DNA of 64,000 bases. It comes from an uncultured Thermus sp. Its GTDB lineage: Bacteria; Deinococcota; Deinococci; Deinococcales; Thermaceae. The notes under the pieces were generated by a model. The model did not search any database and had not been told where the DNA came from. It saw nothing but the letters and a program-made list of their open reading frames with translations. The position numbers were made by a program, and so were the translations under genes. Location: positions 70,329 to 134,328 of the forward strand of contig CAMTVD010000004.1 in the NCBI GenBank assembly GCA_947085095.1, in the 5' to 3' direction. This document shows, piece by piece, positions 1 to 64,000 of this stretch; positions within the stretch are counted from its first letter, which is position 1; each line of letters opens with the position of its first letter.

Positions 1-504
1 CCCCCCCACCTCGTGGGCCAGGACCTCCAGAAAACCCCGGTCGGGGTGGGGGGCGCAGGCCTCCAGGTGGCCCCTGAGCCCGGGAAGCTCCACCCTGAGG
101 CCCTCGCACTCGCTCCCCGCCCTTACCCCCTCCACCTCCAGGGCCAAGGGATGGCCCAGACTCTCTTCCAGGACCCGGGCTACGCGGTGGACGGCCTCCT
201 CGAGGTTCTGGCTCTCCAAGGCCTCGCGGAATACCCGCCCCGCTGCCAAAAGCCTCCGGTTAGCCTCCTCCAAGGCCCTCTCCGCCCGGGCCCTTTCCAG
301 CACCTCTTGGGCGATCCACTCCAAGACGGCATAGGTGACCAGAGGCCCCACCAGGCCGTAAAAGCCCAGGCGGAACCAAAGGGCAAAGTCCTGGTGGCGG
401 TAGGGCAGAAGGGCCAGCTCAACGACCACCACCACCAGGGCGATGGCCGGGGGGAGGAGGCGTTGCGCCAAGCGCACCAGGAGAAGCAGGTTCTGGCTAG
501 CCAT
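1..504 (-). CDS. Partial CDS running off the window: membrane protein with 2 TM helices, a coiled coil and a GAF-like region, probably a sensor kinase N-terminus
   Basis: Manual translation from ATG 504, overlapping the trmJ stop: MASQNLLLLVRLAQRLLPPAIALVVVVVELALL...FYGLVGPLVTYAVLEWIAQEVLERARAERALEEANRRL..., open to base 1. Not in the ORF track. Kinase domain not visible. Confidence 0.55.
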   Translation of the reverse strand, partial: MASQNLLLLVRLAQRLLPPAIALVVVVVELALLPYRHQDFALWFRLGFYGLVGPLVTYAVLEWIAQEVLERARAERALEEANRRLLAAGRVFREALESQNLEEAVHRVARVLEESLGHPLALEVEGVRAGSECEGLRVELPGLRGHLEACAPHPDRGFLEVLAHEVGG

Positions 505-1255
505 CTCTCTTCCCCATCTGGTAGCGGCTTTGGTGGAGGAGGCCCCTTAGCATCTGGACCTCCCCGGGGCTGAGCCTGGCCTTGTGGAAAATGCGCCTCA
601 AGCGGCGCATGGCGTAGGGAAAGCGCTTCTCGTCGGTGAAGCCGATCTCCAAGATGTAGCGCCCCAGGTCGGCAAAGAGGCCCTCGAGGGCCGAGGTCTC
701 CGCCAACACCTCCTTCCCTACCCCAGGCCCAGCCGCCGAAGCAGAACCCTCCTGCAACGCCGCCCGGAAGAGCTCGTAGGCGAAGACGACCACCGCCTGG
801 GCCAGGTTCAAGGAGGGTTGCTCCGGGGCGGTGGGGATGGTGCCGATCACGTGGGCCAGGTCCAGCTCCTCGTTGGTGAGGCCAAAAGTCTCCCGGCCGA
901 AGACCAAGGCCACCTCCCCCTTCACCGGCAGGACATGCCCGGGCACCTCCCAAACGGGAACCACCGGGGCCGGGTAAAGCTCCCGGGGTCTCCCCGTGGT
1001 GGCCACCACCAGGCGCACCCCGGTCAAGGCCTCCCTTAGATTCCCCACGGCCACCGCCTGGTCCAGGACCTCCTCCGCATGCACCGCAACCCAGTAGGCC
1101 TCCCTGGCCCAGGGGGGGCCCACACGGGAAGAGGGGTTGACCACGTACAGTCGGGAAAGCCCAAAGTTGCGCATGGCCCGGGCCACCGCTCCCAGGTTCA
1201 TGGGCTCCTGGGGCTCCACCAGCACCACCCGCACGCGATCCAGAACCCCCTTCAT
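497..1255 (-). CDS. trmJ: TrmJ/LasT-family SPOUT RNA methyltransferase
   Basis: Motifs VVLVEPQEPMNLGAVARAMRNFG, ALVFGRETFGL and SLNLAQAV. Start at ATG 1255 overlaps the PBP stop. Confidence 0.85.
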   Translation of the reverse strand: MKGVLDRVRVVLVEPQEPMNLGAVARAMRNFGLSRLYVVNPSSRVGPPWAREAYWVAVHAEEVLDQAVAVGNLREALTGVRLVVATTGRPRELYPAPVVPVWEVPGHVLPVKGEVALVFGRETFGLTNEELDLAHVIGTIPTAPEQPSLNLAQAVVVFAYELFRAALQEGSASAAGPGVGKEVLAETSALEGLFADLGRYILEIGFTDEKRFPYAMRRLRRIFHKARLSPGEVQMLRGLLHQSRYQMGKRDG

Positions 1256-3357
1256 GGCCTCTCCTCCGAAGGGGCCTCGGGGACGGCCTCCGCCCCGGGG
1301 GTAGCCGGGGGAGGCTCGGCAGAAGGCGCTTCCAAAGGCGGTGGCGGCGGCACAGGCACTCCCCTGGCGGGGAAGGCCATCTCTATCCCGTTGGGGGAGA
1401 GGTAGCCCGAAACCAGGTCCACCCGCGCCTTGACCAGACCCGGGGGCAGGGGGATATCCCCGGCGGGCCGGCCCCTGAGGGCCTCGGCCACAAAGTCCCG
1501 CCAGATGGGAGGGTTCACCACCGAGCTGGAGGGCTCCCGCCCCCCCAGGCGCAAGGGACGGTTGTCGTCCCGCCCCACCCAGACCACGGCGGAAAGCCCC
1601 CTGGTCACTCCGGCGAACCACAGGTCCCGGGCCTCGTTGGTGGTGCCGGTCTTGCCCCCCACCACCCTCCCGGGAACGCGGGCCCTCTTGGCAAGCCCCT
1701 TCTCCCCCAGGTCGTACACGTAGCCCTTGAGGAGATCCCAGCCCTGGTAGGCCACCAGGGGGTCAAAGAGGCGGCGGCGCTCCGGGGTGGCGCGGTAAAG
1801 CACCTGTCCCCTTGCGTCCTCCACCCGCTCCACGAAGATGGGAGCCACCCGGTACCCCCCGTTCACAAAGGCGGCATAGGCGGCGGCCAGGTCTATGGGG
1901 GTGACGGATGCCCCCCCGATGGCGATGGCCAGGGTGGGGTAGCGCACGGCGAAGCCCGCCTGGGCGAGCTTTTCCGCCACCTTCTCCACCCCCACCTGGT
2001 GGGCGGTGTACACGGCGGGCAGGTTCAGGGAGAGGTCCAGGGCGTAGCGCACGGTAACGCTCTGGTTTAGGAAGGTTCCCGAGAAGTTCTTGGGCCGCCA
2101 GATCCCCCCGGGCTGGCTCGGGTCGGAGAACTCTAGGGGGCGGTCGGGCACCAGGGTGGCCTGGGTCCAGCCCGCCTCAAAGGCGGTGGCGTAGACAAAG
2201 GGCTTCACCGCGCTCCCTGGGTTCCGAAGAGCCCGGGTGGCGCGGTTGTACTCATCGCCCTCCCGCCTCACCCCCCCCACCAGGGCCAGAACCTCCCCGG
2301 TCTCCGGGTCCAGGGCCACGAGGGCGAGGTCGGCCCCCTCCGGCAGGCGTGCCCTCGAGGCCGCGGCCTCCGCCGCCCGCTGCATGGCGGGGTCCAGGGT
2401 GGTGTAGACCCTCAAGCCCCCCTCCCCGTAGACCTTTTCCTTGCCGAAGCGGGCCTCGAGGAACCGCCGCACCTCCAGCACAAAGTGCGGGGCCATGCGG
2501 GGGTCCAGCGGTCGCACCAGCCGGGCCTCGGGGTCCGCAAGCTCGGCTTCCAGGAGGTTTCCTTCCCCGTCATAGCGGACCCGCCAGCCCCGGGGGGCGA
2601 GGGGCTCCCGCCAGGCAGCTTCGGCCACCTCCCGGCTCACCCAGCCCTCGGCCACCATCTCCTCCAGTAGGCGGCGCATCCGCTCCCGCACCCCCTTGAG
2701 GTCCCCGTAGCGGGCGTTGGGGGCGGGCACCAAGGAGGCCAAGTAGAGCCCCTCGGCCAGGGTCAGGGCCCCGGGGTCCTTGCCAAAGTAGGCCTCGGCC
2801 GCCCCCCCAAGCCCCACCGCGTTCCCTCCCCAGGGCACCACGTTCAGGTACATCTCCAGGATCTCTTCCTTGGTGTAGCGGCGCTCCAGCTCCAGGGCCA
2901 GGGCCCACTCCTTGACCTTGCGCTCCAGGGTCCTCTCCTGGGCCAGGTCCTTGAGGAGGGTGTTCTTGATGACCTGGGTGGTGATGGTGCTTCCCCCCTG
3001 GAGATCCCCCCGGAGCACGGCGTAGAGGGCCCCAAAGAGGCGGAGGAAGTCCACCCCGTAGTGCTGGAAATAGCGGCGGTCCTCAGAGAAGACCAGGGCG
3101 GCCAAGGCGGCGGGGGACACCTGGGAAAGGCGCACCAGGCCCCGGTGGATGGCCCGCCCCTCCTCCACGCTGGCCAGCTGGGCCAGCAAAGACCCGTCCC
3201 TGGCGAAAAGGGTGGAGGTGGCGGTGAGGCGCAGGCGGTCCAGCTGGGAAAGGTCCGGCAGGCCCCGGGTGTAGGCGTAGGCGATGTAACCCAAGGCCAG
3301 CCCTACTCCCAGAAGGAGAGCGAGGAGCAGGAGGGCCAAAAAGCGAAGCCAGCGCAC
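1252..3357 (-). CDS. Class A penicillin-binding protein (transglycosylase/transpeptidase, PBP1A-like)
   Basis: N-terminal TM, SEDRRYFQH and GGSTITTQ transglycosylase motifs, SAVK (SxxK), SLN and KTG. GTG 3357 chosen because TAAACT lies 7 nt upstream. Confidence 0.9.
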   Translation of the reverse strand: MRWLRFLALLLLALLLGVGLALGYIAYAYTRGLPDLSQLDRLRLTATSTLFARDGSLLAQLASVEEGRAIHRGLVRLSQVSPAALAALVFSEDRRYFQHYGVDFLRLFGALYAVLRGDLQGGSTITTQVIKNTLLKDLAQERTLERKVKEWALALELERRYTKEEILEMYLNVVPWGGNAVGLGGAAEAYFGKDPGALTLAEGLYLASLVPAPNARYGDLKGVRERMRRLLEEMVAEGWVSREVAEAAWREPLAPRGWRVRYDGEGNLLEAELADPEARLVRPLDPRMAPHFVLEVRRFLEARFGKEKVYGEGGLRVYTTLDPAMQRAAEAAASRARLPEGADLALVALDPETGEVLALVGGVRREGDEYNRATRALRNPGSAVKPFVYATAFEAGWTQATLVPDRPLEFSDPSQPGGIWRPKNFSGTFLNQSVTVRYALDLSLNLPAVYTAHQVGVEKVAEKLAQAGFAVRYPTLAIAIGGASVTPIDLAAAYAAFVNGGYRVAPIFVERVEDARGQVLYRATPERRRLFDPLVAYQGWDLLKGYVYDLGEKGLAKRARVPGRVVGGKTGTTNEARDLWFAGVTRGLSAVVWVGRDDNRPLRLGGREPSSSVVNPPIWRDFVAEALRGRPAGDIPLPPGLVKARVDLVSGYLSPNGIEMAFPARGVPVPPPPPLEAPSAEPPPATPGAEAVPEAPSEERP

Positions 3358-3385
3358 GGCCTTCAGTTTACCCAAGAGCGGGGCT

Positions 3386-3748
3386 TCAGGAAGCTAAGCC
3401 CAGAAAGCGGTAGAGCTTCTCCCGGGTAAGGGGTTTCTCTAGGGCCACAACCCGCACCACCTCCGCGGTGGTGCGGAGCTTTTCCGTAGGGGGGATGAGC
3501 ACGGCCAAGGGCACCGACTTCAAGCGCTTCACGTGGCGGATGCGGGCGGCCACGGCAAAAGGGTCCACGTCCAGATCCTCGTCCAAAAGGATGTGGCGCG
3601 GCGTGTTCTCCACCAACCAAAAAAGGCCTTCCCGGGCCGAGTCAAAGTAACGAACGGGAATCCCCCGTTCCGCAAGGACGAGCTCCGTATAGGCCCTGAG
3701 GGCCTCGTTGCGGCTTAATAAGAGGAGGCCTGGATACTCCGCCGCCAC
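3386..3748 (-). CDS. Stand-alone receiver-like (CheY-fold) protein, atypical
   Basis: ILLDEDL and ALEKPL motifs. TAAACT lies 6 nt before the GTG. Confidence 0.6.
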   Translation of the reverse strand: MAAEYPGLLLLSRNEALRAYTELVLAERGIPVRYFDSAREGLFWLVENTPRHILLDEDLDVDPFAVAARIRHVKRLKSVPLAVLIPPTEKLRTTAEVVRVVALEKPLTREKLYRFLGLAS

Positions 3749-3791
3749 GGGGCCAGTTTACGGGGGCTTTGCGAAAAAGGCGTGAAAAAAC

Positions 3792-3865
3792 TGGCTGGGG
3801 CGCGTGGACTCGAACCACGACCGGCGGATCCAAAGTCCGCTGTCCTGCCATTAGACGACGCCCCA
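3792..3865 (-). tRNA. tRNA-Gln (TTG)
   Basis: Minus strand reads TGGGGCG...GCGGA-CTTTGGA-TCCGC...GGTTCGAGTCC...CGCCCCA-GCCA. Cloverleaf with anticodon TTG and encoded CCA. Confidence 0.97.
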
Positions 3866-3878
3866 GCGGCCAAGGGAG

Positions 3879-3907
3879 ATTGTAGGGCAAAAGGGGCTTG
3901 TCGTCAA
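3879..3907 (-). promoter_or_regulatory. Sigma70-type promoter of tRNA-Gln
   Basis: TTGACG (3902-3907), 17 bp spacer, TACAAT (3879-3884). The -35 overlaps the ychF stop. Confidence 0.75.
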
Positions 3908-5010
3908 ACGTGGAAGAGGATATAGAGGACATCCCCGTCCTGGACCTCGTAGTCCTTGCCCTCGAGGCGCACCCAGCCCCGCTCCTTGGCCCTGGCCCAC
4001 CCCCCGGCCTCCACCAGCCTGTCCCAGGGGATGACCTCGGCCCGGATAAAGCCCCTCTCCATGTCCGAGTGGATCTCCCCCGCGGCCTGGGGGGCCTTGG
4101 TGCCCCGCCGCACCGTCCAGGCCCGCACCTCCTTCTCCCCAGCGGTGAAGAAGGTGAGGAGGTCCAAGGCCCGGTAGCCCGCCCGGGCCAGGCGCTTTAG
4201 GCCGCTTTCCTTCAGGCCATAGGCAGCGAGGAGCTCCCTGGCCTCCTCCTCGGAAAGCTCGGCAAGCTCCGCCTCCAGCCTGGCGGAGACCACCACCACC
4301 TCACCCCCTTCCCCCTCCGCCCTCGCCCGAAGGGCGGCCACGTGGGGGTTTCCCGCCCCCTCGGGCAGGTCCTCCTCGGCCACGTTGGCCACGTAGATCA
4401 CCGGCTTGGCGGTGAGGAGAGGGGTCTCCTTGAGGAGGCGGCGGGCCTCCTCGGAAAGGGGAAAGGTACGGGCAGGCTTCCCCTCGCTCAGGTGGGCGTG
4501 GAGGGCCTCGGCAGCCTCCAGAAGGGGCGCCACCTCCCGGTTGGCCCGGGCCTCCTTCCTCAGGCGTTCTAGGCGCCTCTCCCAGGAGGCCAGATCCGCC
4601 AGGAGAAGCTCGGTTTCCACCACCTCCACGTCCTCTAAAGGGTCCACCCGGCCCATCACGTGGACCACGTTGGGGTCGGGAAAGCAGCGCACCACGTGGG
4701 CGATGGCCGCCACCTCGCGGATGTGGGCCAGGAACTGGTTGCCAAGCCCCTCCCCCTTGTGGGCCCCCTTCACCAGGCCGGCGATGTCCACGAACTCCAC
4801 GTGGGTGGGTACCACCGGGGGTAGGCGCTCCCCCTTGGCAAAGGTCTTCTGCAGGGCGTAAAGGCGGGGGTCCTCCAGGGCCACCACCCCCACGTTCTTG
4901 TCAATGGTGGCGAAGGGGTAGTTGGCGGCCAGGGCCCCGGCCCGGGTGAGGGCGTTGAACAGGGTGGATTTGCCCACGTTGGGTAGACCGACGATTCCTA
5001 CGGCAAGCAT
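3904..5010 (-). CDS. ychF: Redox-regulated ATPase YchF (Obg family)
   Basis: GIVGLPNVGKST, NYPFATI, DIAGLVKGA and a C-terminal TGS domain. Confidence 0.96.
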   Translation of the reverse strand: MLAVGIVGLPNVGKSTLFNALTRAGALAANYPFATIDKNVGVVALEDPRLYALQKTFAKGERLPPVVPTHVEFVDIAGLVKGAHKGEGLGNQFLAHIREVAAIAHVVRCFPDPNVVHVMGRVDPLEDVEVVETELLLADLASWERRLERLRKEARANREVAPLLEAAEALHAHLSEGKPARTFPLSEEARRLLKETPLLTAKPVIYVANVAEEDLPEGAGNPHVAALRARAEGEGGEVVVVSARLEAELAELSEEEARELLAAYGLKESGLKRLARAGYRALDLLTFFTAGEKEVRAWTVRRGTKAPQAAGEIHSDMERGFIRAEVIPWDRLVEAGGWARAKERGWVRLEGKDYEVQDGDVLYILFHV

Positions 5011-5106
5011 CTTGACCTCAAAAAAAGCCCCATTCGGGGCTTCCCCTTATCCTAGCACAAGGCCGCCTAGCCTTCTCAGCCTGGCGGCCCCTATGATGGT
5101 CAAGGT

Positions 5107-5766
5107 ATGGACCTGGCCGCCCACATTGACCACACCCTCCTCAAGCCCACCGCCACCCCGGAAGAAGTCTTGAAGGCGGCGGAAGAGGCCCTGGAATACG
5201 GCTTTTTCGGCCTCTGCATCCCCCCCTCTTACGTGGGCCTGGTACGTCAGGCCTACCCCCACGCCCCCTTCCGCCTGGTGACCGTGGTGGGCTTCCCCCT
5301 GGGCTACCAGGAGAAAGAGGTGAAGGCCCTCGAGGCCGCCCTGGCCTTCGCCCGGGGCGCGGAGGAGGTGGACATGGTCCTCCACCTGGGCCGGGCCAAG
5401 GCGGGAGACCTGGCCTATCTGGAGGCGGAGGTCCAGGCGGTGCGCCAGGCGGTGCCCAAGGCGGTCCTTAAGGTCATCCTGGAAACAGGATACTTTTCCG
5501 AGGAGGAGGTCCGGAGCATGGCCGAGGCGGCCATCCGGGGTGGGGCGGACTTCCTCAAGACCTCCACGGGCTTTGGTCCTAGAGGGGCCAGCCCAGAGGA
5601 CGTGGCCCTCCTCCTGGAGGTGGCCCGGGGCCGGGCCCAGGTGAAGGCGGCCGGGGGCATCCGGGACCGGGAGACGGCCCTCAGGTTTCTGGAAATGGGG
5701 GCCACCCGCCTCGGCACCTCCAGCGGCGTGGCCCTGGTGCGAGGGAAGGAAGGGCATGGGTACTAA
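5107..5766 (+). CDS. deoC: Deoxyribose-phosphate aldolase
   Basis: IDHTLLKP, VGFPLG, LKVILET, FLKTSTGF, VKAAGGIR and RLGTS. Confidence 0.96.
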   Translation: MDLAAHIDHTLLKPTATPEEVLKAAEEALEYGFFGLCIPPSYVGLVRQAYPHAPFRLVTVVGFPLGYQEKEVKALEAALAFARGAEEVDMVLHLGRAKAGDLAYLEAEVQAVRQAVPKAVLKVILETGYFSEEEVRSMAEAAIRGGADFLKTSTGFGPRGASPEDVALLLEVARGRAQVKAAGGIRDRETALRFLEMGATRLGTSSGVALVRGKEGHGY

Positions 5767-6895
5767 AAGGCGGAAAAGGAAAGAGATCGCCGGGCTTCCC
5801 GGCTACCTGGTCCTCCTGGTCCTCCTCCTGGTCTGGCTCTTCCAGGAACTCCGCCCTGGCCCTTCTCCCTCAGCCCCCCCGGAAACCGGGCAGGCGGAGG
5901 TCTACTTCATGCCCCAGGAGGGGGAAAAGGCCAAGGCCAGGCTCCTTTTCCTGATGGAGGGGGCCAAGGAAAGCCTCCGGGGGGCCTTCTACGAGTTCCG
6001 CGACCTAGAGGTGGCCAGGGGCCTCCTCGAGGCCAAGAGGCGGGGGGTGAGGGTGGAGATCTACGGGGAAAGCGACTACCGGCAGGACTTCCGCCGCTAC
6101 CTGGTGGCGGCGAGCCTGGGCCAGACCCAGGAGCCCCCCAGGGTGGCCCAGGCGGCCTTGCGGGAGAGGGTCCGCCCCATCTCCATAGACTGCGAGGAGA
6201 TCGCGGGCATCCCCGTCTGCTTTGACGAGCGGGAAGGCTTCATGCACCACAAGTTCCTGGTGGTGGACGGGAAGGCGGTGTGGACGGGGAGCGCCAACAT
6301 GACCTGGAACGCCTTCGCCCGCAATAACGAAAACAGCCTCCTCCTCCCTTCCCCCACCCTGGCTGCGGGCTACTTAGAGGAGTTCCAGGCCCTTTTCGGG
6401 GGCGAGAAAGTGGGCCTGGGGAAGCCCGTAGCCTTCCGGCTGGAGGACCCCTTGGTGGAGGGGACCGCCTATTTTAGCCCTAAAGGGGGAACGGAGGGGA
6501 GGCAGGCCCTTTTGCAGAGGGTGCGGAAAACCCAGAAGGAGATCCTGGTGGCCGCCTTCGTCCTCACGGACCGGGAGGTAGTGGAGGCCCTCGAGGACGC
6601 CCACCGCCGAGGGGTGGCCCTGAAGGTCCTTCTGGAGACCCGCAACCTCCGGGACAGCCGGGAGGAGGACCTGAGGAAGGCGGGGATCCCCGTGCGCCAG
6701 GACGGCAACCCCTACACCATGCACCACAAGGTGATGGTCCTGGACGGGGAGTGGCTGGTGACGGGGAGCTACAACTTCTCCGCCCGGGCCTGGCAGGTGA
6801 ACAACGAAAACCTCCTGGTTCTGCGGAGCCCCAGCCTGGCCGGGCGCTTTCGGGAGGAGGTCCTAAGGCTATGGGAGGAAGGGAAACCCCTTTAG
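5756..6895 (+). CDS. Membrane-anchored phospholipase D-family protein with two HKD domains (Nuc-like)
   Basis: HHKFLVVD...GSAN and HHKVMVLD...GSYN. Basic N-terminus followed by a TM helix. Confidence 0.85.
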
Positions 6896-7434
6896 TCCTG
6901 GCCTCGGGGAGCCCCCGGCGGAAGGCCCTCCTCGAGGCCCTGGGCTACCCCCTCTATCTAAAGCCCCCGGGGGTGGCGGAGGAGGACCTGGGGCTACCCC
7001 CCAAGGCCCTGGCCCAGGCCCTGGCCCGCAGAAAGGGGGAAAGCGTGGCCGGGGCCTGGGTCCTGGCCGCCGACACCGTGGTGGACCTGGACGGGAAGGT
7101 CCTGGGCAAGCCCAAGGACCGGGAGGAAAACCGCCATTTCCTGCGCCTCCTCTCGGGGCGGGACCACCTGGTGCACACCGCCCTCTACCTGCGCACCCCC
7201 TTAGACCTGGTGGAGGAGGTGCACACCGCCAAGGTGCGCTTCCGCCCCCTAAGCGAGGAGGAGATCCTCTGGTACGTGAATAGCGGGGAGGGCCTGGACA
7301 AAGCGGGGGGCTACGGGGCCCAGGGTCTGGGCATGGCCCTTATAGAGAGGGTGGAAGGGGACTTCTACACCGTGGTGGGCCTTCCCGTCTCCCGGGTCTT
7401 CGCCCTCCTCTGGGAAAGGGGGTTCCGCCCGTGA
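6871..7434 (+). CDS. maf: Maf-family nucleoside triphosphate pyrophosphatase
   Basis: [20 protein letters not shown] and DKAGGYG. Start at ATG 6871. Confidence 0.92.
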
Positions 7435-8219
7435 GGGGGGTGGTCCTCCGCCGGGGACTTTTTCTGGCCCTCCTCCTTCTCGGCCTGGGGCTCGCCGCCC
7501 TCACCCGGCCCCTCGCCCCCAAGCTCACCCTCGCCCTCTCCCCCCTCACCGCCCCCCTTCCCGCCCTGGGGTTCCGCCTGGGGCAGAACCTGAAGGCCGC
7601 CTGGGACACCCTCCTTAACCGGCAGGACCTCTACGCGGAAAACCAGGCCCTGAAGGCCAAGCTGCTCCTTCTGGAGGGGGAGAACCGCCGGCTGGCCCTC
7701 GAGGTGGCCCGTCTGGAGAGGGCCCTGGCGGTGCGGCAGGCCCAGGCCCCTGGCCTTTTGGCCGTGGCCCCGGTGATCGGGGAGGACCTCTCCGGGCTCT
7801 ACCGCCGCCTCATCCTGGGCATGGGGGAGCGGGACGGCCTCCGGGTGGGCATGCCCGTCACCGCCCCCGAGGGCCTGGTGGGCCTCATCGTGGAGGTGGA
7901 GGAAAGGAGGGCTTTGGTGCGCACCCTCCTGGACCCAGAAAGCCAGGTGGGGGTGCGGCCGGAGAGGAGCCCGGGGCGGGGGGTGGCCCGCGGCGTGCCC
8001 CCGAACCGCCTGGTGGCGGAGTTCCCCCCCACGGTGAAGCTCTCCCCCGGGGAGCTCCTCCTCACCGGGGCCCCCCTGGGACTTTTCCCCGACGGCATCC
8101 CCGTGGGCAGGATAGAACGGGTGGAGAGGGTCCAGGGGGGCCTCAAGCAACGGGCCTGGGTCCGGCCTTTGGTGGAGCTCTCCCTTCTGGAAGAGGCCAT
8201 GGTCTTGAGGCCCTTATGA
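7431..8219 (+). CDS. mreC: Rod shape-determining protein MreC
   Basis: TM, coiled coil and beta domain ([14 protein letters not shown]). Lies between maf and mreD. Confidence 0.88.
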
Positions 8220-8662
8220 GGACGTTTGCCGCCCTGCTCCTCACCCTCTTCCTCGCGGGCCTTCTGGCCGCCCTCTGGCCCGAAGGGGTCATGGCCCCGG
8301 ACCTCTTCCTGGTCCTGGCCCTTTGGTACGCTCAAGGGAGACCCTACTACCTGGGCCTCCCCCTCGCCTTTGGCCTGGGTCTGGTCCAGGACCTCCTGGG
8401 CTTTGGCCTTCTGGGCCTCCATGGGGTAGGTCTGCTCGCCGCCACCTACGCCTACTACGCCGCAAGCCGCCGCCTGACCTCGGGCGAGGGCCTCACCGCC
8501 CTGTTCATCTTTTCCTGGGCTTTTTTGGCCAAGTGGCTGGGCTACTTCCTGGTGGCCTACTGGCTTAGGCTGGAGCTCCCCCCCTTCGTTCCCTTAGACC
8601 TTCTCCTCGAGGGCCTCCTCACCCTGCCCTTCTTCTTCCTGGTCCAGCGCCTCAGACTATGA
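8216..8662 (+). CDS. mreD: Rod shape-determining protein MreD
   Basis: Polytopic membrane protein with PDL and GLVQD motifs, between mreC and PBP2. Confidence 0.82.
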   Translation: MRTFAALLLTLFLAGLLAALWPEGVMAPDLFLVLALWYAQGRPYYLGLPLAFGLGLVQDLLGFGLLGLHGVGLLAATYAYYAASRRLTSGEGLTALFIFSWAFLAKWLGYFLVAYWLRLELPPFVPLDLLLEGLLTLPFFFLVQRLRL

Positions 8663-10389
8663 CCGGCCGCCTCTACGCCCTCATGGCCTTCTTCCTCCTG
8701 GCCTTCGGCCTCCTGGGCCTAAGGGCGTGGCAGCTTCAGGTGCTGGAGCACGAGAAGTACGCCCTGAGGAGCCAGGGAAACTACCTCAAGACCGAAAGGA
8801 TCCCCGCCCCCCGGGGCCGGATCCTGGACCGCAAGGGCCGGGTCATCGCCCAGGACCGGCTGGTGGTGGACCTGGTCTACGAGGGGGGAACGGTGGCCTT
8901 TCAGGAAAGGCTCCTTCCCCTCCTCGGCCTGAAGGAACTCCCCCGGGGCCCCGCCGTCCTCAAGGCCGGGATCCCTGAACACCTCCTCCCCACCCTGGCC
9001 GAGCTCACCGCTGGCCAGAAGAACCTCAAGCTTTTGGAGCGCATAGAGCGCACCTACCCAAACCCCATCTCCGGGCCCGTTTTGGGCTACGTCCTCTTGG
9101 CCAACCCCGAGCAGGTGAAAAGGGGCTACCACCCGGAGGAGCAGGTGGGCCAGGCGGGCCTCGAGGGGGCCCTGGAACCCTACCTAAGGGGAAGGGCCGG
9201 GGTCAAGGCGGTGGAGGTGAACGTCCGAGGGGAGCGCCTGCGGGAGGCCATCCTGGAGGAGCCCACCCCGGGGCAGGACGTGGTCCTCACCCTGGACCTG
9301 GACCTGCAACGGGCAGCGGAAAAGGCCCTGGAAGAAGCCCTACAGGACATCAACGAAGGCCGCCGCCGAAACGGGCTTCCCCCCGCCAGCCGGGTCAAGG
9401 GAGCCATCGTGGCCCTTGACCCCACCACGGGGGAGGTCCTGGCCATGGCCTCCGCCCCCTCCTTTGACCCCGGACTCTTCTCCCAGCGCCCCGTGCCCCG
9501 GGAGGTGCAAAACCTCCTCCGGGACAGGGACCTCCCCCTCCTCAACCGGGCCCTCCAGCCCTACACCCCGGGTTCCACCTTCAAGCTGGCCACCAGCTAC
9601 GCCCTCCTGGAAGAGCGGTACGTGAACCCTTCCACCGCCTACCGCTGCAGCCCCTACCTGGTCTTCGGGGGGCAGGTGCGCCGAAACTGGGCGGGCTGGG
9701 ACATGGGCCCCATGACCGTCAAGGAGGCCATCGCCTGGAGCTGCAACACCTGGTACTACCAGGCGGTGGCCCAGGACCCTTTGGGTTTCCCAGACCGCCT
9801 GGCGGAGAGGGCCCGTCTCCTGGGCCTGGGGGAGGCCACGGGCCTCGAGGTGCCGGAAAAAACGGGCCTCCTCCCCACAAGGAGCTGGAAGCGGGAGGTC
9901 CTAAAGGAGCCCTGGTACCCGGGAGAGACCCTTTCCGTGGCCATCGGCCAAGGCCCCATCCTCGCCACCCCCGCCCAGATCGCCCGGATGCTGGCCACCA
10001 TCGCCAACGAGGGCAAAAAACCCCGCCTCCACCTGGTAAAGCGCCTGGGAAACCTGCCCGTAGCCCCACGTTTGGAGGCCGTGCCGGGGCAGTCCTGGAA
10101 GGTCCTGAAGGAGGGCATGCGGAAGACGGTGACCCAGGGAACCGCCCGCCACCTCCTGGGGGAGTTTCCCGTCCCCACCGGCGGGAAAACGGGCACCGCC
10201 GAGACCCCGGGGAAGCGGGCCGGCCTGGAACACGCCTGGTACATGGGGTATGGCCCCGCGGAACCCGGCACCCCTCACCCTCCCCTGGTGGTGGTGGCCT
10301 TTTTTGAAAACGGGGGGGAGGGGAGCCGGGTAGCCCTTCCGGCGGTGAGAAAGGTGATGGCCGCCCACTGGCAGGTGCCCTCCCCTTAG
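8659..10389 (+). CDS. mrdA: Class B penicillin-binding protein 2
   Basis: RGRILDRKG, STFK (SxxK), SCN and KTGTAE. Confidence 0.9.
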   Translation: MTGRLYALMAFFLLAFGLLGLRAWQLQVLEHEKYALRSQGNYLKTERIPAPRGRILDRKGRVIAQDRLVVDLVYEGGTVAFQERLLPLLGLKELPRGPAVLKAGIPEHLLPTLAELTAGQKNLKLLERIERTYPNPISGPVLGYVLLANPEQVKRGYHPEEQVGQAGLEGALEPYLRGRAGVKAVEVNVRGERLREAILEEPTPGQDVVLTLDLDLQRAAEKALEEALQDINEGRRRNGLPPASRVKGAIVALDPTTGEVLAMASAPSFDPGLFSQRPVPREVQNLLRDRDLPLLNRALQPYTPGSTFKLATSYALLEERYVNPSTAYRCSPYLVFGGQVRRNWAGWDMGPMTVKEAIAWSCNTWYYQAVAQDPLGFPDRLAERARLLGLGEATGLEVPEKTGLLPTRSWKREVLKEPWYPGETLSVAIGQGPILATPAQIARMLATIANEGKKPRLHLVKRLGNLPVAPRLEAVPGQSWKVLKEGMRKTVTQGTARHLLGEFPVPTGGKTGTAETPGKRAGLEHAWYMGYGPAEPGTPHPPLVVVAFFENGGEGSRVALPAVRKVMAAHWQVPSP

Positions 10390-10398
10390 AATGGGGCC

Positions 10399-10926
10399 AT
10401 GCGGCTTCGCGCCACCCATAGGGCCTTGGCCCTCCGCCTGGACGGGAACGAAACCCCCGAGGACCTACAGGGCCTGAGCCTGCCCGAAGCCCTGCCCCTG
10501 GAGGTGGAGGTGGCGGGCCCCGTGGGGCGGGAGGCCCTGGAAGCCCTGCTCTCCCTGGGACGACCCCTCACCCTGGTGCCCCCCAGGAACCAGAAGTCCA
10601 CGGGCACCCTGGTGGTCCCCAAGACCTTAAGGGCGGGGGAGCGGGTGGAGCACCCGGGAACCATCGTGGTCCTGGGGGACGTCAACCCGGGGGCCGAGGT
10701 GGTGGCGGGGGGGGACGTGATCGTGGTGGGAAGGCTAAAGGGCCTGGCCCACGCCGGGGCGGGAGGGGATGAGGAGCGCTTCATTTTCGCCTTGGAGCTG
10801 GCCGCCAAACAGGTGCGCATCGGCCCCCACCTGGCCCAGGCCCCCGAAGGGGAAAAGGGGCGGGGAGCGGAGCTGGCCCGGGTGCAGGAGGGGCGGATCG
10901 TGGTGGAGCCCTGGGCTAAAAGGTGA
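10399..10926 (+). CDS. minC: Septum site-determining protein MinC
   Basis: LRAGERV...[28 protein letters not shown] beta-helix. TAGAAT lies 6 nt before the ATG. Confidence 0.92.
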
Positions 10927-11353
10927 TGGTCCCCCTGTCTACCCCGTACCGCTTCAAGACCAGGTAGATCACCCAGCCCGAGAGGGCCACATAAAGCCAG
11001 ATGGGCACCAAGACCCGGGCCCAGCGTTTGTGAAGAGGGAACTCCTTTCTAAAGGCCCGCCAGATGACGTAAAGGGCCAGGGGGCCGTTCAGAGCCGCCA
11101 GTAGGGTGTGGGTAGCCAGGAGGAGGTAATAGGCCCCCCGCCAGGACTCTGGCCCCCCATAGGCGGTGGTGCCGTAAAGGGCCCACTTGGTCAGGTAAAA
11201 GACCAAAAAGAGGGCCGCCAGGGCCGTGGCCGTGAGCATGGCCCGGGGATGGTTCACCCGATCCCCAAGACGGATGAGAACCACCCCCAAAAGCAAGGCC
11301 AGCCCCGAAAGCATAATGGTCCAGACGGCAAGAAGACCCAAAAGCTCCTTCAT
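10916..11353 (-). CDS. DUF420-family membrane protein
   Basis: 4 TM helices with HPRAM, FLVFY, HTLLA, HKRWAR and WLYV motifs. Confidence 0.8.
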
Positions 11354-11625
11354 TGTTCCTCCGAATACCGCTCCGCAAGAAGGCGTACCGGCTCCAGCCG
11401 CGCGGTGCGGGCGTAGCTGTAACCCCGCAGGTAGTGCTCCTCCTTCTTGGTCAGCTGGTAAAGGCGCAGGTAGGCCACCGCCAGAAGTCCATCCCGCTCC
11501 CGACCAGGGGGCAGGCGGTGGAGGAGGCGGACGATCTCCCTCAGACGGCCCTCCCCGTAGGCCTCGAGGGGCGTCTCCCGCAAGGCCCGGGCCAGGTCGG
11601 CTAGCGTCTCCCCCAACCCCCGCAC
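11350..11625 (-). CDS. Hypothetical helical protein
   Basis: 91-aa ORF with typical codon usage. TAGACT lies 7 nt upstream and the stop overlaps the next start. Confidence 0.65.
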
Positions 11626-11643
11626 GGGAAGGAGTCTACCACG

Positions 11644-12216
11644 CTAAGGAAGGGCGCGCACCGCCCGGTTCCCGGCGGCATCCACCGCCACCAGGCTGGC
11701 CCCAGGGGGGGCCTCCACCACGAAGGGCACCGAGGTCCCCTTGGGGAGGGAGAGGGGCGTGTACCGCTGCCCCACCCGCAGGGAAACCCGTTCCACCCCC
11801 ACGTTGTCCTCCACCACCCCGTAGACGCGGAGGAGACCCCCTTCCCGCTCCACCCGCTCTACACGGATCCTAGGCGGGGCGGCGTCCAGGGTGAGGGAAA
11901 GTCTTCTCTCTCCCCGGTTACCCAAGGCATCCTCCGCTTGGAGGCCAACCTCCACCTGGCCGGAGGTGGGGGCCTGCAGGCGGAAGCGGAACCGCACCAG
12001 CCGTTTGCCCCTTTCCTCCTCGGGGAGGACCTCCTTCCCGTTCACCCACACACCCGCCACCCCGGAAGGGTCAAAGGCGTAGCCCTCGGCCACCACGCTC
12101 CTCCCCGGGGCCACCCCACCCCCCAAGGGCTCCACCAGGCTCACCTGGGGCGGCGCGGTGTCCGGCCGGGCGCAGGAAGCCAGAAAAAGAAGCAAGTAGA
12201 GGGGACGCCGAAGCAT
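11644..12216 (-). CDS. Putative lipoprotein with two Ig-like beta domains
   Basis: Lipobox LASC, and repeated DTAPPQV...AEDALGN / DAAPPRI...AVDAAGN units. Confidence 0.7.
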   Translation of the reverse strand: MLRRPLYLLLFLASCARPDTAPPQVSLVEPLGGGVAPGRSVVAEGYAFDPSGVAGVWVNGKEVLPEEERGKRLVRFRFRLQAPTSGQVEVGLQAEDALGNRGERRLSLTLDAAPPRIRVERVEREGGLLRVYGVVEDNVGVERVSLRVGQRYTPLSLPKGTSVPFVVEAPPGASLVAVDAAGNRAVRALP

Positions 12217-12237
12217 CCCCTCTATCCTACGCCAGGG

Positions 12238-12693
12238 CTAGCGGAAGATCACGCCCACACGGCCGCTAAAGTCAGGGGCAAAGCTGCGCCAACCAGCCAG
12301 GTCCCCAAGTCCCACACCCACGCCCACCTGGGCCTCGGCATAAGCGCTGAAGGGCGCCCCCGGCAAGAGGTATTCCATCCCTGCCAGGCCGTGGGGAAAG
12401 AGATAGATACCGCTAAAGCCCCCTACAGACCAGAAGCCTGCCCCCACCCCTAAGCCGTAATACCAGGACAGATCCACCCCTGGACCGGCCTCCAGCTTGC
12501 TTTTCGCCAAAATAAGCCCGACATCCCCCCCAAAACCAAAGCCACTAAGGCCCAATCCCAAGCGCAAACTAGCCGTTTGGAACTGAAGCCCCAAATACGT
12601 GGGCCATCCCGAGTAGACCCCATAGCCCTGAGACTGCGCTAACCCTGAAGAAAAAACACCCACCACCAAAATGGCCGCCAACAATCTTTTCAT
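12238..12693 (-). CDS. Putative small outer-membrane beta-barrel protein (lower GC)
   Basis: Signal peptide MKRLLAAILVVGVFSSGLAQ, alternating Gly/aromatic strands, ends VGVIFR. GGAGGT SD and TATACT upstream. Confidence 0.7.
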   Translation of the reverse strand: MKRLLAAILVVGVFSSGLAQSQGYGVYSGWPTYLGLQFQTASLRLGLGLSGFGFGGDVGLILAKSKLEAGPGVDLSWYYGLGVGAGFWSVGGFSGIYLFPHGLAGMEYLLPGAPFSAYAEAQVGVGVGLGDLAGWRSFAPDFSGRVGVIFR

Positions 12694-12727
12694 CTTTACA
12701 CCTCCAAGCTCAGTATACGCACACACT

Positions 12728-13873
12728 TCAGGTTGTGTAAAGGGCATTGATCCGCACGTACCCCTCCGTGAGGTCGCACCCCCAGGCCTCGGCACTAAAG
12801 GGGCCTTCCCCCAGGTCCACGAAGACCTCCACCTCCTCGGCCCGCATGGCCTGGCTCGCCCCTTCCCGGTCAAAGGGCAGAACGCCGCCCCGGTAAAGGG
12901 GAACCCCCTGGAGGCGGATCTCCACCCTTAGGGGGTCAAAGCGGGCCCCCGAGTTGCCCAAGGCAGCCAGAATCCGGCCCCAGTTGGGGTCGTTGCCGTA
13001 GAGGGCGCTCTTCCAGAGAGCGCTCCCCGCCACGGCCCTGGCCGCCCGCCTGGCCTCCTCCTCCGTGGCCGCCCCCTGGACCCGCACGATCATGAGCTTG
13101 GTGGCCCCTTCCCCGTCCCGGGCGATCTTGCGGGAAAGCTCCCGGGCCACCCCCTCCACAGCCTCCCAAAACGCTTCCAAGGGCACCTCCCCGTAGGCCC
13201 CGTTGGCCACGAGGAGGGCCAGGTCGTTGGTGGAGGTGTCCCCGTCCACGGTTACCTGGTTGAAGGTGCGGTCCACCACCCCCTTCCACCCCGCCCTTAG
13301 GGCCTCCTGGGGCACCTTTGCATCCGTGACCAGGAAGGCCAGCATGGTGGCCATGTTGGGGTGGATCATCCCGCTCCCCTTGGCCACGCCCACGATCCTG
13401 GCCCCCGCCACCTCGGCCTCGGCCACCTTGACCACCAGGTCCGTGGTGAGGATGGCCTCGGCGAAGGCCTCGGCGAAAGGGGTGAGGTCTATCTGGGGCA
13501 GAGCAGCCTCCACCTTCTCCACGGGGAGGGGCACGCCAATCACCCCGGTGGAGGCGGTGAGGACCTCCTCCGGAGAAATCCCGAGCCTTTGGGCGGCAAG
13601 TTCCGCCATCCGGGCATCGTCCCTAAAGCCCCGCTCCCCCGTGGCGCAGTTGGCGTTCCCCGCGTTCACCACCACCGCCCGCAAGGGACCTCCCCGGGCG
13701 TAGAGGGTCCGGCCCCGGTGGATGGAGGGGGCGGCGGCCCGGTTCTGGGTGGCCGCGTAGGCCCAATGGGCGGGAAGGCCGGAAACGAGAAGGGCCAGGT
13801 CGGGTTTGCCCGAGGGCTTGATCCCCGCCCGCACCGCACCCGCACGGAAGCCTCTAGGAAGCCTCACGGCCAT
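12728..13873 (-). CDS. argJ: Ornithine acetyltransferase ArgJ
   Basis: [24 protein letters not shown] (autocleavage Thr), DGDTSTND and DGEGATK. Confidence 0.96.
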
Positions 13874-14910
13874 ATTCCCTCCTTGGGCAAGGCCAGGTCC
13901 TCGGGGAGGCCCAGCATCAGGTTCAGGTTCTGCACCGCCTGGCCCGCCATGCCCTTCACCAGGTTGTCCAGGGCGGCGAAGACCAGGACCCGCCCGGTGC
14001 GGGCCTCGTAAAGGGGTTTCAGGTCCACCCGGTTGGCAGCGTAGGTGCCCTTGGTCTCTGGGAGGCCCTCGAGGAGGCGCACGAAGGGTTCCTCCGCATA
14101 GAAATCCCGATAAAGGGCATCCAGCCTCCTCTGGTCCCAATCCCCGGCCACCTCCGCCTCCGCCGTGAGCAGAATCCCCCGGGTCATGGGGACCAGGTGG
14201 GGGGTGAAGCTCAAGAGCAGCTCCGCCTTGGGCCCGTGGGTCTTGGGAGAGCGCCCCTGGGCGAGGAGGCGGCCCAGGTTCTCTTCCATCTCGGGGATGT
14301 GGCGGTGGATGCCCCCCGCCTTGTAGGGCTTCAGGTTCTCGTTCACCTCGGCGAAGAAGGTGCCCTCCCCTTCCCTCCCCGCCCCCGAAACCCCGCTTAA
14401 GCCCACCACAAAGGCCCCCTTCAGGACCCCCGCCGCCGCCAGGGGGGCGAGGGCCAGGGTGGCGGCGGTCACGTAGCACCCTGGGTTGGCCACCAGCCTG
14501 GCCCCCCGTATCTCCTCCCGGTGGAGCTCCGGTAGGCCGTAGACGGCTTCTTCATAGAGTTCCGGGCTCCTGTGGGGGATACCGTACCAGGCCTCGTAGA
14601 CCCCGGGGGGCAGGCGGAAGTCGCCGGAGAGGTCAATGACCCGCCCGCCCTCCTTTAGGACCTGGGGGGCGATGCCCATGGCCAGGCCATTGGGCAGGGC
14701 CAGGAAGACCACCTCGGCCTTCTCCAGGACCTCTTCCTGGGAGGCGAAGGGAGCCTCGTCCCAAAGCTGGGGCCAGGCCTCCTCTAGCGGCTTTCCCACG
14801 TGCTTGCGGCTGGAAAAGCCCACGAGCTCCACCTCCGGGTGCCCCTTGAGGAGGCGGATGAGCTCCGCCCCCCCGTAGCCCGAGGCCCCCAGGATGCCCA
14901 CCCTTACCAC
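13864..14910 (-). CDS. argC: N-acetyl-gamma-glutamyl-phosphate reductase
   Basis: [21 protein letters not shown] and [14 protein letters not shown]. Confidence 0.94.
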
Positions 14911-15422
14911 GGCACCTCCAAGGAGGCCTGGGGAAAGGCCAGAGGGGCCACCTTCTCCCCGGGCTTGACCCAGATCTGCTCCCGGTAGTGGTCCCCCTCG
15001 GGGGTGCGGAAGAGGAGAAGCCGCCCGCCCAGAAGGTCCTGAACCCAGACCTCCGGCACGCCGCCTTGCGCGTAGAGGGGCAGTTTCTTGGTGAGGTCGT
15101 AGTCCAGGCTGGACTCGGCCACCTCGAGGACCAGGTGAACGTCTTCAGGCCCGGGAAGGCGGTGGCTGTAATCGCCCGGCTTGAGGAGGAGAAGATCGGG
15201 CTCCAAGTAGGTGTCGGGGGGCAAAACCAGGGGACCCTGCACCTGGACGAGAAGGTGGGGAAACGCCTCCTGCAAAACCCGGTTCCAACGGTTCACGGTG
15301 TAGGCGTGGCGAGGACCTATCGGGGCCATCTGGTAGATCTCCCCCTTTAGAAGCTCCACCCCCCGCTCCGGCAAGGGAAGGCGGAGGAACTCCTCCAGGC
15401 TGAAGCGGTAGGGCCGGACCAT
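14904..15422 (-). CDS. Uma2-family PD-(D/E)xK endonuclease-fold protein
   Basis: ELLKGEI..M.PIGPRH, EPDL, LVLEVAESSLDYD..KK..LYA..GVPEVW. Confidence 0.88.
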   Translation of the reverse strand: MVRPYRFSLEEFLRLPLPERGVELLKGEIYQMAPIGPRHAYTVNRWNRVLQEAFPHLLVQVQGPLVLPPDTYLEPDLLLLKPGDYSHRLPGPEDVHLVLEVAESSLDYDLTKKLPLYAQGGVPEVWVQDLLGGRLLLFRTPEGDHYREQIWVKPGEKVAPLAFPQASLEVPW

Positions 15423-15426
15423 ACCC

Positions 15427-16332
15427 CTAGCTTAGCAGGGTGAGGAGGACGGCCTTGGCGGTGTGGAGGCGGTTTTCCGCCTGGTCAAAGACCCGGCTCC
15501 GCCTCCCGTGCACGGCCTCCTCCGTGGTCTCCTCCCCGTAGTGGGCGGGCAGGCAGTGGAGGAAGACCCCATCAGGGTGGAGAAGGTCCAAAAGGGTGCC
15601 GTTCACCTGGAAGCCCTGGAAGTCCTTCAGGCGCTTTTCCCGCTCCGCCTCCTGGCCCATGCTGGTCCAGACATCGGTGTAGAGGGCGTGGGCCCCGAAG
15701 GCGGCCTCCTTGGGGTCGTGGGTGAGGAGGGCTCCGGCCCTTTCCAAAAGCCGGGCCTCGGGCTCGTAGCCCCTGGGGGTGGCCACCCGCACCCTTAGGC
15801 CCACCAGGGGGGCCACCTCCAGGAGGGAGGCCAGGACGTTGTTGCCGTCCCCCACCCAGGCCACCTCGAGGCCCTCCAGCCTCCCGAAAACCTCCTTCAG
15901 GGTGAGGAGGTCGGCCAGGGCCTGCAGGGGGTGGGCCTGGTCGGAAAGGGCGTTGATGACGGGAACATGGGCGTGACGGGCGAGTTCCTCCACCGTGCGG
16001 TGCAGGTAGACCCGGGCGGCGATCCCCTCCACGAAGCGCTCCAGGTTCTTGGCGATGTCCCTGACGGGCTCCCTTTCCCCGATCCCCACCTGCTTCTGGT
16101 CCAGGTAAACGGCGTGCCCCCCCAGGTGGAGCATGGCCACCTCGAGGGTGGTCCGGGTGCGCAGGGAGGGCTTTTCAAAGAGGAGGGCCAGGGTCTTGCC
16201 CCTTAGGTCCTCCCCCCGGTAGCGCTCCCGCTTCAACCGCTCCGCCAGGTCCAGGAGGCGCTTCAGGGCCCCCTTGGTGTAGCCGGAAAAGTCCAAAAGG
16301 TCCTTGGGCAGGGTCAGGGCATCTCCCCCCAT
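15427..16332 (-). CDS. argF: Ornithine carbamoyltransferase
   Basis: SLRTR, HPLQALAD, GDGNNV, SMG and HCLP. Start at ATG 16332. Confidence 0.96.
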   Translation of the reverse strand: MGGDALTLPKDLLDFSGYTKGALKRLLDLAERLKRERYRGEDLRGKTLALLFEKPSLRTRTTLEVAMLHLGGHAVYLDQKQVGIGEREPVRDIAKNLERFVEGIAARVYLHRTVEELARHAHVPVINALSDQAHPLQALADLLTLKEVFGRLEGLEVAWVGDGNNVLASLLEVAPLVGLRVRVATPRGYEPEARLLERAGALLTHDPKEAAFGAHALYTDVWTSMGQEAEREKRLKDFQGFQVNGTLLDLLHPDGVFLHCLPAHYGEETTEEAVHGRRSRVFDQAENRLHTAKAVLLTLLS

Positions 16333-16356
16333 GAGGCCTATAGGATAACCGATGCT

Positions 16357-16370
16357 TGCAAACTTATGCA
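16357..16370. promoter_or_regulatory. Putative ARG box (ArgR operator) upstream of argF
   Basis: TGCATAAGTTTGCA on the minus strand, an AT-rich imperfect palindrome matching the TGnATnnnnATnCA pattern at most positions, about 25-40 nt before argF. Confidence 0.65.
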
Positions 16371-16374
16371 ACCC

Positions 16375-17058
16375 CTAGGCCCGGGCCCAGGGCACGTACA
16401 GGAGGGGGAGGTGGCTTACGAAAGGTTCTGCGTAGTCCACCCCCAGGTAGTTCCCCCAGTAGCGCCGCATGGCCTTGCGGGCCTCCACCCCTTTAGGCCC
16501 CACGGTCTCGCTCACGGCCTCCCCGGAAAACTGGCTCCTGTAGGCCAGAACCGCCTGCTCCCACTGGTCTATGAAGGCGGAGATCTTCACCAGGAAGCTG
16601 GGGGTGAAGGGGTGGTTGCCGGGGTAGAAGAAAAGCCTTTCCACCCGGTGGGGCCTCCCCTCCAGGGGGGCCTTGGCAAGGGCCGCTAGGTGCACCGCGG
16701 CCACGGCGAGGCGGCCTGCGGCGGTGTGGTCGGGGTGGCGGTCGGCCTCGAGGGGAGCCAGGAGAATCCTGGGCCTAAGCCGGCGCAGGGCCTCGGCCAC
16801 CTTCAGGCGCTGCTCGGCCACGTCGGCCAAGCCCCCATCGGGAAGGTTCAGGTTGCCCCGGAAGTCCAGGCCCAGGATGCGGCTCGCCGCCTCCACCTCC
16901 TTAGCCCTCTCCTCCGGAGTGCCCTTGGAGCCCATCTCCCCCCGGGTGAGGTCCAGAATCCCCGTGGAAAGCCCCTCCGCCTTGGCCCGGGCCAGCGTCC
17001 CCCCGCACCCCAGCTCCCCGTCGTCGGGGTGGGGGGCCATCACCAAGAGATCAAGCAT
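16375..17058 (-). CDS. bshB1: PIG-L family deacetylase, BshB1-like (bacillithiol biosynthesis)
   Basis: APHPDDGELGCGG, TRGEMG and DRHPDH. Confidence 0.85.
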   Translation of the reverse strand: MLDLLVMAPHPDDGELGCGGTLARAKAEGLSTGILDLTRGEMGSKGTPEERAKEVEAASRILGLDFRGNLNLPDGGLADVAEQRLKVAEALRRLRPRILLAPLEADRHPDHTAAGRLAVAAVHLAALAKAPLEGRPHRVERLFFYPGNHPFTPSFLVKISAFIDQWEQAVLAYRSQFSGEAVSETVGPKGVEARKAMRRYWGNYLGVDYAEPFVSHLPLLYVPWARA

Positions 17059-17656
17059 CCTTCACCTCCACCCGCTCCCCAAGCCGCCTCTCGGTGCCCT
17101 CCCAAAGCCGCTTCAGATTCTCCCGGTGGGTCCAGAAGATGAGGGCCGCCATGAGGAAGACCGTGGCCACCTCCCAAGGGGGCCGCCCCAGGGCCAGGGC
17201 CAAGACCGTGGCCGCCACGCTCCCAGCCATGCTCCCCGCGGACACGTAGCGGGTGATGAGCATCACGCTGACCCCTACGGGTAAGGTCCATAAGGACAGG
17301 ACCGGGTCCAGGAAGAGGAGGGTGCCGAAGCTGGTGGCTACCCCCTTCCCCCCTTTAAAGCCCAGGAAGAGCGAGTAGTTGTGGCCCAGGATCGCCGCCA
17401 GGGCCACGCCCCCCAAAAGCCAGTCCTCGAGGCCCGACGCCCGGGCGATGAGGACGGCGATACCCCCCTTGAACACGTCAAAGAAGGCCACCACCAAGGC
17501 CGGCCCCACTCCCAGGGCCCGGAGGACATTGGTGGCCCCGATGTTGCCGGAGCCCACCTTGCGGATGTCCACACCGTAGGTCCTGGCCACCAAGACCCCG
17601 GCGGGGACGGAGCCGAAGAGGTAGGCGAGGAGGAGAACAAGGAGCACCTCGGTCAT
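17051..17656 (-). CDS. plsY: Glycerol-3-phosphate acyltransferase PlsY (canonical)
   Basis: All three motifs intact: GSGNIGATN, FKGGKGVAT and HRENLKRL. Confidence 0.95.
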   Translation of the reverse strand: MTEVLLVLLLAYLFGSVPAGVLVARTYGVDIRKVGSGNIGATNVLRALGVGPALVVAFFDVFKGGIAVLIARASGLEDWLLGGVALAAILGHNYSLFLGFKGGKGVATSFGTLLFLDPVLSLWTLPVGVSVMLITRYVSAGSMAGSVAATVLALALGRPPWEVATVFLMAALIFWTHRENLKRLWEGTERRLGERVEVKDA

Positions 17657-17674
17657 GGGAGGGTATTTTACGCC

Positions 17675-18451
17675 CTAGCTGCTGGCCGAGGTGTAGCTCC
17701 TCAAGGCCAGGCGGAAGAAGCCCCGGGCCAGGAGGAAAAGAAGGAGGGCGAGCCCCCCGGCGAGGAGGAAAGAGACTTCTCCCCTCCTCAGGGCCACCTC
17801 GGCGGGCACGGTGGTGAGGAAGGCCACGGGCACCACGAAGGTGAAGAAGACCCGGTAGAGGGCGGGGTAGGCCCCCACGGGGAACCGCCCCGCCTCCAGA
17901 AGCCCCCTCAGGACCTCGGTGACGTTGTAGATCTTCACGAACCAGATGCTAGTGGTGGCCAGGAGGAACCAGAGGCCGTAGAGGATCACCGCCCCGAGGA
18001 GGAAGTAGAGCCCAAAAAGGGCATAGTCCAAAGGGGAAAGCCCCAGGCGAAGCCCCGCGTAGAGGAGGAGGCCAAGGCCCAGGAAAAAGTCCCCCAGGCC
18101 CCAGGGGGAGAAGGTGCGCAAAGAGAGCCAGAACTGGGGGTCCAGGGGCTTTAGGAGGACGAAGTCTAGGGTGCCCTGCTGCACGTGCTCCACGATCCTG
18201 TTGAGGTTAGGGGCCAAAAGGGTGGAGGCCAGGCCCTGGAGAAGCGTGAAGGCGGCGAGGACCAGAAGGGCCTCCTCCCAGGCCCAGCCCCCCGGCCGGT
18301 ACCCGCCCTGGTAGAGGAGGAAAAGGCCAAAAAGGGCCCCGAGCAGGGTCAGAAAGGAGGAGAGGAGGCCCAGGAGGAAGTTCCCCCTATACTCCATCTC
18401 CGCCGCCAGGCTGGTGAGGAGAAAGAGGCGGAAGACCCTAAGGTAGCGCAC
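17675..18451 (-). CDS. ABC-2 type transporter permease
   Basis: EYRGNF, GTLDFVLLKPLD and multiple TM helices. Start at GTG 18451. Confidence 0.85.
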   Translation of the reverse strand: MRYLRVFRLFLLTSLAAEMEYRGNFLLGLLSSFLTLLGALFGLFLLYQGGYRPGGWAWEEALLVLAAFTLLQGLASTLLAPNLNRIVEHVQQGTLDFVLLKPLDPQFWLSLRTFSPWGLGDFFLGLGLLLYAGLRLGLSPLDYALFGLYFLLGAVILYGLWFLLATTSIWFVKIYNVTEVLRGLLEAGRFPVGAYPALYRVFFTFVVPVAFLTTVPAEVALRRGEVSFLLAGGLALLLFLLARGFFRLALRSYTSASS

Positions 18452-18474
18452 CTTTCCAGGGTAGACTTGGAGGC

Positions 18475-19473
18475 ATGGCAGGCGCAAGCCCCATCGTGCT
18501 AGCGGAGGACCTCACCCGGCACTACCGGGTAGCCAGGAAGGAAGAGACCCTTCTTGGCACCCTGCGCCACTTCTTCCGCCGCCAGTACCACACCATCCGG
18601 GCGGTGGAAGGGGTTTCCTTTCGGATAGATCCCGGGGAGGTGGTGGGCTTCCTGGGTCCCAACGGGGCGGGCAAGACCACCACCTTGAAGATGCTCACCG
18701 GCCTGGTCCACCCCACCCGAGGGAAGGCCCTGGTGGCGGGACACGTGCCCCAGAGGCGGGAAAAGGCCTTCCTGAAGAAGATCACCCTGGTCATGGGCAA
18801 CAAGCAGCAGCTCATCTGGGACCTTCCCGCCATGGACGCCTTCCGCCTGAACGCGGCCATCTACGAGGTTCCCGAGAGAGAGTTCCGAAGGCGGGTGGGG
18901 GAGCTTTCCGAGATGCTGGGGATTTTGGACAAGCTCCACCAACCTGTGCGCAAGCTCTCCCTGGGGGAGAGGATGAAGGCGGAGCTTCTGGCCGCCCTCC
19001 TCCATCGGCCAGAGGTGCTCTTCCTGGACGAGCCCACCCTGGGCCTGGACGTGAACGCCCAGGTGGCGGTGCGGGAGTTCATCCGGGAGTACAACCGCCG
19101 CTATGGGGCCACAGTCCTCCTCACCAGCCACTACATGGCGGACATCAGCGCCCTATGCCAGAGGGTCCTGGTGATCCACCAGGGGAGGCTCCTCTATGAC
19201 GGGGCCTTGGAGGGCCTCCTGGACCGCTTCGCCCCCTACCGGGAGGTGGGGCTGGTCCTGCAAACCCCCCTTCCCAGGGAGGCCCTCCTCCCCTTCGGGG
19301 AGGTGCGGGAGCTGGAAGGGCGGGAGGCGCGAATCCTCGTGCCCCGGGAGAGGCTCACGGAGCGGGTGGCGGAGATCCTGAGGAGGCTTCCCGTGGAGGA
19401 CCTCGAGGTCCGGGACCCCCCTCTGGAGGAGGTCATCGCCCGGGTGTTCCGAAGCCCGCAGGAGGTCCTGTGA
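18475..19473 (+). CDS. ABC transporter ATP-binding protein
   Basis: GPNGAGKTT, LSLGE, LFLDEPT and TSH. Confidence 0.93.
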   Translation: MAGASPIVLAEDLTRHYRVARKEETLLGTLRHFFRRQYHTIRAVEGVSFRIDPGEVVGFLGPNGAGKTTTLKMLTGLVHPTRGKALVAGHVPQRREKAFLKKITLVMGNKQQLIWDLPAMDAFRLNAAIYEVPEREFRRRVGELSEMLGILDKLHQPVRKLSLGERMKAELLAALLHRPEVLFLDEPTLGLDVNAQVAVREFIREYNRRYGATVLLTSHYMADISALCQRVLVIHQGRLLYDGALEGLLDRFAPYREVGLVLQTPLPREALLPFGEVRELEGREARILVPRERLTERVAEILRRLPVEDLEVRDPPLEEVIARVFRSPQEVL

Positions 19474-20246
19474 GGAAGGCCAGGGCCCTCCTCTCCGTCT
19501 ACCTGGCCTACATGCTGGAGTACCGGGCGGAGCTCTTTTTGTGGGCCCTGGCGGGGCTTCTTCCCCTCATCCTCCTGGGGGTATGGGTGGAGGCGGCCCG
19601 AGGGGGGGAGTTCCCCTTGAACGCCGGGGAGTTCGCCCGCTACTTCCTCATGGTCTTCCTGGTGCGCCAGGCCACGGTGGTCTGGGTAGTGTGGGAGTTT
19701 GAAAGGGACGTGGTGGAGGGCCGCCTCTCCTTCCGCCTCCTCCGCCCCCTGGACCCCTATTTTGAGCACCTTTCCGCCCACGTGGCCGAGAGGCTGGCAA
19801 GGCTTCCCTTCGTGGTCCTCCTCACCCTCCTCTTCTTCTACCTCTTTCCCGAGGCCCGCTTTGTCCCCGAACCGGGCCCTTTCCTTCTGGGCCTTCTCCT
19901 CACCCTCCTGGCCTTCCTGCTTCGCTACACCATGCAGTACGCCACCGCCATGCTCACCTTCTGGACGGAAAGGGCTTCCAGCGTGGAGGAGGTCTTCTTC
20001 CTCCTCTACCTCTTCCTCTCCGGTACCATCGCCCCCCTCGAGGTCTTCCCCGAGCCCCTAAGGGAGCTCGCCTTCCTCACCCCCTTCCCCTACCTGGTCT
20101 ACCTGCCCGCCGCCCTCCTTGCGGGGCAGGAGGTGGCCCTTTTCCCGGGGCTTTGGATCATGCTCTTCTGGGGTGTGGCCTTCCTCCTCCTGGCCCGCCT
20201 CCTCTTCTGGCTTGGCCTTAAGCGCTACTCGGGCCACGGAGCATAA
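19470..20246 (+). CDS. ABC-2 type transporter permease
   Basis: EYRAE, GRLSFRLLRPLD and multiple TM helices. Confidence 0.85.
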   Translation: MRKARALLSVYLAYMLEYRAELFLWALAGLLPLILLGVWVEAARGGEFPLNAGEFARYFLMVFLVRQATVVWVVWEFERDVVEGRLSFRLLRPLDPYFEHLSAHVAERLARLPFVVLLTLLFFYLFPEARFVPEPGPFLLGLLLTLLAFLLRYTMQYATAMLTFWTERASSVEEVFFLLYLFLSGTIAPLEVFPEPLRELAFLTPFPYLVYLPAALLAGQEVALFPGLWIMLFWGVAFLLLARLLFWLGLKRYSGHGA

Positions 20247-20253
20247 TGGGGGT

Positions 20254-20439
20254 ATGGCCACCCGCTACCGCTTCCGGGTAGAGGAGTTTGAAAAAGCCTT
20301 CCAGGGGGTGCCCCACGTGGAGCTCCTGGAAGTCCACCGGGACCCCCGGGGCGGCCGCTACCGGGAGATCCGGCTCCTCTCCCCTGAGGAGGAGGTAAGC
20401 CCCGCCCTCTTCCCCGAGGTCAGGCTCCCCTGGGCGTAG
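20254..20439 (+). pseudogene. Internally deleted Uma2-family remnant (61 aa, in frame)
   Basis: The N-terminus YRFRVEEF...VELL joins directly to the C-terminus EVHRDP.GGRYRE...VSPALFPEVRLPW. It matches both ends of the 14904-15422 Uma2 but lacks the catalytic core. Confidence 0.75.
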
Positions 20440-21994
20440 CCACGGGGTAGAGCAGGGCGTAGGCGTAGCCGTCGGTGAGGGCCTTGAGGGAGGCCTCGAG
20501 GATGTTCTCGCTGGCCCCCACGGTGCTGAAGCGCTCCCCACCCCGCTTCATCTCCACCATCACCCGCACGCCGCTATTGGTCCCCGCCTCCTGCCCCGAG
20601 AGGATGCGCACCTTGTAATCGGTGAGCTCCACATCGGCAAGCTCCGGGTAGAACCCCAAGACCGCCTTGCGGAAGGCCCGGTCTAGGGCGGAAACGGGGC
20701 CAAAGGGGCTCTCAGAGGCGGTGTGTTGCAGGCTATCCCCCACCCTAACCCGCACCGTGGCCTCGGCCCAGGCGGTGGCGAGGCCCGTACCGTGCACGAA
20801 GACGGAAAACCCTTCCACCTGGAAGGGGAGGCCTCCCCCCTTCAGGCGGTGGGCCAGGAGGTAGAAGCTGGCCTCCGCCCCCTCAAAGGCGTAGCCTTCG
20901 TACTCCAGGGCCTTGACCTCGTCCAGAAGGCGCTTGGCCTCCTCCTTGGAGAGGTCCACCCCCAGCTCCTGGAGCTTGGCCAGGAGGTTGGAGCGGCCCG
21001 AGACGTCGGAAACCAGGAAGCGCCGCCCGTTCCCCACCCACTCCGGGGGCAGGTGCTCGTAGGTGCGGGGGTTTTTCAGGACGGCGGAGACGTGCACCCC
21101 CGCCTTGTGGGCGAAGGCCGCCTCCCCCACGTAGGGGGCGCGGCGGTTGGGGGTGAGGTTGGCCCGCTCGTCCACGAAGTGGGCGAGCTCCTTGAGGCCC
21201 CTAAGCCTTTCTGGGGGGATGGCGGGAACCTTGTACTTGAAGACCAGGGTGGGGAGAAAGCTCGTGAGGTTCAGGTTGCCGCACCGCTCCCCGTAGCCGT
21301 TGATGGTGCCCTGGACGTGGGTGGCCCCGGCCCGCACCGCCGCCAGGGCGTTGGCCACCGCCAGATCGGCGTCGTTGTGGGGATGGATGCCGATTCGCAC
21401 CCCGGGAAACCGCTCCACCACCCCCTTGGTGATGGCGTAGACCTCCTCGGGAAGGCTTCCCCCGTTGGTGTCGCAGAGGACCAGGGTGTCGGCCCCGCCC
21501 TCCAGGGCGGCCTCGAGGGTGGCGAGGGCGTAGGCAGGGTCCTCCTTGTACCCGTCAAAGAAGTGCTCCGCATCGTAGATCACCCGCTTTCCCCGCCCTC
21601 GGAAGAAGGCCACGGTGTCCTGGATCATGCGGAGGTTCTCCTCCAAGGAGGTCTCCAGGGCCTCCAGCACGTGCAGGGTCCAGCTCTTGCCGAAGAGGAC
21701 CACCACCGGGGTCTCCGCCTCCAGAAGGGCCAGGACCGAGGGGTCCTCCTCAGGGAGAAGCCCTTTCCGCCGGGTGGCCCCAAAGGCGCAAAGCCTCGCC
21801 TCCCCCAGGTCCACCCCCTTCATCCGGGAGAAGAACTCGGCGTCCTTGGGGTTGGAGCCGGGCCAGCCCCCCTCAATGAGGTGGATGCCAAAGGCGGCCA
21901 GGCGCCTACCGATGGCCACCTTGTCCTCCACGGAGAGGCTTACCCCCTCCCCTTGCGTGCCGTCCCGCAGGGTGGTGTCCAGGATCTCTACCAT
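20420..21994 (-). CDS. cimA: Citramalate synthase
   Basis: DTTLRDGTQGE, YDAEHFFDGY, HPHND and AHKAGVH. Confidence 0.9.
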   Translation of the reverse strand: MVEILDTTLRDGTQGEGVSLSVEDKVAIGRRLAAFGIHLIEGGWPGSNPKDAEFFSRMKGVDLGEARLCAFGATRRKGLLPEEDPSVLALLEAETPVVVLFGKSWTLHVLEALETSLEENLRMIQDTVAFFRGRGKRVIYDAEHFFDGYKEDPAYALATLEAALEGGADTLVLCDTNGGSLPEEVYAITKGVVERFPGVRIGIHPHNDADLAVANALAAVRAGATHVQGTINGYGERCGNLNLTSFLPTLVFKYKVPAIPPERLRGLKELAHFVDERANLTPNRRAPYVGEAAFAHKAGVHVSAVLKNPRTYEHLPPEWVGNGRRFLVSDVSGRSNLLAKLQELGVDLSKEEAKRLLDEVKALEYEGYAFEGAEASFYLLAHRLKGGGLPFQVEGFSVFVHGTGLATAWAEATVRVRVGDSLQHTASESPFGPVSALDRAFRKAVLGFYPELADVELTDYKVRILSGQEAGTNSGVRVMVEMKRGGERFSTVGASENILEASLKALTDGYAYALLYPVATPRGA

Positions 21995-22515
21995 CTCCCC
22001 TCCCTGAGATCAAACCCGTAGGCCACTTCCCGGAGCCTGGTCCCGGCAAGTTCCAGCTCCCGCTCCCCCAAGGGCACACCGCCCATGCGCTCGTAAAAGC
22101 CCCGTCCCTTAGGGTTCTCCTTGAGAACCCAGACCAGCATCCGCCCGTGGCCCTCTCCCAAGAGCGACCGGGCCGCCTCGCCGAAGAGAGCCCGCCCCAC
22201 CCCCCGGCCCTGCCAGGCGGGGAGGACGTAAAGGGCCCAAAGCTCCCCGGCGTAGCCGGGAAAGCCCGAGTTTCGGTCAGGACCAAAGGCAGCGAAACCC
22301 ACCACCCCCGCGCCTTCCGCCTCGGCCACGAGAAGCCGCCCGGGCCAGTTGGGGTTGGCAAGACCCCGCGCCCACCGGGCCCTCTGCTCCTCGTAGGACA
22401 TCGCCTCCAAAAAGGCCTCCGGGACCACACCCCGGTAGGTGGCCCGCCACGTGTCCACCTGGACCCGGGCCACCCCCGGGAGGTCCTCGAGGCGGCTTGG
22501 CCTGACCTGCACCAT
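21988..22515 (-). CDS. GNAT family N-acetyltransferase
   Basis: LYVLPAWQGRGVGRAL, WVLKENP..RGFYERMGG. Confidence 0.88.
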   Translation of the reverse strand: MVQVRPSRLEDLPGVARVQVDTWRATYRGVVPEAFLEAMSYEEQRARWARGLANPNWPGRLLVAEAEGAGVVGFAAFGPDRNSGFPGYAGELWALYVLPAWQGRGVGRALFGEAARSLLGEGHGRMLVWVLKENPKGRGFYERMGGVPLGERELELAGTRLREVAYGFDLREGRW

Positions 22516-22575
22516 CTGCACCCCTCTAGGGAACTTCCAGCGCTCCTCCCTGACGCCAGCCGGGATAGGATGGCC

Positions 22576-24132
22576 TCATACCCCCCGCTGCACCTCCTCA
22601 ATGGAGGGCGGGTGGCGGGTGGCCCGGCCCGAGGCCAGTTTGCCGGCGGCGTCCAGGAAGGCCAGGGCGCTGGCCTCAATGATGTCCGGGGAAACCCCCA
22701 CCCCCACCGCCTGGAGCTCCCCAAGCCTGAGGCGCACGGTCACTTGGCCCAGGGCCTCGGTGCTCCCGGTGACGGCCTCCACCCGGTAGAGCTCCAGCTC
22801 GGGCCTGAGGCCGATGGCCTCCTCTATGGCCTTGTAGACCGCGTCCACGGGCCCGTCCCCGGTGTGGGTGGCCACCTTCTCCCCAGCCGGGGTCTTCACC
22901 TTGACCGTGGCCGTGGGCAAGAGGCCGGAACCGGAGAAGAACTGGACGTGGAGGAGTTGGAAGAAGTGGGAGGCGGGCTCCCGTTCACTCTCCACCAGGG
23001 CCTGGAGCTCCTCGGCGGAGAGGGGCCCCTTCTTCTCGGCGATCTCCTTGAAGCGGGCGAAGAGGAGCTTGAGCTGCTCCTCCGAGAGGCCGCTGTAGCC
23101 CAGGTCCTCGAGGGCCTTCTTGAAGGCGGCCCGGCCCGAGTGCTTGCCGAGGACGAGGACGGCGGGCCTCCTGCCGATGAGCTCCGCGTCCATGATCTCG
23201 TAGGTGCCCCGGTGCTTCAGGACCCCGTCCTGGTGGATGCCGGACTCGTGGGCGAAGGCGTTGTCCCCCACGATGGCCTTGTTGGGGGGAACGGGCATAC
23301 CGGTGTAGCGCTCCACCAGCCGGGACACCCGGTAGATCTCCCGGGTGTTGATCTGGGTATAGGCCTTGTAGAAGTCCCGGCGCACGTAGAGGGCCATGAC
23401 CACCTCCTCCAAGGAGGTGTTCCCCGCCCGCTCCCCGATGCCGTTTACCGTGCACTCCACCTGCCCGGCCCCGTTCAGGATTCCCGCCAGGGCGTTGGCC
23501 GTGGCCAGGCCCAGATCGTCGTGGGTGTGGGTGGAGATAATGACCTCCCGGCCCCGCACCACCTCGTCCCGGATCCTGCGGATCAGGGCCCCGTACTCCT
23601 CGGGGGTGCCGTAGCCCGTGGTGTCGGGGATGTTGATGGTGGTGGCCCCGGCCTCAACGGCCACCTCGTAGAGGCGCTTCACGAAGTCCCAGTCCGCCCG
23701 CATCACGTCCTGGGCGGAAAACTCCACGTCGTCCACGTATTTCCTGGCGTAGCGCACCATCTCGTCCGCCATGGCCAGGACCTCCTCCTCCGTCTTCCTC
23801 AGCATGTGCTCCAGGTGGATCCTGGAGGCGGAGGTGAAGACGTGGATCCGGGGCTTCTCCGCCCTCTCCAGGGCCTTGGCCGCCTGGTCAATGTCCAGGG
23901 TGTGGGTGCGGGCCAAAGCGGCGATGATGGGCCCCCTTACCTCGGTAGCGATGCGCCTCACCGCCTCAAACTCCATGGGCCCCGATACGGGAAAGCCCGC
24001 CTCAATGATGTCCACGTTGAGCCGGGCCAGGGCGTGGGCGATCTCCAGCTTCTGGTCCAAGGAGAGCGCCACTCCGGGGCTCTGCTCGCCGTCCCTGAGC
24101 GTGGTGTCAAAAATCCGGATCTGCCTTTCCAT
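22576..24132 (-). CDS. leuA: 2-isopropylmalate synthase
   Basis: DTTLRDGEQSPG, HTHDDLG, GERAGN, HESGIHQDG and a C-terminal regulatory domain. Confidence 0.95.
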   Translation of the reverse strand: MERQIRIFDTTLRDGEQSPGVALSLDQKLEIAHALARLNVDIIEAGFPVSGPMEFEAVRRIATEVRGPIIAALARTHTLDIDQAAKALERAEKPRIHVFTSASRIHLEHMLRKTEEEVLAMADEMVRYARKYVDDVEFSAQDVMRADWDFVKRLYEVAVEAGATTINIPDTTGYGTPEEYGALIRRIRDEVVRGREVIISTHTHDDLGLATANALAGILNGAGQVECTVNGIGERAGNTSLEEVVMALYVRRDFYKAYTQINTREIYRVSRLVERYTGMPVPPNKAIVGDNAFAHESGIHQDGVLKHRGTYEIMDAELIGRRPAVLVLGKHSGRAAFKKALEDLGYSGLSEEQLKLLFARFKEIAEKKGPLSAEELQALVESEREPASHFFQLLHVQFFSGSGLLPTATVKVKTPAGEKVATHTGDGPVDAVYKAIEEAIGLRPELELYRVEAVTGSTEALGQVTVRLRLGELQAVGVGVSPDIIEASALAFLDAAGKLASGRATRHPPSIEEVQRGV

Positions 24133-24649
24133 GCCAATCCTCCCGCAAAAGCCCGTACACGTACACGTCTTCCCTCTGCCCGTTCTTCAGAACATACCCC
24201 CGCAAAAGCCCCTCCCGCAAGAGTCCCGCCTTCTCCAGCACCCGGGCCGAAGCCGGGTTGCGAACAAAGCACGTGGCCTCTATTCGCTCCAAACCCAAGG
24301 TCCGGAAACCGTAGGCCACCAAGGCCCGGACCGCCTCCGTGGCGTACTCCTGGCCCCAGTAAGGCACCCCCACCCAGTACCCCAGGACCCCCCGCCTGTG
24401 GGCCCGCTCCACGCTCAGGCCCACCACTCCTACCGGGATATCCCCGCGCCAGAGGCCGAAGTTGTACTCCCACCCCTCGGAAAAGCCCCGGGCAGACTCC
24501 CGGATGAAGGCCTCCGCCAAGCCCTCAGGGTACGGGTGGGGAACGGCAAGAAGGGTGTCCGCCACCCGTTCATCCCCCGCCAAGGCCGCCACCCAGGAGG
24601 CATCGGGGAGGGTGAGAGGCCTTAAACGCAGGCGAAGGGTCTGGATCAC
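24107..24649 (-). CDS. GNAT acetyltransferase, RimJ/RimL-like
   Basis: TLRLRLRPL, LGYWVG..YWGQEYATEA and NPASARVLEKAG. Confidence 0.88.
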   Translation of the reverse strand: MIQTLRLRLRPLTLPDASWVAALAGDERVADTLLAVPHPYPEGLAEAFIRESARGFSEGWEYNFGLWRGDIPVGVVGLSVERAHRRGVLGYWVGVPYWGQEYATEAVRALVAYGFRTLGLERIEATCFVRNPASARVLEKAGLLREGLLRGYVLKNGQREDVYVYGLLREDWHGKADPDF

Positions 24650-24650
24650 C

Positions 24651-25664
24651 CTAGCCCACCTCCCCCAGCACCCGGGCCTTCAGGAAGGGCATCATGGCCC
24701 GAAGCCTTGCGCCCACCTCCTCAATGGGGTGGGCCTTCCAGCGCCTGCGGCCCGCCTCCAAAACGGGCTGGCCCGCCTGGTTTTCCAGCATCCACTCCCG
24801 GGCGAACTCCCCGGTCTGGATCTGGCGCAGGATCTCCCGCATGCGCTTTTTGGTCTCCTCCACGGGCACGCTCAGGTCTCCCCGGGTGTAGTCCCCGTAC
24901 TCGGCGGTGTTGGAGATGGAGTAGCGCATGCCGGCAAGCCCCGCCTCGTAGATGAGGTCCACGATCAGCTTCACCTCGTGGACCGTCTCAAAGTAGGCCA
25001 TCTCCGGGGGGTAGCCCGCCTCCACCAGGGTCTCAAACCCCGCCTGGATGAGCCGGGTGAGCCCCCCGCAGAGGACGGCCTGCTCCCCGAAGAGATCCGT
25101 CTCCGTCTCGTCCTTGAAGGTGGTGGGGATGACCCCAGCCCGGGCCGCGCCGATGGCCTTGGCGTAGGCGAGGGCGGTGGGGAAGGCGGCGCCCGAGGCG
25201 TCCTGGTGCACGGCCACCAAGGCGGGCACCCCGCTTCCCTTCAGGTACTCCGAGCGCACCAGGTGGCCTGGGCCCTTGGGGGCCACCATGAAGACGTCCA
25301 GGTCCCGCCTGGGCCGGATCTGGCCGAAGTGGATGTTGAAGCCGTGGGCGAAGGCCAAGGCCCCACCTTCCTTGAGATTGGGTTCAATCTCCTGGCGGTA
25401 GACGGCGGCCTGGAGCTCGTCGGGGAGGAGGAGCATGACGATGTCCGCCTCCGCCACGGCCTCCCGGGTGGGGAGGACCCGAAGCCCCGCCCCTTCCGCC
25501 TTGGCCCAGCTCTTGGAGCCGGGGCGGAGGCCCACCCTGACGTCCATCCCCGAGTCCTTGAGGTTCAGGGCGTGGGCGTGCCCCTGGGAGCCAAAGCCCA
25601 GGACCGCCACCTTCTTGCCGGCAAGGAAACCCAGGTCCGCATCGTGCTCGTAGTAGATCTTCAT
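24651..25664 (-). CDS. ilvC: Ketol-acid reductoisomerase
   Basis: [25 protein letters not shown] and SNTAEYG. Confidence 0.97.
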
Positions 25665-26173
25665 ACCGCCTCCCGTTTCTCCCTGACCTTCAGGACCCTC
25701 TCGCCCCGGCTCATGGCCACGGCGCCGGTGCGCATGACCTCGAGGATCCCGTAAGGCCTCAGGGCCTCAATGAAGGAGTCTATCTTCTTGGAGTCGCCCG
25801 TGAGCTCCAGGATCAGGCTCTTCTGGGCCACGTCCACCACCCGGGCCCGGAAGGCCTCCTGGATGTCCTTCACCGCCAGGCGCTCCTCCACCCCCGCCAC
25901 GTGGACCTTGACCAGGCAAAGCTCCCGCTCCACGTGGGGCTCGGTGTGGTCCGTGACCTTCAGGACCTCAATGAGCCGGTTGAGCTGCTTCTCCACCTGC
26001 TCCAGGGTGCGGTCGTCCCCAAAGACCACCAGGCTGATGCGGGAAAGCCCCGGCTGGTGGGTGGTGCCCACCGCCAGGCTCTCCAGGTTGAAGCCCCTGC
26101 GGGCGAAAAGGCTGGTGATGCGGTTCAGCACCCGGGGGTGGTCCTGCACCAGAACGGAGATAACGTGCCTCAC
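25661..26173 (-). CDS. ilvN: Acetolactate synthase small subunit
   Basis: ACT domain [12 protein letters not shown] and [12 protein letters not shown] 26173 overlaps the ilvB stop. Confidence 0.93.
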
Positions 26174-27858
26174 GCCCCCACCTCCTCCTTCTCCTCGGGG
26201 TGCTCCAGAATCATGTCCTCCGCCGCCCCTCCCGCCGGGATCATGGGGAAGACCCCTTCCTCCTGGTAGACCTTGAACTCCGCCACCACCGGGCCATCGG
26301 CGTTTAAGACCGCCTCCACGCCCCGCCTCAGGTCCTCCTTGCGCTCCACCCGCACCCCCTTGATGCCGTAGGCCTCCGCCAGCTTGGCGAAGTCGGGGTT
26401 GGAGTCGGCCAGGTAGACCTCGGAGTAGCGCCTGGCGTGAAAGAGGTCCTGCCACTGGCGCACCATGCCCAGGTAGCCGTTGTTCAGGATCACCACCTTG
26501 ACGGGAAGCTGGTACTTCACCACCGTGGCCAGCTCCTGCAGGGTCATCTGGAAGGAGCCGTCCCCGTCAAAGTCTATGACCAGCGCCTCGGGCCTGGCGA
26601 TCTGGGCCCCGATGGCGAAGGGTAGGCCCACCCCCATGGTGCCGAGGCCGCCGGAGGTGAGAAAGCTCCGGGGGCGGGTCACGGTAAAGTACTGAGCGGC
26701 GAACATCTGGTGCTGCCCCACCCCGGTGGTGACGATGGCGTTGCCCCCCGTGGCCTCGTGGAAGGCGCGGATGACCTCGGGGGCCTGGAGGTGGGGCTTG
26801 GGCTTCCACCTGAGGGGATAGCGGGTGCGCCACTCCTCCAGCTCCCGCCACCAGGAGGCGAGCCTCAGGGCCTTGGCCCCCCGGAGCATCTCCTTGAGGA
26901 TGATCCTGGAGTCCCCCACGATAGGGATGTGGGTGCGCACCACCTTGCCGATCTCCGCCGGGTCAATGTCCACGTGGATGATGGTGTGGGCGTGGGGGGC
27001 GAAGCGGGACACCTTGCCCGTCACCCGGTCGTCAAAGCGAAGGCCGATGGCCAGGATCACGTCGGCGTGGTGGATGGCCCGGTTGGCGGCCACGGTGCCG
27101 TGCATCCCCGGCATACCCAGCCACAGGGGGTGGTTTCCCGGGAAGGCCCCCAGGCCCATCAGGGTGGTGATCACGGGCAGCCCCGTCTTCTCGGCGAAGG
27201 CCAGGAGCTCGGCGTGGGCGTGCTGCGCCCCACCCCCCACCATGAGAACGGGGCGCTCCGCCTTCTCCAGGGCGTCCAGGGCCCGCTCTATCTGCCTGGG
27301 GTGGCCCTTCAGGGTGGGCTTGTAGCCGGGGAGGTCCAGCTCCCCGTCAAACTCCCCGCTGAACTCGGCAAGCTGCACGTCCTTGGGAACGTCTATGAGC
27401 ACGGGGCCAGGGCGACCGGTGGCAGCGATGTGGAAGGCCTCCTTGACGATGCGGGGGATGTCGTTCACGTCCTGGACCAGGTAGTTGTGCTTGGTGATGG
27501 GCATGGTGACCCCGGTCACGTCCGCCTCCTGGAAGGCGTCGGTGCCGATTAGGGCCCGGGGCACGTTGCCGGTGATGGCCACCACCGGGGTGGAATCCAT
27601 CATGGCGTCCGCCAGGCCCGTCACCAGGTTTAAGGCCCCGGGGCCCGAGGTGGCCATGACCACCCCCACCTTACCCAGGACCCGGGCATAGGCGGTGGCG
27701 GCGTGGACTCCGCCTTGCTCGTGGCGCACCAGAATGTGGCGGATCTTGCTGTCGTAGAGGGCATCGTAGGTGGGCATGATGGCCCCGCCCGGGTGGCCGA
27801 AGATGACCTCCACCCCTTCCCGTTCCAGCGCCTTTAAGAGTGCCTCGGCTCCCTTCAT
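26170..27858 (-). CDS. ilvB: Acetolactate synthase large subunit
   Basis: RHEQG, TSGPGALN, RFDDRVTG and the GDGSFQM...NN TPP motif. Confidence 0.96.
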   Translation of the reverse strand: MKGAEALLKALEREGVEVIFGHPGGAIMPTYDALYDSKIRHILVRHEQGGVHAATAYARVLGKVGVVMATSGPGALNLVTGLADAMMDSTPVVAITGNVPRALIGTDAFQEADVTGVTMPITKHNYLVQDVNDIPRIVKEAFHIAATGRPGPVLIDVPKDVQLAEFSGEFDGELDLPGYKPTLKGHPRQIERALDALEKAERPVLMVGGGAQHAHAELLAFAEKTGLPVITTLMGLGAFPGNHPLWLGMPGMHGTVAANRAIHHADVILAIGLRFDDRVTGKVSRFAPHAHTIIHVDIDPAEIGKVVRTHIPIVGDSRIILKEMLRGAKALRLASWWRELEEWRTRYPLRWKPKPHLQAPEVIRAFHEATGGNAIVTTGVGQHQMFAAQYFTVTRPRSFLTSGGLGTMGVGLPFAIGAQIARPEALVIDFDGDGSFQMTLQELATVVKYQLPVKVVILNNGYLGMVRQWQDLFHARRYSEVYLADSNPDFAKLAEAYGIKGVRVERKEDLRRGVEAVLNADGPVVAEFKVYQEEGVFPMIPAGGAAEDMILEHPEEKEEVGA

Positions 27859-27869
27859 CTCCCCCTCCT

Positions 27870-27902
27870 AAAGCCAAACCCCCCGGGTTCTCCGGGGGGT
27901 CT
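27870..27902 (-). terminator. Attenuator terminator hairpin upstream of ilvB
   Basis: ACCCCCCGG-AGAAC-CCGGGGGGT followed by TTGGCTTT on the minus strand. Confidence 0.75.
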
Positions 27903-27921
27903 ACGGATGCGCCTTGAAGCG

Positions 27922-27990
27922 CTACACCCTACCCCCCGCTGGCCCTACGATTAGGACCAGGGCTAGGGATAGGGCGAGGACAGAGCGCAT
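27922..27990 (-). CDS. ilv/leu operon leader peptide MRSVLALSLALVLIVGPAGGRV
   Basis: 22 codons with 5 Leu, 4 Val and 1 Ile, including CTA x3 and GTA. Lies between the promoter and the terminator. Confidence 0.8.
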   Translation of the reverse strand: MRSVLALSLALVLIVGPAGGRV

Positions 27991-27997
27991 CTTGGCC

Positions 27998-28996
27998 CTA
28001 ATGGTAGCCCGGCTTGGGAAGGGTGTCAAGGCCAAGCCGCTGGGCAATGGCCCTGAGGGCCCTTTCCGCCTCTTCCCGGCCGTTCTCAATGAAGACCGAG
28101 CGGGTGTCGGGGCCGTAGGCGCAGGAGCCGATGGCGAAAAGCCCGGGGATGGAGGTCTCTCCTTCCGGGGAAAGGCGGGGCCTCTCCCCCTCGTAGGCCA
28201 CCCCCGCCGCCTTGAGGAGGTGGTCCTCCGCCCGGTAGCCAATCTGGACCAGGACGAAGTCCGCCTCCAGGAACACCCTCCCCTCGGGGCGCAGGACCCA
28301 TAACCCCTCGGGAACGATGGCCTCCACCCGGGCCTCCATCACCGCCTGGATGCTCCCCTCCTTGAGCCGGTTCTCAAAGTCGGGGAGGAGCCAGTACTTG
28401 ACGCTGGGCCGCACCCAGGTGCCCCGGTGGACCAAAATGACCCTTGCCCCGCCCCGGTAGAGGTCCAAGGCGGCCTCCACGGCGGAGTTGCTCCCCCCCA
28501 CCACGGCCACCCTCCGGCCGAAGAAGGGGGCCGCCTCCTCGTAGCGGTGCAGGACGTGGGGGAGCTCCTCCCCGGGAACTCCCAGGCGGTTGGGGCGGTC
28601 AAAGTAGCCCGTGGCCACCGCCACGAACCGGGCGGCGAAGGCTTTCTCCTCGCCCTTGAGGAGGTCCTTGGCCCGCACCCGAAACCCCCCCTCCTTCCCC
28701 TCCACCGCCCGGGCCTCGGTGTAGGTGAGGACCCTAAGCCCCTCCCTTTCCGCCACCCGCTGGTAGTAGAGCAGGGCCTCTTTGCGGGTGGATTTGGGGC
28801 CGTGGGCCACCAGGGGGTGGCCCCCGATCTCCAGGTTCTTGGCCTCGGAGAAGAAGACCAGGTCCCGGGGGAAACGGTAGATGGTGTGGGCCACCGTGCC
28901 CTTTTCCAGAACTAGATGGGAAAGCCCCAGGCGCTTGGCAAAGAGGGCGGCCGCAAGCCCCACGGGCCCCGCCCCCACCACCAGGAGATCCACCAT
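27998..28996 (-). CDS. ypdA: YpdA-family FAD/NADPH oxidoreductase (putative bacillithiol disulfide reductase)
   Basis: VGAGPVGL, FFSEAKNLEIG, VATGYFD, GGSNSA and VFIENGR. Start at ATG 28996. Confidence 0.82.
   Translation of the reverse strand: MVDLLVVGAGPVGLAAALFAKRLGLSHLVLEKGTVAHTIYRFPRDLVFFSEAKNLEIGGHPLVAHGPKSTRKEALLYYQRVAEREGLRVLTYTEARAVEGKEGGFRVRAKDLLKGEEKAFAARFVAVATGYFDRPNRLGVPGEELPHVLHRYEEAAPFFGRRVAVVGGSNSAVEAALDLYRGGARVILVHRGTWVRPSVKYWLLPDFENRLKEGSIQAVMEARVEAIVPEGLWVLRPEGRVFLEADFVLVQIGYRAEDHLLKAAGVAYEGERPRLSPEGETSIPGLFAIGSCAYGPDTRSVFIENGREEAERALRAIAQRLGLDTLPKPGYH
28001..28029 (-). promoter_or_regulatory. Promoter of the ilv-leu operon
   Basis: TTGACA (28024-28029), 17 bp spacer, TACCAT (28001-28006), inside the last codons of ypdA. 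Confidence 0.8.
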
Positions 28997-29032
28997 GTCC
29001 AAAAGTTTACGGGAACGGGTAGACTCCGCCTT

Positions 29033-29776
29033 GTGGAGTGGCTCACCAACCCCGAGATCTGGCTGGCCTTCCTCACCCTGACGGTCCTCGAGGTGGTCCT
29101 GGGCGTGGACAACGTGATCTTCATCAGCATCCTGGCCTCCAAGCTCCCCAAGGAGGAGCAGGAGCGGGCCCGGGTCATAGGCATCTCCCTGGCCGCGGTG
29201 ACCCGGATCCTCTTCCTCCTTTCCATCGCCTGGATTCTGGCGCTGAAGAAACCCCTCTTCACCCTCCTGGGCCAGGAGGTGACGGGCAAGGACCTGGTCC
29301 TCATCGCCGGGGGGCTTTTCCTCCTCTACAAGTCCGTCAAGGAGATCCACGAGAAGCTGGAGGGGGAGCCGGGCCACGCCGTGCGGCGGGTGGCCCCGAG
29401 CTTCGCTAGCGTCATCACCCAGGTCTTGATTTTGGACATCGTCTTCTCCATTGACTCGGTGATCACCGCCGTGGGCCTCACCCCCCATGTGCCGGTGATG
29501 GTGGCGGCCATCCTCACCTCGGTGGCGGTGATGCTCCTGGCCTCCAGGAGCATCTACACCTTCGTCAACCGCCACCCCACGGTGAAGATGCTGGCCCTTA
29601 GCTTCCTCCTCCTCATCGGCTTCACCCTGGTGGTGGAGGGCACGGGGATATACATTCCCAAGGGGTACATCTACTTCGCCATGGGCTTCGCCGTCTTCGT
29701 GGAGTGGCTGAACCTCAGGGCGGGGCTCAGGGCCAGGCCGGTGAAGCTCCGCGACCCCTACGAGGAGGAGGCGTAA
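29033..29776 (+). CDS. TerC-family membrane protein
   Basis: LEVVLGVDN, DIVFSIDSVITAVG and KGYIYFAM. Start at GTG 29033. Confidence 0.9.
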   Translation: MEWLTNPEIWLAFLTLTVLEVVLGVDNVIFISILASKLPKEEQERARVIGISLAAVTRILFLLSIAWILALKKPLFTLLGQEVTGKDLVLIAGGLFLLYKSVKEIHEKLEGEPGHAVRRVAPSFASVITQVLILDIVFSIDSVITAVGLTPHVPVMVAAILTSVAVMLLASRSIYTFVNRHPTVKMLALSFLLLIGFTLVVEGTGIYIPKGYIYFAMGFAVFVEWLNLRAGLRARPVKLRDPYEEEA

Positions 29777-29797
29777 AATCGGGTTTGGAGGTGGCTT

Positions 29798-31198
29798 ATG
29801 GAATACCGGATAGAGCGGGACACCATGGGAGAGGTCAAGGTGCCGGCGGACCGCTACTGGGGGGCCCAGACCCAGCGCTCCCTGGAGCACTTCCGGATCG
29901 GGGCCTGGCGCTTCCGCATGCCCCTCGAGGTCATCCGCGCCTACGGGATGCTGAAGAAGGCGGCCGCCAGAGCCAACCTGGAGCTGGGGGAGCTCCCCGA
30001 GGAGATCGCCAGGGCCATCGTCCAGGCGGCGGAGGAGGTCATCGCCGGCAAGCTGGACGACCACTTCCCCCTGGTGGTCTTCCAGACAGGCTCCGGGACC
30101 CAGACCAACATGAACGTGAACGAGGTCCTCGCCAACCGGGCCTCGGAGATCCTGGGCAAGCCCCTGGGGAGCAAGCACGTCCACCCCAACGACCACGTGA
30201 ACCGGGGCCAGAGCTCCAACGACACCTTCCCCACCGCCATGTACGTGGCCACCGCCTTAGCCCTTCACCAGCACCTCTACCCGGCGGTGGAGAGCCTCAT
30301 CGCCACCCTCGAGGAGAAGGCCCGGGCCTTTGACGGCATCGTCAAGGTGGGCCGCACCCACCTCATGGACGCCGTCCCCATCACCCTGGGCCAGGAGGTG
30401 GGGAGCTGGGCCGCCCAGCTCAAGAACACCCTGGCCATGGTCAAGGAAGCGGAAAAGGGCCTCTACAACTTGGCCATTGGCGGCACCGCCGTGGGCACGG
30501 GCCTCAACGCCCACCCCCGCTTCGGGGAGCTGGTGGCCCGGTATCTGGCGGAGGAGACCGGCCTCCCCTTCCGGGTGGCGGAGAACCGCTTCGCCGCCCT
30601 GGCCGCCCACGACGAGCTGGTCCAGGTGATGGGGGCCATCCGCACCCTGGCCGGGGCCCTGATGAAGATCGGCAACGACATCCGCTGGCTGGCCTCCGGG
30701 CCCTATGCGGGCCTCGGGGAGATCTTCATCCCCGCCAACGAGCCCGGGAGCTCCATCATGCCGGGCAAGGTGAACCCCACCCAGGTGGAGGCCCTGACCA
30801 TGGTGGTGGTGCGGGTCTATGGCAACGACCAGACCGTGGCCTTCGCCGGGAGCCAGGGCAACTTCCAGCTCAACGTCTACAAGCCGGTCATGGTGGACGC
30901 CGCTTTGGAGTCCATCAAGCTTCTGGGCGACGCCGTGACCTCCTTCAACGAGCACCTGGCCCAGGGGATTGAGCCCAACCTGGAGCGCATAGAGGAGCAC
31001 CTCAACAAGAACCCCATGCTGGCCACCGCCCTCAACCAGGCCATCGGCTACGACAAGGCGGCGGAGATCGTCAAGAAGGCCATCAAGGAGAAGAAGTCCC
31101 TGAAGCAGGCGGCCCTGGAGCTGGGCTACCTCAGCGAGGAGGCGTTTGACCGGATCGTGGTGCCCATGCGGCTGGCCAAGCCCCACGAGGGGGCCTAA
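29798..31198 (+). CDS. fumC: Fumarate hydratase class II
   Basis: [19 protein letters not shown] and [11 protein letters not shown]. Confidence 0.97.
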
Positions 31199-31259
31199 AC
31201 GTGAGAGCCGCCACGGCCTAAGGGATAAGGCTCCTTATAGTGGGAGGCGGAGGTGCAGT

Positions 31260-31874
31260 ATGCCGTACCCGTTCAAGCTACCCGAGCTAGGCTACCCCTA
31301 CGAGGCCCTCGAGCCCCACATTGACGCCAGGACCATGGAGATCCACCACCAGAAGCACCACGGGGCCTACGTCACCAACCTGAACGCCGCCCTGGAGAAA
31401 CACCCCTACCTGCAGGGGGTGGAGGTGGAAACCCTCCTCCGGCACCTCGCCGCCCTCCCCGCCGACATCCAGACCGCCGTGCGCAACAACGGGGGCGGGC
31501 ACCTGAACCACAGCCTCTTCTGGAAGCTCCTCACCCCCGGTGGGGCCCAGGAGCCCGTGGGGGAGCTGAAGAAGGCCATTGACGAGCAGTTTGGCGGCTT
31601 CGCCGCCCTCAAGGAGAAGCTCACCCAGGCGGCCATGGGCCGCTTCGGCTCCGGCTGGGCCTGGCTGGTCAAGGACCCCTTCGGCAAGCTCCACGTGCTC
31701 TCCACCGCCAACCAGGACAACCCGGTGATGGAGGGCTTCGCCCCCATCGTGGGCATTGACGTCTGGGAGCACGCCTACTACCTCAAGTACCAGAACCGCC
31801 GGGCGGACTACCTGCAGGCCATCTGGAACGTCCTCAACTGGGACGTGGCCGAGGAGATCTACAAGGGCGCCTGA
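31260..31874 (+). CDS. sodA: Mn superoxide dismutase
   Basis: [18 protein letters not shown] and DVWEHAYY. Start at ATG 31260 with a GGAGGT SD. Confidence 0.96.
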
Positions 31875-32524
31875 AGGTTGAGAACGCGGCTGACGGCCCC
31901 TTCCAGGGCCGTCAGCGCTTCTTTTACCCGCCAGGCTCCCCTGTCCCGCACCCCGGCGGGGTTGGAGACGGCCCTGAGCTCCGCCCCCCTTAGCCCCAAG
32001 GCCAGGCAGGCCCGGGCGAAGGCCGCCCCCTCCATGCTCTCCACCTGGGCCCCCCATCTCTGGGCCAGGGCCCATGCCTCCTCGGGGCTTTCCGAGACCA
32101 GGTCCTGGGTGAGGCCGGTGACCACTCTAAGGCCCAAGGCCTCGGCCAAGGAAGCGGTGAGGCCAGGGTCCAGGGGAAAGCGGTTGTAGTAGCGCTTCTC
32201 CCCCTTCCGGAGGGCGGGAAAGCCCAGGGCCTCCAGGCCTTCCCTAAGGCCCAGGTCCGCCTCCACCTCCTCCCCGATGAGGACCGCCTGGCCCAAGGCG
32301 AGCCCCGAGCCCGGGTAGGCCCCGGCGATGCCGAAGAGGAGGGCCCTCTCCACCGGGTGCCCCAGGGCGTAGGCGGTGAGGGCCATGGCGGCGTTCACTT
32401 TGCCCACCCCCGTTTCCAGGTAGACGAAGTCCTCACCCTTAAGCCCTTTCCAGACGAGAAAGGTGAAGGGATCCCCCCGGAGGAAGGGGGCCTCGAGGCG
32501 GGTGGGGGAAAGGAGGAGCCACAC
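31859..32524 (-). CDS. mqnB: Futalosine hydrolase (PNP/MTAN family)
   Basis: [29 protein letters not shown] and RDRGAW. Confidence 0.85.
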
Positions 32525-34185
32525 TACTCCACCACCCTGAAGCCCAAAGCCTCGGCCCGCTCCACGAAGAACTGGATGTTCTCCGACTTCACCTCGCCCC
32601 CCAGGCTCTTCCGCTCAAAGGCCCCTTCCGCCGCCAGGATCATGGTCTCCGCCAGGCAGGCGGGCACCTGGTCCGGGGCCCCGAAGTGCAGGTCCAAGGT
32701 GGCCCGGGCCTGCCCGGGGAGGCGCACCACCCCGCCGGGGATCACCCGCACCCCCGGTACCTCCCGCACGCTCTCGTGCACGTCCGGGGGGACGCCCTCG
32801 TCGTAGATCCAGGCCCCGGGCTTCACGTGCTCCGGGTAGATGACGGGGTTGGGATCGCTGGTGGCGGTGAAGACCAGGTCCGCCTCCTTGATGGCGGCCA
32901 CCTCCGTGGTCACCACCATCTCCGGGGCTTCCCCCTTTTTCTCCAGGTTCCTCCTCAAGGTCTCCGCCGCCCGGCGAAGCCTTTCCAGGTCCCGGCCCAC
33001 CAGGATGAGCTTTCCCACGTAAGGGGCGATCTGCCGGGCGATGCCGAAGGCCACCACCCCGTTCGCCCCCACCACGGCGGCGGTGGTCTCCTTGAGGCTC
33101 CTAGAGCTTTGGGCGAAGTGGGCGAGGATATTGGGAATGGCCGCCCTCACCGTGCCCGCGGTGTAGGCCCCCCCGTTGGTCACCTCAATCCCCGGCACGG
33201 TCTCCTGGACCTTGAGGCCCTTCTCCCCCACCACGCTCCAGAAGGCCCCCAGGCCCACCACCGTGGCCCCGAGCTCCTTGGCGAGCCTCGCCCCCTGGAT
33301 GGCCCGCCTCACCGCCAGGTCGGGCTTCCCCTTGATCTGGTGGGGCAGGAGGGGGGCGGAGATGAGGTGGCAGCGGATCTCCCGCCCGTCCGCGGTCCTC
33401 ACCCCCCGCACCTCCCCCACCTTCATGGGGCGGAAAAGCTCCGCCAGGCGCTCTATCCAGGCCTGCCTGAGAAGGCCGAGGCGGACGAAGGGCCTGAGCC
33501 AGCGGAAGCGGGGGCTCTGCCAAAAGTCCTCCACGGTGAGGGGGTGGATGAGGAAGGCGCAGACCACCTGGTTTTCCGAGGGCAGGGGCAGGGGCTCGCC
33601 CAGCTTGGGCTCGGTGCCCTCGAGGATCCGCCCCAGGTTCTCCTTGTAGCGCCAAAGGGCAAGGAGGAAGAGCAAGAGGCCAAGAAGCTTCGCGCCCAGG
33701 GAAAAACCCCCAAAGAGGAGAACCGAAAGAAGCCCCAGGGGCAGGGCCAAGGAGGCCAAGGAGGCGTAGCCGGTGAGGGCGTAGAGGGTAAGGGCCAGGG
33801 CCACGGGTGCCATCCCTAGGGCCGGGGAGAGAGGGAGACCCGCCAAAACCCCAAGGAGCACCCCCGCCCCCTTGGCCCTAAGGGGCCAGGGGTCCCGGAA
33901 GAAGAGGGGGTAAAGGTGGCCCAGGTAAGCGGCCACCCCCAAGGCCAGAAGTTCCTCTAGGCCCAGGCCCAAGGCCCGCCCCAAGAGGAGGGGCAGGTAG
34001 CCCTTGAGGAAGTCCAGGAGGAAGGAAAGGAGGAGCATCCCCAGGCCCAGGCGCCTCAGGGCGCTCTCCAGGCCCAGGGTGTAGGGGCTTGCTGTACGCG
34101 GGTCCACCCCGCGCCTTTGGGTCAGCCAGTACCCCAGGGGCAGGGCCCCCATTAGGTAGGCCAGGGGAAGGAGAAGCACGGTCAT
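32524..34185 (-). CDS. Fusion protein: PlsY-like membrane domain plus acyl-ACP-reductase-like NAD(P) domain
   Basis: First ~195 aa resemble PlsY (AYLMGALPLG, LDFLKG, LGHLYP, ENLGRILEGTEPK). C-terminal part has AFLIHP, GLGAFWSVV, VVGANG and PACLAETMIL. Confidence 0.8.
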   Translation of the reverse strand: MTVLLLPLAYLMGALPLGYWLTQRRGVDPRTASPYTLGLESALRRLGLGMLLLSFLLDFLKGYLPLLLGRALGLGLEELLALGVAAYLGHLYPLFFRDPWPLRAKGAGVLLGVLAGLPLSPALGMAPVALALTLYALTGYASLASLALPLGLLSVLLFGGFSLGAKLLGLLLFLLALWRYKENLGRILEGTEPKLGEPLPLPSENQVVCAFLIHPLTVEDFWQSPRFRWLRPFVRLGLLRQAWIERLAELFRPMKVGEVRGVRTADGREIRCHLISAPLLPHQIKGKPDLAVRRAIQGARLAKELGATVVGLGAFWSVVGEKGLKVQETVPGIEVTNGGAYTAGTVRAAIPNILAHFAQSSRSLKETTAAVVGANGVVAFGIARQIAPYVGKLILVGRDLERLRRAAETLRRNLEKKGEAPEMVVTTEVAAIKEADLVFTATSDPNPVIYPEHVKPGAWIYDEGVPPDVHESVREVPGVRVIPGGVVRLPGQARATLDLHFGAPDQVPACLAETMILAAEGAFERKSLGGEVKSENIQFFVERAEALGFRVVE

Positions 34186-34652
34186 CGCAGGTAGTTTAGC
34201 CCCACCACCACCCCGCCGGTGAGGAAAAGGGTGAGGAAGCCGGCGGCCACCACCCCGAAGGAGATGGCCAGAAGGGCGTAGCGCCGCCTGAGGCCCAGGA
34301 CCACCGCCAGCACGCTCCCGCTCCAGGCCCCGGTGCCGGGAAGGGGCACGGCCACGAAGAGGAAGAGGCCCAAAGCCCCCAGGCGCTGGACCTGTTCCTC
34401 TCCCTTGAGGCGGACCCGGGCCTCGAGGGCCTCCCAGGCCCTGAGGAGGAGGGGTAGCCGGGTGGCGAGGGCGATAACCCAGGGGAGGAGGACCAGGGCC
34501 ACCGGGGCCACCAGGAGGTTGCCCAAGAGGGCCAGGAGGAAGGCTTCCCAGGGGGAAAGGCCTAGGGCCACCCCCAAGGGGATGGCCCCCCTGAGCTCCA
34601 CCACGGGCAGGGCGGCCACCAGAAGGACGTAGAACTCGGGCGTCATCTTCAT
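34182..34652 (-). CDS. Small multi-drug export-like membrane protein (COG2426-like)
   Basis: LPVVELRGAIP and FVAVPLPGTGAWSG. Confidence 0.85.
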   Translation of the reverse strand: MKMTPEFYVLLVAALPVVELRGAIPLGVALGLSPWEAFLLALLGNLLVAPVALVLLPWVIALATRLPLLLRAWEALEARVRLKGEEQVQRLGALGLFLFVAVPLPGTGAWSGSVLAVVLGLRRRYALLAISFGVVAAGFLTLFLTGGVVVGLNYLR

Positions 34653-34685
34653 AGAAAGGGCGCCGGAGCCTAAAGCCCGGCGCCC
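34653..34685 (-). terminator. Intrinsic terminator after rplT
   Basis: GGGCGCCGG...CCGGCGCCC stem followed by TTTCT. Confidence 0.7.
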
Positions 34686-34697
34686 ATCTCTCCCTGC

Positions 34698-35054
34698 TTA
34701 GGCCCGGGCAGCCTTGGCCTTCTCCACCAGCTCGGCGAAAGCCTGGGGCTCCCTCACCGCCAGGTCGGCCAGGACCTTGCGGTCCAGCTCAATACCCGCC
34801 TTTTTCAGCCCGTTCATGAAGCTGGAGTAGTTGAGGCCGTGCTGGCGGCAGGCGGCGTTGATGCGCACGATCCAGAGCTTGCGGAACTCCCGCTTTTTTG
34901 CTTTGCGGTCGCGGTAGGCGTAGTTCCCGGCGGCGAAGAGGGTTTCCCGGGCCTTGCGCACGCTCTTGGAGCGGAGGCCCCAGTACCCCTTGGCCAGCTT
35001 GAGGATCTTCTTGTGCTTGCGGCGACGGACGACACCGGTCTTGGCGCGCGGCAT
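34698..35054 (-). CDS. rplT: 50S ribosomal protein L20
   Basis: [38 protein letters not shown]. Confidence 0.98.
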
Positions 35055-35065
35055 CCCCTACCCCC

Positions 35066-35263
35066 TCACTCGTAAGGGAGGAGGAGCTTGATGCGCTCCG
35101 CCTCCGGCTTGGCCAGGGCGAACTTCCGCCCCTTCTGGCGGATGGTCTTCCCCGACTTGTGCCAGTTCAGGTGCCTTTTGCCCGGTTTCATGGCCACCAC
35201 CTTGCCCGAAGCGGTCACCTTTACCCGCTTCTTGGCGCCCTTGTGGGTCTTCATCTTTCCCAT
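35066..35263 (-). CDS. rpmI: 50S ribosomal protein L35
   Basis: [19 protein letters not shown]. Confidence 0.97.
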
Positions 35264-35324
35264 ATTGGCCCTCCGCTTGGGAAGCGCCCCCTTGGGGGTC
35301 TTTGGAGCTCCCCAAAGCCTTCAC

Positions 35325-35353
35325 ACTATACCAGAGGCCTGGAAAAAGGTCTA
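35325..35353 (-). promoter_or_regulatory. Internal promoter for rpmI-rplT
   Basis: TAGACC, 17 bp spacer, TATAGT (35325-35330) with an extended -10 TG. Confidence 0.55.
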
Positions 35354-35866
35354 GGCGGACACCTTGGCCGGGGCCAGGAGCATGTTCATGTCCCGGCCCA
35401 GAAGCTCCGGCTTCATCTCCACCACGGCCATCCCCTTGAGGTCCTCGGCCACCCGGTCCAGAAGGCGCTGGCCCAGCTCGGGGTGGCTCATCTCCCTCCC
35501 CCGGAACATGATGGTGACCTTGACCTTGTGCCCTTCCTCCAGGAAGCGCTTGATATGGTTCAGCTTGGTCTGATAGTCGTGGTCGTCTATCTTGACCCGG
35601 AACTTGATGGACTTGACCTCGGTGCGCTTGGCCTTCTTCCGGGCCTCCTTCTCCGCCACCTGCTGCTCGTAGCGCCACTTGGAGTAGTTCATGATGCGGG
35701 CCACGGGGGGGTCCGCGGTGGCGCCCACCAGAACCAGGTCCAGGTCCTGCTCCCGGGCCAGGCGCAAGGCCTCCCGGGTGTCCATGATGCCCAGCTGCTG
35801 CCCGTCGGCGCCGATGACCCTCACCTGTTTGACGCGGATGCGTTCGTTGGTCAGGTACTCCTTTAT
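35351..35866 (-). CDS. infC: Translation initiation factor IF-3 (ATA start)
   Basis: SD GGAGGTGA followed by ATA-AAG-GAG-TAC-CTG-ACC-AAC-GAA-CGC-ATC (xKEYLTNERI). An in-frame TAG lies directly upstream. KVKVTIMFRGRE motif present. Confidence 0.95.
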   Translation of the reverse strand: MKEYLTNERIRVKQVRVIGADGQQLGIMDTREALRLAREQDLDLVLVGATADPPVARIMNYSKWRYEQQVAEKEARKKAKRTEVKSIKFRVKIDDHDYQTKLNHIKRFLEEGHKVKVTIMFRGREMSHPELGQRLLDRVAEDLKGMAVVEMKPELLGRDMNMLLAPAKVSA

Positions 35867-35955
35867 CTACATCACCTCCCAGCCCGCAAAAGCTCTTTCG
35901 GTTTCGCGGGCTAAGGGGAGTCTAGCAGGAAACGCCCCTCGGCTACAATGGGGGC

Positions 35956-36717
35956 ATGGTTCAGGTGGAAAAAGGCCGCGTGGCCACGCTGTTTTTGAAC
36001 GACCCCGAAAGGCGTAACCCCCTCTCCCCGAGGATGGTGGAGGGGCTTCTCTCCGCCCTAGATGACCTCGAGGCGGACCCCCTGGTGCGGGCCGTGGTCC
36101 TAACGGGCAAGGGCCAGGCCTTCAGCGCCGGGGCAGACCTGGCCTTTTTGGAAAAGGTGACCGAGCTGGGGGCGGAGGAGAACTACCGCCACTCCCTTTC
36201 CCTCATGGAGCTATTCCACCGCCTCTACACCTTTCCCAAGCCCACGGTGGCCGCGGTGAACGGTCCTGCGGTGGCGGGGGGAGCGGGGCTCGCCCTGGCC
36301 TCTGATCTGGTGGTGATGGACGAGGAGGCCAAAATCGGCTTCACCGAGGTCAGGATCGGCTTCGTGGCCGCTTTGGTCTCCGTCCTCCTCGCCCGGGCCG
36401 TGGGGGAGAAGGCGGCCAAGGACCTCCTCCTCACGGGAAGGCTCGTGGGGGCGGAGGAGGCCAAGGCCTTGGGGCTGGTGAACCGCACCGCCCCCAAGGG
36501 GGAGGCCCTAAAGGTGGCCCAGGCCCTGGCGGGGGAGGTGGCGGAGAACGCCCCCACCTCCTTGCGCCTCACCAAGGAACTCCTCGCCGCCTTTCCCGGG
36601 ATGGGCCTCGAGGAGAGCTTCCGCCTGGCGGCCCTGGCCAACGCCTGGGTGCGGGAGACGGGGGACCTCAAGGAGGGAATCCGGGCCTTCTTTGAGAAGC
36701 GCAAACCCCGCTTCTGA
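35956..36717 (+). CDS. Enoyl-CoA hydratase/isomerase family protein
   Basis: FSAGADL, AVNGPAVAGGAGL and FTEVRIG. Confidence 0.9.
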   Translation: MVQVEKGRVATLFLNDPERRNPLSPRMVEGLLSALDDLEADPLVRAVVLTGKGQAFSAGADLAFLEKVTELGAEENYRHSLSLMELFHRLYTFPKPTVAAVNGPAVAGGAGLALASDLVVMDEEAKIGFTEVRIGFVAALVSVLLARAVGEKAAKDLLLTGRLVGAEEAKALGLVNRTAPKGEALKVAQALAGEVAENAPTSLRLTKELLAAFPGMGLEESFRLAALANAWVRETGDLKEGIRAFFEKRKPRF

Positions 36718-36770
36718 CACCCCAAACCCCCTCCCTCGCGCCACGGGGGGCCAGGGAGTAGACTTGCCTC

Positions 36771-38420
36771 ATGGGCCTCGTTCCCGAATGCTTCATCACC
36801 GAGATCGTGGCAAAGGACCTGCGGGAGGGCAAGTACGAAAAGCTCAAGACCCGCTTCCCCCCCGAGCCCAACGGCTACCTCCACATCGGCCACGCCCGGA
36901 GCATCGTCCTCAACTTCGGCCTGGCCCAGGACTTCGGCGGGACGTGCTACCTCCGCTACGACGACACCAACCCAGAAACGGAAAAGGAAGAGTATGCCCG
37001 CGCCATAGAGGAGGACGTGCGCTGGCTGGGCTTCACCCCGGACCAGGTCCTCTACAGCTCGGACTACTTTGACCGAATGTACCAGTGCGCCCTGGTCCTC
37101 ATAGAGGAGGGCAAGGCCTACGTGGACGACCTGTCCGAGGAGGAGATGAGCGTCTTGAGGGCCGAGGGGAAGCCGAGCCCCTACCGGGAAAGGAGCGTGG
37201 AGGAGAACCTGGAGCTCTTTCAGCGCATGGCCCAAGGGGAGTTCCCCACGGGAAGCCGGGTCCTAAGGGCCAAGATTGACCCCACCCACCCCAACTTCAA
37301 GCTCCGGGACCCCGTCCTCTACCGCATCGTCCACGCCCCCCACTACCACGTGGGGGACCGCTGGGTGGTCTACCCCATGTATGACTACGCCCACCCCCTG
37401 GAGGACTTCATAGAGGGCATCACCCACTCCCTCTGCACCCTGGAGTTTGAGAACAACCGGGCCATCTACGACTGGGTCATTGAAAACGTCAAGGGGAAGT
37501 GCGGCTTTCCCCTCTCCCCCAGGCCCCACCAGTACGAGTTCGCCCGCCTGGACCTAAGCCACACCGTCCTCTCCAAAAGGAAGCTCATCCGGCTGGTGGA
37601 AGGAGGGTACGTCTCCGGCTGGGACGACCCCCGGCTTCCCACCCTGAGGGCCTTAAGAAGGCGGGGGGTGAGGCCCGAGGCCATCGTGGAGTTCGTGCGC
37701 AAAACGGGGATCTCCCGCAACGAGGCCCGCATAGAGATGGACCTCTTTGAGGAGGTGGTGCGGGACGACCTGAACCCCATCGCTCCCCGGGTCCTCGGCG
37801 TGGTGGACCCCTTGAAGGTGGTCCTCACCAACTACGGGGGGGAGGAGTGGATAGAGGCGCCCTACTGGCCCCGGGACATCCCCAAGGAGGGAAGCCGCCC
37901 CCTCCCCTTTTCCGGGGAGATCTACATAGAGCGCGCGGACTTCAGCCTCAACCCCCCCAAGGGCTGGAAGCGCCTCGCCCCCGGGCAGCGGGTGCGCCTG
38001 AGGCACGCCTACGTGATTGAACTTGAGGACGTGGTGGAGGAAAAGGGAGAGGTGAGGCTCCTCAAGGCCCGGGTCGTCCCCGGGACCCTGGGGGCCAACC
38101 CCGAGGACGGGGTCAGGCCCAAGGGGGTGATCCACTGGGTCTCCGCCCACCACGCCCTGCCCGCGGAGTTCCGCCTCTATGGCCGCCTCTTCCTCACGGA
38201 AGACCCCGAGGAGGGGGGGGAGTTCCTCAAGAACCTGAACCCCAAGGCCCTCGAGGTCAGGCGGGGCTTCATAGAACCCAGCGTGGCCCAAGACCCCAAG
38301 GACACCCGCTACCAGCTGGAGCGCCTGGGCTACTTCTGGCAGGACCCCGTGGACTCCAGGCCCGGAGCCCTGGTCCTGAACCGCATCGTCCCCCTCAAGG
38401 AGGGCTTCAAGGCGGGCTAA
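36771..38420 (+). CDS. glnS: Glutaminyl-tRNA synthetase
   Basis: RFPPEPNGYLHIGH, THSLCTLEF, LSKRKL and YQLERLGYF. Confidence 0.95.
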   Translation: MGLVPECFITEIVAKDLREGKYEKLKTRFPPEPNGYLHIGHARSIVLNFGLAQDFGGTCYLRYDDTNPETEKEEYARAIEEDVRWLGFTPDQVLYSSDYFDRMYQCALVLIEEGKAYVDDLSEEEMSVLRAEGKPSPYRERSVEENLELFQRMAQGEFPTGSRVLRAKIDPTHPNFKLRDPVLYRIVHAPHYHVGDRWVVYPMYDYAHPLEDFIEGITHSLCTLEFENNRAIYDWVIENVKGKCGFPLSPRPHQYEFARLDLSHTVLSKRKLIRLVEGGYVSGWDDPRLPTLRALRRRGVRPEAIVEFVRKTGISRNEARIEMDLFEEVVRDDLNPIAPRVLGVVDPLKVVLTNYGGEEWIEAPYWPRDIPKEGSRPLPFSGEIYIERADFSLNPPKGWKRLAPGQRVRLRHAYVIELEDVVEEKGEVRLLKARVVPGTLGANPEDGVRPKGVIHWVSAHHALPAEFRLYGRLFLTEDPEEGGEFLKNLNPKALEVRRGFIEPSVAQDPKDTRYQLERLGYFWQDPVDSRPGALVLNRIVPLKEGFKAG

Positions 38421-38478
38421 GTGGCCGCCCATTGCTTTTCCAGAAAGCTTTCTCTGAGCTTCAGCGCTTTTTTGGGGC

Positions 38479-38506
38479 CCCCGCCGTGGCAAGGGTCACG
38501 GCGGGG
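38479..38506. terminator. GC-rich hairpin between convergent genes
   Basis: CCCCGCCGTG / CACGGCGGGG 10-bp inverted repeat with a weak U-tract. Confidence 0.5.
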
Positions 38507-38509
38507 TAC

Positions 38510-38935
38510 TTAAAGCCCCAGGCTCACCCCCAGGGCCGCCCCCAGGCCGAGGCCCTGCTGGGGGACCAGGTAGTAAACGGGGTGGAGCTCCAGGTAAACC
38601 CCCAGGAGGGGAAGGGGCAGGTTGAGCCAGGTGCCCAAGACCCCCCGCACCCCCGCCTGCCCCGCCCCGTCCTGGGGCAGGGAGAGGGCCCTCCCCGTGC
38701 CGTAAAAGCCCCCCAGGCCCAGGTAGAGGTCGGTGAGGGGGACCTTGAGGAGGAGGTCCACGCCTCCGCCCACGGCCTCGAGGCCCACCCCCCCGTAGAC
38801 CCGCCCGTCCACCAGCAGGGGCACCAGGGGAAAGCGAAGCCCCCCCTGGAGGCCAAAGGGGCTACCTGCGCTCACCTCGGCCCGTTGCGCCAGGGCCACG
38901 CCGAGAACCAGAATCAAAGGGAAAAACTTACGCAC
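38510..38935 (-). CDS. Putative small outer-membrane beta-barrel protein
   Basis: Signal peptide ending ALAQ, followed by amphipathic Gly-rich beta strands. Confidence 0.6.
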   Translation of the reverse strand: MRKFFPLILVLGVALAQRAEVSAGSPFGLQGGLRFPLVPLLVDGRVYGGVGLEAVGGGVDLLLKVPLTDLYLGLGGFYGTGRALSLPQDGAGQAGVRGVLGTWLNLPLPLLGVYLELHPVYYLVPQQGLGLGAALGVSLGL

Positions 38936-39239
38936 GCCGCACCTCCTCTAAAAGGTCCTGCACCTGCAGCAGGCGGGCCTGGTGCACCCCCGGCTGGTAG
39001 TCCACCAGGACCGCCTCCACCTTGAGCATACCCAAGGCCCGGAGGAAGGCCTCCTTGAGGGCCCGGCTCTCCAAGGCGCTCACCCGCATGCCGAGCTCAG
39101 GGTGGAGGGCCAAGAACCTCTCCGCAAGCTCCCTTTTGCTCCACACCCCGGAAAGCCTCTTCCCCAAAGCCTCCATCACCAGGTGCTCCCCGGGCTCCCC
39201 TTCCAGCACGTACCAAACCCCAGACAGATCCGCCTCCAC
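38928..39239 (-). CDS. Conserved Thermus hypothetical protein (DUF3234-like)
   Basis: 103 aa, DLSGVWYVLEGEPGEHL. Family assignment from memory. Confidence 0.65.
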   Translation of the reverse strand: MEADLSGVWYVLEGEPGEHLVMEALGKRLSGVWSKRELAERFLALHPELGMRVSALESRALKEAFLRALGMLKVEAVLVDYQPGVHQARLLQVQDLLEEVRRA

Positions 39240-39256
39240 GGGAGGATAATACCCCC

Positions 39257-39964
39257 GTGCGCCTGGACCGCTACCTGGTGGAAAGGGGCCTGGTGGAAAG
39301 CCGGGAGAAGGCCAAGCGCCTCATAGAGGAGGGACTGGTCAAGGTCTCCGGCAAGGTGGTGCGGAAGCCCGCCCACCCCGTGCCCGAGGGAGCGGAGGTG
39401 ACGCTCCTTTCGGAGGAGCGCTACGTGGGCCGGGGAGCCTACAAGCTCCTGGGGGCCCTGAAGGCCTTCCCCGTGGCGGTGGCGGGGAAGGTGGCCGCCG
39501 ACCTGGGGGCGGGCACCGGGGGCTTCACCCAGGTCCTTTTGGAAGAGGGGGCCAGGAGGGTTTACGCGGTGGACGTGGGCAGGGGCCAGCTCCACCCCAC
39601 CCTGCGCCAGGACCCCAGGGTGGTGGCCCTGGAGGAAGAGGACGCCCGCACCGTGGAACTCCCAGAGAGGGTGGACCTCCTCATCATGGACCTGGCCTTC
39701 ATCTCCGCCACCCAGGTCCTCCCCCGGGTACGGGAGCTCCTCAAGGAGGGGGGGGAGGCCCTGGTCCTGGTGAAGCCCCAGTACGAGCTCTGGCCCGGGG
39801 CCCACCGGGGGGTGGTGCGGGAGGAGGCCCTGAGGCGGGAGGCCCTAAGGCGGGTGAGGGCGAAGGCGGAGGCGCTGGGCTTTGGGGTCCTGGGGGAGGC
39901 GGAAAGCCCCCTCCCGGGCAAGGAGGGGAACCGGGAGTACTGGCTCTGGCTCAAGGCCCCTTGA
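39257..39964 (+). CDS. tlyA: TlyA-family rRNA 2'-O-methyltransferase
   Basis: S4 domain [34 protein letters not shown] and GNREY. Confidence 0.92.
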
Positions 39965-40955
39965 GCCATTCCTCGGCGATCTGGACGGCGTTGAGAGCGG
40001 CCCCCTTCAGGAGCTGGTCCCCCACCACGAAGAAGTCCAGGCCGTTCTCAAAGGCCAGGCTCTTCCGGATCCGCCCCACCTCCACATCCCACTTGCCGCT
40101 GGCGGTGAGGGGCATGGGGTAGCGCCTCTTTTCGGGCTCGTCCACCACCTCCACCCCGGGGGCCTCCTTCAGCACCTCCCGGGCCGCCTCCGGGGTCAGG
40201 GGCTTAGCGAACTCCACGCTCACCGCCTCGGCGTGGGCGCGCAGGGTGGGAACCCGCACCGCGGTGGCGCTGATCCTGATGGTGTCGTCCCCGAAGATCT
40301 TGTGGGTCTCCCACACCACCTTCATCTCCTCGCGGGTGTAGCCGTTCTCCTGGAAGGCGTCAATCTGGGGGATGACGTTGAAGGGCAGGGGGTGGGCGAA
40401 GACCTCGGCCCGGGGAGCTTCGCCATGGAGGTGACGGTGGGTCTCGGTGAGGAGCTCCTCCATGCCCTTGGCCCCCGCCCCCGAGGCCGCCTGGTAGGTG
40501 GCCACGATGACCCTCTTGGCCTGGAAGGCTTTGTGGAGGGGCCAGAGGGCCATGGCCAGGATGGCGGTGGTGCAGTTGGGGTTGGCGATGATGCCCTGGT
40601 GGGTGAAGATCTTCTCCCGGTTCACCTCCGGGACCACCAGGGGCACCCAGGGCTCGTAGCGGAAGGCGCTGGAGTTGTCTATGACCAAGGCCCCACCCTG
40701 GGCCCAGACGGGGGCCAGAGCCTTGGAGATCGCCCCCCCGGCGCTGGCCAGGACCAGGTCCACGGGCAAGGGCCCCTCGGGAAGGGGCTCCACGGGGATC
40801 TCCTCCCCCATGAAGGGGAGGCGCACCCCCGCCGAGCGGGGGGAGGCGTAGAGCCGAAGCTCCCCCAGGGGGAAGCGGCGGGCCTCGAGGACCTTCAGGA
40901 TCTCCCGCCCCACGGCCCCCGTGGCCCCCACCACGGCCACCTTTAGCTGACCCAT
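39951..40955 (-). CDS. asd: Aspartate-semialdehyde dehydrogenase
   Basis: [22 protein letters not shown] and [13 protein letters not shown]. Confidence 0.96.
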
Positions 40956-40968
40956 ACTTCCTCCAAGC

Positions 40969-42489
<1,521 letters not shown>

Positions 42490-42609
42490 GCCCTTCCCTC
42501 CTTGGGGCCCTAGGGCCCGATAGGAGGCATCTTACTAAAGGCCAAGGTAAGCGAAGGCGCAAACCCCCGGGAAGGAGGCCTTTACGCTAGAATGTGGGTA
42601 GAGGGGAGC

Positions 42610-44814
42610 ATGAACAGGTACGACGATCGCGCCAGGCTGGTCTTTCACTACGCAAGGGAGGAGGGGAGCCGCTTAGGCCACTCCATGATCGGCCCAGAGC
42701 ACCTCCTCCTGGGCCTGATGCGCGAGGGGGGCACGGCGGCCCGCATCCTCCAGGAGTACGGGGCGAGCCTCGAGGCCATGCGCCGCATGGTGGAGGAGCT
42801 GGTGGGCCGCGGCGAGGGGAGCCGCACCGGGGAACCCCCCGCCATCACGCCCCGGGCGAGGCGGGTCATGGAGCTGGCCAGCGCCGAGGCCCGCAACATG
42901 GGGGCCCAGGTGATCGGCACCGAGCACATCCTCCTGGGCATCATCCGCGAGGGGGACGGGATCGCCTACCGCATCCTCACCCACTTCGCCAAGGACGTGG
43001 ACGCCATCCGCTGGCGCATCCTGGCCATGGCCGACAACCGGGAGCGGGAGAAGCCGGTGAACACCCCCTTCCTGGACGAGTACGGCCGCGACCTCACCAA
43101 GGAGGCCCGGGAGGGCAGGCTGGACCCAGTGATCGGCCGCCAAGAGGAGATCAACCGGGTGATCCAGATCCTGGCGCGGCGCACCAAGAACAACCCCGTC
43201 CTCATCGGGGACCCGGGGGTGGGCAAGACGGCCATCGTGGAGGGGCTGGCCCAGGCCATCGTGGAAGGGCGGGTCCCCCCCATCCTCAAGGGGGCCCGGG
43301 TGGTGGCCATAGACCTGGCCGGGGTGGTGGCGGGGACCAAGTACCGGGGCGAGTTTGAGGAGCGCCTGCGCCAGATCATAGAGGAGCTCAAGAATGCCAA
43401 GGTCATCGCCTTCATTGACGAGCTCCACACCCTGATCGGGGCCGGGGGGGCCGAGGGCACCCTGGACGCCGCCAACATCATGAAGCCTGCCCTGGCCCGG
43501 GGGGAGATCCAGGTGATCGGGGCCACCACCACCGGGGAGTACCACCGCTACATAGAGAAGGACGCCGCCCTGGAACGGCGCTTCCAGCCGGTGATCGTCC
43601 TGGAGCCTTCCCCGGAGGAAACCCTAGAGATCCTCAAGGGCCTCCGCCCCCGCTACGAGGCCCACCACGGGGTCATCATCCCCGACGAGGTCCTGGAGCT
43701 CTCGGTCAAGATCGGCATCCGCTCCCTCCCCGGGCGCAACTTCCCCGACAAGGCCATTGACCTCATCGACGAGGCGGCCAGCCGGGTCCGCCTCAACGCC
43801 TCTTTGGGCCTCCCCGTGGCCGAGGAGGAGGACGGCACCCCGGTGGTCACCCGGGAGGACATTGAGGCCGTGGTGGACTCCTGGGGCGGGATCTACAGCG
43901 ACGACAAGGACGACCAGAAGCTCATGCACCTGGAGGAGGAGCTCAGGAAGCGGGTGGTGGGCCAGGAGGAGGCCATCAAGGCCCTGGCCAGCGCCCTCCG
44001 CCGGGCCCGGGTGGGGCTTGGGGGGAGGACCCGGGTGGCCGCCAGCTTCCTCTTCGTGGGGCAAAGCGGGGTGGGCAAAACCCAGCTGGCCAAGGCCCTG
44101 GCCGAGGTCCTCTTCGGCTCGGAGCGGGCCCTCATCCGCTTTGACATGTCCGAGTTCCAGGAGCCCCACTCCATCTCCAAGCTGATCGGGGCCCCACCCG
44201 GTTATGTGGGCTACGAGCAGGGAGGCCGCCTCACCGAGGCCGTGCGGCGCCAGCCCTTCAGCGTGGTCCTCCTGGACGAGATAGAGAAGGCCCACCCCGA
44301 CATCTACAACACCTTCCTCCAGGTCCTGGACGAGGGCCGCCTCACCGACGGTATGGGGCGCACCGTGGACTTCCGCCGGGTGATCCTCATCATGACCTCC
44401 AACACCGGCTACAACGTGGGCCCGGCCATCGGCTTCACCTCCAGAGAGGTGGACACGGACTCCCCCCTCAAGAGCCTCTTCACCCCCGAGTTCCTGGACC
44501 GCCTGGACGAGGTCATCCGCTTCCGCCCCCTTACCGAGGAGGAGCTGGTCCAGGTGGCCCGGCTCATGCTGGAGGAAATCCAGAAGGAGTTGAAGGGCCG
44601 GGACATAGAGGTCACCTTCGCCCCCGAGGTGGCCCGCTTCGTGGTGGAGCAGGCCCCCAAGACGGGGAGCGCCCGGGCCATCCGCGGGGTCATCCGCGAG
44701 CGCATAGAGGACCCCCTCTCCCTGGCCCTCCTGAAGAAGCCCACGGGCCGCCTCTACGTCAACGTGGAGGAGGGCAACCTGGCCTTCCACGAGGTGGAGG
44801 AGTTCCTGGTCTGA
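42610..44814 (+). CDS. clpC: ATP-dependent Clp protease ATPase subunit (ClpC/ClpA-like)
   Basis: Two Clp-N repeats, Walker A motifs GDPGVGKT and GQSGVGKT, and an IGF loop. Confidence 0.88.
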
Positions 44815-44825
44815 GGAACAATGTA

Positions 44826-44866
44826 GGGGAAGCGGAGCCTGCCCGGGCCTATCCGCTTCCCCCTTT
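44826..44866 (+). terminator. Hairpin between clpC and radA
   Basis: GGGGAAGCGGA / TCCGCTTCCCC 11-bp stem followed by CTTT. Confidence 0.5.
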
Positions 44867-44871
44867 GCCCT

Positions 44872-46146
44872 ATGGCCAAGACCAGCTACGCCTGCGTGGA
44901 GTGCGGCTACCGGACCCCTAAGCCCTTAGGGCGGTGCCCGGGGTGTGGGGCCTGGGGAAGCTTCCAGGAGGAAGTGAAAGCCCCTCCGAGGAAGGAGGCC
45001 CGAAGCCGCCCGGAGACAGACCTCCTCCCCCTGTCCCAGGTGGACGAAAAGGAGGAGCGCCGCTTCTCCTCAGGGCTTGCCGAGGTGGACCGGGTTTTAG
45101 GGGGCGGGTTCGTGCCGGGGGAGGTGGTCCTCCTGGGCGGGGAGCCCGGGGTGGGCAAGAGCACCCTCCTCCTGGAGATGGCCCGGCGCATGCCCCAGAG
45201 GGTCTACTACCTGGCGGGGGAGGAGTCCCCGGCCCAGATCAAGCTCCGGGCCAAAAGGCTGAGGGTGAAGGAGCTTCTTTTGCTGCGGGAAACCCGTCTG
45301 GAACCCCTTCTCGCCCTCCTGGAGCGGGCGCCGCCGGAGGCCCTTTTCGTGGATTCCGTGCAGACCATTGAGGCGGGGGGAAGCCCAGGAAGCCTGGTGG
45401 CGGTGCGGGAGGCCACGGGTGCCCTGGTGCGCTTCGCCAAGGAGAGCGGCACCACCATCGTCCTGGTGGGGCACGTGACCAAGGAGGGGGTGGTGGCGGG
45501 GCCCAAGAGCGTGGAGCACGCGGTGGACGCCACCCTTTACCTGGAGACGGCCGGGGTCTACCGGGTCCTGAGGAGCGCCAAGAACCGCTTCGGCCCCGTG
45601 GGGGAGCTCGGGGTTTTCCGCATGGAGGAGGAGGGGCTTTTGGAGGTGAAAAACCCCTCGGAGGCCTTCCTCCTGGAGAGGCCCCTGGGGGTGCCGGGAA
45701 GCGCCATCGCCCTGGCCCTGGCCGGGGAGCGGGCCTTGGCCCTCGAGGTCCAGGCCCTGGCCGCCAAGACCCCCTTCCCCGCCCCCCGCCGGGTGGTCCA
45801 GGGACTGGACTCTAGGCGGGTGGACATGGTCCTGGCGGTGCTGGAAAGGCGCCTGGGGCTTCCCTTGGCCAGCTTGGACATCTACGTGAACCTGGCGGGG
45901 GGGCTTAGGGTAATGGACCCGGGGCTGGACCTGGCCGTGGCCCTGGCGGTGTATTCTGCGGTGGTGGGCCGTTCCCTGCCTGAGGAGCTGGCGGTGGTGG
46001 GGGAGGTGGGTCTTCTGGGAGAAATCCGCAGCGTGGCGGGGCTGGAAAGGCGGCTTAAGGAGGGGGAGCGGGCGGGCTTTAGGCGCTTCCTGCACCCTGG
46101 AAATACCAAGAACCTGGCGCAAGCGGTGGAGCGGTACCTGGGATGA
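44872..46146 (+). CDS. radA: DNA repair protein RadA/Sms
   Basis: C4 zinc finger, GEPGVGKST, KNRFG and a Lon-like C-terminus. Confidence 0.95.
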   Translation: MAKTSYACVECGYRTPKPLGRCPGCGAWGSFQEEVKAPPRKEARSRPETDLLPLSQVDEKEERRFSSGLAEVDRVLGGGFVPGEVVLLGGEPGVGKSTLLLEMARRMPQRVYYLAGEESPAQIKLRAKRLRVKELLLLRETRLEPLLALLERAPPEALFVDSVQTIEAGGSPGSLVAVREATGALVRFAKESGTTIVLVGHVTKEGVVAGPKSVEHAVDATLYLETAGVYRVLRSAKNRFGPVGELGVFRMEEEGLLEVKNPSEAFLLERPLGVPGSAIALALAGERALALEVQALAAKTPFPAPRRVVQGLDSRRVDMVLAVLERRLGLPLASLDIYVNLAGGLRVMDPGLDLAVALAVYSAVVGRSLPEELAVVGEVGLLGEIRSVAGLERRLKEGERAGFRRFLHPGNTKNLAQAVERYLG

Positions 46147-47147
46147 ACCTGCGGCTTCTCCTTTACCTGCTCTTCGCCTTCTTGGGCTACCAACTGGCGG
46201 TGGCCCTCGAGGGCCTGGGCCTCCTTCCCAAGTCCCTGGGCCTCCTCTCCCTGAACCGCCTCTACCTAACCTTGGCGGGCCTCCTGACCGGGATCCTCCT
46301 GGCCCCCAGGCTGGAGATCTTCCTGGAAAAGCGGCTCAGGAAGCTCAAGGAGCTACCGCCGGAGGTCCCGGTGGCCCTCACCCTGGGGGCCACCCTGGGC
46401 CTCCTCCTCACCGTCCTGCTCACCACCCTCCTCGCCCAGATCCCTGGCTTCTCCCCCTACCACAGCCTCCTCCTGGCCCTTTCCCTGGTGGGCCTCTTCG
46501 CCTACCTGGCCCTGGGCTACAAGGAGTACCTGCGCCTTCCCCACCCCAAGAAGACGGGGGAGCCCGGGGGCAAGGTCCTGGATACCAGCGTCCTGGTGGA
46601 CGGAAGGCTGGCCGAGGTGGCGGCCACGGGCTTCCTGGAAGGCCCCCTTTACGTGCCCCATTTCATCCTCAAGGAGCTCCAGCACTTCGCCGACAGCCCC
46701 GACCCCCTGAAGCGGGCCAAGGGCAGGCGGGGCCTCGAGGCCCTGGAGAGGCTCAAGGAACTCCTCCCCCTGGAGGTGGTGGAGGAGGCCCCCAAGGGGG
46801 AGAGCGTGGACGAGAAGCTCCTCTTCCTGGCCCGGGACCTGGGGGCGGCTTTGGTCACCAACGACCTAGCCCTTCTGCAGATGGCCCGCATCTACGGGGT
46901 GAGGGCCCTCTCGGTCCAGGCCCTGGCCCAGGCCCTAAGGCCCCAGCTCCAGGTGGGGGACACCCTGAAGATTCTCATTTTCAAAGAGGGCAAGGAACCC
47001 CACCAGGGGGTGGGCTACCTGGAGGACGGCTCCATGGTGGTGGTGGACGAGGGGATCCGCTACAAGGGCCAGGAAATAGAGGTGGTCATCACCCAGGCCA
47101 TCCAGACCCAGGTGGGCCGCCTCTTCTTCGCTAGGCCCGCCCAGTAA
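46143..47147 (+). CDS. Membrane PIN/TRAM domain protein (YacL-like)
   Basis: TM helices, LDTSVLVDGR, LVTND and GKEPHQGVGYLEDGSMVVV. Confidence 0.9.
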   Translation: MNLRLLLYLLFAFLGYQLAVALEGLGLLPKSLGLLSLNRLYLTLAGLLTGILLAPRLEIFLEKRLRKLKELPPEVPVALTLGATLGLLLTVLLTTLLAQIPGFSPYHSLLLALSLVGLFAYLALGYKEYLRLPHPKKTGEPGGKVLDTSVLVDGRLAEVAATGFLEGPLYVPHFILKELQHFADSPDPLKRAKGRRGLEALERLKELLPLEVVEEAPKGESVDEKLLFLARDLGAALVTNDLALLQMARIYGVRALSVQALAQALRPQLQVGDTLKILIFKEGKEPHQGVGYLEDGSMVVVDEGIRYKGQEIEVVITQAIQTQVGRLFFARPAQ

Positions 47148-47724
47148 GCCCCCGCCAGAGGAGCCAGGCGCCCAGGAACACCAGGGCCAAGGGGAACAGG
47201 TAACCCAAGGCCTCCCCCACCCCCTCCAGCCAGAAGACCAAGGGAACGAGGAGGCCAAGGGCGGGCCAAAGGGCCCAGCGGTGGCCCAAGGCGAAGAGGA
47301 CCCCGAAGGTGGCGGCAAGCCCTAGGAAGAGGAGCCAGGCCGCATCCAGGCCCGGCCAAAGGGCCTCCACAAGGGCCACCAAGGCCAGGGTGAGGAGCAC
47401 GCCCCCCGGGATGAGGGCCCACCACTCCGAGGGGCGGAGGGCATAGGCCAACAGGAAGCCCAGGCCGGTCAGGCCCAGAAAGGCAACGCCCCCAAAGTTC
47501 CCGCCCAGCCAGGCCCCCAGCCCCAGGCCCAATAGGCCCCCCCCAGGGATTACCCAAAAGAAGCGGGTGCGATCCCGAAGCCCCATGGCCAGAAGCGCCG
47601 CCCCCGCCAAGGCCATCCCCCCTCCCCAGAGGGGCCGGGCCAGGGGGAAGCCCATCCGCTCCCAAAGGAACAAAAGGCCCAAAAGGAGAAGGGCCAACCC
47701 CAGCGCTGCCTCGGGTCGTTTCAT
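47131..47724 (-). CDS. Hypothetical polytopic membrane protein
   Basis: Hydrophobic ORF from ATG 47724 with repeated WVIPGG / WALIPGG / WALWP units. Confidence 0.7.
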
Positions 47725-47808
47725 AGGTACCCCGCTTCCAGTGTAGCCCGCAAGCGGCGAAGAGCCCGAAGTATAATCTTCCTGGCCTTCAAGGCCAGGA
47801 GGTGGAGC

Positions 47809-48945
47809 TTGAACCTGCACGAGTATCAAGCCAAGGAGATCCTCGCCCGCCACGGGGTGCCGGTGCCGCCAGGCAAGGTGGCCTACACCCCGGACGAGGC
47901 CAAGAGGATCGCCGAGGAGTTTGGCAAGCGGGTGGTCATCAAGGCCCAGGTGCACGTGGGGGGGAGAGGCAAAGCGGGTGGGGTGAAGCTGGCCGACACC
48001 CCCCAGGAGGCCTACGAGAAGGCCCAGGCCATCCTGGGCATGAACATCAAGGGCCTCACCGTCAAGAAGGTCCTGGTGGCCGAGGCCGTGGACATCGCCA
48101 AGGAGTACTACGCCGGCCTCATCCTGGACCGCTCGCAAAAGCGGGTGGTCCTCATGCTCTCCAAGGAGGGGGGGGTGGACATTGAGGAGGTGGCCGCAGA
48201 GCGCCCCGAGGCCATCCACAAGTTCTGGATTGACCCCCACAAGGGCCTGAGGCCCTTTGAGGCCCGGGAGATGGTGAAGCGGGCGGGCCTCGAGGGCAAC
48301 CTGAACAAGATCGCCCAGGTCCTGGTAGCCCTCTACCGGGCCTACGAAGGGGTGGACGCCTCCATCGCCGAGATCAACCCCCTGGTGGTCACCAGCGAGG
48401 GGGCCATCGTGGCCGCCGACGCCAAGATCGTCCTGGACGACAACGCCCTCTTCCGCCACCCCGACCTGGCGGAGCTCAGGGAGGTGGAGGCGGAGCACCC
48501 CCTGGAGGTGGAGGCCAGCAACTACGGCTTCGCCTACGTGAAGCTTTCCGGGAACATCGGTATCATCGGCAACGGGGCGGGCCTGGTCATGTACACCCTG
48601 GACCTGGTGGCCCGGGTGGGGGGCAAGCCCGCTAACTTCCTGGACATCGGCGGCGGGGCCAAGGCCGACGTGGTCTACAACGCCCTCAAGGTGGTCCTCA
48701 AGGACCCCGAGGTGAAGGGGATCTTCATCAACATCTTCGGGGGCATCACCCGGGCGGACGAGGTGGCCAAGGGGGTCATCCGGGCCCTGGAGGAGGGCCT
48801 CCTCAGCAAGCCCGTGGTCATGCGGGTGGCGGGCACCGCCGAGGAAGAGGCCAAGAGGCTCCTGGAGGGCAAACCCGTGTACATGTACCCCACGTCCATT
48901 GAGGCGGCCAAGGCCATCGTGGCCATGGTGGGAGGTGCGGCGTGA
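47809..48945 (+). CDS. sucC: Succinyl-CoA synthetase beta subunit
   Basis: [23 protein letters not shown] and [11 protein letters not shown] start. Confidence 0.97.
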
Positions 48946-49808
48946 TCCTGGTCAACAAGGAGACCCGCGTCCTGGTCCAGGGCATCACCGGCCGGGAGGG
49001 TCAGTTCCACACCCAGCAGATGCTTTCCTACGGCACCAAGATCGTGGCCGGGGTCACCCCGGGCAAAGGGGGGAGCGAGGTCCTGGGGGTGCCCGTGTAC
49101 GACACGGTGAAAGAGGCGGTGCGGGCGCACGCCATTGACGCCTCGGTCATCTTCGTGCCCGCCCCCGGCGCGGCGGACGCGGCCCTCGAGGCCGCCCACG
49201 CCGGCGTTCCCCTCATCGTCCTCATCACCGAGGGCATCCCCACCCTGGACATGGTGAGGGCGGTGGAGGAGATCCGGACCCTAGGGGTGCGCCTCATCGG
49301 GGGGAACTGCCCTGGAATCATCAGCGCCGAGGAGACCAAGCTGGGCATCATGCCCGGCCACGTCTTCAAGCGGGGCAAGGTGGGCCTCATCAGCCGCTCC
49401 GGCACCCTCACCTACGAGGCCGCCGCCGCCCTCTCCCAGGCGGGCCTGGGCACCACCACCACCGTGGGGATCGGGGGTGACCCGGTGATCGGGACCACCT
49501 TCAAAGACCTCCTCCCCCTCTTCAACGAGGACCCCGAAACCGAGGCCGTGGTCCTGATCGGGGAGATCGGGGGCTCGGACGAGGAGGAGGCCGCGGCCTG
49601 GGTGAAGGAGCACATGAAGAAGCCGGTGGTGGGCTTCATCGGCGGCCGAAGCGCCCCCAAGGGGAAGCGGATGGGCCACGCCGGGGCCATCATCATGGGG
49701 AACGTGGGCACCCCGGAGTCCAAGCTGAAGGCCTTCGCCGAGGCGGGCATCCCCGTGGCGGACACCATTGACGAGATCGTGGAGCTGGTGAAGAAGGCCC
49801 TGGGTTAG
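48942..49808 (+). CDS. sucD: Succinyl-CoA synthetase alpha subunit
   Basis: [18 protein letters not shown] and MGHAGA. Confidence 0.97.
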
Positions 49809-49834
49809 GGCCCATCCGGCAGCGGAAAGGCTTT

Positions 49835-49860
49835 CCCCCTTGCCTCGGCAAGGGGGTTTT
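49835..49860 (+). terminator. Intrinsic terminator after sucD
   Basis: CCCCCTTGCC-TC-GGCAAGGGGG followed by TTTT. Confidence 0.75.
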
Positions 49861-51363
49861 CTACACCCTTCCCGTGGCCTCGGCCATGGCCAGGAGGCGC
49901 TCCCCCTGCTCCGGGCCAAGCTGTCCCGGCAAGAGCCGCCAGGCCCAGTTGCCGGAAGGCCTCCCCGGGTAGTTCATGCGGGCCTCGGGGCCCAGGGCCA
50001 GGACATCCTGCACCGGGTACACCGCCAGCCTAGCCACGGACTTCATGCCGAGGGCCATAAGGGCCCAGGGCACCTCCTCCTCCCTCTGGAAGCCAAGGCC
50101 CCAGTCCGCCAAATACCTTTCCAGGAAGGCGCGCTCGTGGGGGGAGGCGGTGCGGTACCAGCCCAGGGTGGTGTCGTTGTCGTGGGTGCCCGTGTAGACC
50201 ACCACCCGGCCGTGAGCGGGGTAGTTGTGGGGGAGGAAGGGGTTTTCCAGGCCGTCGTCAAAGGCAAACTGCAACACCTTCATCCCCGGAAGCCCGAAGC
50301 CGTCCCGCAAGGCCTCCACCTCCGGGGTGATGACCCCGAGATCCTCCGCCAGGATGGGAACCTGGCCGAAGACCGCCTCTATGCGGGCGAAGAGCCTCTC
50401 CCCCGGGGCCTTGACCCAGCGGCCCTCCACCGCCGTGGGGCAGGTAGCGGGGATCTCCCAGTAGGCCTCAAATCCGCGAAAGTGGTCTATGCGCACCAGG
50501 TGGAAAAGCTCCAGGGCCTTGGCGAGGCGCGAAATCCAGAAGGCAAACCCCTCCTTCTCCAGCACGTCCCAGCGGTAGAGGGGGTTGCCCCAGCGCTGGC
50601 CCGTCTCCGAGAAGTAATCGGGGGGTACCCCGGCCACCACCAGGGGCCTTCCCTCCTCGTCCAGATAAAACCACTCGGGGTGAGCCCAGACCTCGGCGGA
50701 GTCCTCGGCCACGAAGATGGGCATATCCCCGATGATGGCAAGGCCCAGGGCCTCGGCCTCCTCCTTCAGGGCCCGCCAACCCGCAAAGAAGAGCCACTGG
50801 GTCCAGGCGTGAAAGGCCACCTCCTCCGCCAGCTCCGCTTGGGCCTTGGCCAGGGCCTTTTCCTCCCGCATGCGCAGGGGAAAGGGCCACCGGTTCCAGG
50901 GAAGCCCCCCCTGCTGGGTCTTTATGGCCATAAAGAGGGCATAATCGTTGAGCCACCAAGACTCTCTTTCCTGAAAGGCCTGGAAGGCTTCCCACTCCTC
51001 TGGGGAGGCCTTGGCCCTAAAACCTCGGAAGGCGGCCCTGAGAGCGGGCCACTTCCAGCGGTAAAGCCAGCCGTAGTCCACCCGCCCCTGGGGAAAGCCG
51101 GGGTCCTCCAGGACCAGATACCCCTTCTCCGCAAGTGGCCTGAGGTCCACCAGATAGGGGTTCCCGGCGAAGGCGCTGAAGGCCTGGTAGGGGGAGTCCC
51201 CATACCCCGTGGGGCCCAGGGGGAGAACCTGCCAGAATCGCCCCCCGGCCTCCCTCAGGAAGCGCAGGAAGTCCCGGGCCTCGGGGCCCATGACCCCGAT
51301 GCCGTGGGGCCCAGGAAGGCTGGTGGGGTGGAGGAGGAGGCCGAAGGAGCGGGGCAGTTCCAT
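49861..51363 (-). CDS. malQ: 4-alpha-glucanotransferase (amylomaltase, GH77)
   Basis: LLHPTSLPG, RIDHFRGF, AEDLG and YTGTHDNDT. Confidence 0.97.
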   Translation of the reverse strand: MELPRSFGLLLHPTSLPGPHGIGVMGPEARDFLRFLREAGGRFWQVLPLGPTGYGDSPYQAFSAFAGNPYLVDLRPLAEKGYLVLEDPGFPQGRVDYGWLYRWKWPALRAAFRGFRAKASPEEWEAFQAFQERESWWLNDYALFMAIKTQQGGLPWNRWPFPLRMREEKALAKAQAELAEEVAFHAWTQWLFFAGWRALKEEAEALGLAIIGDMPIFVAEDSAEVWAHPEWFYLDEEGRPLVVAGVPPDYFSETGQRWGNPLYRWDVLEKEGFAFWISRLAKALELFHLVRIDHFRGFEAYWEIPATCPTAVEGRWVKAPGERLFARIEAVFGQVPILAEDLGVITPEVEALRDGFGLPGMKVLQFAFDDGLENPFLPHNYPAHGRVVVYTGTHDNDTTLGWYRTASPHERAFLERYLADWGLGFQREEEVPWALMALGMKSVARLAVYPVQDVLALGPEARMNYPGRPSGNWAWRLLPGQLGPEQGERLLAMAEATGRV

Positions 51364-51415
51364 GCCCTAGAGTATACCCCTCGGGCTGGAAGAGCTTCCA
51401 GGGACAGGCGCCCTC

Positions 51416-52288
51416 CTAGCCCACCCTGTTCCCCTTCTCGTCGTAAAGGTAGAACCCTCGGCCCGTCTTCCGGCCCAGAAGCCCGGCTTGGACCATGCGG
51501 CGGAGGAGGGGGGAGGGCCGGTACTTGTCATCGCCGAAGCCCTTGTGGAGCACCTCCATGATGGCCAGACAGGTGTCCAGGCCGATGAAGTCGGCGAGCT
51601 CCAGGGGCCCCATGGGGTGGTTCATCCCCAGGCGCATGATCCCGTCAATGGCCTCCTTGCTGGCCACCCCCTCCCTCAGGGCCTCCACCGCCTCGTTGAT
51701 CATGGGCATGAGGAGGCGGTTGGAGACGAAGCCGGGGTAGTCCTGGACCTCGAGGGGGGTCTTCCCCATCCGCTTGGCCACCGCCACCACCGCATCCCGG
51801 GTGGCCTCTAGGGTGAGCTCCCCCCGGATCACCTCCACCAGCTGCATCAAGGGCACGGGGTTGAAGAAGTGCATGCCGATGAAGCGCTCGGGCCGCCCCG
51901 AGTAGCGCCCCAGGGCGGTGATGGGGATGGAGCTGGTGTTGGAAGCCAGGATGGCCCCGGGCTTGGCCAGGGCCCCGAGCTTCTCAAAGAGGGCCCGCTT
52001 GGCCCCCTCCTCCTCCACGATGGCCTCCACGATGAGGTCGGCCTCCTTGAGGGCCTCGAGGTCCAAGGCGGTGCGGATCCGCCCTAAGGTGGCCTCGTGG
52101 GCCTCCTGGCTGATGCGCCCCTTCTCCAGGAACTTGCCCAAGGAGCGGCGGATGGCCCCTAGGCCCCGCTCCAGGGCCTCCTGGGAGACGTCCAGGAGCA
52201 CCACCTCGTAGCCCGCCTGGGCCGCCACCTGGGCGATGCCGCTTCCCATCTGCCCCGCGCCCACCACGCCGATGGTCTTGATCTCCAT
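51416..52288 (-). CDS. hbd: 3-hydroxybutyryl-CoA dehydrogenase
   Basis: [20 protein letters not shown] and HPMGP. Confidence 0.9.
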
Positions 52289-52303
52289 AGGCCACCTCGG
52301 GGG

Positions 52304-53164
52304 CTATTTTACGCTCCGGAGGTTGACGAGGAGCACCCCGAGGAGGGCCAGCCCTCCGCCCAGAAAGGAGAGCGGGGAAGGCACCTCGGCAAGCCACAGG
52401 TAGGCGATGAGGATAGCCAGAACCGGGGAGAGGTAGAGGAAGGAGGAAAGCCTCGAGGCGGGGGTGCGAGAAAGGGCGTAGGTCCAGGTGAGGTAGGCCA
52501 GGGCCCCGGGGAAAACCCCCAGGTAAAGGGCGGAAAGGAGGGCGGGCCCAGGGGCCTTTAGGAGGGCCCCGGGAAGGCCGGGGAGGAAAACGAGGAGGGG
52601 CAGGGTGCCCAGGAGGAGGGTGTAGACGGTGACCTCCTCGCTCCGGTAGCGGGCGAAAAGGGGCTTTTGCAAGACGAAGTAGAAGGAGGTGGCGAGGGCG
52701 GAGAGGAGGATGAGGAAGGCCCCCGGGCTAAAAGCAAGCCCTCCCCCCTCGCCAAAGGCGATGAGGAAGGAGCCCAGAAGGGCCAGGGCGAAGCCCACGA
52801 CCCCCAAAGCCCCAAGCCTCTCCTTGAGGAGGAAGTGGGAGAGGATGGCGGTGAACACCGGCCCCGTGGCGATGAGGAGGCTCGCCGCCCCCGCGCTCAC
52901 GGTGAGCTGCCCAAAGACCAAGGCCACGTGGTAGACGGTGATGCCCAGAAGCCCGAGGAGGAAGAGCCTGGGCAGGTCCTCCCGCTTGGGGGGCCTAAGC
53001 CCCCGCACCCTGGCGTAAAGGAGGAGGATGGCGCCCGCCACCAGGAAGCGCAGGAGAACCAGATGCCCCGGGGAAAGGCCCATAAGCCCCGCCCGGATGG
53101 CGGCGAAGGCGCTGGCCCAAAGGAGGATGGTGACCAGGGCGGCGGTAAGAGCCCTAGGTTCCAT
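52304..53164 (-). CDS. DMT/EamA family transporter
   Basis: 10-TM two-repeat architecture with LWASAF and LRF motifs. Confidence 0.88.
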   Translation of the reverse strand: MEPRALTAALVTILLWASAFAAIRAGLMGLSPGHLVLLRFLVAGAILLLYARVRGLRPPKREDLPRLFLLGLLGITVYHVALVFGQLTVSAGAASLLIATGPVFTAILSHFLLKERLGALGVVGFALALLGSFLIAFGEGGGLAFSPGAFLILLSALATSFYFVLQKPLFARYRSEEVTVYTLLLGTLPLLVFLPGLPGALLKAPGPALLSALYLGVFPGALAYLTWTYALSRTPASRLSSFLYLSPVLAILIAYLWLAEVPSPLSFLGGGLALLGVLLVNLRSVK

Positions 53165-54374
53165 GGGGCAGGACCAGGTAGTAGAGACCCCGCTCCAAGA
53201 AGCCCTGTTCCAAAAGGGCGTTCACCTCCTTGGCGGTGACCCTCATCACCCCGGCCTTGACCTCCTCCAGGGAAAGGTACCGCCCGGTGTAGAGGTACTC
53301 CAGCCCCAGGTGGAAGAGCCGCCCCATGGGGGTCTCCCCCGCGAAGACCAGGCCGGTGGCCAGGGGGGTCTTGGCCTTCTCCACCTCCTCCTCCCGCACC
53401 CCCTCCCTCTGCAAGCGGGCAAGCTCCTCCCGCAAGGCCGAGAGGACCGCCTCCTTGTGGGCGGGGTCCGCCTGGACATAGGCGTGGAAGAAGCCCGCCC
53501 GGTCCGCCTCCTCGTGGCCGAAGGAGGCGGCCTCGGCGAGGCCAGCGTCCACTAGGGCGAAGTGGAGCCTCCCCGAGCCCTCCTCCCCCAGGAGGTGGGC
53601 CAGGACCTGGGCGGGGAAGCGGGCCTCCTCCCCGTGGGCGAAGCCGGGAAAGAGCCCCACCAGGTAAAGGGCCTTGGCCTTCTCGTAGGGGCTTTCCTCA
53701 AGGCCCGTGGCGGGGTCCAAGGGGGGGTAGCTCCTCGCCGCCTCTCCCAGGGGAAAACCCTCCGTGAGGCGTTCCGCCTCAGCCACCAGGCGTTCAAAGT
53801 CCACCCTCCCCGTGGCCGCCAGCACCATATTCCCCGCCAGGTAGCGCCGCCGGTGGTAGGCGGCCATCCCCTCCCGGGTGAGGGCCCTTATGCTTTCCTC
53901 CGTCCCCAGGACGCTGTTGCCCAGGGGGTGGTCCCGGAAGAAGCGCCTTCTCGCCCACTCGTAGGCCATGAAGCCCGGCCGGTCCTGGTAGCGGGCGATC
54001 TCCTCCAGGATCACCAGCTTCTCCGTGGCGAAGTCCTCCTCCCGTAAAGCGGGGCGCATCAGCCTGGAAAAGAGCTCCAGGAGGGGAAAGGCGAACTCGG
54101 GCAGGACCGCCCCGTAGTAGACCGTGGCCTCCTCCGAGGTGAAGGCGTTGTACTGGGCCCCTATACGGTCAAAGGCCAGGTTCACGGAGAGGGCATCCAT
54201 GCCCTCGGGGCCCTTGAAGACCATGTGCTCCAGGAAGTGGCTCACCCCGCTCTCCTCCGGGCGCTCGTCCCGGGCCCCGGTTTTCACGAAGTAGCCCAGG
54301 GCCACGCTCCTGGCCTCGGGAAGGACCTCGGCGATGACCCGGAGGCCGTTTTTCAAGACCGCTTCCCTAAACAT
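53154..54374 (-). CDS. M16 metallopeptidase, catalytic subunit
   Basis: HFLEH (HxxEH), NAFTS and EKLVILEE. Confidence 0.92.
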   Translation of the reverse strand: MFREAVLKNGLRVIAEVLPEARSVALGYFVKTGARDERPEESGVSHFLEHMVFKGPEGMDALSVNLAFDRIGAQYNAFTSEEATVYYGAVLPEFAFPLLELFSRLMRPALREEDFATEKLVILEEIARYQDRPGFMAYEWARRRFFRDHPLGNSVLGTEESIRALTREGMAAYHRRRYLAGNMVLAATGRVDFERLVAEAERLTEGFPLGEAARSYPPLDPATGLEESPYEKAKALYLVGLFPGFAHGEEARFPAQVLAHLLGEEGSGRLHFALVDAGLAEAASFGHEEADRAGFFHAYVQADPAHKEAVLSALREELARLQREGVREEEVEKAKTPLATGLVFAGETPMGRLFHLGLEYLYTGRYLSLEEVKAGVMRVTAKEVNALLEQGFLERGLYYLVLPHGT

Positions 54375-55578
54375 CCTCCACCTCCCCCAAAAGCCCCACC
54401 CAGGGGTCCCGGTAGGGATGGGCCCTTAGGAAGGCGTTGACCTCCGCCAAGGGGGTGCCCTGGATGGCCGCCTCTATCTCCGAAAGCGGGCGCACCCGGC
54501 CCAGCATGTAGAGGTCCCGGGCCATGGAGGAGGCCCTGGCCCTGATGGACTCGTCCCCCATGATGAGGGCGGTCTTCAGGCCCACCCTGGCCCGGGCAAG
54601 CTCCTCCTCCGTAACCCCTTCCGCAAGCCGTTCCATCTCCTGGAGCATCACCGCTAAGGTCTCCTTTGCCCTCTCCCTGGTGGTCCCGGCGTAGGCCATG
54701 AGGAGGCCCTGGCCCTTGACGGAGGCGGGGAAGGCGGAGACGGCGTAGACCAGGCCCCGCTTCTCCCGGACCTCGGTGAAAAGGCGGCTAGACATTCCCC
54801 CGGAGAGGACCTCGAGGGCCAGCCTCCCCGCGTAGAACCCGGGGTCCCCGGGGCCCACGTCGGGGTAGGCCAGGCCGATCTGCACCTGGGCGGTGGAGCG
54901 CTTGAGGGCGAAGCGCTCCGGGGAGGAAAGGAGGGGCGGGGGATAGAAGGCCTCCTCCCCTTCCCAAAGGGCCAGGGGCTCCAGGGCCCCAAGGAGCCTC
55001 TCCCAGGAAACCCCTCCGGCCACGGCCAGGATGGCCCCCTTGGGAGTGTACCGCCTCCCAAAGTCCTCCTTAAGGGCCTTGGGCGTGGCCCGCTTCAGGT
55101 CCTCCTCCCGCCCCAGGGGGTCGCGGCCGTGGGGGGAAAGGAAGACCCGCCTCCGGAGCTCGGAAAAGAGCTTCCTGGCGGGCTGGTCCTCCTGGGAGAG
55201 CAGGGCCTGCAGGGCCACGGAGCGCACCGCCTCAAACCCCTCTTCCGGAAGCCTGGGCCCGGTGAGGAGGAGGGCGTAGAGGCGGAGGACCTCCTCCAGG
55301 ACCTCGGGGAGGAAGCTGGCGGCGAAGGCGGTGTACTCCAGGCCAGCCCCGCTCGTCCGCCTCACCCCCAAAGCGTCCAGGGCCTGGGCCAGGCCCCGGG
55401 CGTCCAGATCTCCCGCCCCCTTCCAAAGCCACCCCTCCAGGAGGGTGCTGGCCCCTTCCAGCCCCTCGGGGTCGTTCACCGCCCCCACGGGCAGGAGGAG
55501 CTGGAAGGCCACCCCGGGGAAGTCCCGCTCCTCCAGGGCCACCGTGAGGCCATTCGGCAATCGCTCCACGCGGCTCAC
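54367..55578 (-). CDS. M16 peptidase-like non-catalytic partner subunit
   Basis: HxxEH is replaced by TLLEG. SSRLFTEVREKRGLVY retained. Confidence 0.88.
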   Translation of the reverse strand: MSRVERLPNGLTVALEERDFPGVAFQLLLPVGAVNDPEGLEGASTLLEGWLWKGAGDLDARGLAQALDALGVRRTSGAGLEYTAFAASFLPEVLEEVLRLYALLLTGPRLPEEGFEAVRSVALQALLSQEDQPARKLFSELRRRVFLSPHGRDPLGREEDLKRATPKALKEDFGRRYTPKGAILAVAGGVSWERLLGALEPLALWEGEEAFYPPPLLSSPERFALKRSTAQVQIGLAYPDVGPGDPGFYAGRLALEVLSGGMSSRLFTEVREKRGLVYAVSAFPASVKGQGLLMAYAGTTRERAKETLAVMLQEMERLAEGVTEEELARARVGLKTALIMGDESIRARASSMARDLYMLGRVRPLSEIEAAIQGTPLAEVNAFLRAHPYRDPWVGLLGEVEDV

Positions 55579-55602
55579 AGGGCTAAGGGTATCATGGGGA
55601 GC

Positions 55603-57903
55603 GTGAGGGAAGGGGAACTTCGGGAAAGGCTCAGGAGGCCCATCCTCCGGGAGCTCCAGGACGGAGCCCAGGACCGGGTGGTGGTGGGGGGCCTCGAGGG
55701 CCTGGTCCGCAACCTGGCCCGCCCCTTCCCCGAACTCCTGGACCTGTTCCAGGGCTACGGGGAGAAGGACCCCGAGGAGCGGAAAAGGGTCCTGGAAGAG
55801 GCCTTGCGCCTCCTCGGCGACGGCGCTCCCAAAGCCCCGTCCCCAGCCCTCGAGGCCCGGGGCCGCCTAAAGCCCCAAGACCCCGCCCACCTCCTCGCCC
55901 CGCCACAAAGCCGCAAAAAGCTCGGCGAACTGGGCCTTCGCACCGTGCGGGACGTGCTCCAGTACTATCCACGCCGCTACGAGGACCGGAGGGCCCTCCC
56001 CGGGGTGCGCTACCTGGAGGACGGGCAGAAGGCCACCCTGGCGGTCAAGGTCCTCGCCAAGGAGCTCATCAAAACCCCCAGAAAGGGGATGCAGCTGGTC
56101 CAGGTAAAGGCCATGGACGCCTGGGGGTGGCGGCTCACCCTGGTCTGGTTCAACCAGCCCTGGGTCCTCTCCCAGATTGAGGAGGGGGCCAGCCTGATCG
56201 CCACCGGAAGGGTGCAGCGGCGAAATGGGGTGCAGCTTTTGGTGGAGCACTTTGAGGACGAGGGCAGCGAGTCCCTCTCCACCGGGAGGATCGTGCCCAT
56301 CTACCCCGCCAAGGAAGGCATCGGCCAGGCCTTCCTGAGGCGCACCGTCCACCGGGCCCTGGAGATGGCCCTGCCCCTCCCCGATCCCCTGGGCCCCTAC
56401 CGGGAAGGGCTGGGCCTCGTCCCCTATGCCGAAGCCCTAAAGGCCATCCACTTCCCCGAGGACGAGGAGGCCCTCAAGAAGGCCCTCCTCCGCCTCAAGT
56501 TTGACGAGTACCTGCTTCTGGAACTCAAGGCCCTCCTGGACGCGGGCGGGCTGGTCCTGGGGCGGGCCTTCCGGGTGGAGGCGGACTGGGTGGATGCCTT
56601 CCAAAAGACCCTCCCCTTTCCCCTCACCCAGGCGCAAATGCGGGTCATGGGGGAAATCGCCCAGGACATGCAAAACCCCAGGCAGATGGCCCGCCTCCTC
56701 CAGGGGGACGTGGGCTCGGGGAAGACGGTGGTGGCGGCCTTCGCCCTCTTTCTCGCCGCCAAGAACGGGGCCCAGGGGGCCCTCATGGCCCCCACGGAGA
56801 TCCTGGCCCAGCAGCACCACCAGAACCTCACCCGCTACCTCTTCCCCTTGGGAGTGAGCGTGGAGCTCCTTCTGGGCTCCATGCCCTCCCGGGAAAAGGA
56901 GGCCGCCCTGGCCCGCCTCAGGAGCGGGGAGGCCCAGGTGGCCGTGGGCACCCACGCCCTCATCCAGGAGGGGGTGGGGTTCCGGGACCTGGGCCTCGTG
57001 GTGGTGGACGAGGAGCACCGCTTCGGGGTCCTGCAGCGGCGGGCCCTCCTTAGGCTGGCCCAAGTCCCTCCCGATGTCCTGGTCATGTCCGCCACCCCCA
57101 TCCCCCGCTCCCTGGCCCTCACCCTCTACGGGGACCTCGAGGTGAGCGCTCTGGACGAGATGCCCCCAGGCCGCACCCCGGTGAAGACCAGGGTCCTCCC
57201 CCACCGCCTCCGCCTCCAGGCCTACGCCTTCGCCCGGGAGGAGATCAAAAAAGGGCACCAGGTCTTCGTGGTGGCCCCAGCCATTGAGGAGTCGGAGCTG
57301 GACCTGAAGGCGGCCACCGCCCTCCACGAGGAACTGAAAGGCCTCCTCCCCGAGGCCAGGATCGCCCTCCTCCACGGCAAAATGCCCCCCCGGGAGAAGG
57401 AGGCGGTCATGGAGGCCTTCCGCCGGGGGGCCTACGACCTCCTGGTCTCCACCACGGTCATAGAGGTGGGGGTGGACATCCCCAAGGCCACCCTGATCAT
57501 CGTGGAGAACGCCGAGCGCTTCGGCCTGGCCCAGCTCCACCAGCTCCGGGGCCGGGTGGGGCGGGGAGGGCTAGAGGGCTACGCCATCTTCCTGGCGGGG
57601 GAGGCCAGCCAGAAGACCATGAAGCGGCTCAGGGTCCTCGAGGCCTCCACCGACGGCTTTTACATCGCCGAGATGGACCTGAAGCTGAGGGGCCCCGGGG
57701 AGCTCAGGGGCACCCGGCAGTCGGGCTACCCCGAGCTCCGGCTTGGCGACCTGGCCGAGGACACCGAGGTCATAGAAAGGGCCCGGGCCCTGGCCAAGGC
57801 CATCGTGGAGAAGGACCCCACCCTGGACCTCCCCGAGCACCAGGCCCTCAAGGAGGAGCTCAGGGCCCAGGCGGAACGCATCGGCTTCCGGGAGGTCATC
57901 TGA
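55603..57903 (+). CDS. recG: ATP-dependent DNA helicase RecG
   Basis: QGDVGSGKT, DEEH, SATPIPR, QLRGRVGR and RGPGE. GTG 55603 follows TATCAT; ATG 55594 is an alternative start. Confidence 0.96.
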   Translation: MREGELRERLRRPILRELQDGAQDRVVVGGLEGLVRNLARPFPELLDLFQGYGEKDPEERKRVLEEALRLLGDGAPKAPSPALEARGRLKPQDPAHLLAPPQSRKKLGELGLRTVRDVLQYYPRRYEDRRALPGVRYLEDGQKATLAVKVLAKELIKTPRKGMQLVQVKAMDAWGWRLTLVWFNQPWVLSQIEEGASLIATGRVQRRNGVQLLVEHFEDEGSESLSTGRIVPIYPAKEGIGQAFLRRTVHRALEMALPLPDPLGPYREGLGLVPYAEALKAIHFPEDEEALKKALLRLKFDEYLLLELKALLDAGGLVLGRAFRVEADWVDAFQKTLPFPLTQAQMRVMGEIAQDMQNPRQMARLLQGDVGSGKTVVAAFALFLAAKNGAQGALMAPTEILAQQHHQNLTRYLFPLGVSVELLLGSMPSREKEAALARLRSGEAQVAVGTHALIQEGVGFRDLGLVVVDEEHRFGVLQRRALLRLAQVPPDVLVMSATPIPRSLALTLYGDLEVSALDEMPPGRTPVKTRVLPHRLRLQAYAFAREEIKKGHQVFVVAPAIEESELDLKAATALHEELKGLLPEARIALLHGKMPPREKEAVMEAFRRGAYDLLVSTTVIEVGVDIPKATLIIVENAERFGLAQLHQLRGRVGRGGLEGYAIFLAGEASQKTMKRLRVLEASTDGFYIAEMDLKLRGPGELRGTRQSGYPELRLGDLAEDTEVIERARALAKAIVEKDPTLDLPEHQALKEELRAQAERIGFREVI

Positions 57904-57945
57904 GGCCGCCCCCGCCATGAACCCTTGTGATCCGCGAAAGGCCCC

Positions 57946-58725
57946 ATGATGCAGGTCCTCCCCCACTCCCTCCTCCCCGCCTTCTTCTCCCCCGGAGGGG
58001 CCTCGAGGGCCAAGGCTCTCCAGGACTACCTCCTTTCCCTCACCCCCGCCTACACCCCCTACGCCCCCCTCCCGGTGGTGCGCCTCTTCCTCCTCTCCGA
58101 GAAGGACTGGCGGGCAAGGCTCCCCTACCCCTATGGCCTCCCCTTCCAGCACGCAGGCCCGGAGGGCCTGGCCCTCTACGCCCCCCTCACCTACCCGGAG
58201 AGGCTTCTCCACCGCCTCAGGGAAGCCCTTCTTCCCCTGGGACCTCCCCCTGGGGAACTCCCCGCCTTCCTGGACCTCAACCTGGGCCACGAGTACGCCC
58301 ACGCCCTGCAGGTGGCCTGGGGGCTCCGCACGAGGGCGAGGTGGCTGGACGAGTTCCTGGCCAACTACCTCTTCCTCCTGGGGCTTAGGGAAAAGCGCCC
58401 CAAGCTGGCCCGGGACCTCCTCGGCTGGAGCCAGTACCTGGCCCGCCTGAACCCCGAGAAAAAGAGCCTCTCCCTCTACGAAAGAAGAAGGGGCAACCTG
58501 GAAAGCGCCCTCTGGTTCCAGGCCCACTTCACCCTGAAGGCCTGGGAGATCCTGGAAAAGGACGGGGACCGCCTCCTGAAAAGCTTTCTGGCGGCGGCCC
58601 CCCTGGACCGCAGGAAAGGCCACCGCCTTCTTTTAGAGCTCTACCCGGATCTGAAGACCTGGTTCGCCGCCTTCGGCCTCAAGGCCGCACCCTGGGAGGC
58701 GTCTTCCCCTCGGCCAGAGACCTGA
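57946..58725 (+). CDS. Hypothetical zincin-like protein (HExxH)
   Basis: LGHEYAHALQ followed by WLDEFLANY. Confidence 0.65.
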   Translation: MMQVLPHSLLPAFFSPGGASRAKALQDYLLSLTPAYTPYAPLPVVRLFLLSEKDWRARLPYPYGLPFQHAGPEGLALYAPLTYPERLLHRLREALLPLGPPPGELPAFLDLNLGHEYAHALQVAWGLRTRARWLDEFLANYLFLLGLREKRPKLARDLLGWSQYLARLNPEKKSLSLYERRRGNLESALWFQAHFTLKAWEILEKDGDRLLKSFLAAAPLDRRKGHRLLLELYPDLKTWFAAFGLKAAPWEASSPRPET

Positions 58726-59668
58726 GCCAGTCCAGGAAGCTCACCTCCCCCACCCTCAGGGTGTAGAGCTCGGGCCGGGGGAGGATGCAGTGCTGGCTCC
58801 CCGGGGCCAGGTAGAAGGCGTAGTTCCCCACCTGGGCCGGGGCGAGGACCGCCTCCTGGGCCCTCAGGGCCCACTCCCGGGCCGTGGCCTCGGAGGGGGA
58901 CCTCTCCCCCTTCATGAGGCCGTAGAAGAAGATCTGGGTGCCGTCCAGGACCGTGGTGTACTGGGAAAAGACCGCCTTGGGGTAGGCCCTGGCCAGGGCC
59001 AGGTAGACCTCGGAAACCCTGGGCCTATCGGAAAGCCCGGGGACCTCGGGGAAGCGGGGGTTCCAGCGGGTGTAGCCGGGGAAGTTATCCGTGGAAACCC
59101 CCACCCCAGCATCCCCGCAGACGGCCACCTGGGCGTTTTTGTAGGTGGAAAGGACCTTATCCGCCCAGAAGATGGCCCCGTAGGCCCCGGCGCTGCACCC
59201 GGTGACGAAGACCCGCTCCGCCTGGGTATGGTTGCGGAATACGTACTCCAGGGCCGCCAGGGCGTTCCTGGCCCCCTGGTGGTGCACCTTGAAGCCGCCG
59301 TAGTCCACGGTGGCCCGGCCCACGTGCAGGTCCCCGGTGCAGTAGGGCACGAAGACGTGGGTCCAGCCGAAGAAGGGGTTGGCCACGCTCGCGCGGTTGT
59401 AGATGCCCTGGGCCAGGAGGAGCTCCTGCACGTCCACCCGCTTGCGGTAGGTCTGGCTTTGGGGACCGCAGGTGGCGGCGTCCCAGCAGGCCCCGCCTCC
59501 CTGAAAGTCTAGCACCACCTTCTTGGGGTCCCCGGGGCTCACGTAAAAGCGGTAGGGGGAGCCGTCCGAGCAGACCCCACCCGGCACCTCCACGGCCTTC
59601 CAGAACGTCTCCAGACCCTGGGCCACGGCCAGGGCAAGCACCACCGCCAAGGCAATAAGCCGCTTCAT
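58679..59668 (-). CDS. Secreted pectin-acetylesterase/Notum-family hydrolase
   Basis: Signal peptide, CSDGS, FQGGGACW, VPYCTGDLH, GCSAG nucleophile and a C-terminal HC. Confidence 0.85.
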   Translation of the reverse strand: MKRLIALAVVLALAVAQGLETFWKAVEVPGGVCSDGSPYRFYVSPGDPKKVVLDFQGGGACWDAATCGPQSQTYRKRVDVQELLLAQGIYNRASVANPFFGWTHVFVPYCTGDLHVGRATVDYGGFKVHHQGARNALAALEYVFRNHTQAERVFVTGCSAGAYGAIFWADKVLSTYKNAQVAVCGDAGVGVSTDNFPGYTRWNPRFPEVPGLSDRPRVSEVYLALARAYPKAVFSQYTTVLDGTQIFFYGLMKGERSPSEATAREWALRAQEAVLAPAQVGNYAFYLAPGSQHCILPRPELYTLRVGEVSFLDWLRSLAEGKTPPRVRP

Positions 59669-59687
59669 CCTTTCACCTCCAAGGGGC

Positions 59688-59716
59688 ATTCTATAGGCAT
59701 TCTTGCACCCGGTCAA
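59688..59716 (-). promoter_or_regulatory. Promoter of the esterase gene
   Basis: TTGACC (59711-59716), 17 bp spacer, TAGAAT (59688-59693). SD GGAGGTGA downstream. Confidence 0.7.
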
Positions 59717-59889
59717 GGAAAGCGGCGAACCCCCTCCCCCAGAACGGGGAAGAGGAGGGTCATGTTGGGCAGAAAGCGAAGGCGTCCCCCCCTTCCCCCG
59801 GAGGGAGCAGGAGCAGGCAGGCAATGGAAGTAAGCGCAGAAACTGGAAGAAATGCGGTGTACAGAGGGCTAACGCCCCTTGAGTCCTCT

Positions 59890-62754
59890 TCAAGCCCACT
59901 CCACCCGGCTCCCCGAGGGGTGCTTGCGCACCAAAAGACGGGCTGGGAGCCTTTCCGCCAGGGCCTCCACATGGGTCACGATGCCCACCAGCCGCCCCCG
60001 GGTGGGGAGGGACTCCAAGACCCCCGCCACACCCTCCAGGGCCTCGGGGTCCAGGGTGCCGAAGCCCTCGTCCAGGAAAAGCGCCCCCAGCCGCCCCCGG
60101 GAGAGCTCCTCGGAGAGGGCCAGGGCCAGGGAGAGGCTCGCCAGGAAGCTCTCCCCCCCGGAAAGGGTCTTCACCGGGCGCTCCACCTCGGTCCAGAGGT
60201 CCAGGACCCTGTACTCGTCCCCCCAGGCCCGGAAGCGGTACCGCCCCCCAGAAAGGGTGTAGAGGAGCTCATCCGCCCGCTCCACCAGGCTCCTCTGCCT
60301 CAGGCCCAGGACGTAGGCGGGGAAGCGGTCTTGTTGCAGGTCCAGAGCGAGCTTCTCCCAGATGGCCACCTCCTGCACCGCCTCGGCCAGCCTGGCCTCC
60401 AGCTCCCGGCGACGCCTCAGGGCCTCCCTGAGCTCCGCCGCCTTGGCCTCCAAAACGGCCCCCTCCTCCCCCAGGGCCTTGAGGCGCCCCAGGACCTCCT
60501 CCAGGGCGGTTTGCACCTTCTTGACCTGGGCCTCGGCCTCGAGGAGGGTGAGGGGGGGAAGGGGAGGGAGGGCCTTGAGGAGGGCCTCCACCTCCTTGGC
60601 CTCCTCCTCGTGGCGGCGAAGCCTCTCCTCCAGGGCCCGCCTGGCCTCGGGGGAGAGGGCGTGGGCCTTGGCCTCGGCCTCGGGGAGGAGGCCTTCCACC
60701 CGCGCTCGGGCTTCGGCAAGGGCCTTGACCTGCTCCGCCTCCTGGGCCCTTAGGGCGGAGACCTCCCGGTAAAGCCTCTCCATCTCCTCCCGAAGCCTCC
60801 GCTCCTCCTTCTCCCTGGCCTCCAGGGCCCTGACCTCCTCCTCCAGGCTCCTGAGGTAAGGGGCCACCCCCAAGCCTCCGGTCCTTTCCTGGAGGTGGCG
60901 GTAGAGCCCGGCGCTCAGGGCGGCCTTCTCCTCCCGGAGGCGCCCAAGCCGCTCCTCCACCGCCTCCAAGGAGGCCTCCCCCGCCTGCGCCCGGAGGCGG
61001 GCCTCGTCCTCCCGGAGCTGGTTGACCTCGGCCTCCAGACTCTTTACCCCTCCCTGGAGCTCCTTGTAGATGTCCCGAAGCGCCTGGAGGGCCTCCTCGG
61101 CCTCCTTCAGGGCCTTTTCCAGGGCCTCCGAGTCCCCGGGGATGGGCTCGGCGGCCAGGGCGGCGAGGTTCTTCTCCAGGGTCCGCTTTTCCGCCAGGCC
61201 CTCCCCCCGCTTCCCCTGGACCCGGCGCAGGGCCTCCTCCAGCCCCCGCCTCTTCTCCTCCAGGTCAGGGAGGTCGGGGCGCGGGGGGAGGCGGTGGACC
61301 ACCCCGCCGCACAGAGGGCAGGGCTCGCCCACCTCCAGGAGGTCGTGGTAGGCCAGGAGGCCCAGGCGCCTCTCCTCCCGCCTCAGGGCCTCCAGGGCCT
61401 CCTGGAGCCCCGCCTCTTCCTTTTCCAAGGAGAGAAGCTCTTCCTCCAGGGCCCGCAGGCGCTCCTGGAGGCGGTGGGCCTCCGCCCCCTGCAGACGGGC
61501 CTTGAGGCCCTCCACCTCCTTCCGCCTCTCCCGGCCCGCCTCCTCGGTATGAGAAAGCCTTTGCCGCGTTTCCTCCAGCTGGGCCTCCTTGGCCTTAAGG
61601 CGCCTCCGCACCTCCTCCAGCTGGGAAAGCCCATCCCGGAGCCGCTCAAGCCGCGCCTCCTCGGCCAGGACCTCTTCCAGGCGCTCGGGGGCGAAGCGGG
61701 GGGCGGGGTGGTCCTGCAGGCCCACCCGGCGGAAGAGGGCCTCGAGGCCCTTCAGCTCCTGGGCCCTTAGGAGGGCGTCCCGGGCCTCCTTCAGGGCGGT
61801 GGGGTCAAAGGCCAGGGCCCCCAGGGCCTCCTCCAGCCCCTTGAGGCGGCCCTCGGCCTCCTGGAGGCGGCTCCTTGTAGCGGCGAGGGCCTTCTCCTTC
61901 CGCCTCAGGTCCTCCCAAAGGGGCAGGGCCCTCTCCGCCTCCTCGCCCAGGGCCAGGCGGTGGCGGATTCCCTCCATCTCCTTCGCCTCCGCCACAAGCC
62001 TCGCCCGCCTGGCCTCCAGGAGGGCCTTTTTGCGGAGGCCCTCCAAAGCCTCCTCGGCTTCCCTCTTCCCGGCCTCCAGGCGGGACTTCTCCCCCTCCAG
62101 CCGGGAAAGCTCCTTCCCCAGGGCCAAACGCCTCGCCTCGAGGGCCTCCAAGGCCTCGGGCGTGGCCTCGGCAAGGCCCAAAAGCTCCCCCTCGAGGCGG
62201 CTTTTCTCCTCCTGTAGGCGGGCCTTGGCGCTAGCCGCCCTCTCCCTGGCCCGCTCCAGGCGGGAAAGCCCGAAGAGGTCCATGAGAAGCCCCCGCCTCT
62301 CCCTGGCCTCCCCCTTGAGGAAGCGGTCAAACTCCCCCTGGGGCAGGAGGAGGGCCCGGGTGAAGGCCTCGTAGGAGAGGCCCAGAATCTCCTCAATGGC
62401 CTCGTTGAGGCGGTCCAGGGTCTCCAAGGGGATAAGCCTCTCCCCTTCCGTGAGGTCAAAAAGCCGCCCCTCGCTCTTCCTGCCCCGCACCCTATCCACC
62501 CGGTAGAGGCGGCTTCCCACCTGGAAGGTGAGGCGGACCCGGGCCTCCTGAACCCCTGGGTGGACCAGCTCCTTGACGCTCCTCCCCACCCGGGGCACCA
62601 GGCCGTAAAGGGCGAAGGCCATGGCGTCCAGAAGGGTGCTCTTGCCGCTTCCCGTGGGGCCGGTGATGGCGAAGAGCTCCACGTCGGAGAAGTCCACCCC
62701 CTGCCTTTCCCGGTAGGGGCCGAACCCCTCAAGCTCCAGCCTTAAGGGCCTCAT
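59890..62754 (-). CDS. sbcC: SMC-family ATPase SbcC (Rad50-like)
   Basis: GPTGSGKST, LPQGEF, CPLC zinc hook, LSGGE and FLDEGFG. Confidence 0.94.
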   Translation of the reverse strand: MRPLRLELEGFGPYRERQGVDFSDVELFAITGPTGSGKSTLLDAMAFALYGLVPRVGRSVKELVHPGVQEARVRLTFQVGSRLYRVDRVRGRKSEGRLFDLTEGERLIPLETLDRLNEAIEEILGLSYEAFTRALLLPQGEFDRFLKGEARERRGLLMDLFGLSRLERARERAASAKARLQEEKSRLEGELLGLAEATPEALEALEARRLALGKELSRLEGEKSRLEAGKREAEEALEGLRKKALLEARRARLVAEAKEMEGIRHRLALGEEAERALPLWEDLRRKEKALAATRSRLQEAEGRLKGLEEALGALAFDPTALKEARDALLRAQELKGLEALFRRVGLQDHPAPRFAPERLEEVLAEEARLERLRDGLSQLEEVRRRLKAKEAQLEETRQRLSHTEEAGRERRKEVEGLKARLQGAEAHRLQERLRALEEELLSLEKEEAGLQEALEALRREERRLGLLAYHDLLEVGEPCPLCGGVVHRLPPRPDLPDLEEKRRGLEEALRRVQGKRGEGLAEKRTLEKNLAALAAEPIPGDSEALEKALKEAEEALQALRDIYKELQGGVKSLEAEVNQLREDEARLRAQAGEASLEAVEERLGRLREEKAALSAGLYRHLQERTGGLGVAPYLRSLEEEVRALEAREKEERRLREEMERLYREVSALRAQEAEQVKALAEARARVEGLLPEAEAKAHALSPEARRALEERLRRHEEEAKEVEALLKALPPLPPLTLLEAEAQVKKVQTALEEVLGRLKALGEEGAVLEAKAAELREALRRRRELEARLAEAVQEVAIWEKLALDLQQDRFPAYVLGLRQRSLVERADELLYTLSGGRYRFRAWGDEYRVLDLWTEVERPVKTLSGGESFLASLSLALALSEELSRGRLGALFLDEGFGTLDPEALEGVAGVLESLPTRGRLVGIVTHVEALAERLPARLLVRKHPSGSRVEWA

Positions 62755-63853
62755 CCTCCACCTCCTCCAGCACCTGGGCGAAGCGCATGAGAAGGGCCTC
62801 CTCCTTCCTTCCCTTTTCCTCCAGGTACCGGGCGTAGGCCTCCACGAAGCCGAGCTCCGGCCCGGGGCCGTTCCCGTCCGGAGGCGGGACCTCCCCCGCC
62901 GCCTCTATGGCCAGGAGGCGGGGCAGGGCCTGGTAGAGCCGCTCCTTCTCCTGAGGGGAAAGCCTTCCCTCCACCACCAGGCGCAGGTAGCCGGGGAAGC
63001 GCTCCATCTCGGAAAACCTTCCATCAAGATCCTCGGGTTTGAGGCGGAAGGTCTTTAGGGGCCTCCCCCAGCGCTCCCTTAGGGGGTGGACCCTGGGGGG
63101 CCCGGAGGGGGGAAGCTCCACCAAGAGGGCCCCCCGCTCCGCCTCCTCCCCCTCCCCGAAGTCCAGCTGGACGAGGCTCCCCGGGTACCAGGCCAGGGGG
63201 GCCTCGGAAACCTGCTGCTGGCGATGGATGTGGCCCAGGGCCAGGTACCGGGCGGAGAGGGGCAGGGCCGAAGGGGGGACGGCGTAGCTTCCCGAGAGGT
63301 GGAAAAAGAACTCCCCGCCCCCGGGCCGGACCCCCTCGAGGGCGAAGTGCCCCAGCATCAGGGGGCTTTCCAGGTTGGCCAAAACCCGGCGCATGGCCTC
63401 GGCGTAGGTGCGGTGACGGTCCTCCGCCTCCTGGAGGACCCGCTTTACCAAGACCCGCTCGGACACGAAGGGGAGAAGGGCCGCCCCAAGCCCCCCCACC
63501 TCCACCACCCCGCCTTCTTCCCGGAAAAGGAGCCGGCCCCGCACCTCGGCCCCCGCCAGGGCGAAGAGGGGGGAAAGGGCCTCCAAGCGCTCCTTGGGGT
63601 CGTGGTTCCCGGCGATGACCAAGGCGGGGACCCCAAGCTCCCTCAGGCGGAGGAAAAAGGCCACCGCGTGCCCCTCGGCCTCGGCGGAGACCTGGGGGCG
63701 GTCAAAAAGGTCCCCCGAGACCACCACCAGGTCCACCCGCTCCTTCTCCACGATCTGCAAAAGGGCCTTCAGGGCCTCCCCGATCTCCGGGGTCCGGTCC
63801 ACGCCCTTCAACACCTTTCCCAAATGCCAGTCCGCGGTATGCAATAAGCGCAC
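62729..63853 (-). CDS. sbcD: Nuclease SbcD (Mre11-like)
   Basis: HTADWHLG, GDLFD, GNHD and LGHIH. Confidence 0.94.
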   Translation of the reverse strand: MRLLHTADWHLGKVLKGVDRTPEIGEALKALLQIVEKERVDLVVVSGDLFDRPQVSAEAEGHAVAFFLRLRELGVPALVIAGNHDPKERLEALSPLFALAGAEVRGRLLFREEGGVVEVGGLGAALLPFVSERVLVKRVLQEAEDRHRTYAEAMRRVLANLESPLMLGHFALEGVRPGGGEFFFHLSGSYAVPPSALPLSARYLALGHIHRQQQVSEAPLAWYPGSLVQLDFGEGEEAERGALLVELPPSGPPRVHPLRERWGRPLKTFRLKPEDLDGRFSEMERFPGYLRLVVEGRLSPQEKERLYQALPRLLAIEAAGEVPPPDGNGPGPELGFVEAYARYLEEKGRKEEALLMRFAQVLEEVEDEALKAGA

Positions 63854-63862
63854 GTTTCCATT

Positions 63863-64000
63863 CTAAGTACCCTCCCCCAAGATTTTCAACTCCACACCCC
63901 CCAGGGCCTTGAGGGCCTGAACCACCGCCTCCCTAAGCTCCTCAACCCCCCCGTAGTGCCGCCGAGGCATCAAAAACCCCTTCACCCGCCGCCACACACC
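63863..64000 (-). mobile_element. 3' end of an IS630-family transposase / insertion sequence (partial)
   Basis: Minus-strand translation GVWRRVKGFLMPRRHYGGVEELREAVVQALKALGGVELKILGEGT* resembles the W..K segment after the catalytic Glu of IS630/Tc1 transposases. Codon usage is atypical (TTT TTG GTT AAA ACT) and the stop ends on a TA. Confidence 0.7.

Follow-up and report, generated by a model that had tools for sequence, protein, structure and literature searches.

The closest described system is HIP1 (GCGATCGC) and the other iterated palindromes of cyanobacteria, which, as far as the accounts of Elhai (2015, PMC4390886) and Xu et al. (2018, PMC5861425) go, are palindromic octamers that recur about once per kb, far above Markov expectation, occur in all reading frames with flanks that depend on the lineage, have at their core the target of methylases that in many cases lack an endonuclease, and have no agreed function. 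We analysed an octamer, CCTCGAGG, in a 64,000-nucleotide stretch of DNA from an uncultured Thermus sp. (the window) and in the genome to which it belongs, and found it like HIP1 in each of these respects, the methylase target at its core being predicted from sequence. Nonetheless, CCTCGAGG is not HIP1, since both sequence and phylum differ. Cyanobacterial palindromes carry m5C at CGATCG plus GATC in the same accounts, whereas the mark in Thermus would be m6A at TCGA/CTCGAG, and here a restriction system has nearly eliminated the core tetramer from all other contexts. Moreover, Xu et al. (2018, PMC5861425) describe HIP1 sites as conserved and with a 10–90 kb periodicity, whereas CCTCGAGG shows weak positional conservation and a short-range repulsion over hundreds of bp. 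The likeness to HIP1 proposed in a sequence-only reading of the window, with an octamer repeated through the genome and enclosing the predicted site of a methylase that is often partner-less, holds in most of the respects tested, but not for sequence or core, and conservation of sites exceeds that of controls only slightly. HIP1-type palindromes have gone unexplained for thirty years, partly through several overlapping methylases in the cyanobacterial systems; the same kind of pattern in a second phylum involves one well-studied enzyme pair, M.TaqI/R.TaqI, whose structures are solved, natural variants that have or lack the endonuclease, and an easily transformed host.

Three further systems bear on the comparison. 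As in restriction-site avoidance, a palindromic target, TCGA, is scarce in host and phage to a depth that tracks the endonuclease gene; ordinary avoidance does not, however, predict a depletion of ~30-fold that depends on context, with one flank context spared and abundant. The Dam site GATC of Gammaproteobacteria, a short methylated palindrome with a partner-less methylase, genome-wide occurrence and a plausible need for a site within ~1 kb, offers another likeness, but it has 4 bp and CCTCGAGG has 8, the tetramer TCGA is itself avoided, and no MutH-type reader is known here. Closer in descent, Marinithermus hydrothermalis, Meiothermus chliarophilus and M. ruber have, according to Tables S3 and S4 of Blow et al. 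(2016, PMC4752239), active m6A methylases of CTCGAG for which no cognate endonuclease is given, while Meiothermus silvanus, one of the four published strains, has no CTCGAG methylation and no Thermus strain appears in these two tables. The main text, when searched, names neither Thermus nor Meiothermus and brings up CTCGAG only with Nocardia, and the paper leaves site abundance in these organisms unmentioned. These methylases share core word, target adenine and wider lineage with M.TaqI, but may be of different families. We found no published description of the Thermus motif in the literature.

The window contains 58 exact copies of CCTCGAGG between positions 198 and 63341 (being palindromic, without strand), compared to 4.8 ± 1.9 in 100 dinucleotide-preserving shuffles, none of which reached 58 and the richest of which had 12. 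They start at 198, 682, 2353, 2454, 3960, 5328, 6025, 6589, 6930, 7697, 8605, 9159, 9843, 11562, 14067, 15122, 15864, 16140, 16746, 17425, 19401, 20036, 20494, 21511, 22485, 23106, 25738, 29086, 29923, 30307, 32491, 33618, 34421, 36066, 36606, 38249, 38776, 40883, 42768, 45741, 46205, 46733, 48288, 49184, 51748, 52054, 52451, 54810, 55692, 55848, 57135, 57636, 58001, 60537, 61740, 62136, 62190 and 63334. TCGA totals 61 rather than the 140 ± 9.8 expected from the shuffles, all 100 of which had at least 61, so that exactly three TCGA lie outside the octamer. The sequence-only reading had counted about 58 copies, at coordinates from 198 to 63334 that were each recovered, and only three other TCGA, likewise found, the one it placed near 3820 being at 3810. 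Its observation is thus confirmed; its interpretation is partly supported.

Most copies in the window have the frame C CTC GAG G and encode Leu-Glu according to a codon model. Two on the minus strand, at 2353–2360 and 52451–52458, lie instead in the frame xCC TCG AGG (Ser-Arg), with codon-usage model margins of 0.46 and 0.42 and concordant GC periodicity, in agreement with the earlier claim that these two fall outside the Leu-Glu frame; a third, on the plus strand at 58001–58008, is probably in the same xCC TCG AGG frame (weaker margin of 0.16, GC periodicity concordant). Of the three non-octamer TCGA, that at 3810–3813 (minus strand) lies in a tRNA-Gln (3792–3865, minus strand) and is presumably retained by the function of the RNA; genome-wide, GTTCGAAT (10 copies) and ATTCGAAC (7) rank with the most frequent contexts of TCGA outside the octamer, and both probably represent the tRNA T-loop consensus, the one tRNA covered being this tRNA-Gln. 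The second, at 31309, belongs to CCTCGAGC (31307–31314), a one-flank variant in the mildest-depleted class (GCTCGAGG plus CCTCGAGC, 101 copies vs 663 expected in ORFs genome-wide). The third (43766–43769, plus strand) is read as ATC GAC (Ile-Asp) within ATT GAC CTC ATC GAC GAG GCG, which reads as an apparently conserved Ile-Asp-Leu-Ile-Asp-Glu-Ala stretch.

Across the whole genome (2.08 Mb, 41 contigs), CCTCGAGG accounts for 1576 of the 1932 TCGA, or 759 per Mb (one per ~1.2–1.3 kb). It is 9.7 times as frequent as expected from an order-3 Markov model (162), which bears out genome-wide the abundance first seen in the window and is typical of palindromic octamers of the HIP class, and it is the top palindromic octamer of the genome, with CCCCGGGG the runner-up at 812. 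Such numbers might be thought an artefact of amino-acid and codon usage, with plentiful Leu-Glu written as CTC GAG between C-ending and G-starting codons: by the codon-usage model, 1349 of the 1392 classifiable copies are in the Leu-Glu frame and 7 in CCT CGA GG (184 are unclear), and synonymous shuffles of a first set of 1596 stop-to-stop ORFs alone yield 734 copies. These ORFs, however, contain 1333 copies (vs 734 ± 20), together with 1574 TCGA where codon-aware shuffling predicts 7856, and 241 outside CCTCGAGG where it predicts ~7120, a ~30-fold depletion. Moreover, a high-confidence set of 788 long, strongly periodic ORFs (1.02 Mb) has 8, 21 and 775 copies in the frames CCT CGA GG, xCC TCG AGG and Leu-Glu, compared to 0.4 ± 0.7, 4.6 ± 2.0 and 480 ± 21 in synonymous shuffles. 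Thus, all three frames are enriched, those other than Leu-Glu 5- to 20-fold, and TCGA outside the octamer is ~35-fold depleted (134 vs ~4655). The frame excess therefore persists in such ORFs with smaller absolute numbers. An earlier figure of 49 octamers in the CCT CGA GG frame of the 1596-ORF set was discarded because GC periodicity and the codon-usage model indicated inflation by overlapping or mis-framed ORFs, and frame figures from other genomes are open to the same weakness where they do not come from strongly periodic ORFs. Non-coding DNA, taken as regions without any stop-free span of at least 300 nt (14.8 kb), held three octamers vs 0.44 expected and seven other TCGA, numbers too small to decide.

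The choice of leucine codon reveals how closely the octamer is tied to its flanks. CTC makes up 0.00–0.01 of Leu codons before GAA, GAC or GAT and 0.00–0.07 before GAG without C and G flanks, which substantiates the codon avoidance of TCGA noted earlier, and its share is 0.45 in C-Leu-GAG-G (n = 2717) vs 0.09 where another G-starting codon followed by G takes the place of GAG (n = 5690). Sorted by flank, the share is 0.485 (C..G), 0.085 (C..C), 0.060 (G..G) and 0.010 (G..C), and C..G flanks surround about 92% of CTC-GAG pairs compared to the 46% expected, so that the enrichment survives at the dicodon level as it does in amino-acid-preserving shuffles. TCGA thus survives only within CC..GG flanks, being rare in every other flank context in ORFs, at a cost of about tenfold for each wrong flank; the two penalties multiply, as would be expected from a symmetric dimeric reader of 8 bp. 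The dependence of CTC share on both flanks, symmetric as it is, and the enrichment in all three frames refute the codon-usage artefact, which we consider to have practically no prospect of being correct; they give CCTCGAGG the excess beyond protein coding that characterizes the HIP class and agree with the selection at the DNA level that had been proposed.

Copies of CCTCGAGG also repel one another within ~400 bp in all five Thermus genomes tested (G000, G031, G009, G029 and G010). In G000, 24 pairs lie less than 100 bp apart vs 93.6 ± 8 expected and 127 less than 300 bp apart vs 252 ± 12, and occupancy of possible sites rises from 0.125 with another copy within 50 bp to 0.69 with the nearest at 800–1600 bp. 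Flank rule and repulsion both persist in G029 despite its 150 other TCGA per 100 kb: the CTC share there is 0.32 with C..G flanks vs 0–0.06 elsewhere, and 8 octamer pairs are closer than 300 bp vs 18.8. The same spacing test revealed no repulsion in three CTCGAG-rich genomes from outside the genus, G191, G093 and G032.

A link to TaqI-type restriction-modification, suspected from the tetramer, is supported by gene content. The methylase (TaqI_C) occurs in all 32 Thermus genomes (the orthologue matching solved M.TaqI with E 1.8e-170), while the endonuclease (RE_TaqI) occurs in nine and is absent beside the methylase orthologue in 23; R.TaqI had no match in the window's genome (93% complete), whose partner-less methylase falls in clade A of a quick tree. 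The order kbl–M–(R)–gyrB is kept in G009, G011, G023 and G031, and G000 keeps kbl–M with other genes downstream. We gauged the TCGA purge, besides sampling DNA, by the whole-genome sum of ATCGAG and CTCGAT as a proxy for TCGA. This index was 34–143 (median 61) in the nine genomes with R.TaqI and 42–753 (median 322) in the 23 without, a contrast that, between kin that are not independent, is no formal test, and about 490–4400 in other genera of the family; three genomes lacking R.TaqI (G000, G007 and G013) were as deeply purged as those having it. The octamer is unaffected by the presence of the endonuclease (median copies 1768 with R.TaqI and 1585 without). Among other phyla with a TaqI-like methylase, loci bearing the endonuclease had 67 TCGA vs 418 expected (O/E 0.16) and loci without it 361 vs 541 (O/E 0.67). 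None of the 67 TCGA surviving at the 23 loci (115 kb) with both enzymes is CTCGAG or the octamer, so the exemption is apparently not a property of the enzyme family, though weakly so as composition differs. Thermus phage P23-45 (84 kb) has 41 TCGA vs 162–258 expected (O/E 0.16–0.25) and two octamers vs 2.2, too few to decide on an exemption, and the first 50 kb of phage phiYS40 (GC 32.5%) has 29 TCGA vs 71–100 expected and no octamer. With TCGA under-represented relative to codon-aware expectation, both enzymes in the lineage and a depth that tracks the endonuclease, the depletion has the features of restriction avoidance. A PF01555 methylase at C18:77387-78298 was considered as the determinant of the pattern and rejected: it is present in 21 of 29 Thermus genomes and absent from G023, where the pattern is strong (21 of 23 TCGA in the octamer).

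The sequence-only reading had treated the octamer as an independent element of Thermus, which did not hold: enrichment of its core, CTCGAG, extends far outside the genus, and the octamer is the part that remains after the TCGA purge. Outside the genus, we sampled DNA from eight genomes of five families or genera of the order and two of genera g4 and g6. CTCGAG, by frame, was found 481/7/23 times vs 270/0.9/4.8 expected in G093, 424/0/48 vs 113/0.1/9 in G191 and 194/8/23 vs 79/0.6/3.8 in G032, and ranks first or second among the over-represented hexamers of each; the same ORF test showed no TCGA depletion in them. A family-wide octamer, as raw counts across the phylum had suggested, is misleading, since outside Thermus TCGA is not avoided and the octamer is one of many contexts. 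The flanks of CTCGAG are CC..GG in Thermus and G191 and GC..GC in G032 and G082. The most avoided hexamers of G191 are GGAGG-like (CTGGAG O/E 0.19), so avoidance of Shine-Dalgarno-like words may add to its Leu-Glu-frame excess. G191 and G032 lack an orthologue of M.TaqI, and a search with PF01555, PF02384 and PF00145 in G191, G032, G093 and G082 revealed no methylase family common to these CTCGAG-rich genomes, whose sets differ.

Between species (~81% nucleotide identity), orthologous positions of CCTCGAGG are conserved in 35–43% of cases compared to 28–32% for any 8-nt window and 24–39% for the control CCTGGAGG, a small excess that speaks against a position-specific function. The usual alternative state of an octamer is CCTGGAGG, a C<->G transversion rather than a transition. 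Turnover is fast at stable density, and the word is common to all 32 Thermus genomes.

We lean towards the view that CCTCGAGG is what two overlapping biases, each acting on the whole genome, have left behind: a CTCGAG preference and a TaqI-linked TCGA purge. The first would be an old, frame-independent preference for the palindrome, common to sister genera and families of Thermus, and in three relatives with published methylomes CTCGAG is the target of m6A methylases without partner endonuclease. The second would be a purge driven by the TaqI endonuclease in Thermus and, more weakly, in one sister genus, the endonuclease gene having presumably been lost since in most Thermus genomes, that of the window included. 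Combined, the two would leave TCGA only as CTCGAG flanked by C and G. Octamers occupy about half of the possible Leu-Glu positions, with CTC<->CTG changes giving the fast turnover between species; half occupancy, fast turnover and mutual avoidance point to a benefit or drive that levels off near one copy per kb. Octamers are probably N6-methylated by the M.TaqI orthologue; their usefulness may lie in this methylation, and Thermus and its relatives may be subject to one kind of force. The counts, frames, flank rule, spacing, gene distribution and tie between endonuclease and purge depth on which these proposals draw are observations. Going further, and with less confidence, we envisage a spaced epigenetic mark in Thermus, with about one N6-adenine-methylated CCTCGAGG per 1.2 kb, whose benefit would add little where another copy is already present a few hundred bases away. 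A putative symmetric 8-bp reader would use the mark to tell strands apart or self from non-self during repair or recombination, or for chromosome structure, and the mark would be strong enough to resist a purge of ~97% of other TCGA.

Alternatively, the octamer could be a by-product without function: TaqI purges TCGA, CCTCGAGG is the context in which the methylase outpaces the endonuclease or cutting is poor, and its abundance reflects an inherited CTC-GAG codon-pair habit. Its density in Thermus, which amounts to 36 per 40 kb for the window, is indeed no higher than in the unpurged G093 (41) and G191 (57), fewer of the possible sites are occupied (0.32–0.58 vs 0.76 and 0.97, respectively), the Leu-Glu-frame excess in G031 is small (145 vs 124; CTC share 0.40 vs a baseline of 0.31) and positional conservation is weak. 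Nonetheless, a by-product predicts neither repulsion between copies nor their strong enrichment outside the Leu-Glu frame; the flank rule and repulsion persist in endonuclease-free genomes that have regained other TCGA (G029), octamers are no fewer where R.TaqI is present and, more weakly given the difference in composition, none of the TCGA that survived at loci with TaqI-like enzymes in other phyla lies in this context. We consider this explanation rather unlikely. Biased repair of the very-short-patch type, known from Dcm and Vsr acting on CCWGG in E. coli, would have a cytosine methylase and a T:G mismatch endonuclease turn closely similar words into the octamer, and would fit a frame-independent excess and site turnover without positional conservation. 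It is close to refuted, however, and we give it very little credence: neither Vsr (PF03852) nor a C5 methylase (PF00145) was found in the 93% complete genome, the words related to the octamer by deamination, CCTTGAGG/CCTCAAGG, show no depletion (O/E 1.17), sites usually alternate by transversion, and no spacing effect is predicted.

A signal that marks DNA as self during uptake or recombination, as in Haemophilus and Neisseria, might also have spread by molecular drive among DNA-exchanging Thermus lineages. In Pasteurellaceae and Neisseriaceae, USS/DUS have a comparable density and regular spacing and are shared clade-wide among bacteria that exchange DNA, much as CCTCGAGG recurs once per 1.3 kb with a spacing more even than chance, a saturating neighbour effect, fast turnover at stable density and an identical word throughout the genus, with only two copies in the P23-45 phage. 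To our knowledge, though, uptake sequences are not palindromes. Moreover, the core of CCTCGAGG is the site of a conserved methylase, superfluous to such a model, and CTCGAG-enriched relatives lack the spacing effect. No uptake specificity is known in Thermus (PMC6561018), and we regard an uptake signal as improbable.

Should such a spaced mark prove true, the CTCGAG excess seen more widely in Thermaceae and their kin would make them the first bacteria other than cyanobacteria with a HIP-type system, one with a known methylase and an easily transformed, genetically tractable host. Restriction avoidance and motif maintenance can push the same four bases in opposite directions, and the flank and spacing rules together provide a quantitative read-out that any proposed reader protein must match. 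The distribution of TaqI and XhoI sites along Thermus DNA is also far from random. TCGA in non-octamer contexts flags recently acquired DNA, for example in contig C41, where 8.6 kb contain 36 non-octamer TCGA and no octamer.

The octamer CCTCGAGG, a palindrome built around CTCGAG and the TaqI site TCGA, occurs exactly 58 times in the window, compared to 4.8 ± 1.9 in dinucleotide-preserving shuffles, in line with the approximately 58 copies reported in the sequence-only reading. TCGA totals 61 (140 ± 9.8 expected from the shuffles), which leaves three sites outside the octamer, as that reading had also claimed: at 3810 within tRNA-Gln, at 31309 in the context CCTCGAGC, and at 43766, read as ATC GAC. 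Across the whole source genome (G000; 2.08 Mb in 41 contigs, 67.5% GC, with the window at C4:70329-134328), the octamer accounts for 1576 of the 1932 TCGA, followed by GCTCGAGG (56) and CCTCGAGC (52), and is the commonest palindromic octamer, at 9.7 times its order-3 Markov expectation. Outside the window, the 8.6-kb contig C41 (1-8621; 55% GC) contains 36 TCGA, all of them outside the octamer, with no copy of CCTCGAGG; it resembles foreign or recently gained DNA and shows how, in Thermus, such DNA can be recognised by the context of its TCGA.

Codon usage was examined as an explanation in ORFs of G000 defined by a GC3 rule made for this analysis. These contain 1333 octamers versus 734 ± 20 after within-ORF synonymous codon shuffling, and 1574 TCGA versus 7856. 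All TCGA-bearing neighbours of the octamer are depleted 7- to 100-fold, with GTCGAC found once and CTCGAC three times (472 and 1040 expected, respectively), and the core-breaking neighbours CCTTGAGG and CCTCAAGG are not depleted (O/E 1.17). The share of CTC among Leu codons is 0.45 in C|Leu|GAG|G (n=2717), 0.09 with the same C..G flanks ahead of other G-starting codons (n=5690), 0.00–0.07 ahead of GAG with other flanks and ~0 ahead of GAA, GAC or GAT. Since C..G flanks surround 46% of Leu-GAG pairs versus ~92% of CTC-GAG pairs, the flank restriction survives a dicodon-level null, and the enrichment noted in the sequence-only reading holds up at that level. Counts of 49 and 56 in the two frames other than Leu-Glu, from a first ORF set, proved exaggerated and were ruled out by GC periodicity and a codon-usage model; frame tests were therefore rerun on 788 long, strongly periodic ORFs. 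Because their octamer counts exceed expectation in each frame (CCT CGA GG, xCC TCG AGG and Leu-Glu: 8, 21 and 775 versus 0.4, 4.6 and 480), the octamer excess is real at the DNA level, and other TCGA are depleted ~35-fold (134 versus ~4655 expected).

The rule acting on the flanks is symmetric. Among CTN codons preceding GAG in G000, CTC makes up 0.485 with C..G flanks (n=2531), 0.085 with C..C, 0.060 with G..G and 0.010 with G..C, and the corresponding odds penalties of ~10, ~15 and ~93 indicate that flank penalties roughly multiply. Copies also repel one another: relative to 1000 subsets drawn at random from the 2531 possible sites, there are 24 pairs less than 100 bp apart (93.6 ± 8 in the subsets), 127 less than 300 bp apart (252 ± 12) and 135 gaps above 3200 bp (169 ± 7), values attained by none of the 1000, and site occupancy is 0.125 with another copy within 50 bp and 0.69 with the nearest 800–1600 bp off. 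The close-pair deficit recurs in G031, which carries the TaqI endonuclease gene (R+), and in G009, G029 and G010, which do not (R−), with ratios of 0.43–0.72 for pairs below 300 bp; G029 keeps it although other TCGA are back at 150 per 100 kb. No such deficit was found in the non-Thermus genomes G191, G093 and G032. Between G000 and two other species (~81% identity), 35–43% of octamers are conserved in place, compared to 28–32% for any 8-nt window and 24–39% for CCTGGAGG, the usual alternative at non-conserved sites being CCTGGAGG or CCTCCAGG. We show that Thermus has a symmetric 8-bp rule and repulsion between copies, both of which outlast loss of the endonuclease.

All 32 Thermus genomes have 1241–2174 octamers, and in 12 of 12 sampled the octamer is the single commonest TCGA context (from 20/20 to 7/37); in 400-kb samples it holds 315 of 379 TCGA in an R+ genome and 318 of 777 in an R− genome. 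Raw counts are high family-wide and in parts of the phylum too, and low (2–165) in a single large genus belonging to a sister family, one genome of which has no CTCGAG in 40 kb (5 expected). Most relatives were sampled at 14.5–400 kb instead of as whole genomes, and we rejected their high raw counts as a Thermus-like pattern: in the sampled DNA TCGA is unavoided and the octamer a minority context (41/295 in G093, 57/267 in G191, 15/222 in G032, 13/476 in G147). In genomes without TCGA avoidance (G093, G191 and G032), CTCGAG ranks first or second among all hexamers by its excess over synonymous shuffles, and its half-sites show no enrichment. By frame, CTCGAG counts are above expectation throughout in G093 (481/7/23 versus 270/0.9/4.8) and G032 (194/8/23 versus 79/0.6/3.8), and in two of three frames in G191 (424/0/48 versus 113/0.1/9), where the remaining frame had only 0.1 expected. 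Of the 328 sites in G191 of the form C|CTN|GAG|G, 318 carry CTC. Preferred flanks vary by lineage: G191 favours CC..GG, and G032 and G082 favour GC..GC. The CTCGAG excess is shown to be older than the TCGA purge and independent of it.

G191 is the extreme case, with 6198 octamers in 3.8 Mb; in 240 kb sampled, 92% of its Leu(CTN)-GAG pairs are CTCGAG, a share of 97% in C..G flanks, and its most avoided words are the GGAGG-like CTGGAG, TGGAGG, GGAGGC and GGAGGG (O/E 0.19–0.36). Several relatives that lack general TCGA avoidance have far less GTCGAC than expected (O/E 0.16 in G093, 0.05 in G032, 0.28 in G191, 0.07 in G068), and G147, G082 and G105 show no such deficit. Blow et al. (2016; PMC4752239; Tables S3 and S4) report active Type II m6A CTCGAG methylases for which they name no cognate endonuclease, with 94.6% of CTCGAG sites methylated in Marinithermus hydrothermalis, 94.1% in Meiothermus chliarophilus and 99.5% in M. 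ruber; the same tables contain no CTCGAG methylase for M. silvanus, and the main text does not discuss these organisms. In the methylase sets of G191, G032, G093 and G082, no obvious common family was found.

The TaqI_C methylase is present in 32 of 32 Thermus genomes and the RE_TaqI endonuclease in nine, the latter not being found in G000 (assembly 93% complete). The M.TaqI orthologue of G000 (C14:250703-251926, minus strand, 408 aa) aligns with the solved M.TaqI over residues 6–405 (E 1.8e-170) and keeps the NPPY motif. In G000, G009, G011, G023 and G031 the methylase gene is immediately downstream of kbl, and in the last four the order continues with the endonuclease gene where present, a small ORF and gyrB; a gap of ~440 bp is left at the expected endonuclease position in the R− genomes G023 and G009. 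In G000, that position is taken (C14:243000-250722; L050 1-7722) by an Hma-type defence system, whose components are a DUF1156 methylase (HmaB) and a HEPN-domain ATPase (HmaC), and by a Schlafen/AlbA_2 protein. In a quick tree, Thermus methylases group together as two clades, one entirely without the endonuclease and including G000, the other with all R+ and some R− genomes; among 201 genomes of the phylum, close orthologues outside Thermus were found only in sister genus g6 (2/2) and G093. In the same tree, an M.TaqI-like protein from a named Bacteroidia MAG (L191) nests within the endonuclease-linked Thermus clade, and its 6.2-kb locus has one TCGA (15 expected), which suggests either that the TaqI system was transferred from Thermus or that the MAG was misbinned.

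As a purge index we used the ATCGAG plus CTCGAT count, whose O/E is 1.1 in unpurged G093. It is 34–143 (median 61) in the nine R+ Thermus genomes and 42–753 (median 322) in the other 23, which are R−, contrasts that span related species and are not independent tests. Elsewhere in the family it is mostly 600–900 per Mb; G000, G007 and G013 are purged to R+ depth without a recognisable R.TaqI. At loci with a TaqI-like methylase in Armatimonadota, Chloroflexota and other phyla, TCGA numbers 67 versus 418 expected in the 23 with the endonuclease, none of the 67 within CTCGAG, and 361 versus 541 in the 26 without it. Thermus phage P23-45 has 41 TCGA (162–258 expected). The TCGA purge is shown to be tied to R.TaqI, and octamer numbers do not drop with the endonuclease (their median is 1768 for the R+ Thermus genomes and 1585 for the R− ones).

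We infer that the octamers carry a putative m6A made by the conserved M.TaqI orthologue, and that this methylation, or a protein that recognises it, would yield a benefit or drive that may saturate at ~1 copy per kb. The rival explanations are that the octamer is a by-product of enzyme kinetics, or that it acts as an uptake or recombination signal; an origin in Vsr-type repair is close to excluded. Full-text literature searches returned only cloning primers for the octamer or CTCGAG and no description of the Thermus pattern, and the available parts of the HIP papers mention neither Thermus nor CTCGAG.

In the ORFs of G000, AATT is nearly missing and has the lowest O/E of all tetramers (41 versus 424 in synonymous shuffles, 0.10). 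It occurs once in phage P23-45 (84 expected; phage locus L158-L159), and AATT m6A methylases appear in the tables of Blow et al. (2016; PMC4752239) for two Meiothermus strains. These observations suggest another restriction purge, as strong as that of TCGA. Beside ispH in G000 lies a further predicted Type II system (C35:4864-6332; L044 1402-2870), made up of a PF01555 methylase that has an SPPY motif and, after it, a BglII-family endonuclease (PF09195, E 8.7e-24). Relative to synonymous shuffles, the ORFs of G000 also have marked deficits of CGCG (O/E 0.25), ACAG/CTGT (0.29) and CGAC/GTCG (0.30). G000 and G009 seldom use CTC ahead of a G-starting codon, whichever it is (0.07–0.09), unlike G031 (0.31–0.34).

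Follow-up and report, generated by a model that had tools for sequence, protein, structure and literature searches.

The closest described relatives of the protein analysed here are the acyltransferase PlsY and the acyl-ACP reductase (AAR) family. PlsY of Aquifex aeolicus (5XJ5-5XJ9) has a seven-transmembrane (7-TM) fold. In the account from which we took all PlsY residue roles (PMC5700162), the phosphate of glycerol 3-phosphate (G3P) is held by a clamp of Ser35, Arg45, Lys104 and Asn180, and the phosphate of acyl-phosphate is bound by the side chain of His92, with the Loop3 backbone (K104-A107) and Thr41 as further acyl-phosphate binders; the S35A and H177A mutants are given 4.76% and 6.5% activity, respectively, and T41A is said to have a 'severe consequence'. 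The same account describes a fusion of PlsY to a DegV/FakB-like partner in thermophilic Anaerolineae, which its authors interpreted as channelling labile acyl-phosphate, a compound stated there to break down above 60 C. In AAR and PigE, Cys294 and Cys296, respectively, are described as carrying an acyl thioester that is then reduced by NADPH (PMC8341465), and a preprint on the carmabin TAD (9E4S-9E56), a putative terminal amidation domain within NRPS/PKS modules, likewise bears on the Cys as acyl-thioester carrier in AAR-type domains. PigE joins its AAR-like domain to a class-III transaminase that converts the aldehyde into an amine (PMC8341465), and KecF and PP_2782 are further amine-making fusions of this type.

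The N-glyceroyl-alkylamine phosphoglycolipid is described as an unambiguous chemical marker of the Deinococcus-Thermus lineage and as the major phospholipid of Thermus, Meiothermus and Deinococcus (PMC3035268). The same source reports that long-chain 1,2-diols replace 1-acylglycerol in some Thermus/Meiothermus glycolipids and occur 'in small amounts' in some strains. As of 2022, the enzymes forming the extra (third) hydrophobic chain of the phosphoglycolipid were given as 'not identified' (PMC9636437). Our literature search found neither a later identification of the alkylamine-chain enzymes nor a paper or experiment on a PlsY-AAR fusion protein.

Such a fusion is encoded in the window, a 64,000-nucleotide stretch from an uncultured Thermus sp. 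(Table 1). The gene is one minus-strand ORF. As an earlier note on this DNA had proposed, its N-terminal part has a PlsY layout, and every motif string listed there (SPYTLGLES, RAKG, YKEN, AFLIH, GLGAFWSVV, TNGGAYTA, AVVGANG and PACLAETMIL) occurs in its translation. The AlphaFold2 (AF2) model of the protein has a pLDDT of 93.7 and a pTM of 0.90.

Table 1. Features of the fusion gene, its neighbours and the comparison copy of plsY, in window coordinates
Feature	Position	Strand	Evidence or remark
Fusion gene, PlsY-like domain + AAR-like reductase	32524..34185, including stop codon	(-)	553-aa ORF, ATG start
PlsY-family 7-TM domain, residues 1-198	33592..34185	(-)	PF02660, 102 bits; Foldseek 5xj6
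AAR-family (COG5322) reductase, complete fold, residues 206-553	32527..33570	(-)	phmmer and Foldseek
SPYTLGLESALR, residues 33-44, in place of PlsY motif 1 (GSGNxGATNxxR)	34054..34089	(-)	Alignment
His90, counterpart of PlsY His92; invariant	33916..33918	(-)	Alignment
R103-A-K105-G106, in place of the GGKG loop (phosphate hole, Lys104)	33868..33879	(-)	Alignment
R179-Y-K-E-N183, in place of PlsY motif 3	33637..33651	(-)	Alignment
G373-A-N-G-V-V-A-F-G381, Rossmann dinucleotide-binding motif	33043..33069	(-)	Aligns with AAR GATGDIGS
R398, aligns with the AAR Arg after strand 2	32992-32994	(-)	Alignment
Cys510, counterpart of AAR catalytic Cys294 and PigE Cys296	32656..32658	(-)	Alignment
PF06695 (Sm_multidrug_ex) membrane protein, 156 aa, upstream neighbour	34182..34652	(-)	ATGA overlap
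Futalosine hydrolase (MqnB), downstream neighbour	31859..32524	(-)	TIGR03664; 1-nt overlap
Canonical PlsY of the same genome, comparison copy	17051..17656	(-)	TIGR00023, 185 bits

The N-terminal domain belongs to the PlsY family. PF02660 matched it over the complete profile (E 4e-29, residues 8-187, profile positions 1-164 of 164; 102.2 bits against a gathering threshold of 24.1), and phmmer aligned it with PlsY 5xj5 (E 5e-22). In the AF2 model, the domain is predicted to adopt the 7-TM PlsY fold (TMt 0.81-0.83 to PlsY structures), with the match to 5xj6 giving TMt 0.83 and an rmsd of 2.7 over 199 columns (Foldseek, E 4e-10). However, the fusion scored 78.4 bits with the PlsY equivalog model TIGR00023, below its cut-off of 137.2, whereas the canonical copy of the genome reached 185.1. 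The canonical gene reads on the minus strand, and the plus-strand translation of its interval holds two stops. The two proteins are 33% identical (BLASTP, E 3e-20), and their alignment bears out the three motif contrasts drawn in the earlier note (GSGNIGATN/SPYTLGLES, GGKG/RAKG and HREN/YKEN); the fusion retains the Lys of the GGKG loop as well as E-N from HREN. In the same genome pairs, the PlsY domain of the fusion is 38-54% identical and canonical PlsY 49-71%, indicating faster evolution of the former.

The changes and the conserved positions both fall on the PlsY active site. All of the 17 N-domain residues that are invariant among 21 Deinococcota sequences lie within or beside PlsY motifs. 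At the acyl-phosphate-binding positions, H90 and G106 show no variation, residue 105 is either K or R, T41 is replaced by E40, and the GG before the loop (G102-G103) is replaced by x-R; G38, E40 and R103 are likewise invariant, and the fusion carries an insert of approximately five residues ahead of the loop. In contrast to PlsY, the G3P phosphate clamp is incomplete: R44, K105 and N183 are present as counterparts of Arg45, Lys104 and Asn180 (the last retained except in one family, f4), but the Ser35 position is P34 in the window protein and A in most of the phylum. Of the two binders of the G3P 2-OH, His177 is replaced by Y180 (Y, F or H across the phylum), and the Ser142 position is S145 in the window protein and S, A or T among the 21 sequences. 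Counterparts of R183 and E189 are also shared with PlsY.

One reading of these features is that the protein is a second PlsY, that is, a G3P acyltransferase with an accessory dehydrogenase domain. In NCBI and UniRef, orthologs from Thermus and Meiothermus bear the name 'glycerol-3-phosphate acyltransferase', and the full-length PF02660 match agrees with that name. We regard this as highly improbable, since the score stays below the equivalog cut-off, S35>P, T41>E and H177>Y fall at positions where mutation is reported to cost most activity (PMC5700162), and the same genome has a canonical PlsY. Conversely, to call the domain a 'degenerate PlsY' that serves only to tether the enzyme, as in the earlier note, understates it, because its invariant residues fall on the active-site motifs of PlsY, the acyl-phosphate His among them. 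With its PlsY-like pocket conserved, the N-domain is therefore probably more than an anchor.

The C-terminal domain groups with AAR and PigE's N-terminal domain both by sequence and by fold, rather than with shikimate or amino-acid dehydrogenases, the outcome that the earlier note had named as refuting its proposal, its best solved relatives being AAR, PigE and the carmabin TAD. Its best family match is the PigE-type model NF053554 (E 2e-32, residues 258-550), which covers the reductase part only (profile positions 49-334 of 837; 112 bits versus 850), and PF00202 is absent from the ORF. phmmer matched it to PigE 4ppm (E 7e-14) and, over residues 255-541, to AAR 6jzu (E 1.5e-11), values that, like those of the N-domain, lie far outside what chance would give. 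In Foldseek comparisons of the AF2 model, AAR structures gave TMt values of 0.76-0.79 (E 4e-18), and 6jzz spanned the whole enzyme (TMt 0.79, 359 columns of a 341-residue chain, E 4.7e-18). The score with the AAR equivalog TIGR04058 was 52.6 bits (54.2 in the genome search), below the cut-off of 449.7. Of the five AAR motifs that the earlier note had listed, ALGGFTSII, TTGNTHTA, AVVGATG and FACFAEAMLL, the last with its Cys, are aligned, but FGLIGH fell outside the aligned region; H214, the counterpart of the FGLIGH site, is invariant in a 54-sequence family alignment. Cys510 is invariant in all 54 aligned relatives and falls in the column of the AAR and PigE Cys. None of G373, A374, G376, G381 and R398 varies among the 21 Deinococcota sequences, and the Rossmann motif together with the AAR-type Arg suggests that the domain uses NADPH.

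The domain shares with AAR (6JZU/6JZQ) the whole fold, the catalytic Cys column, GxxGxxG and the Arg after strand 2, and by analogy the same chemistry would be expected, namely formation of an acyl-Cys thioester and its reduction by NADPH to an aldehyde. It differs from AAR in being joined to a 7-TM domain, whereas AAR is soluble, and in its low identity (22-24%). With the carmabin TAD it shares the two-lobed AAR-like fold and an invariant Cys located next to the nicotinamide (Foldseek E 4e-15), at 17-19% identity; however, TAD is described as NAD-specific through an Asp, where the C-domain has the AAR-type Arg.

The results for the C-domain also bear on whether it is a dehydrogenase of the shikimate, amino-acid or glutamyl-tRNA type acting outside lipid metabolism. 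Pfam sees in it only the NAD-binding domain of Shikimate_DH (PF01488, 37 bits), with OCD_Mu_crystall below the cut-off, and JGI labels read 'predicted amino acid dehydrogenase'. However, matches of the PF01488 type are confined to the Rossmann part (residues 361-482), and the substrate-binding N-domain of shikimate/quinate dehydrogenases was not matched; the HemA (glutamyl-tRNA reductase) match is partial (residues 346-482, 37 bits versus 429), and that to GluTR 3oj0 is weak and covers the NAD domain only (E 3e-4). The full-length matches are to the PigE N-domain, AAR and TAD, no shikimate dehydrogenase is among the Foldseek matches listed for the AF2 model, and the domain is fused to a membrane lipid enzyme. 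The dehydrogenase reading is therefore extremely improbable. In addition, aldehyde-deformylating oxygenase ADO (PF11266) was not found in genome G000 (93% complete), T. thermophilus or D. radiodurans, and the aldehyde would therefore not be destined for alkanes.

The fusion is nearly universal in the Deinococcota. A strong ortholog was found in 197 of the 201 genomes sampled (all except G142, G168, G183 and G189), the full-length query had a match in 200, and the C-domain had a strong ortholog in 196, with a split form in one more (G076); the AAR model also matched both named controls, T. thermophilus as well as D. radiodurans. Two of the fusion-negative genomes, G168 and G183, hold long ORFs combining a transaminase with an AAR-like domain; the idea that these displaced the fusion was dropped because second AAR-like matches occur in approximately 27 fusion-carrying genomes.

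The gene neighbourhood is much less conserved. The overlaps reported earlier are present in the window: an ATGA with the upstream PF06695 gene, and a stop TAG whose G is also the first base of the GTG start codon of the downstream futalosine hydrolase gene (TIGR03664, 188 bits). When the ORFs of 21 loci were clustered, with shadow ORFs overlapping the fusion gene set aside, no neighbour conserved across the phylum was found among these loci; the families seen were mqnB (7), RsmE (6), PF06695 (5) and PLD-like (4), and mqnB and PF06695 adjoin the fusion in Thermaceae-like loci only. By hand count, 22 of 30 Deinococcus genomes have a lipid-related neighbour no more than 2 kb from the fusion, namely a PLD/ClsB-like gene of a phosphatidyl-transferase superfamily. 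This gene was rejected as a phylum-wide partner, being strong in the genus Deinococcus only, with Thermus giving no more than weak matches to one HKD region.

The explanation that we favour, tentatively and at somewhat less than an even chance, is that the gene product is a two-domain inner-membrane enzyme, conserved across the Deinococcota, that acts as a membrane-bound NADPH reductase and makes the fatty aldehyde for the N-glyceroyl-alkylamine lipid. The reductase domain would lie on the cytoplasmic side, immediately after PlsY motif 3, and Cys510 would take up a long-chain acyl group as a thioester, for which ACP, CoA and phosphate are the candidate donors; reduction, which we infer to be the direction of the reaction, would release a fatty aldehyde. 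The N-domain has lost the residues with which PlsY positions G3P and retains the His and the loop with which PlsY binds the acyl-phosphate phosphate. Because the G3P-positioning residues were lost, it would make no lysophosphatidic acid, a task left to canonical PlsY. It may instead hold lipid at the membrane, where it would either pass the heat-labile acyl-phosphate made by PlsX to the reductase, a channelling for which the FakB-like fusion of PlsY offers a precedent, or receive the aldehyde. A separate enzyme would then transaminate the aldehyde to the alkylamine, which would be amide-linked to glycerate in the signature phosphoglycolipid. The link between the fusion and this lipid is circumstantial. 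Of the earlier proposal of a reductase for alkylamine or diol lipids, the assignment to the AAR family stands and is joined by the near-universal presence of the gene, but nothing ties the protein specifically to either lipid.

Precedents for the route from aldehyde to amine are PigE, TamH, KecF and PP_2782, in which the same type of reductase feeds aldehydes into amine synthesis. These are, however, secondary-metabolite enzymes working on carrier-bound polyketide or fatty intermediates, with the transaminase in the same chain, whereas the window ORF has no transaminase domain. Among 65 long relatives that were scanned, four carry Aminotran_3 and five have a PlsC-type acyltransferase fused to the AAR-like domain; in the tree, the transaminase fusions lie across the branch from the PlsY fusions. 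No clear transaminase partner for the fusion was found. For the best candidate, which is PigE-like (L044:4240-5484), unambiguous orthologs at 71-94% identity are limited to families f1 and f3, both Thermaceae-like, and matches in Deinococcus and family f4 reach 43-47% identity. Its phyletic profile was uninformative, as fusion-positive and the four fusion-negative genomes alike gave paralog matches of 39-46%. Separately, contig C13 holds four class-III transaminases clustered with an ABC transporter, an ORF order that looks like amine catabolism.

The aldehyde, or an alcohol derived from it, might instead serve another lipid, such as the 1,2-diols, ether-type lipids, or fatty alcohols and waxes. 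The reductase evidence (AAR sequence, fold and Cys510) is the same for this reading. In addition, the reductase is found joined to two unrelated kinds of G3P acyltransferase, PlsY and PlsC, which hints at a connection with the glycerol-backbone step. Yet the residues lost from the N-domain are exactly those that bind G3P, and ether lipids are not known to us as a widespread feature of the Deinococcota. Diols are reported in the group (PMC3035268), and no enzyme of diol biosynthesis was found in our literature search; however, diols given as minor components of some strains contrast with a gene present nearly throughout the phylum, which makes the diol half of the earlier proposal the weaker one. 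Overall, we consider a destination other than the alkylamine lipid unlikely.

Relatives outside the phylum weigh against the favoured reading and raise a further alternative to aldehyde formation. The fusion is not limited to the Deinococcota, and among the relatives of the C-domain at 45-62% identity is one that bears a Bacillota MAG label. A related-locus search with a four-sequence alignment returned mostly Fibrobacter PlsY genes, which match residues 10-200 only. The same fusion architecture is present in Berkelbacteria/Patescibacteria (L021, L022, P0184, P0211 and others), where the loop insert is shared and a branch with an SH-aLRT of 100 leaves the C-domains on one side together with those of the Deinococcota, although they are only ~30% identical to that of the window protein. 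These fusions keep GSGNIGxTN, SGGK and HxxN, and their PlsY part (118-154 bits) is, judging from these motifs, probably a working G3P acyltransferase. To our knowledge, the alkylamine lipid has not been described from these bacteria.

In such fusions, the C-domain could be a supplier of acyl-phosphate: Cys510 would be loaded from acyl-ACP/CoA or by aldehyde oxidation, and a GAPDH-like release to phosphate would feed the PlsY-type domain, which in the Deinococcota would acylate an acceptor other than G3P. The canonical motifs of the sister-clade PlsY part, the lack of a PlsX (PF02504) match in the Berkelbacteria genome holding L021, the fusions of AAR-like domains to PlsC-type acyltransferases and the conserved polar pocket of the Deinococcota N-domain are consistent with this. 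However, we know of no AAR-family member that makes acyl-phosphate, a conserved NADPH motif would be needless in a plain transacylase, and no result indicates an alternative acceptor. Moreover, Thermus and Deinococcus carry PlsX and canonical PlsY, so that an extra supplier is not needed. The FakB-like fusion of PlsY, interpreted as a supplier in the published account (PMC5700162), resembles the window protein in having a soluble lipid-handling partner at the cytoplasmic C-terminus in thermophiles, but by its description this partner is a fatty-acid-binding protein and not a reductase. We therefore judge the supplier role rather unlikely.

A variant of the favoured aldehyde-forming reading would make the enzyme bifunctional. 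After reduction and transamination, the re-tooled PlsY-like domain would itself form the amide, with the glycolytic intermediate 1,3-bisphosphoglycerate, which offers a ligand to both the phosphate hole and the phosphate clamp, as acyl-phosphate donor and a membrane-held alkylamine as acceptor. Deprotonation of the ammonium group would fall to the invariant Glu40, which takes the place of Thr41 near the acyl carbonyl, and the product would be N-(3-phosphoglyceroyl)alkylamine. The variant derives from the retention of His92, the K/R-G loop, R45 and N180 alongside changes at S35, T41, S142 and H177. Weighing against it, six of the ten closest representatives among the relatives that fall outside the phylum sample lack Glu40, and as a whole the variant appears very unlikely.

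In conclusion, the fusion gene offers a specific candidate, present nearly throughout the phylum, for the step that would commit a fatty chain to the alkylamine, and one that can be knocked out. T. thermophilus and D. radiodurans, in which the alkylamine lipid was solved, are both genetically tractable. The name 'glycerol-3-phosphate acyltransferase', carried by several hundred orthologs in databases, is probably wrong. Whatever its end-product, no earlier member of the AAR family would have been integrated in a membrane, and its N-domain would be the first of the PlsY family whose substrate pocket is altered. If acyl-phosphate were reduced directly, this would be a new enzyme activity. A thermostable reductase that forms aldehydes would also have practical value in the production of fatty amines and alcohols.

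The proposal, made in an earlier note from the DNA alone, that this ORF joins a PlsY-like domain to an acyl-ACP-reductase-like domain is borne out by family profiles, matches to solved structures and structure modelling. In Pfam, the PlsY family (PF02660) spans residues 8–187 over its whole profile (E 4e-29), and residues 361–482 form an NAD-binding Shikimate_DH domain. In NCBIfam, three models are matched, all with scores far under their equivalog cut-offs: the reductase part of PigE at residues 258–550 (E 2e-32), the cyanobacterial acyl-ACP reductase (AAR; E 4e-14) and PlsY (78 bits; cut-off, 137). Solved structures matched in sequence are Aquifex PlsY (E 5e-22), PigE (E 7e-14) and AAR (E 1.5e-11), and in these alignments the Cys of PACLAETMIL shares a column with the Cys that is catalytic in AAR and PigE. 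The Foldseek comparison that the note had proposed for each domain was made with an AlphaFold2 model built from a 54-sequence alignment (pLDDT 93.7, pTM 0.90): the C-terminal part resembles AAR (TMt 0.76–0.79, E 4e-18) and also matches the AAR-like putative terminal amidation domain (TAD) of carmabin, and the N-terminal part resembles PlsY (TMt 0.83). The described coupling by overlapping stop and start codons is present on both sides: upstream, the start codon of the fusion and the stop codon of the gene for a 156-aa PF06695 membrane protein overlap as ATGA; downstream, the TAG stop of the fusion has one base in common with the GTG that starts the gene for the futalosine hydrolase MqnB. The canonical plsY exists as reported and required a single correction, to the minus strand.

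Coordinates of the fusion gene and of related features (G000, host Thermus genome; G168 and G183, other sampled Deinococcota genomes; C, contig; L, extracted locus)
Feature	Location	Strand	Remarks
PlsY–AAR fusion ORF	32524..34185 (window)	minus	553 aa, ATG start, single ORF
Canonical plsY	17051-17656 (window)	minus	
Divergent PlsY paralog	G000:C39:6467-7276	-	outside window; PF02660, 124.6 bits
Divergent PlsY paralog	G000:C24:7165-7794	+	outside window; PF02660, 60.9 bits
Class-III transaminase	L044:4240-5484 = G000:C31	-	414 aa; PigE-like/putrescine-aminotransferase-like; between RNase R and GlmM
PLD-superfamily ClsB-like gene	L008:4359-6098	-	directly downstream of Deinococcus fusion
PlsY–AAR-like fusion, Candidatus Berkelbacteria	L021:4001-5716		PlsY motifs fully canonical
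PlsY–AAR-like fusion, Candidatus Berkelbacteria	L022:4001-5668		PlsY motifs fully canonical
Transaminase + AAR-like ORF	G168:C2:851258-853831		1472 aa
Transaminase + AAR-like ORF	G183:C17:2920-5643		942 aa

The C-domain is a complete AAR-family domain, with residues 206–553 spanning the entire fold. The catalytic Cys510, the dinucleotide motif GAxGxxxxG, H214 and D462 are invariant in all 54 aligned relatives, a set that covers stand-alone proteins as well as fusions from other phyla. NADPH is probably the cofactor, because R398 lies in the column of the AAR Arg that follows strand 2, whereas TAD, which is specific for NAD, carries Asp at the adenosine site (TAD preprint). In AAR, the acyl group first passes to the catalytic Cys, forming a thioester that is reduced to the aldehyde by NADPH; for PigE, the same route was proposed by the authors (PMC8341465; TAD preprint). 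Taken together, we consider it likely that the fusion is an aldehyde-forming acyl reductase. The other reading of this domain, a dehydrogenase unrelated to lipids, is compatible with the Shikimate_DH assignment and appears highly improbable beside the AAR-like fold and Cys. Searches of the host genome and of two controls, T. thermophilus and D. radiodurans, found no aldehyde-deformylating oxygenase; therefore, the product is not destined for alkanes. That the reductase instead serves diol, ether or alcohol lipids would also agree with an aldehyde product, and we regard this as rather unlikely.

The N-domain (residues 1–198) is a seven-transmembrane PlsY-family domain with an altered glycerol 3-phosphate (G3P) site. 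Residue roles were taken from the Aquifex PlsY structure paper (PMC5700162) and mapped onto two alignments, one of the sequence matches to solved structures and one of the window protein with 9 other fusions and 20 orthologs, the latter chosen for spread over five families from the 200 genomes with a match. In the clamp for the G3P phosphate, S35 is replaced by P in the window protein, and most of the phylum has A there; the counterparts of R45, K104 (as K or R) and N180 are mostly retained. Of the binders of the 2-OH, H177 is replaced by Y/F/H and the S142 position is S/A/T. The counterpart of His92, which binds acyl-phosphate, is the invariant H90. K/R-G is retained in the loop, and an invariant Arg before it replaces Gly-Gly. 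Thr41, which is described as hydrogen-bonding the acyl carbonyl (PMC5700162), corresponds to an invariant Glu (E40) in the Deinococcota alignment. All 17 invariant residues of the domain (G13, P16, G18, G38, E40, G47, D58, K61, G89, H90, P93, R103, G106, G112, R179, R186 and E192) lie in or beside PlsY motifs. The domain evolves faster than canonical PlsY (51/54/48/38/39% versus 71/70/54/50/49% identity in the same genome pairs), and its mean pairwise identity is 46% versus 64% for its own C-domain. The N-domain is not in random decay. Judging from residue conservation, its pocket may still bind a phosphorylated lipid or ligand, would no longer accept G3P, and the domain is probably more than a tether. 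The function given in databases, a plain G3P acyltransferase, agrees with the family assignment and is very unlikely given the altered site; the host genome also encodes PlsX and the canonical PlsY. The host genome carries four PF02660 matches in total, the other two being divergent paralogs, of which one has GSGNPGALN and lacks motif 3 and the other lacks motif 1. A Deinococcus genome (G042) has three such matches.

The fusion is nearly universal in the phylum. The full-length query matches 200 of the 201 sampled Deinococcota genomes, nearly always over residues 1–553, and the C-domain query detected an ortholog at an E-value of 1e-85 or better in 196. Among the other five, G076 has the ortholog in pieces, G168 and G183 have distant paralogs only, and the C-domain search gave no match in G142 and G189. 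G168 and G183, two of the four sampled genomes that lack the PlsY fusion, encode long ORFs in which a class-III transaminase is joined to an AAR-like domain, an arrangement also seen in KecF and PigE.

An exhaustive C-domain search against 1.84 billion representatives yielded 2284 matches. Among the matches listed, twelve are full-length relatives (551–600 aa, 45–62% identity), after which the E-value of full-length relatives falls from 8e-85 to 8e-45. We scanned 65 of the 150 listed matches with Pfam, namely all of at least 481 aa except P0266. Among these 65, 19 are PlsY fusions, 5 are fusions to PlsC-type acyltransferases (P0166, P0185, P0209, P0257 and P0270), 8 are START-domain fusions (3 with PilZ) and 4 are class-III aminotransferase fusions. 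An AAR-like domain joined to START/Polyketide_cyc, with or without PilZ, is seen in P0155–P0158, P0168, P0175 and P0183. P0143 and about ten others (~700 aa) carry a ~300-aa N-terminal region without an assigned family; one ~700-aa relative, from a Chloroflexota MAG, is named 'serine carboxypeptidase'.

A quick maximum-likelihood tree was built from 77 hand-chosen C-domains (66 of the 150 listed matches and 11 from Deinococcota), none being removed after selection. One branch (SH-aLRT 100) sets apart every PlsY fusion in the tree except P0248. Within this group, canonical PlsY motifs mark one clade of 8 proteins and altered motifs another of 21 (SH-aLRT 98). The former include Candidatus Berkelbacteria and a Patescibacteria MAG; the latter comprise Deinococcota proteins, including that of Truepera radiovictrix, metagenomic proteins and one from a MAG labelled Bacillota. 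From these relatives, the fusion architecture is judged to be older than the phylum. The G3P site is likewise judged to have been lost gradually, since the Glu40 position is not Glu in 6 of the 10 nearest representatives, one of which (P0126) retains a near-canonical motif 1. The PlsY genes of Fibrobacter and relatives (L023–L039, L043) have, like fusion-type PlsY, the insert features KGKDFDI and EG.FSGGK and match the fusion at residues 10–200 only, as stand-alone kin of the fused subfamily.

The Berkelbacteria fusions suit another explanation, in which traffic is reversed: the AAR-like domain would feed acyl groups to the PlsY-type transferase, which in Deinococcota would use a new acceptor. 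We consider this unlikely for the Deinococcota protein, ahead of the diol, ether or alcohol reading. In the 0.93-Mb Berkelbacteria genome, a profile search found PF02660 twice and PlsX not at all, which raises the question of where its PlsY obtains acyl-phosphate, possibly from the fused AAR-like domain.

The aldehyde-forming reading fits alkylamine-lipid synthesis well, on circumstantial grounds and by analogy. In Thermus and Meiothermus, the main phospholipid is 2'-O-(diacylglycerophospho)-3'-O-(N-acetylglucosaminyl)-N-glyceroyl alkylamine, akin to the Deinococcus phosphoglycolipid (Meiothermus ruber and Oceanithermus profundus genome papers), and is described as an unambiguous chemical marker of the lineage (PMC3035268). 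According to a 2022 paper on T. thermophilus HB8 (PMC9636437), the enzymes for the third hydrophobic chain had yet to be identified; in our literature search, neither a later assignment nor a paper on a PlsY–AAR fusion turned up. The chemistry of the alkylamine, from activated acyl group to aldehyde to amine by transamination, is the logic of PigE (PMC8341465), KecF and PP_2782, in which an AAR-like domain is fused to a transaminase. In the Deinococcota fusion, the reductase domain would produce a long-chain aldehyde at the membrane, with acyl-ACP as the donor or acyl-phosphate handed from the PlsY-like pocket to Cys510. The latter donor would be attractive in a thermophile, because acyl-phosphate breaks down at temperatures over 60 C and the fusion of a FakB-like domain to the C-terminus of PlsY has been interpreted as channelling (PMC5700162). 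A separate transaminase would then form the alkylamine.

Among the host transaminases, the candidate on contig C31 is closest to the AAR-fused transaminase domains (37–54% identity). It scores 458 bits for putrescine aminotransferase and 429 bits for the PigE transaminase part, both under the cut-off. A clear ortholog is present in all 29 genomes sampled from the Thermaceae-like families f1 and f3; Deinococcus and family f4 have 43–47% matches only. Elsewhere in the host genome, a 12-kb stretch (G000:C13:25162-37589) contains four class-III aminotransferase genes, interspersed, from the look of the layout, with an apparent aldehyde dehydrogenase and an ABC transporter of four genes. No gene neighbour of the fusion is conserved across the phylum in the loci compared. 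By hand count, 22 of the 30 Deinococcus genomes sampled have a PLD/ClsB-like gene at most 2 kb from the fusion, and in 18 of the 22 it is on the same strand and at most 500 bp away; the gene has several paralogs per genome, and its matches in Thermus are weak. Such a neighbour would fit the phosphatidyl-transfer step in making the lipid, yet it is genus-specific. The whole chain, from the fusion reductase through to the alkylamine lipid, is proposed tentatively, at somewhat less than even chances.

Both domains fall in known families and have already been named by automatic annotation, as 'glycerol-3-phosphate acyltransferase', 'predicted amino acid dehydrogenase' and, on one truncated Meiothermus entry, 'long-chain acyl-ACP reductase'. 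The apparent novelty lies in their combination as a membrane enzyme, in the altered PlsY pocket and in the proposed role at the start of alkylamine synthesis.
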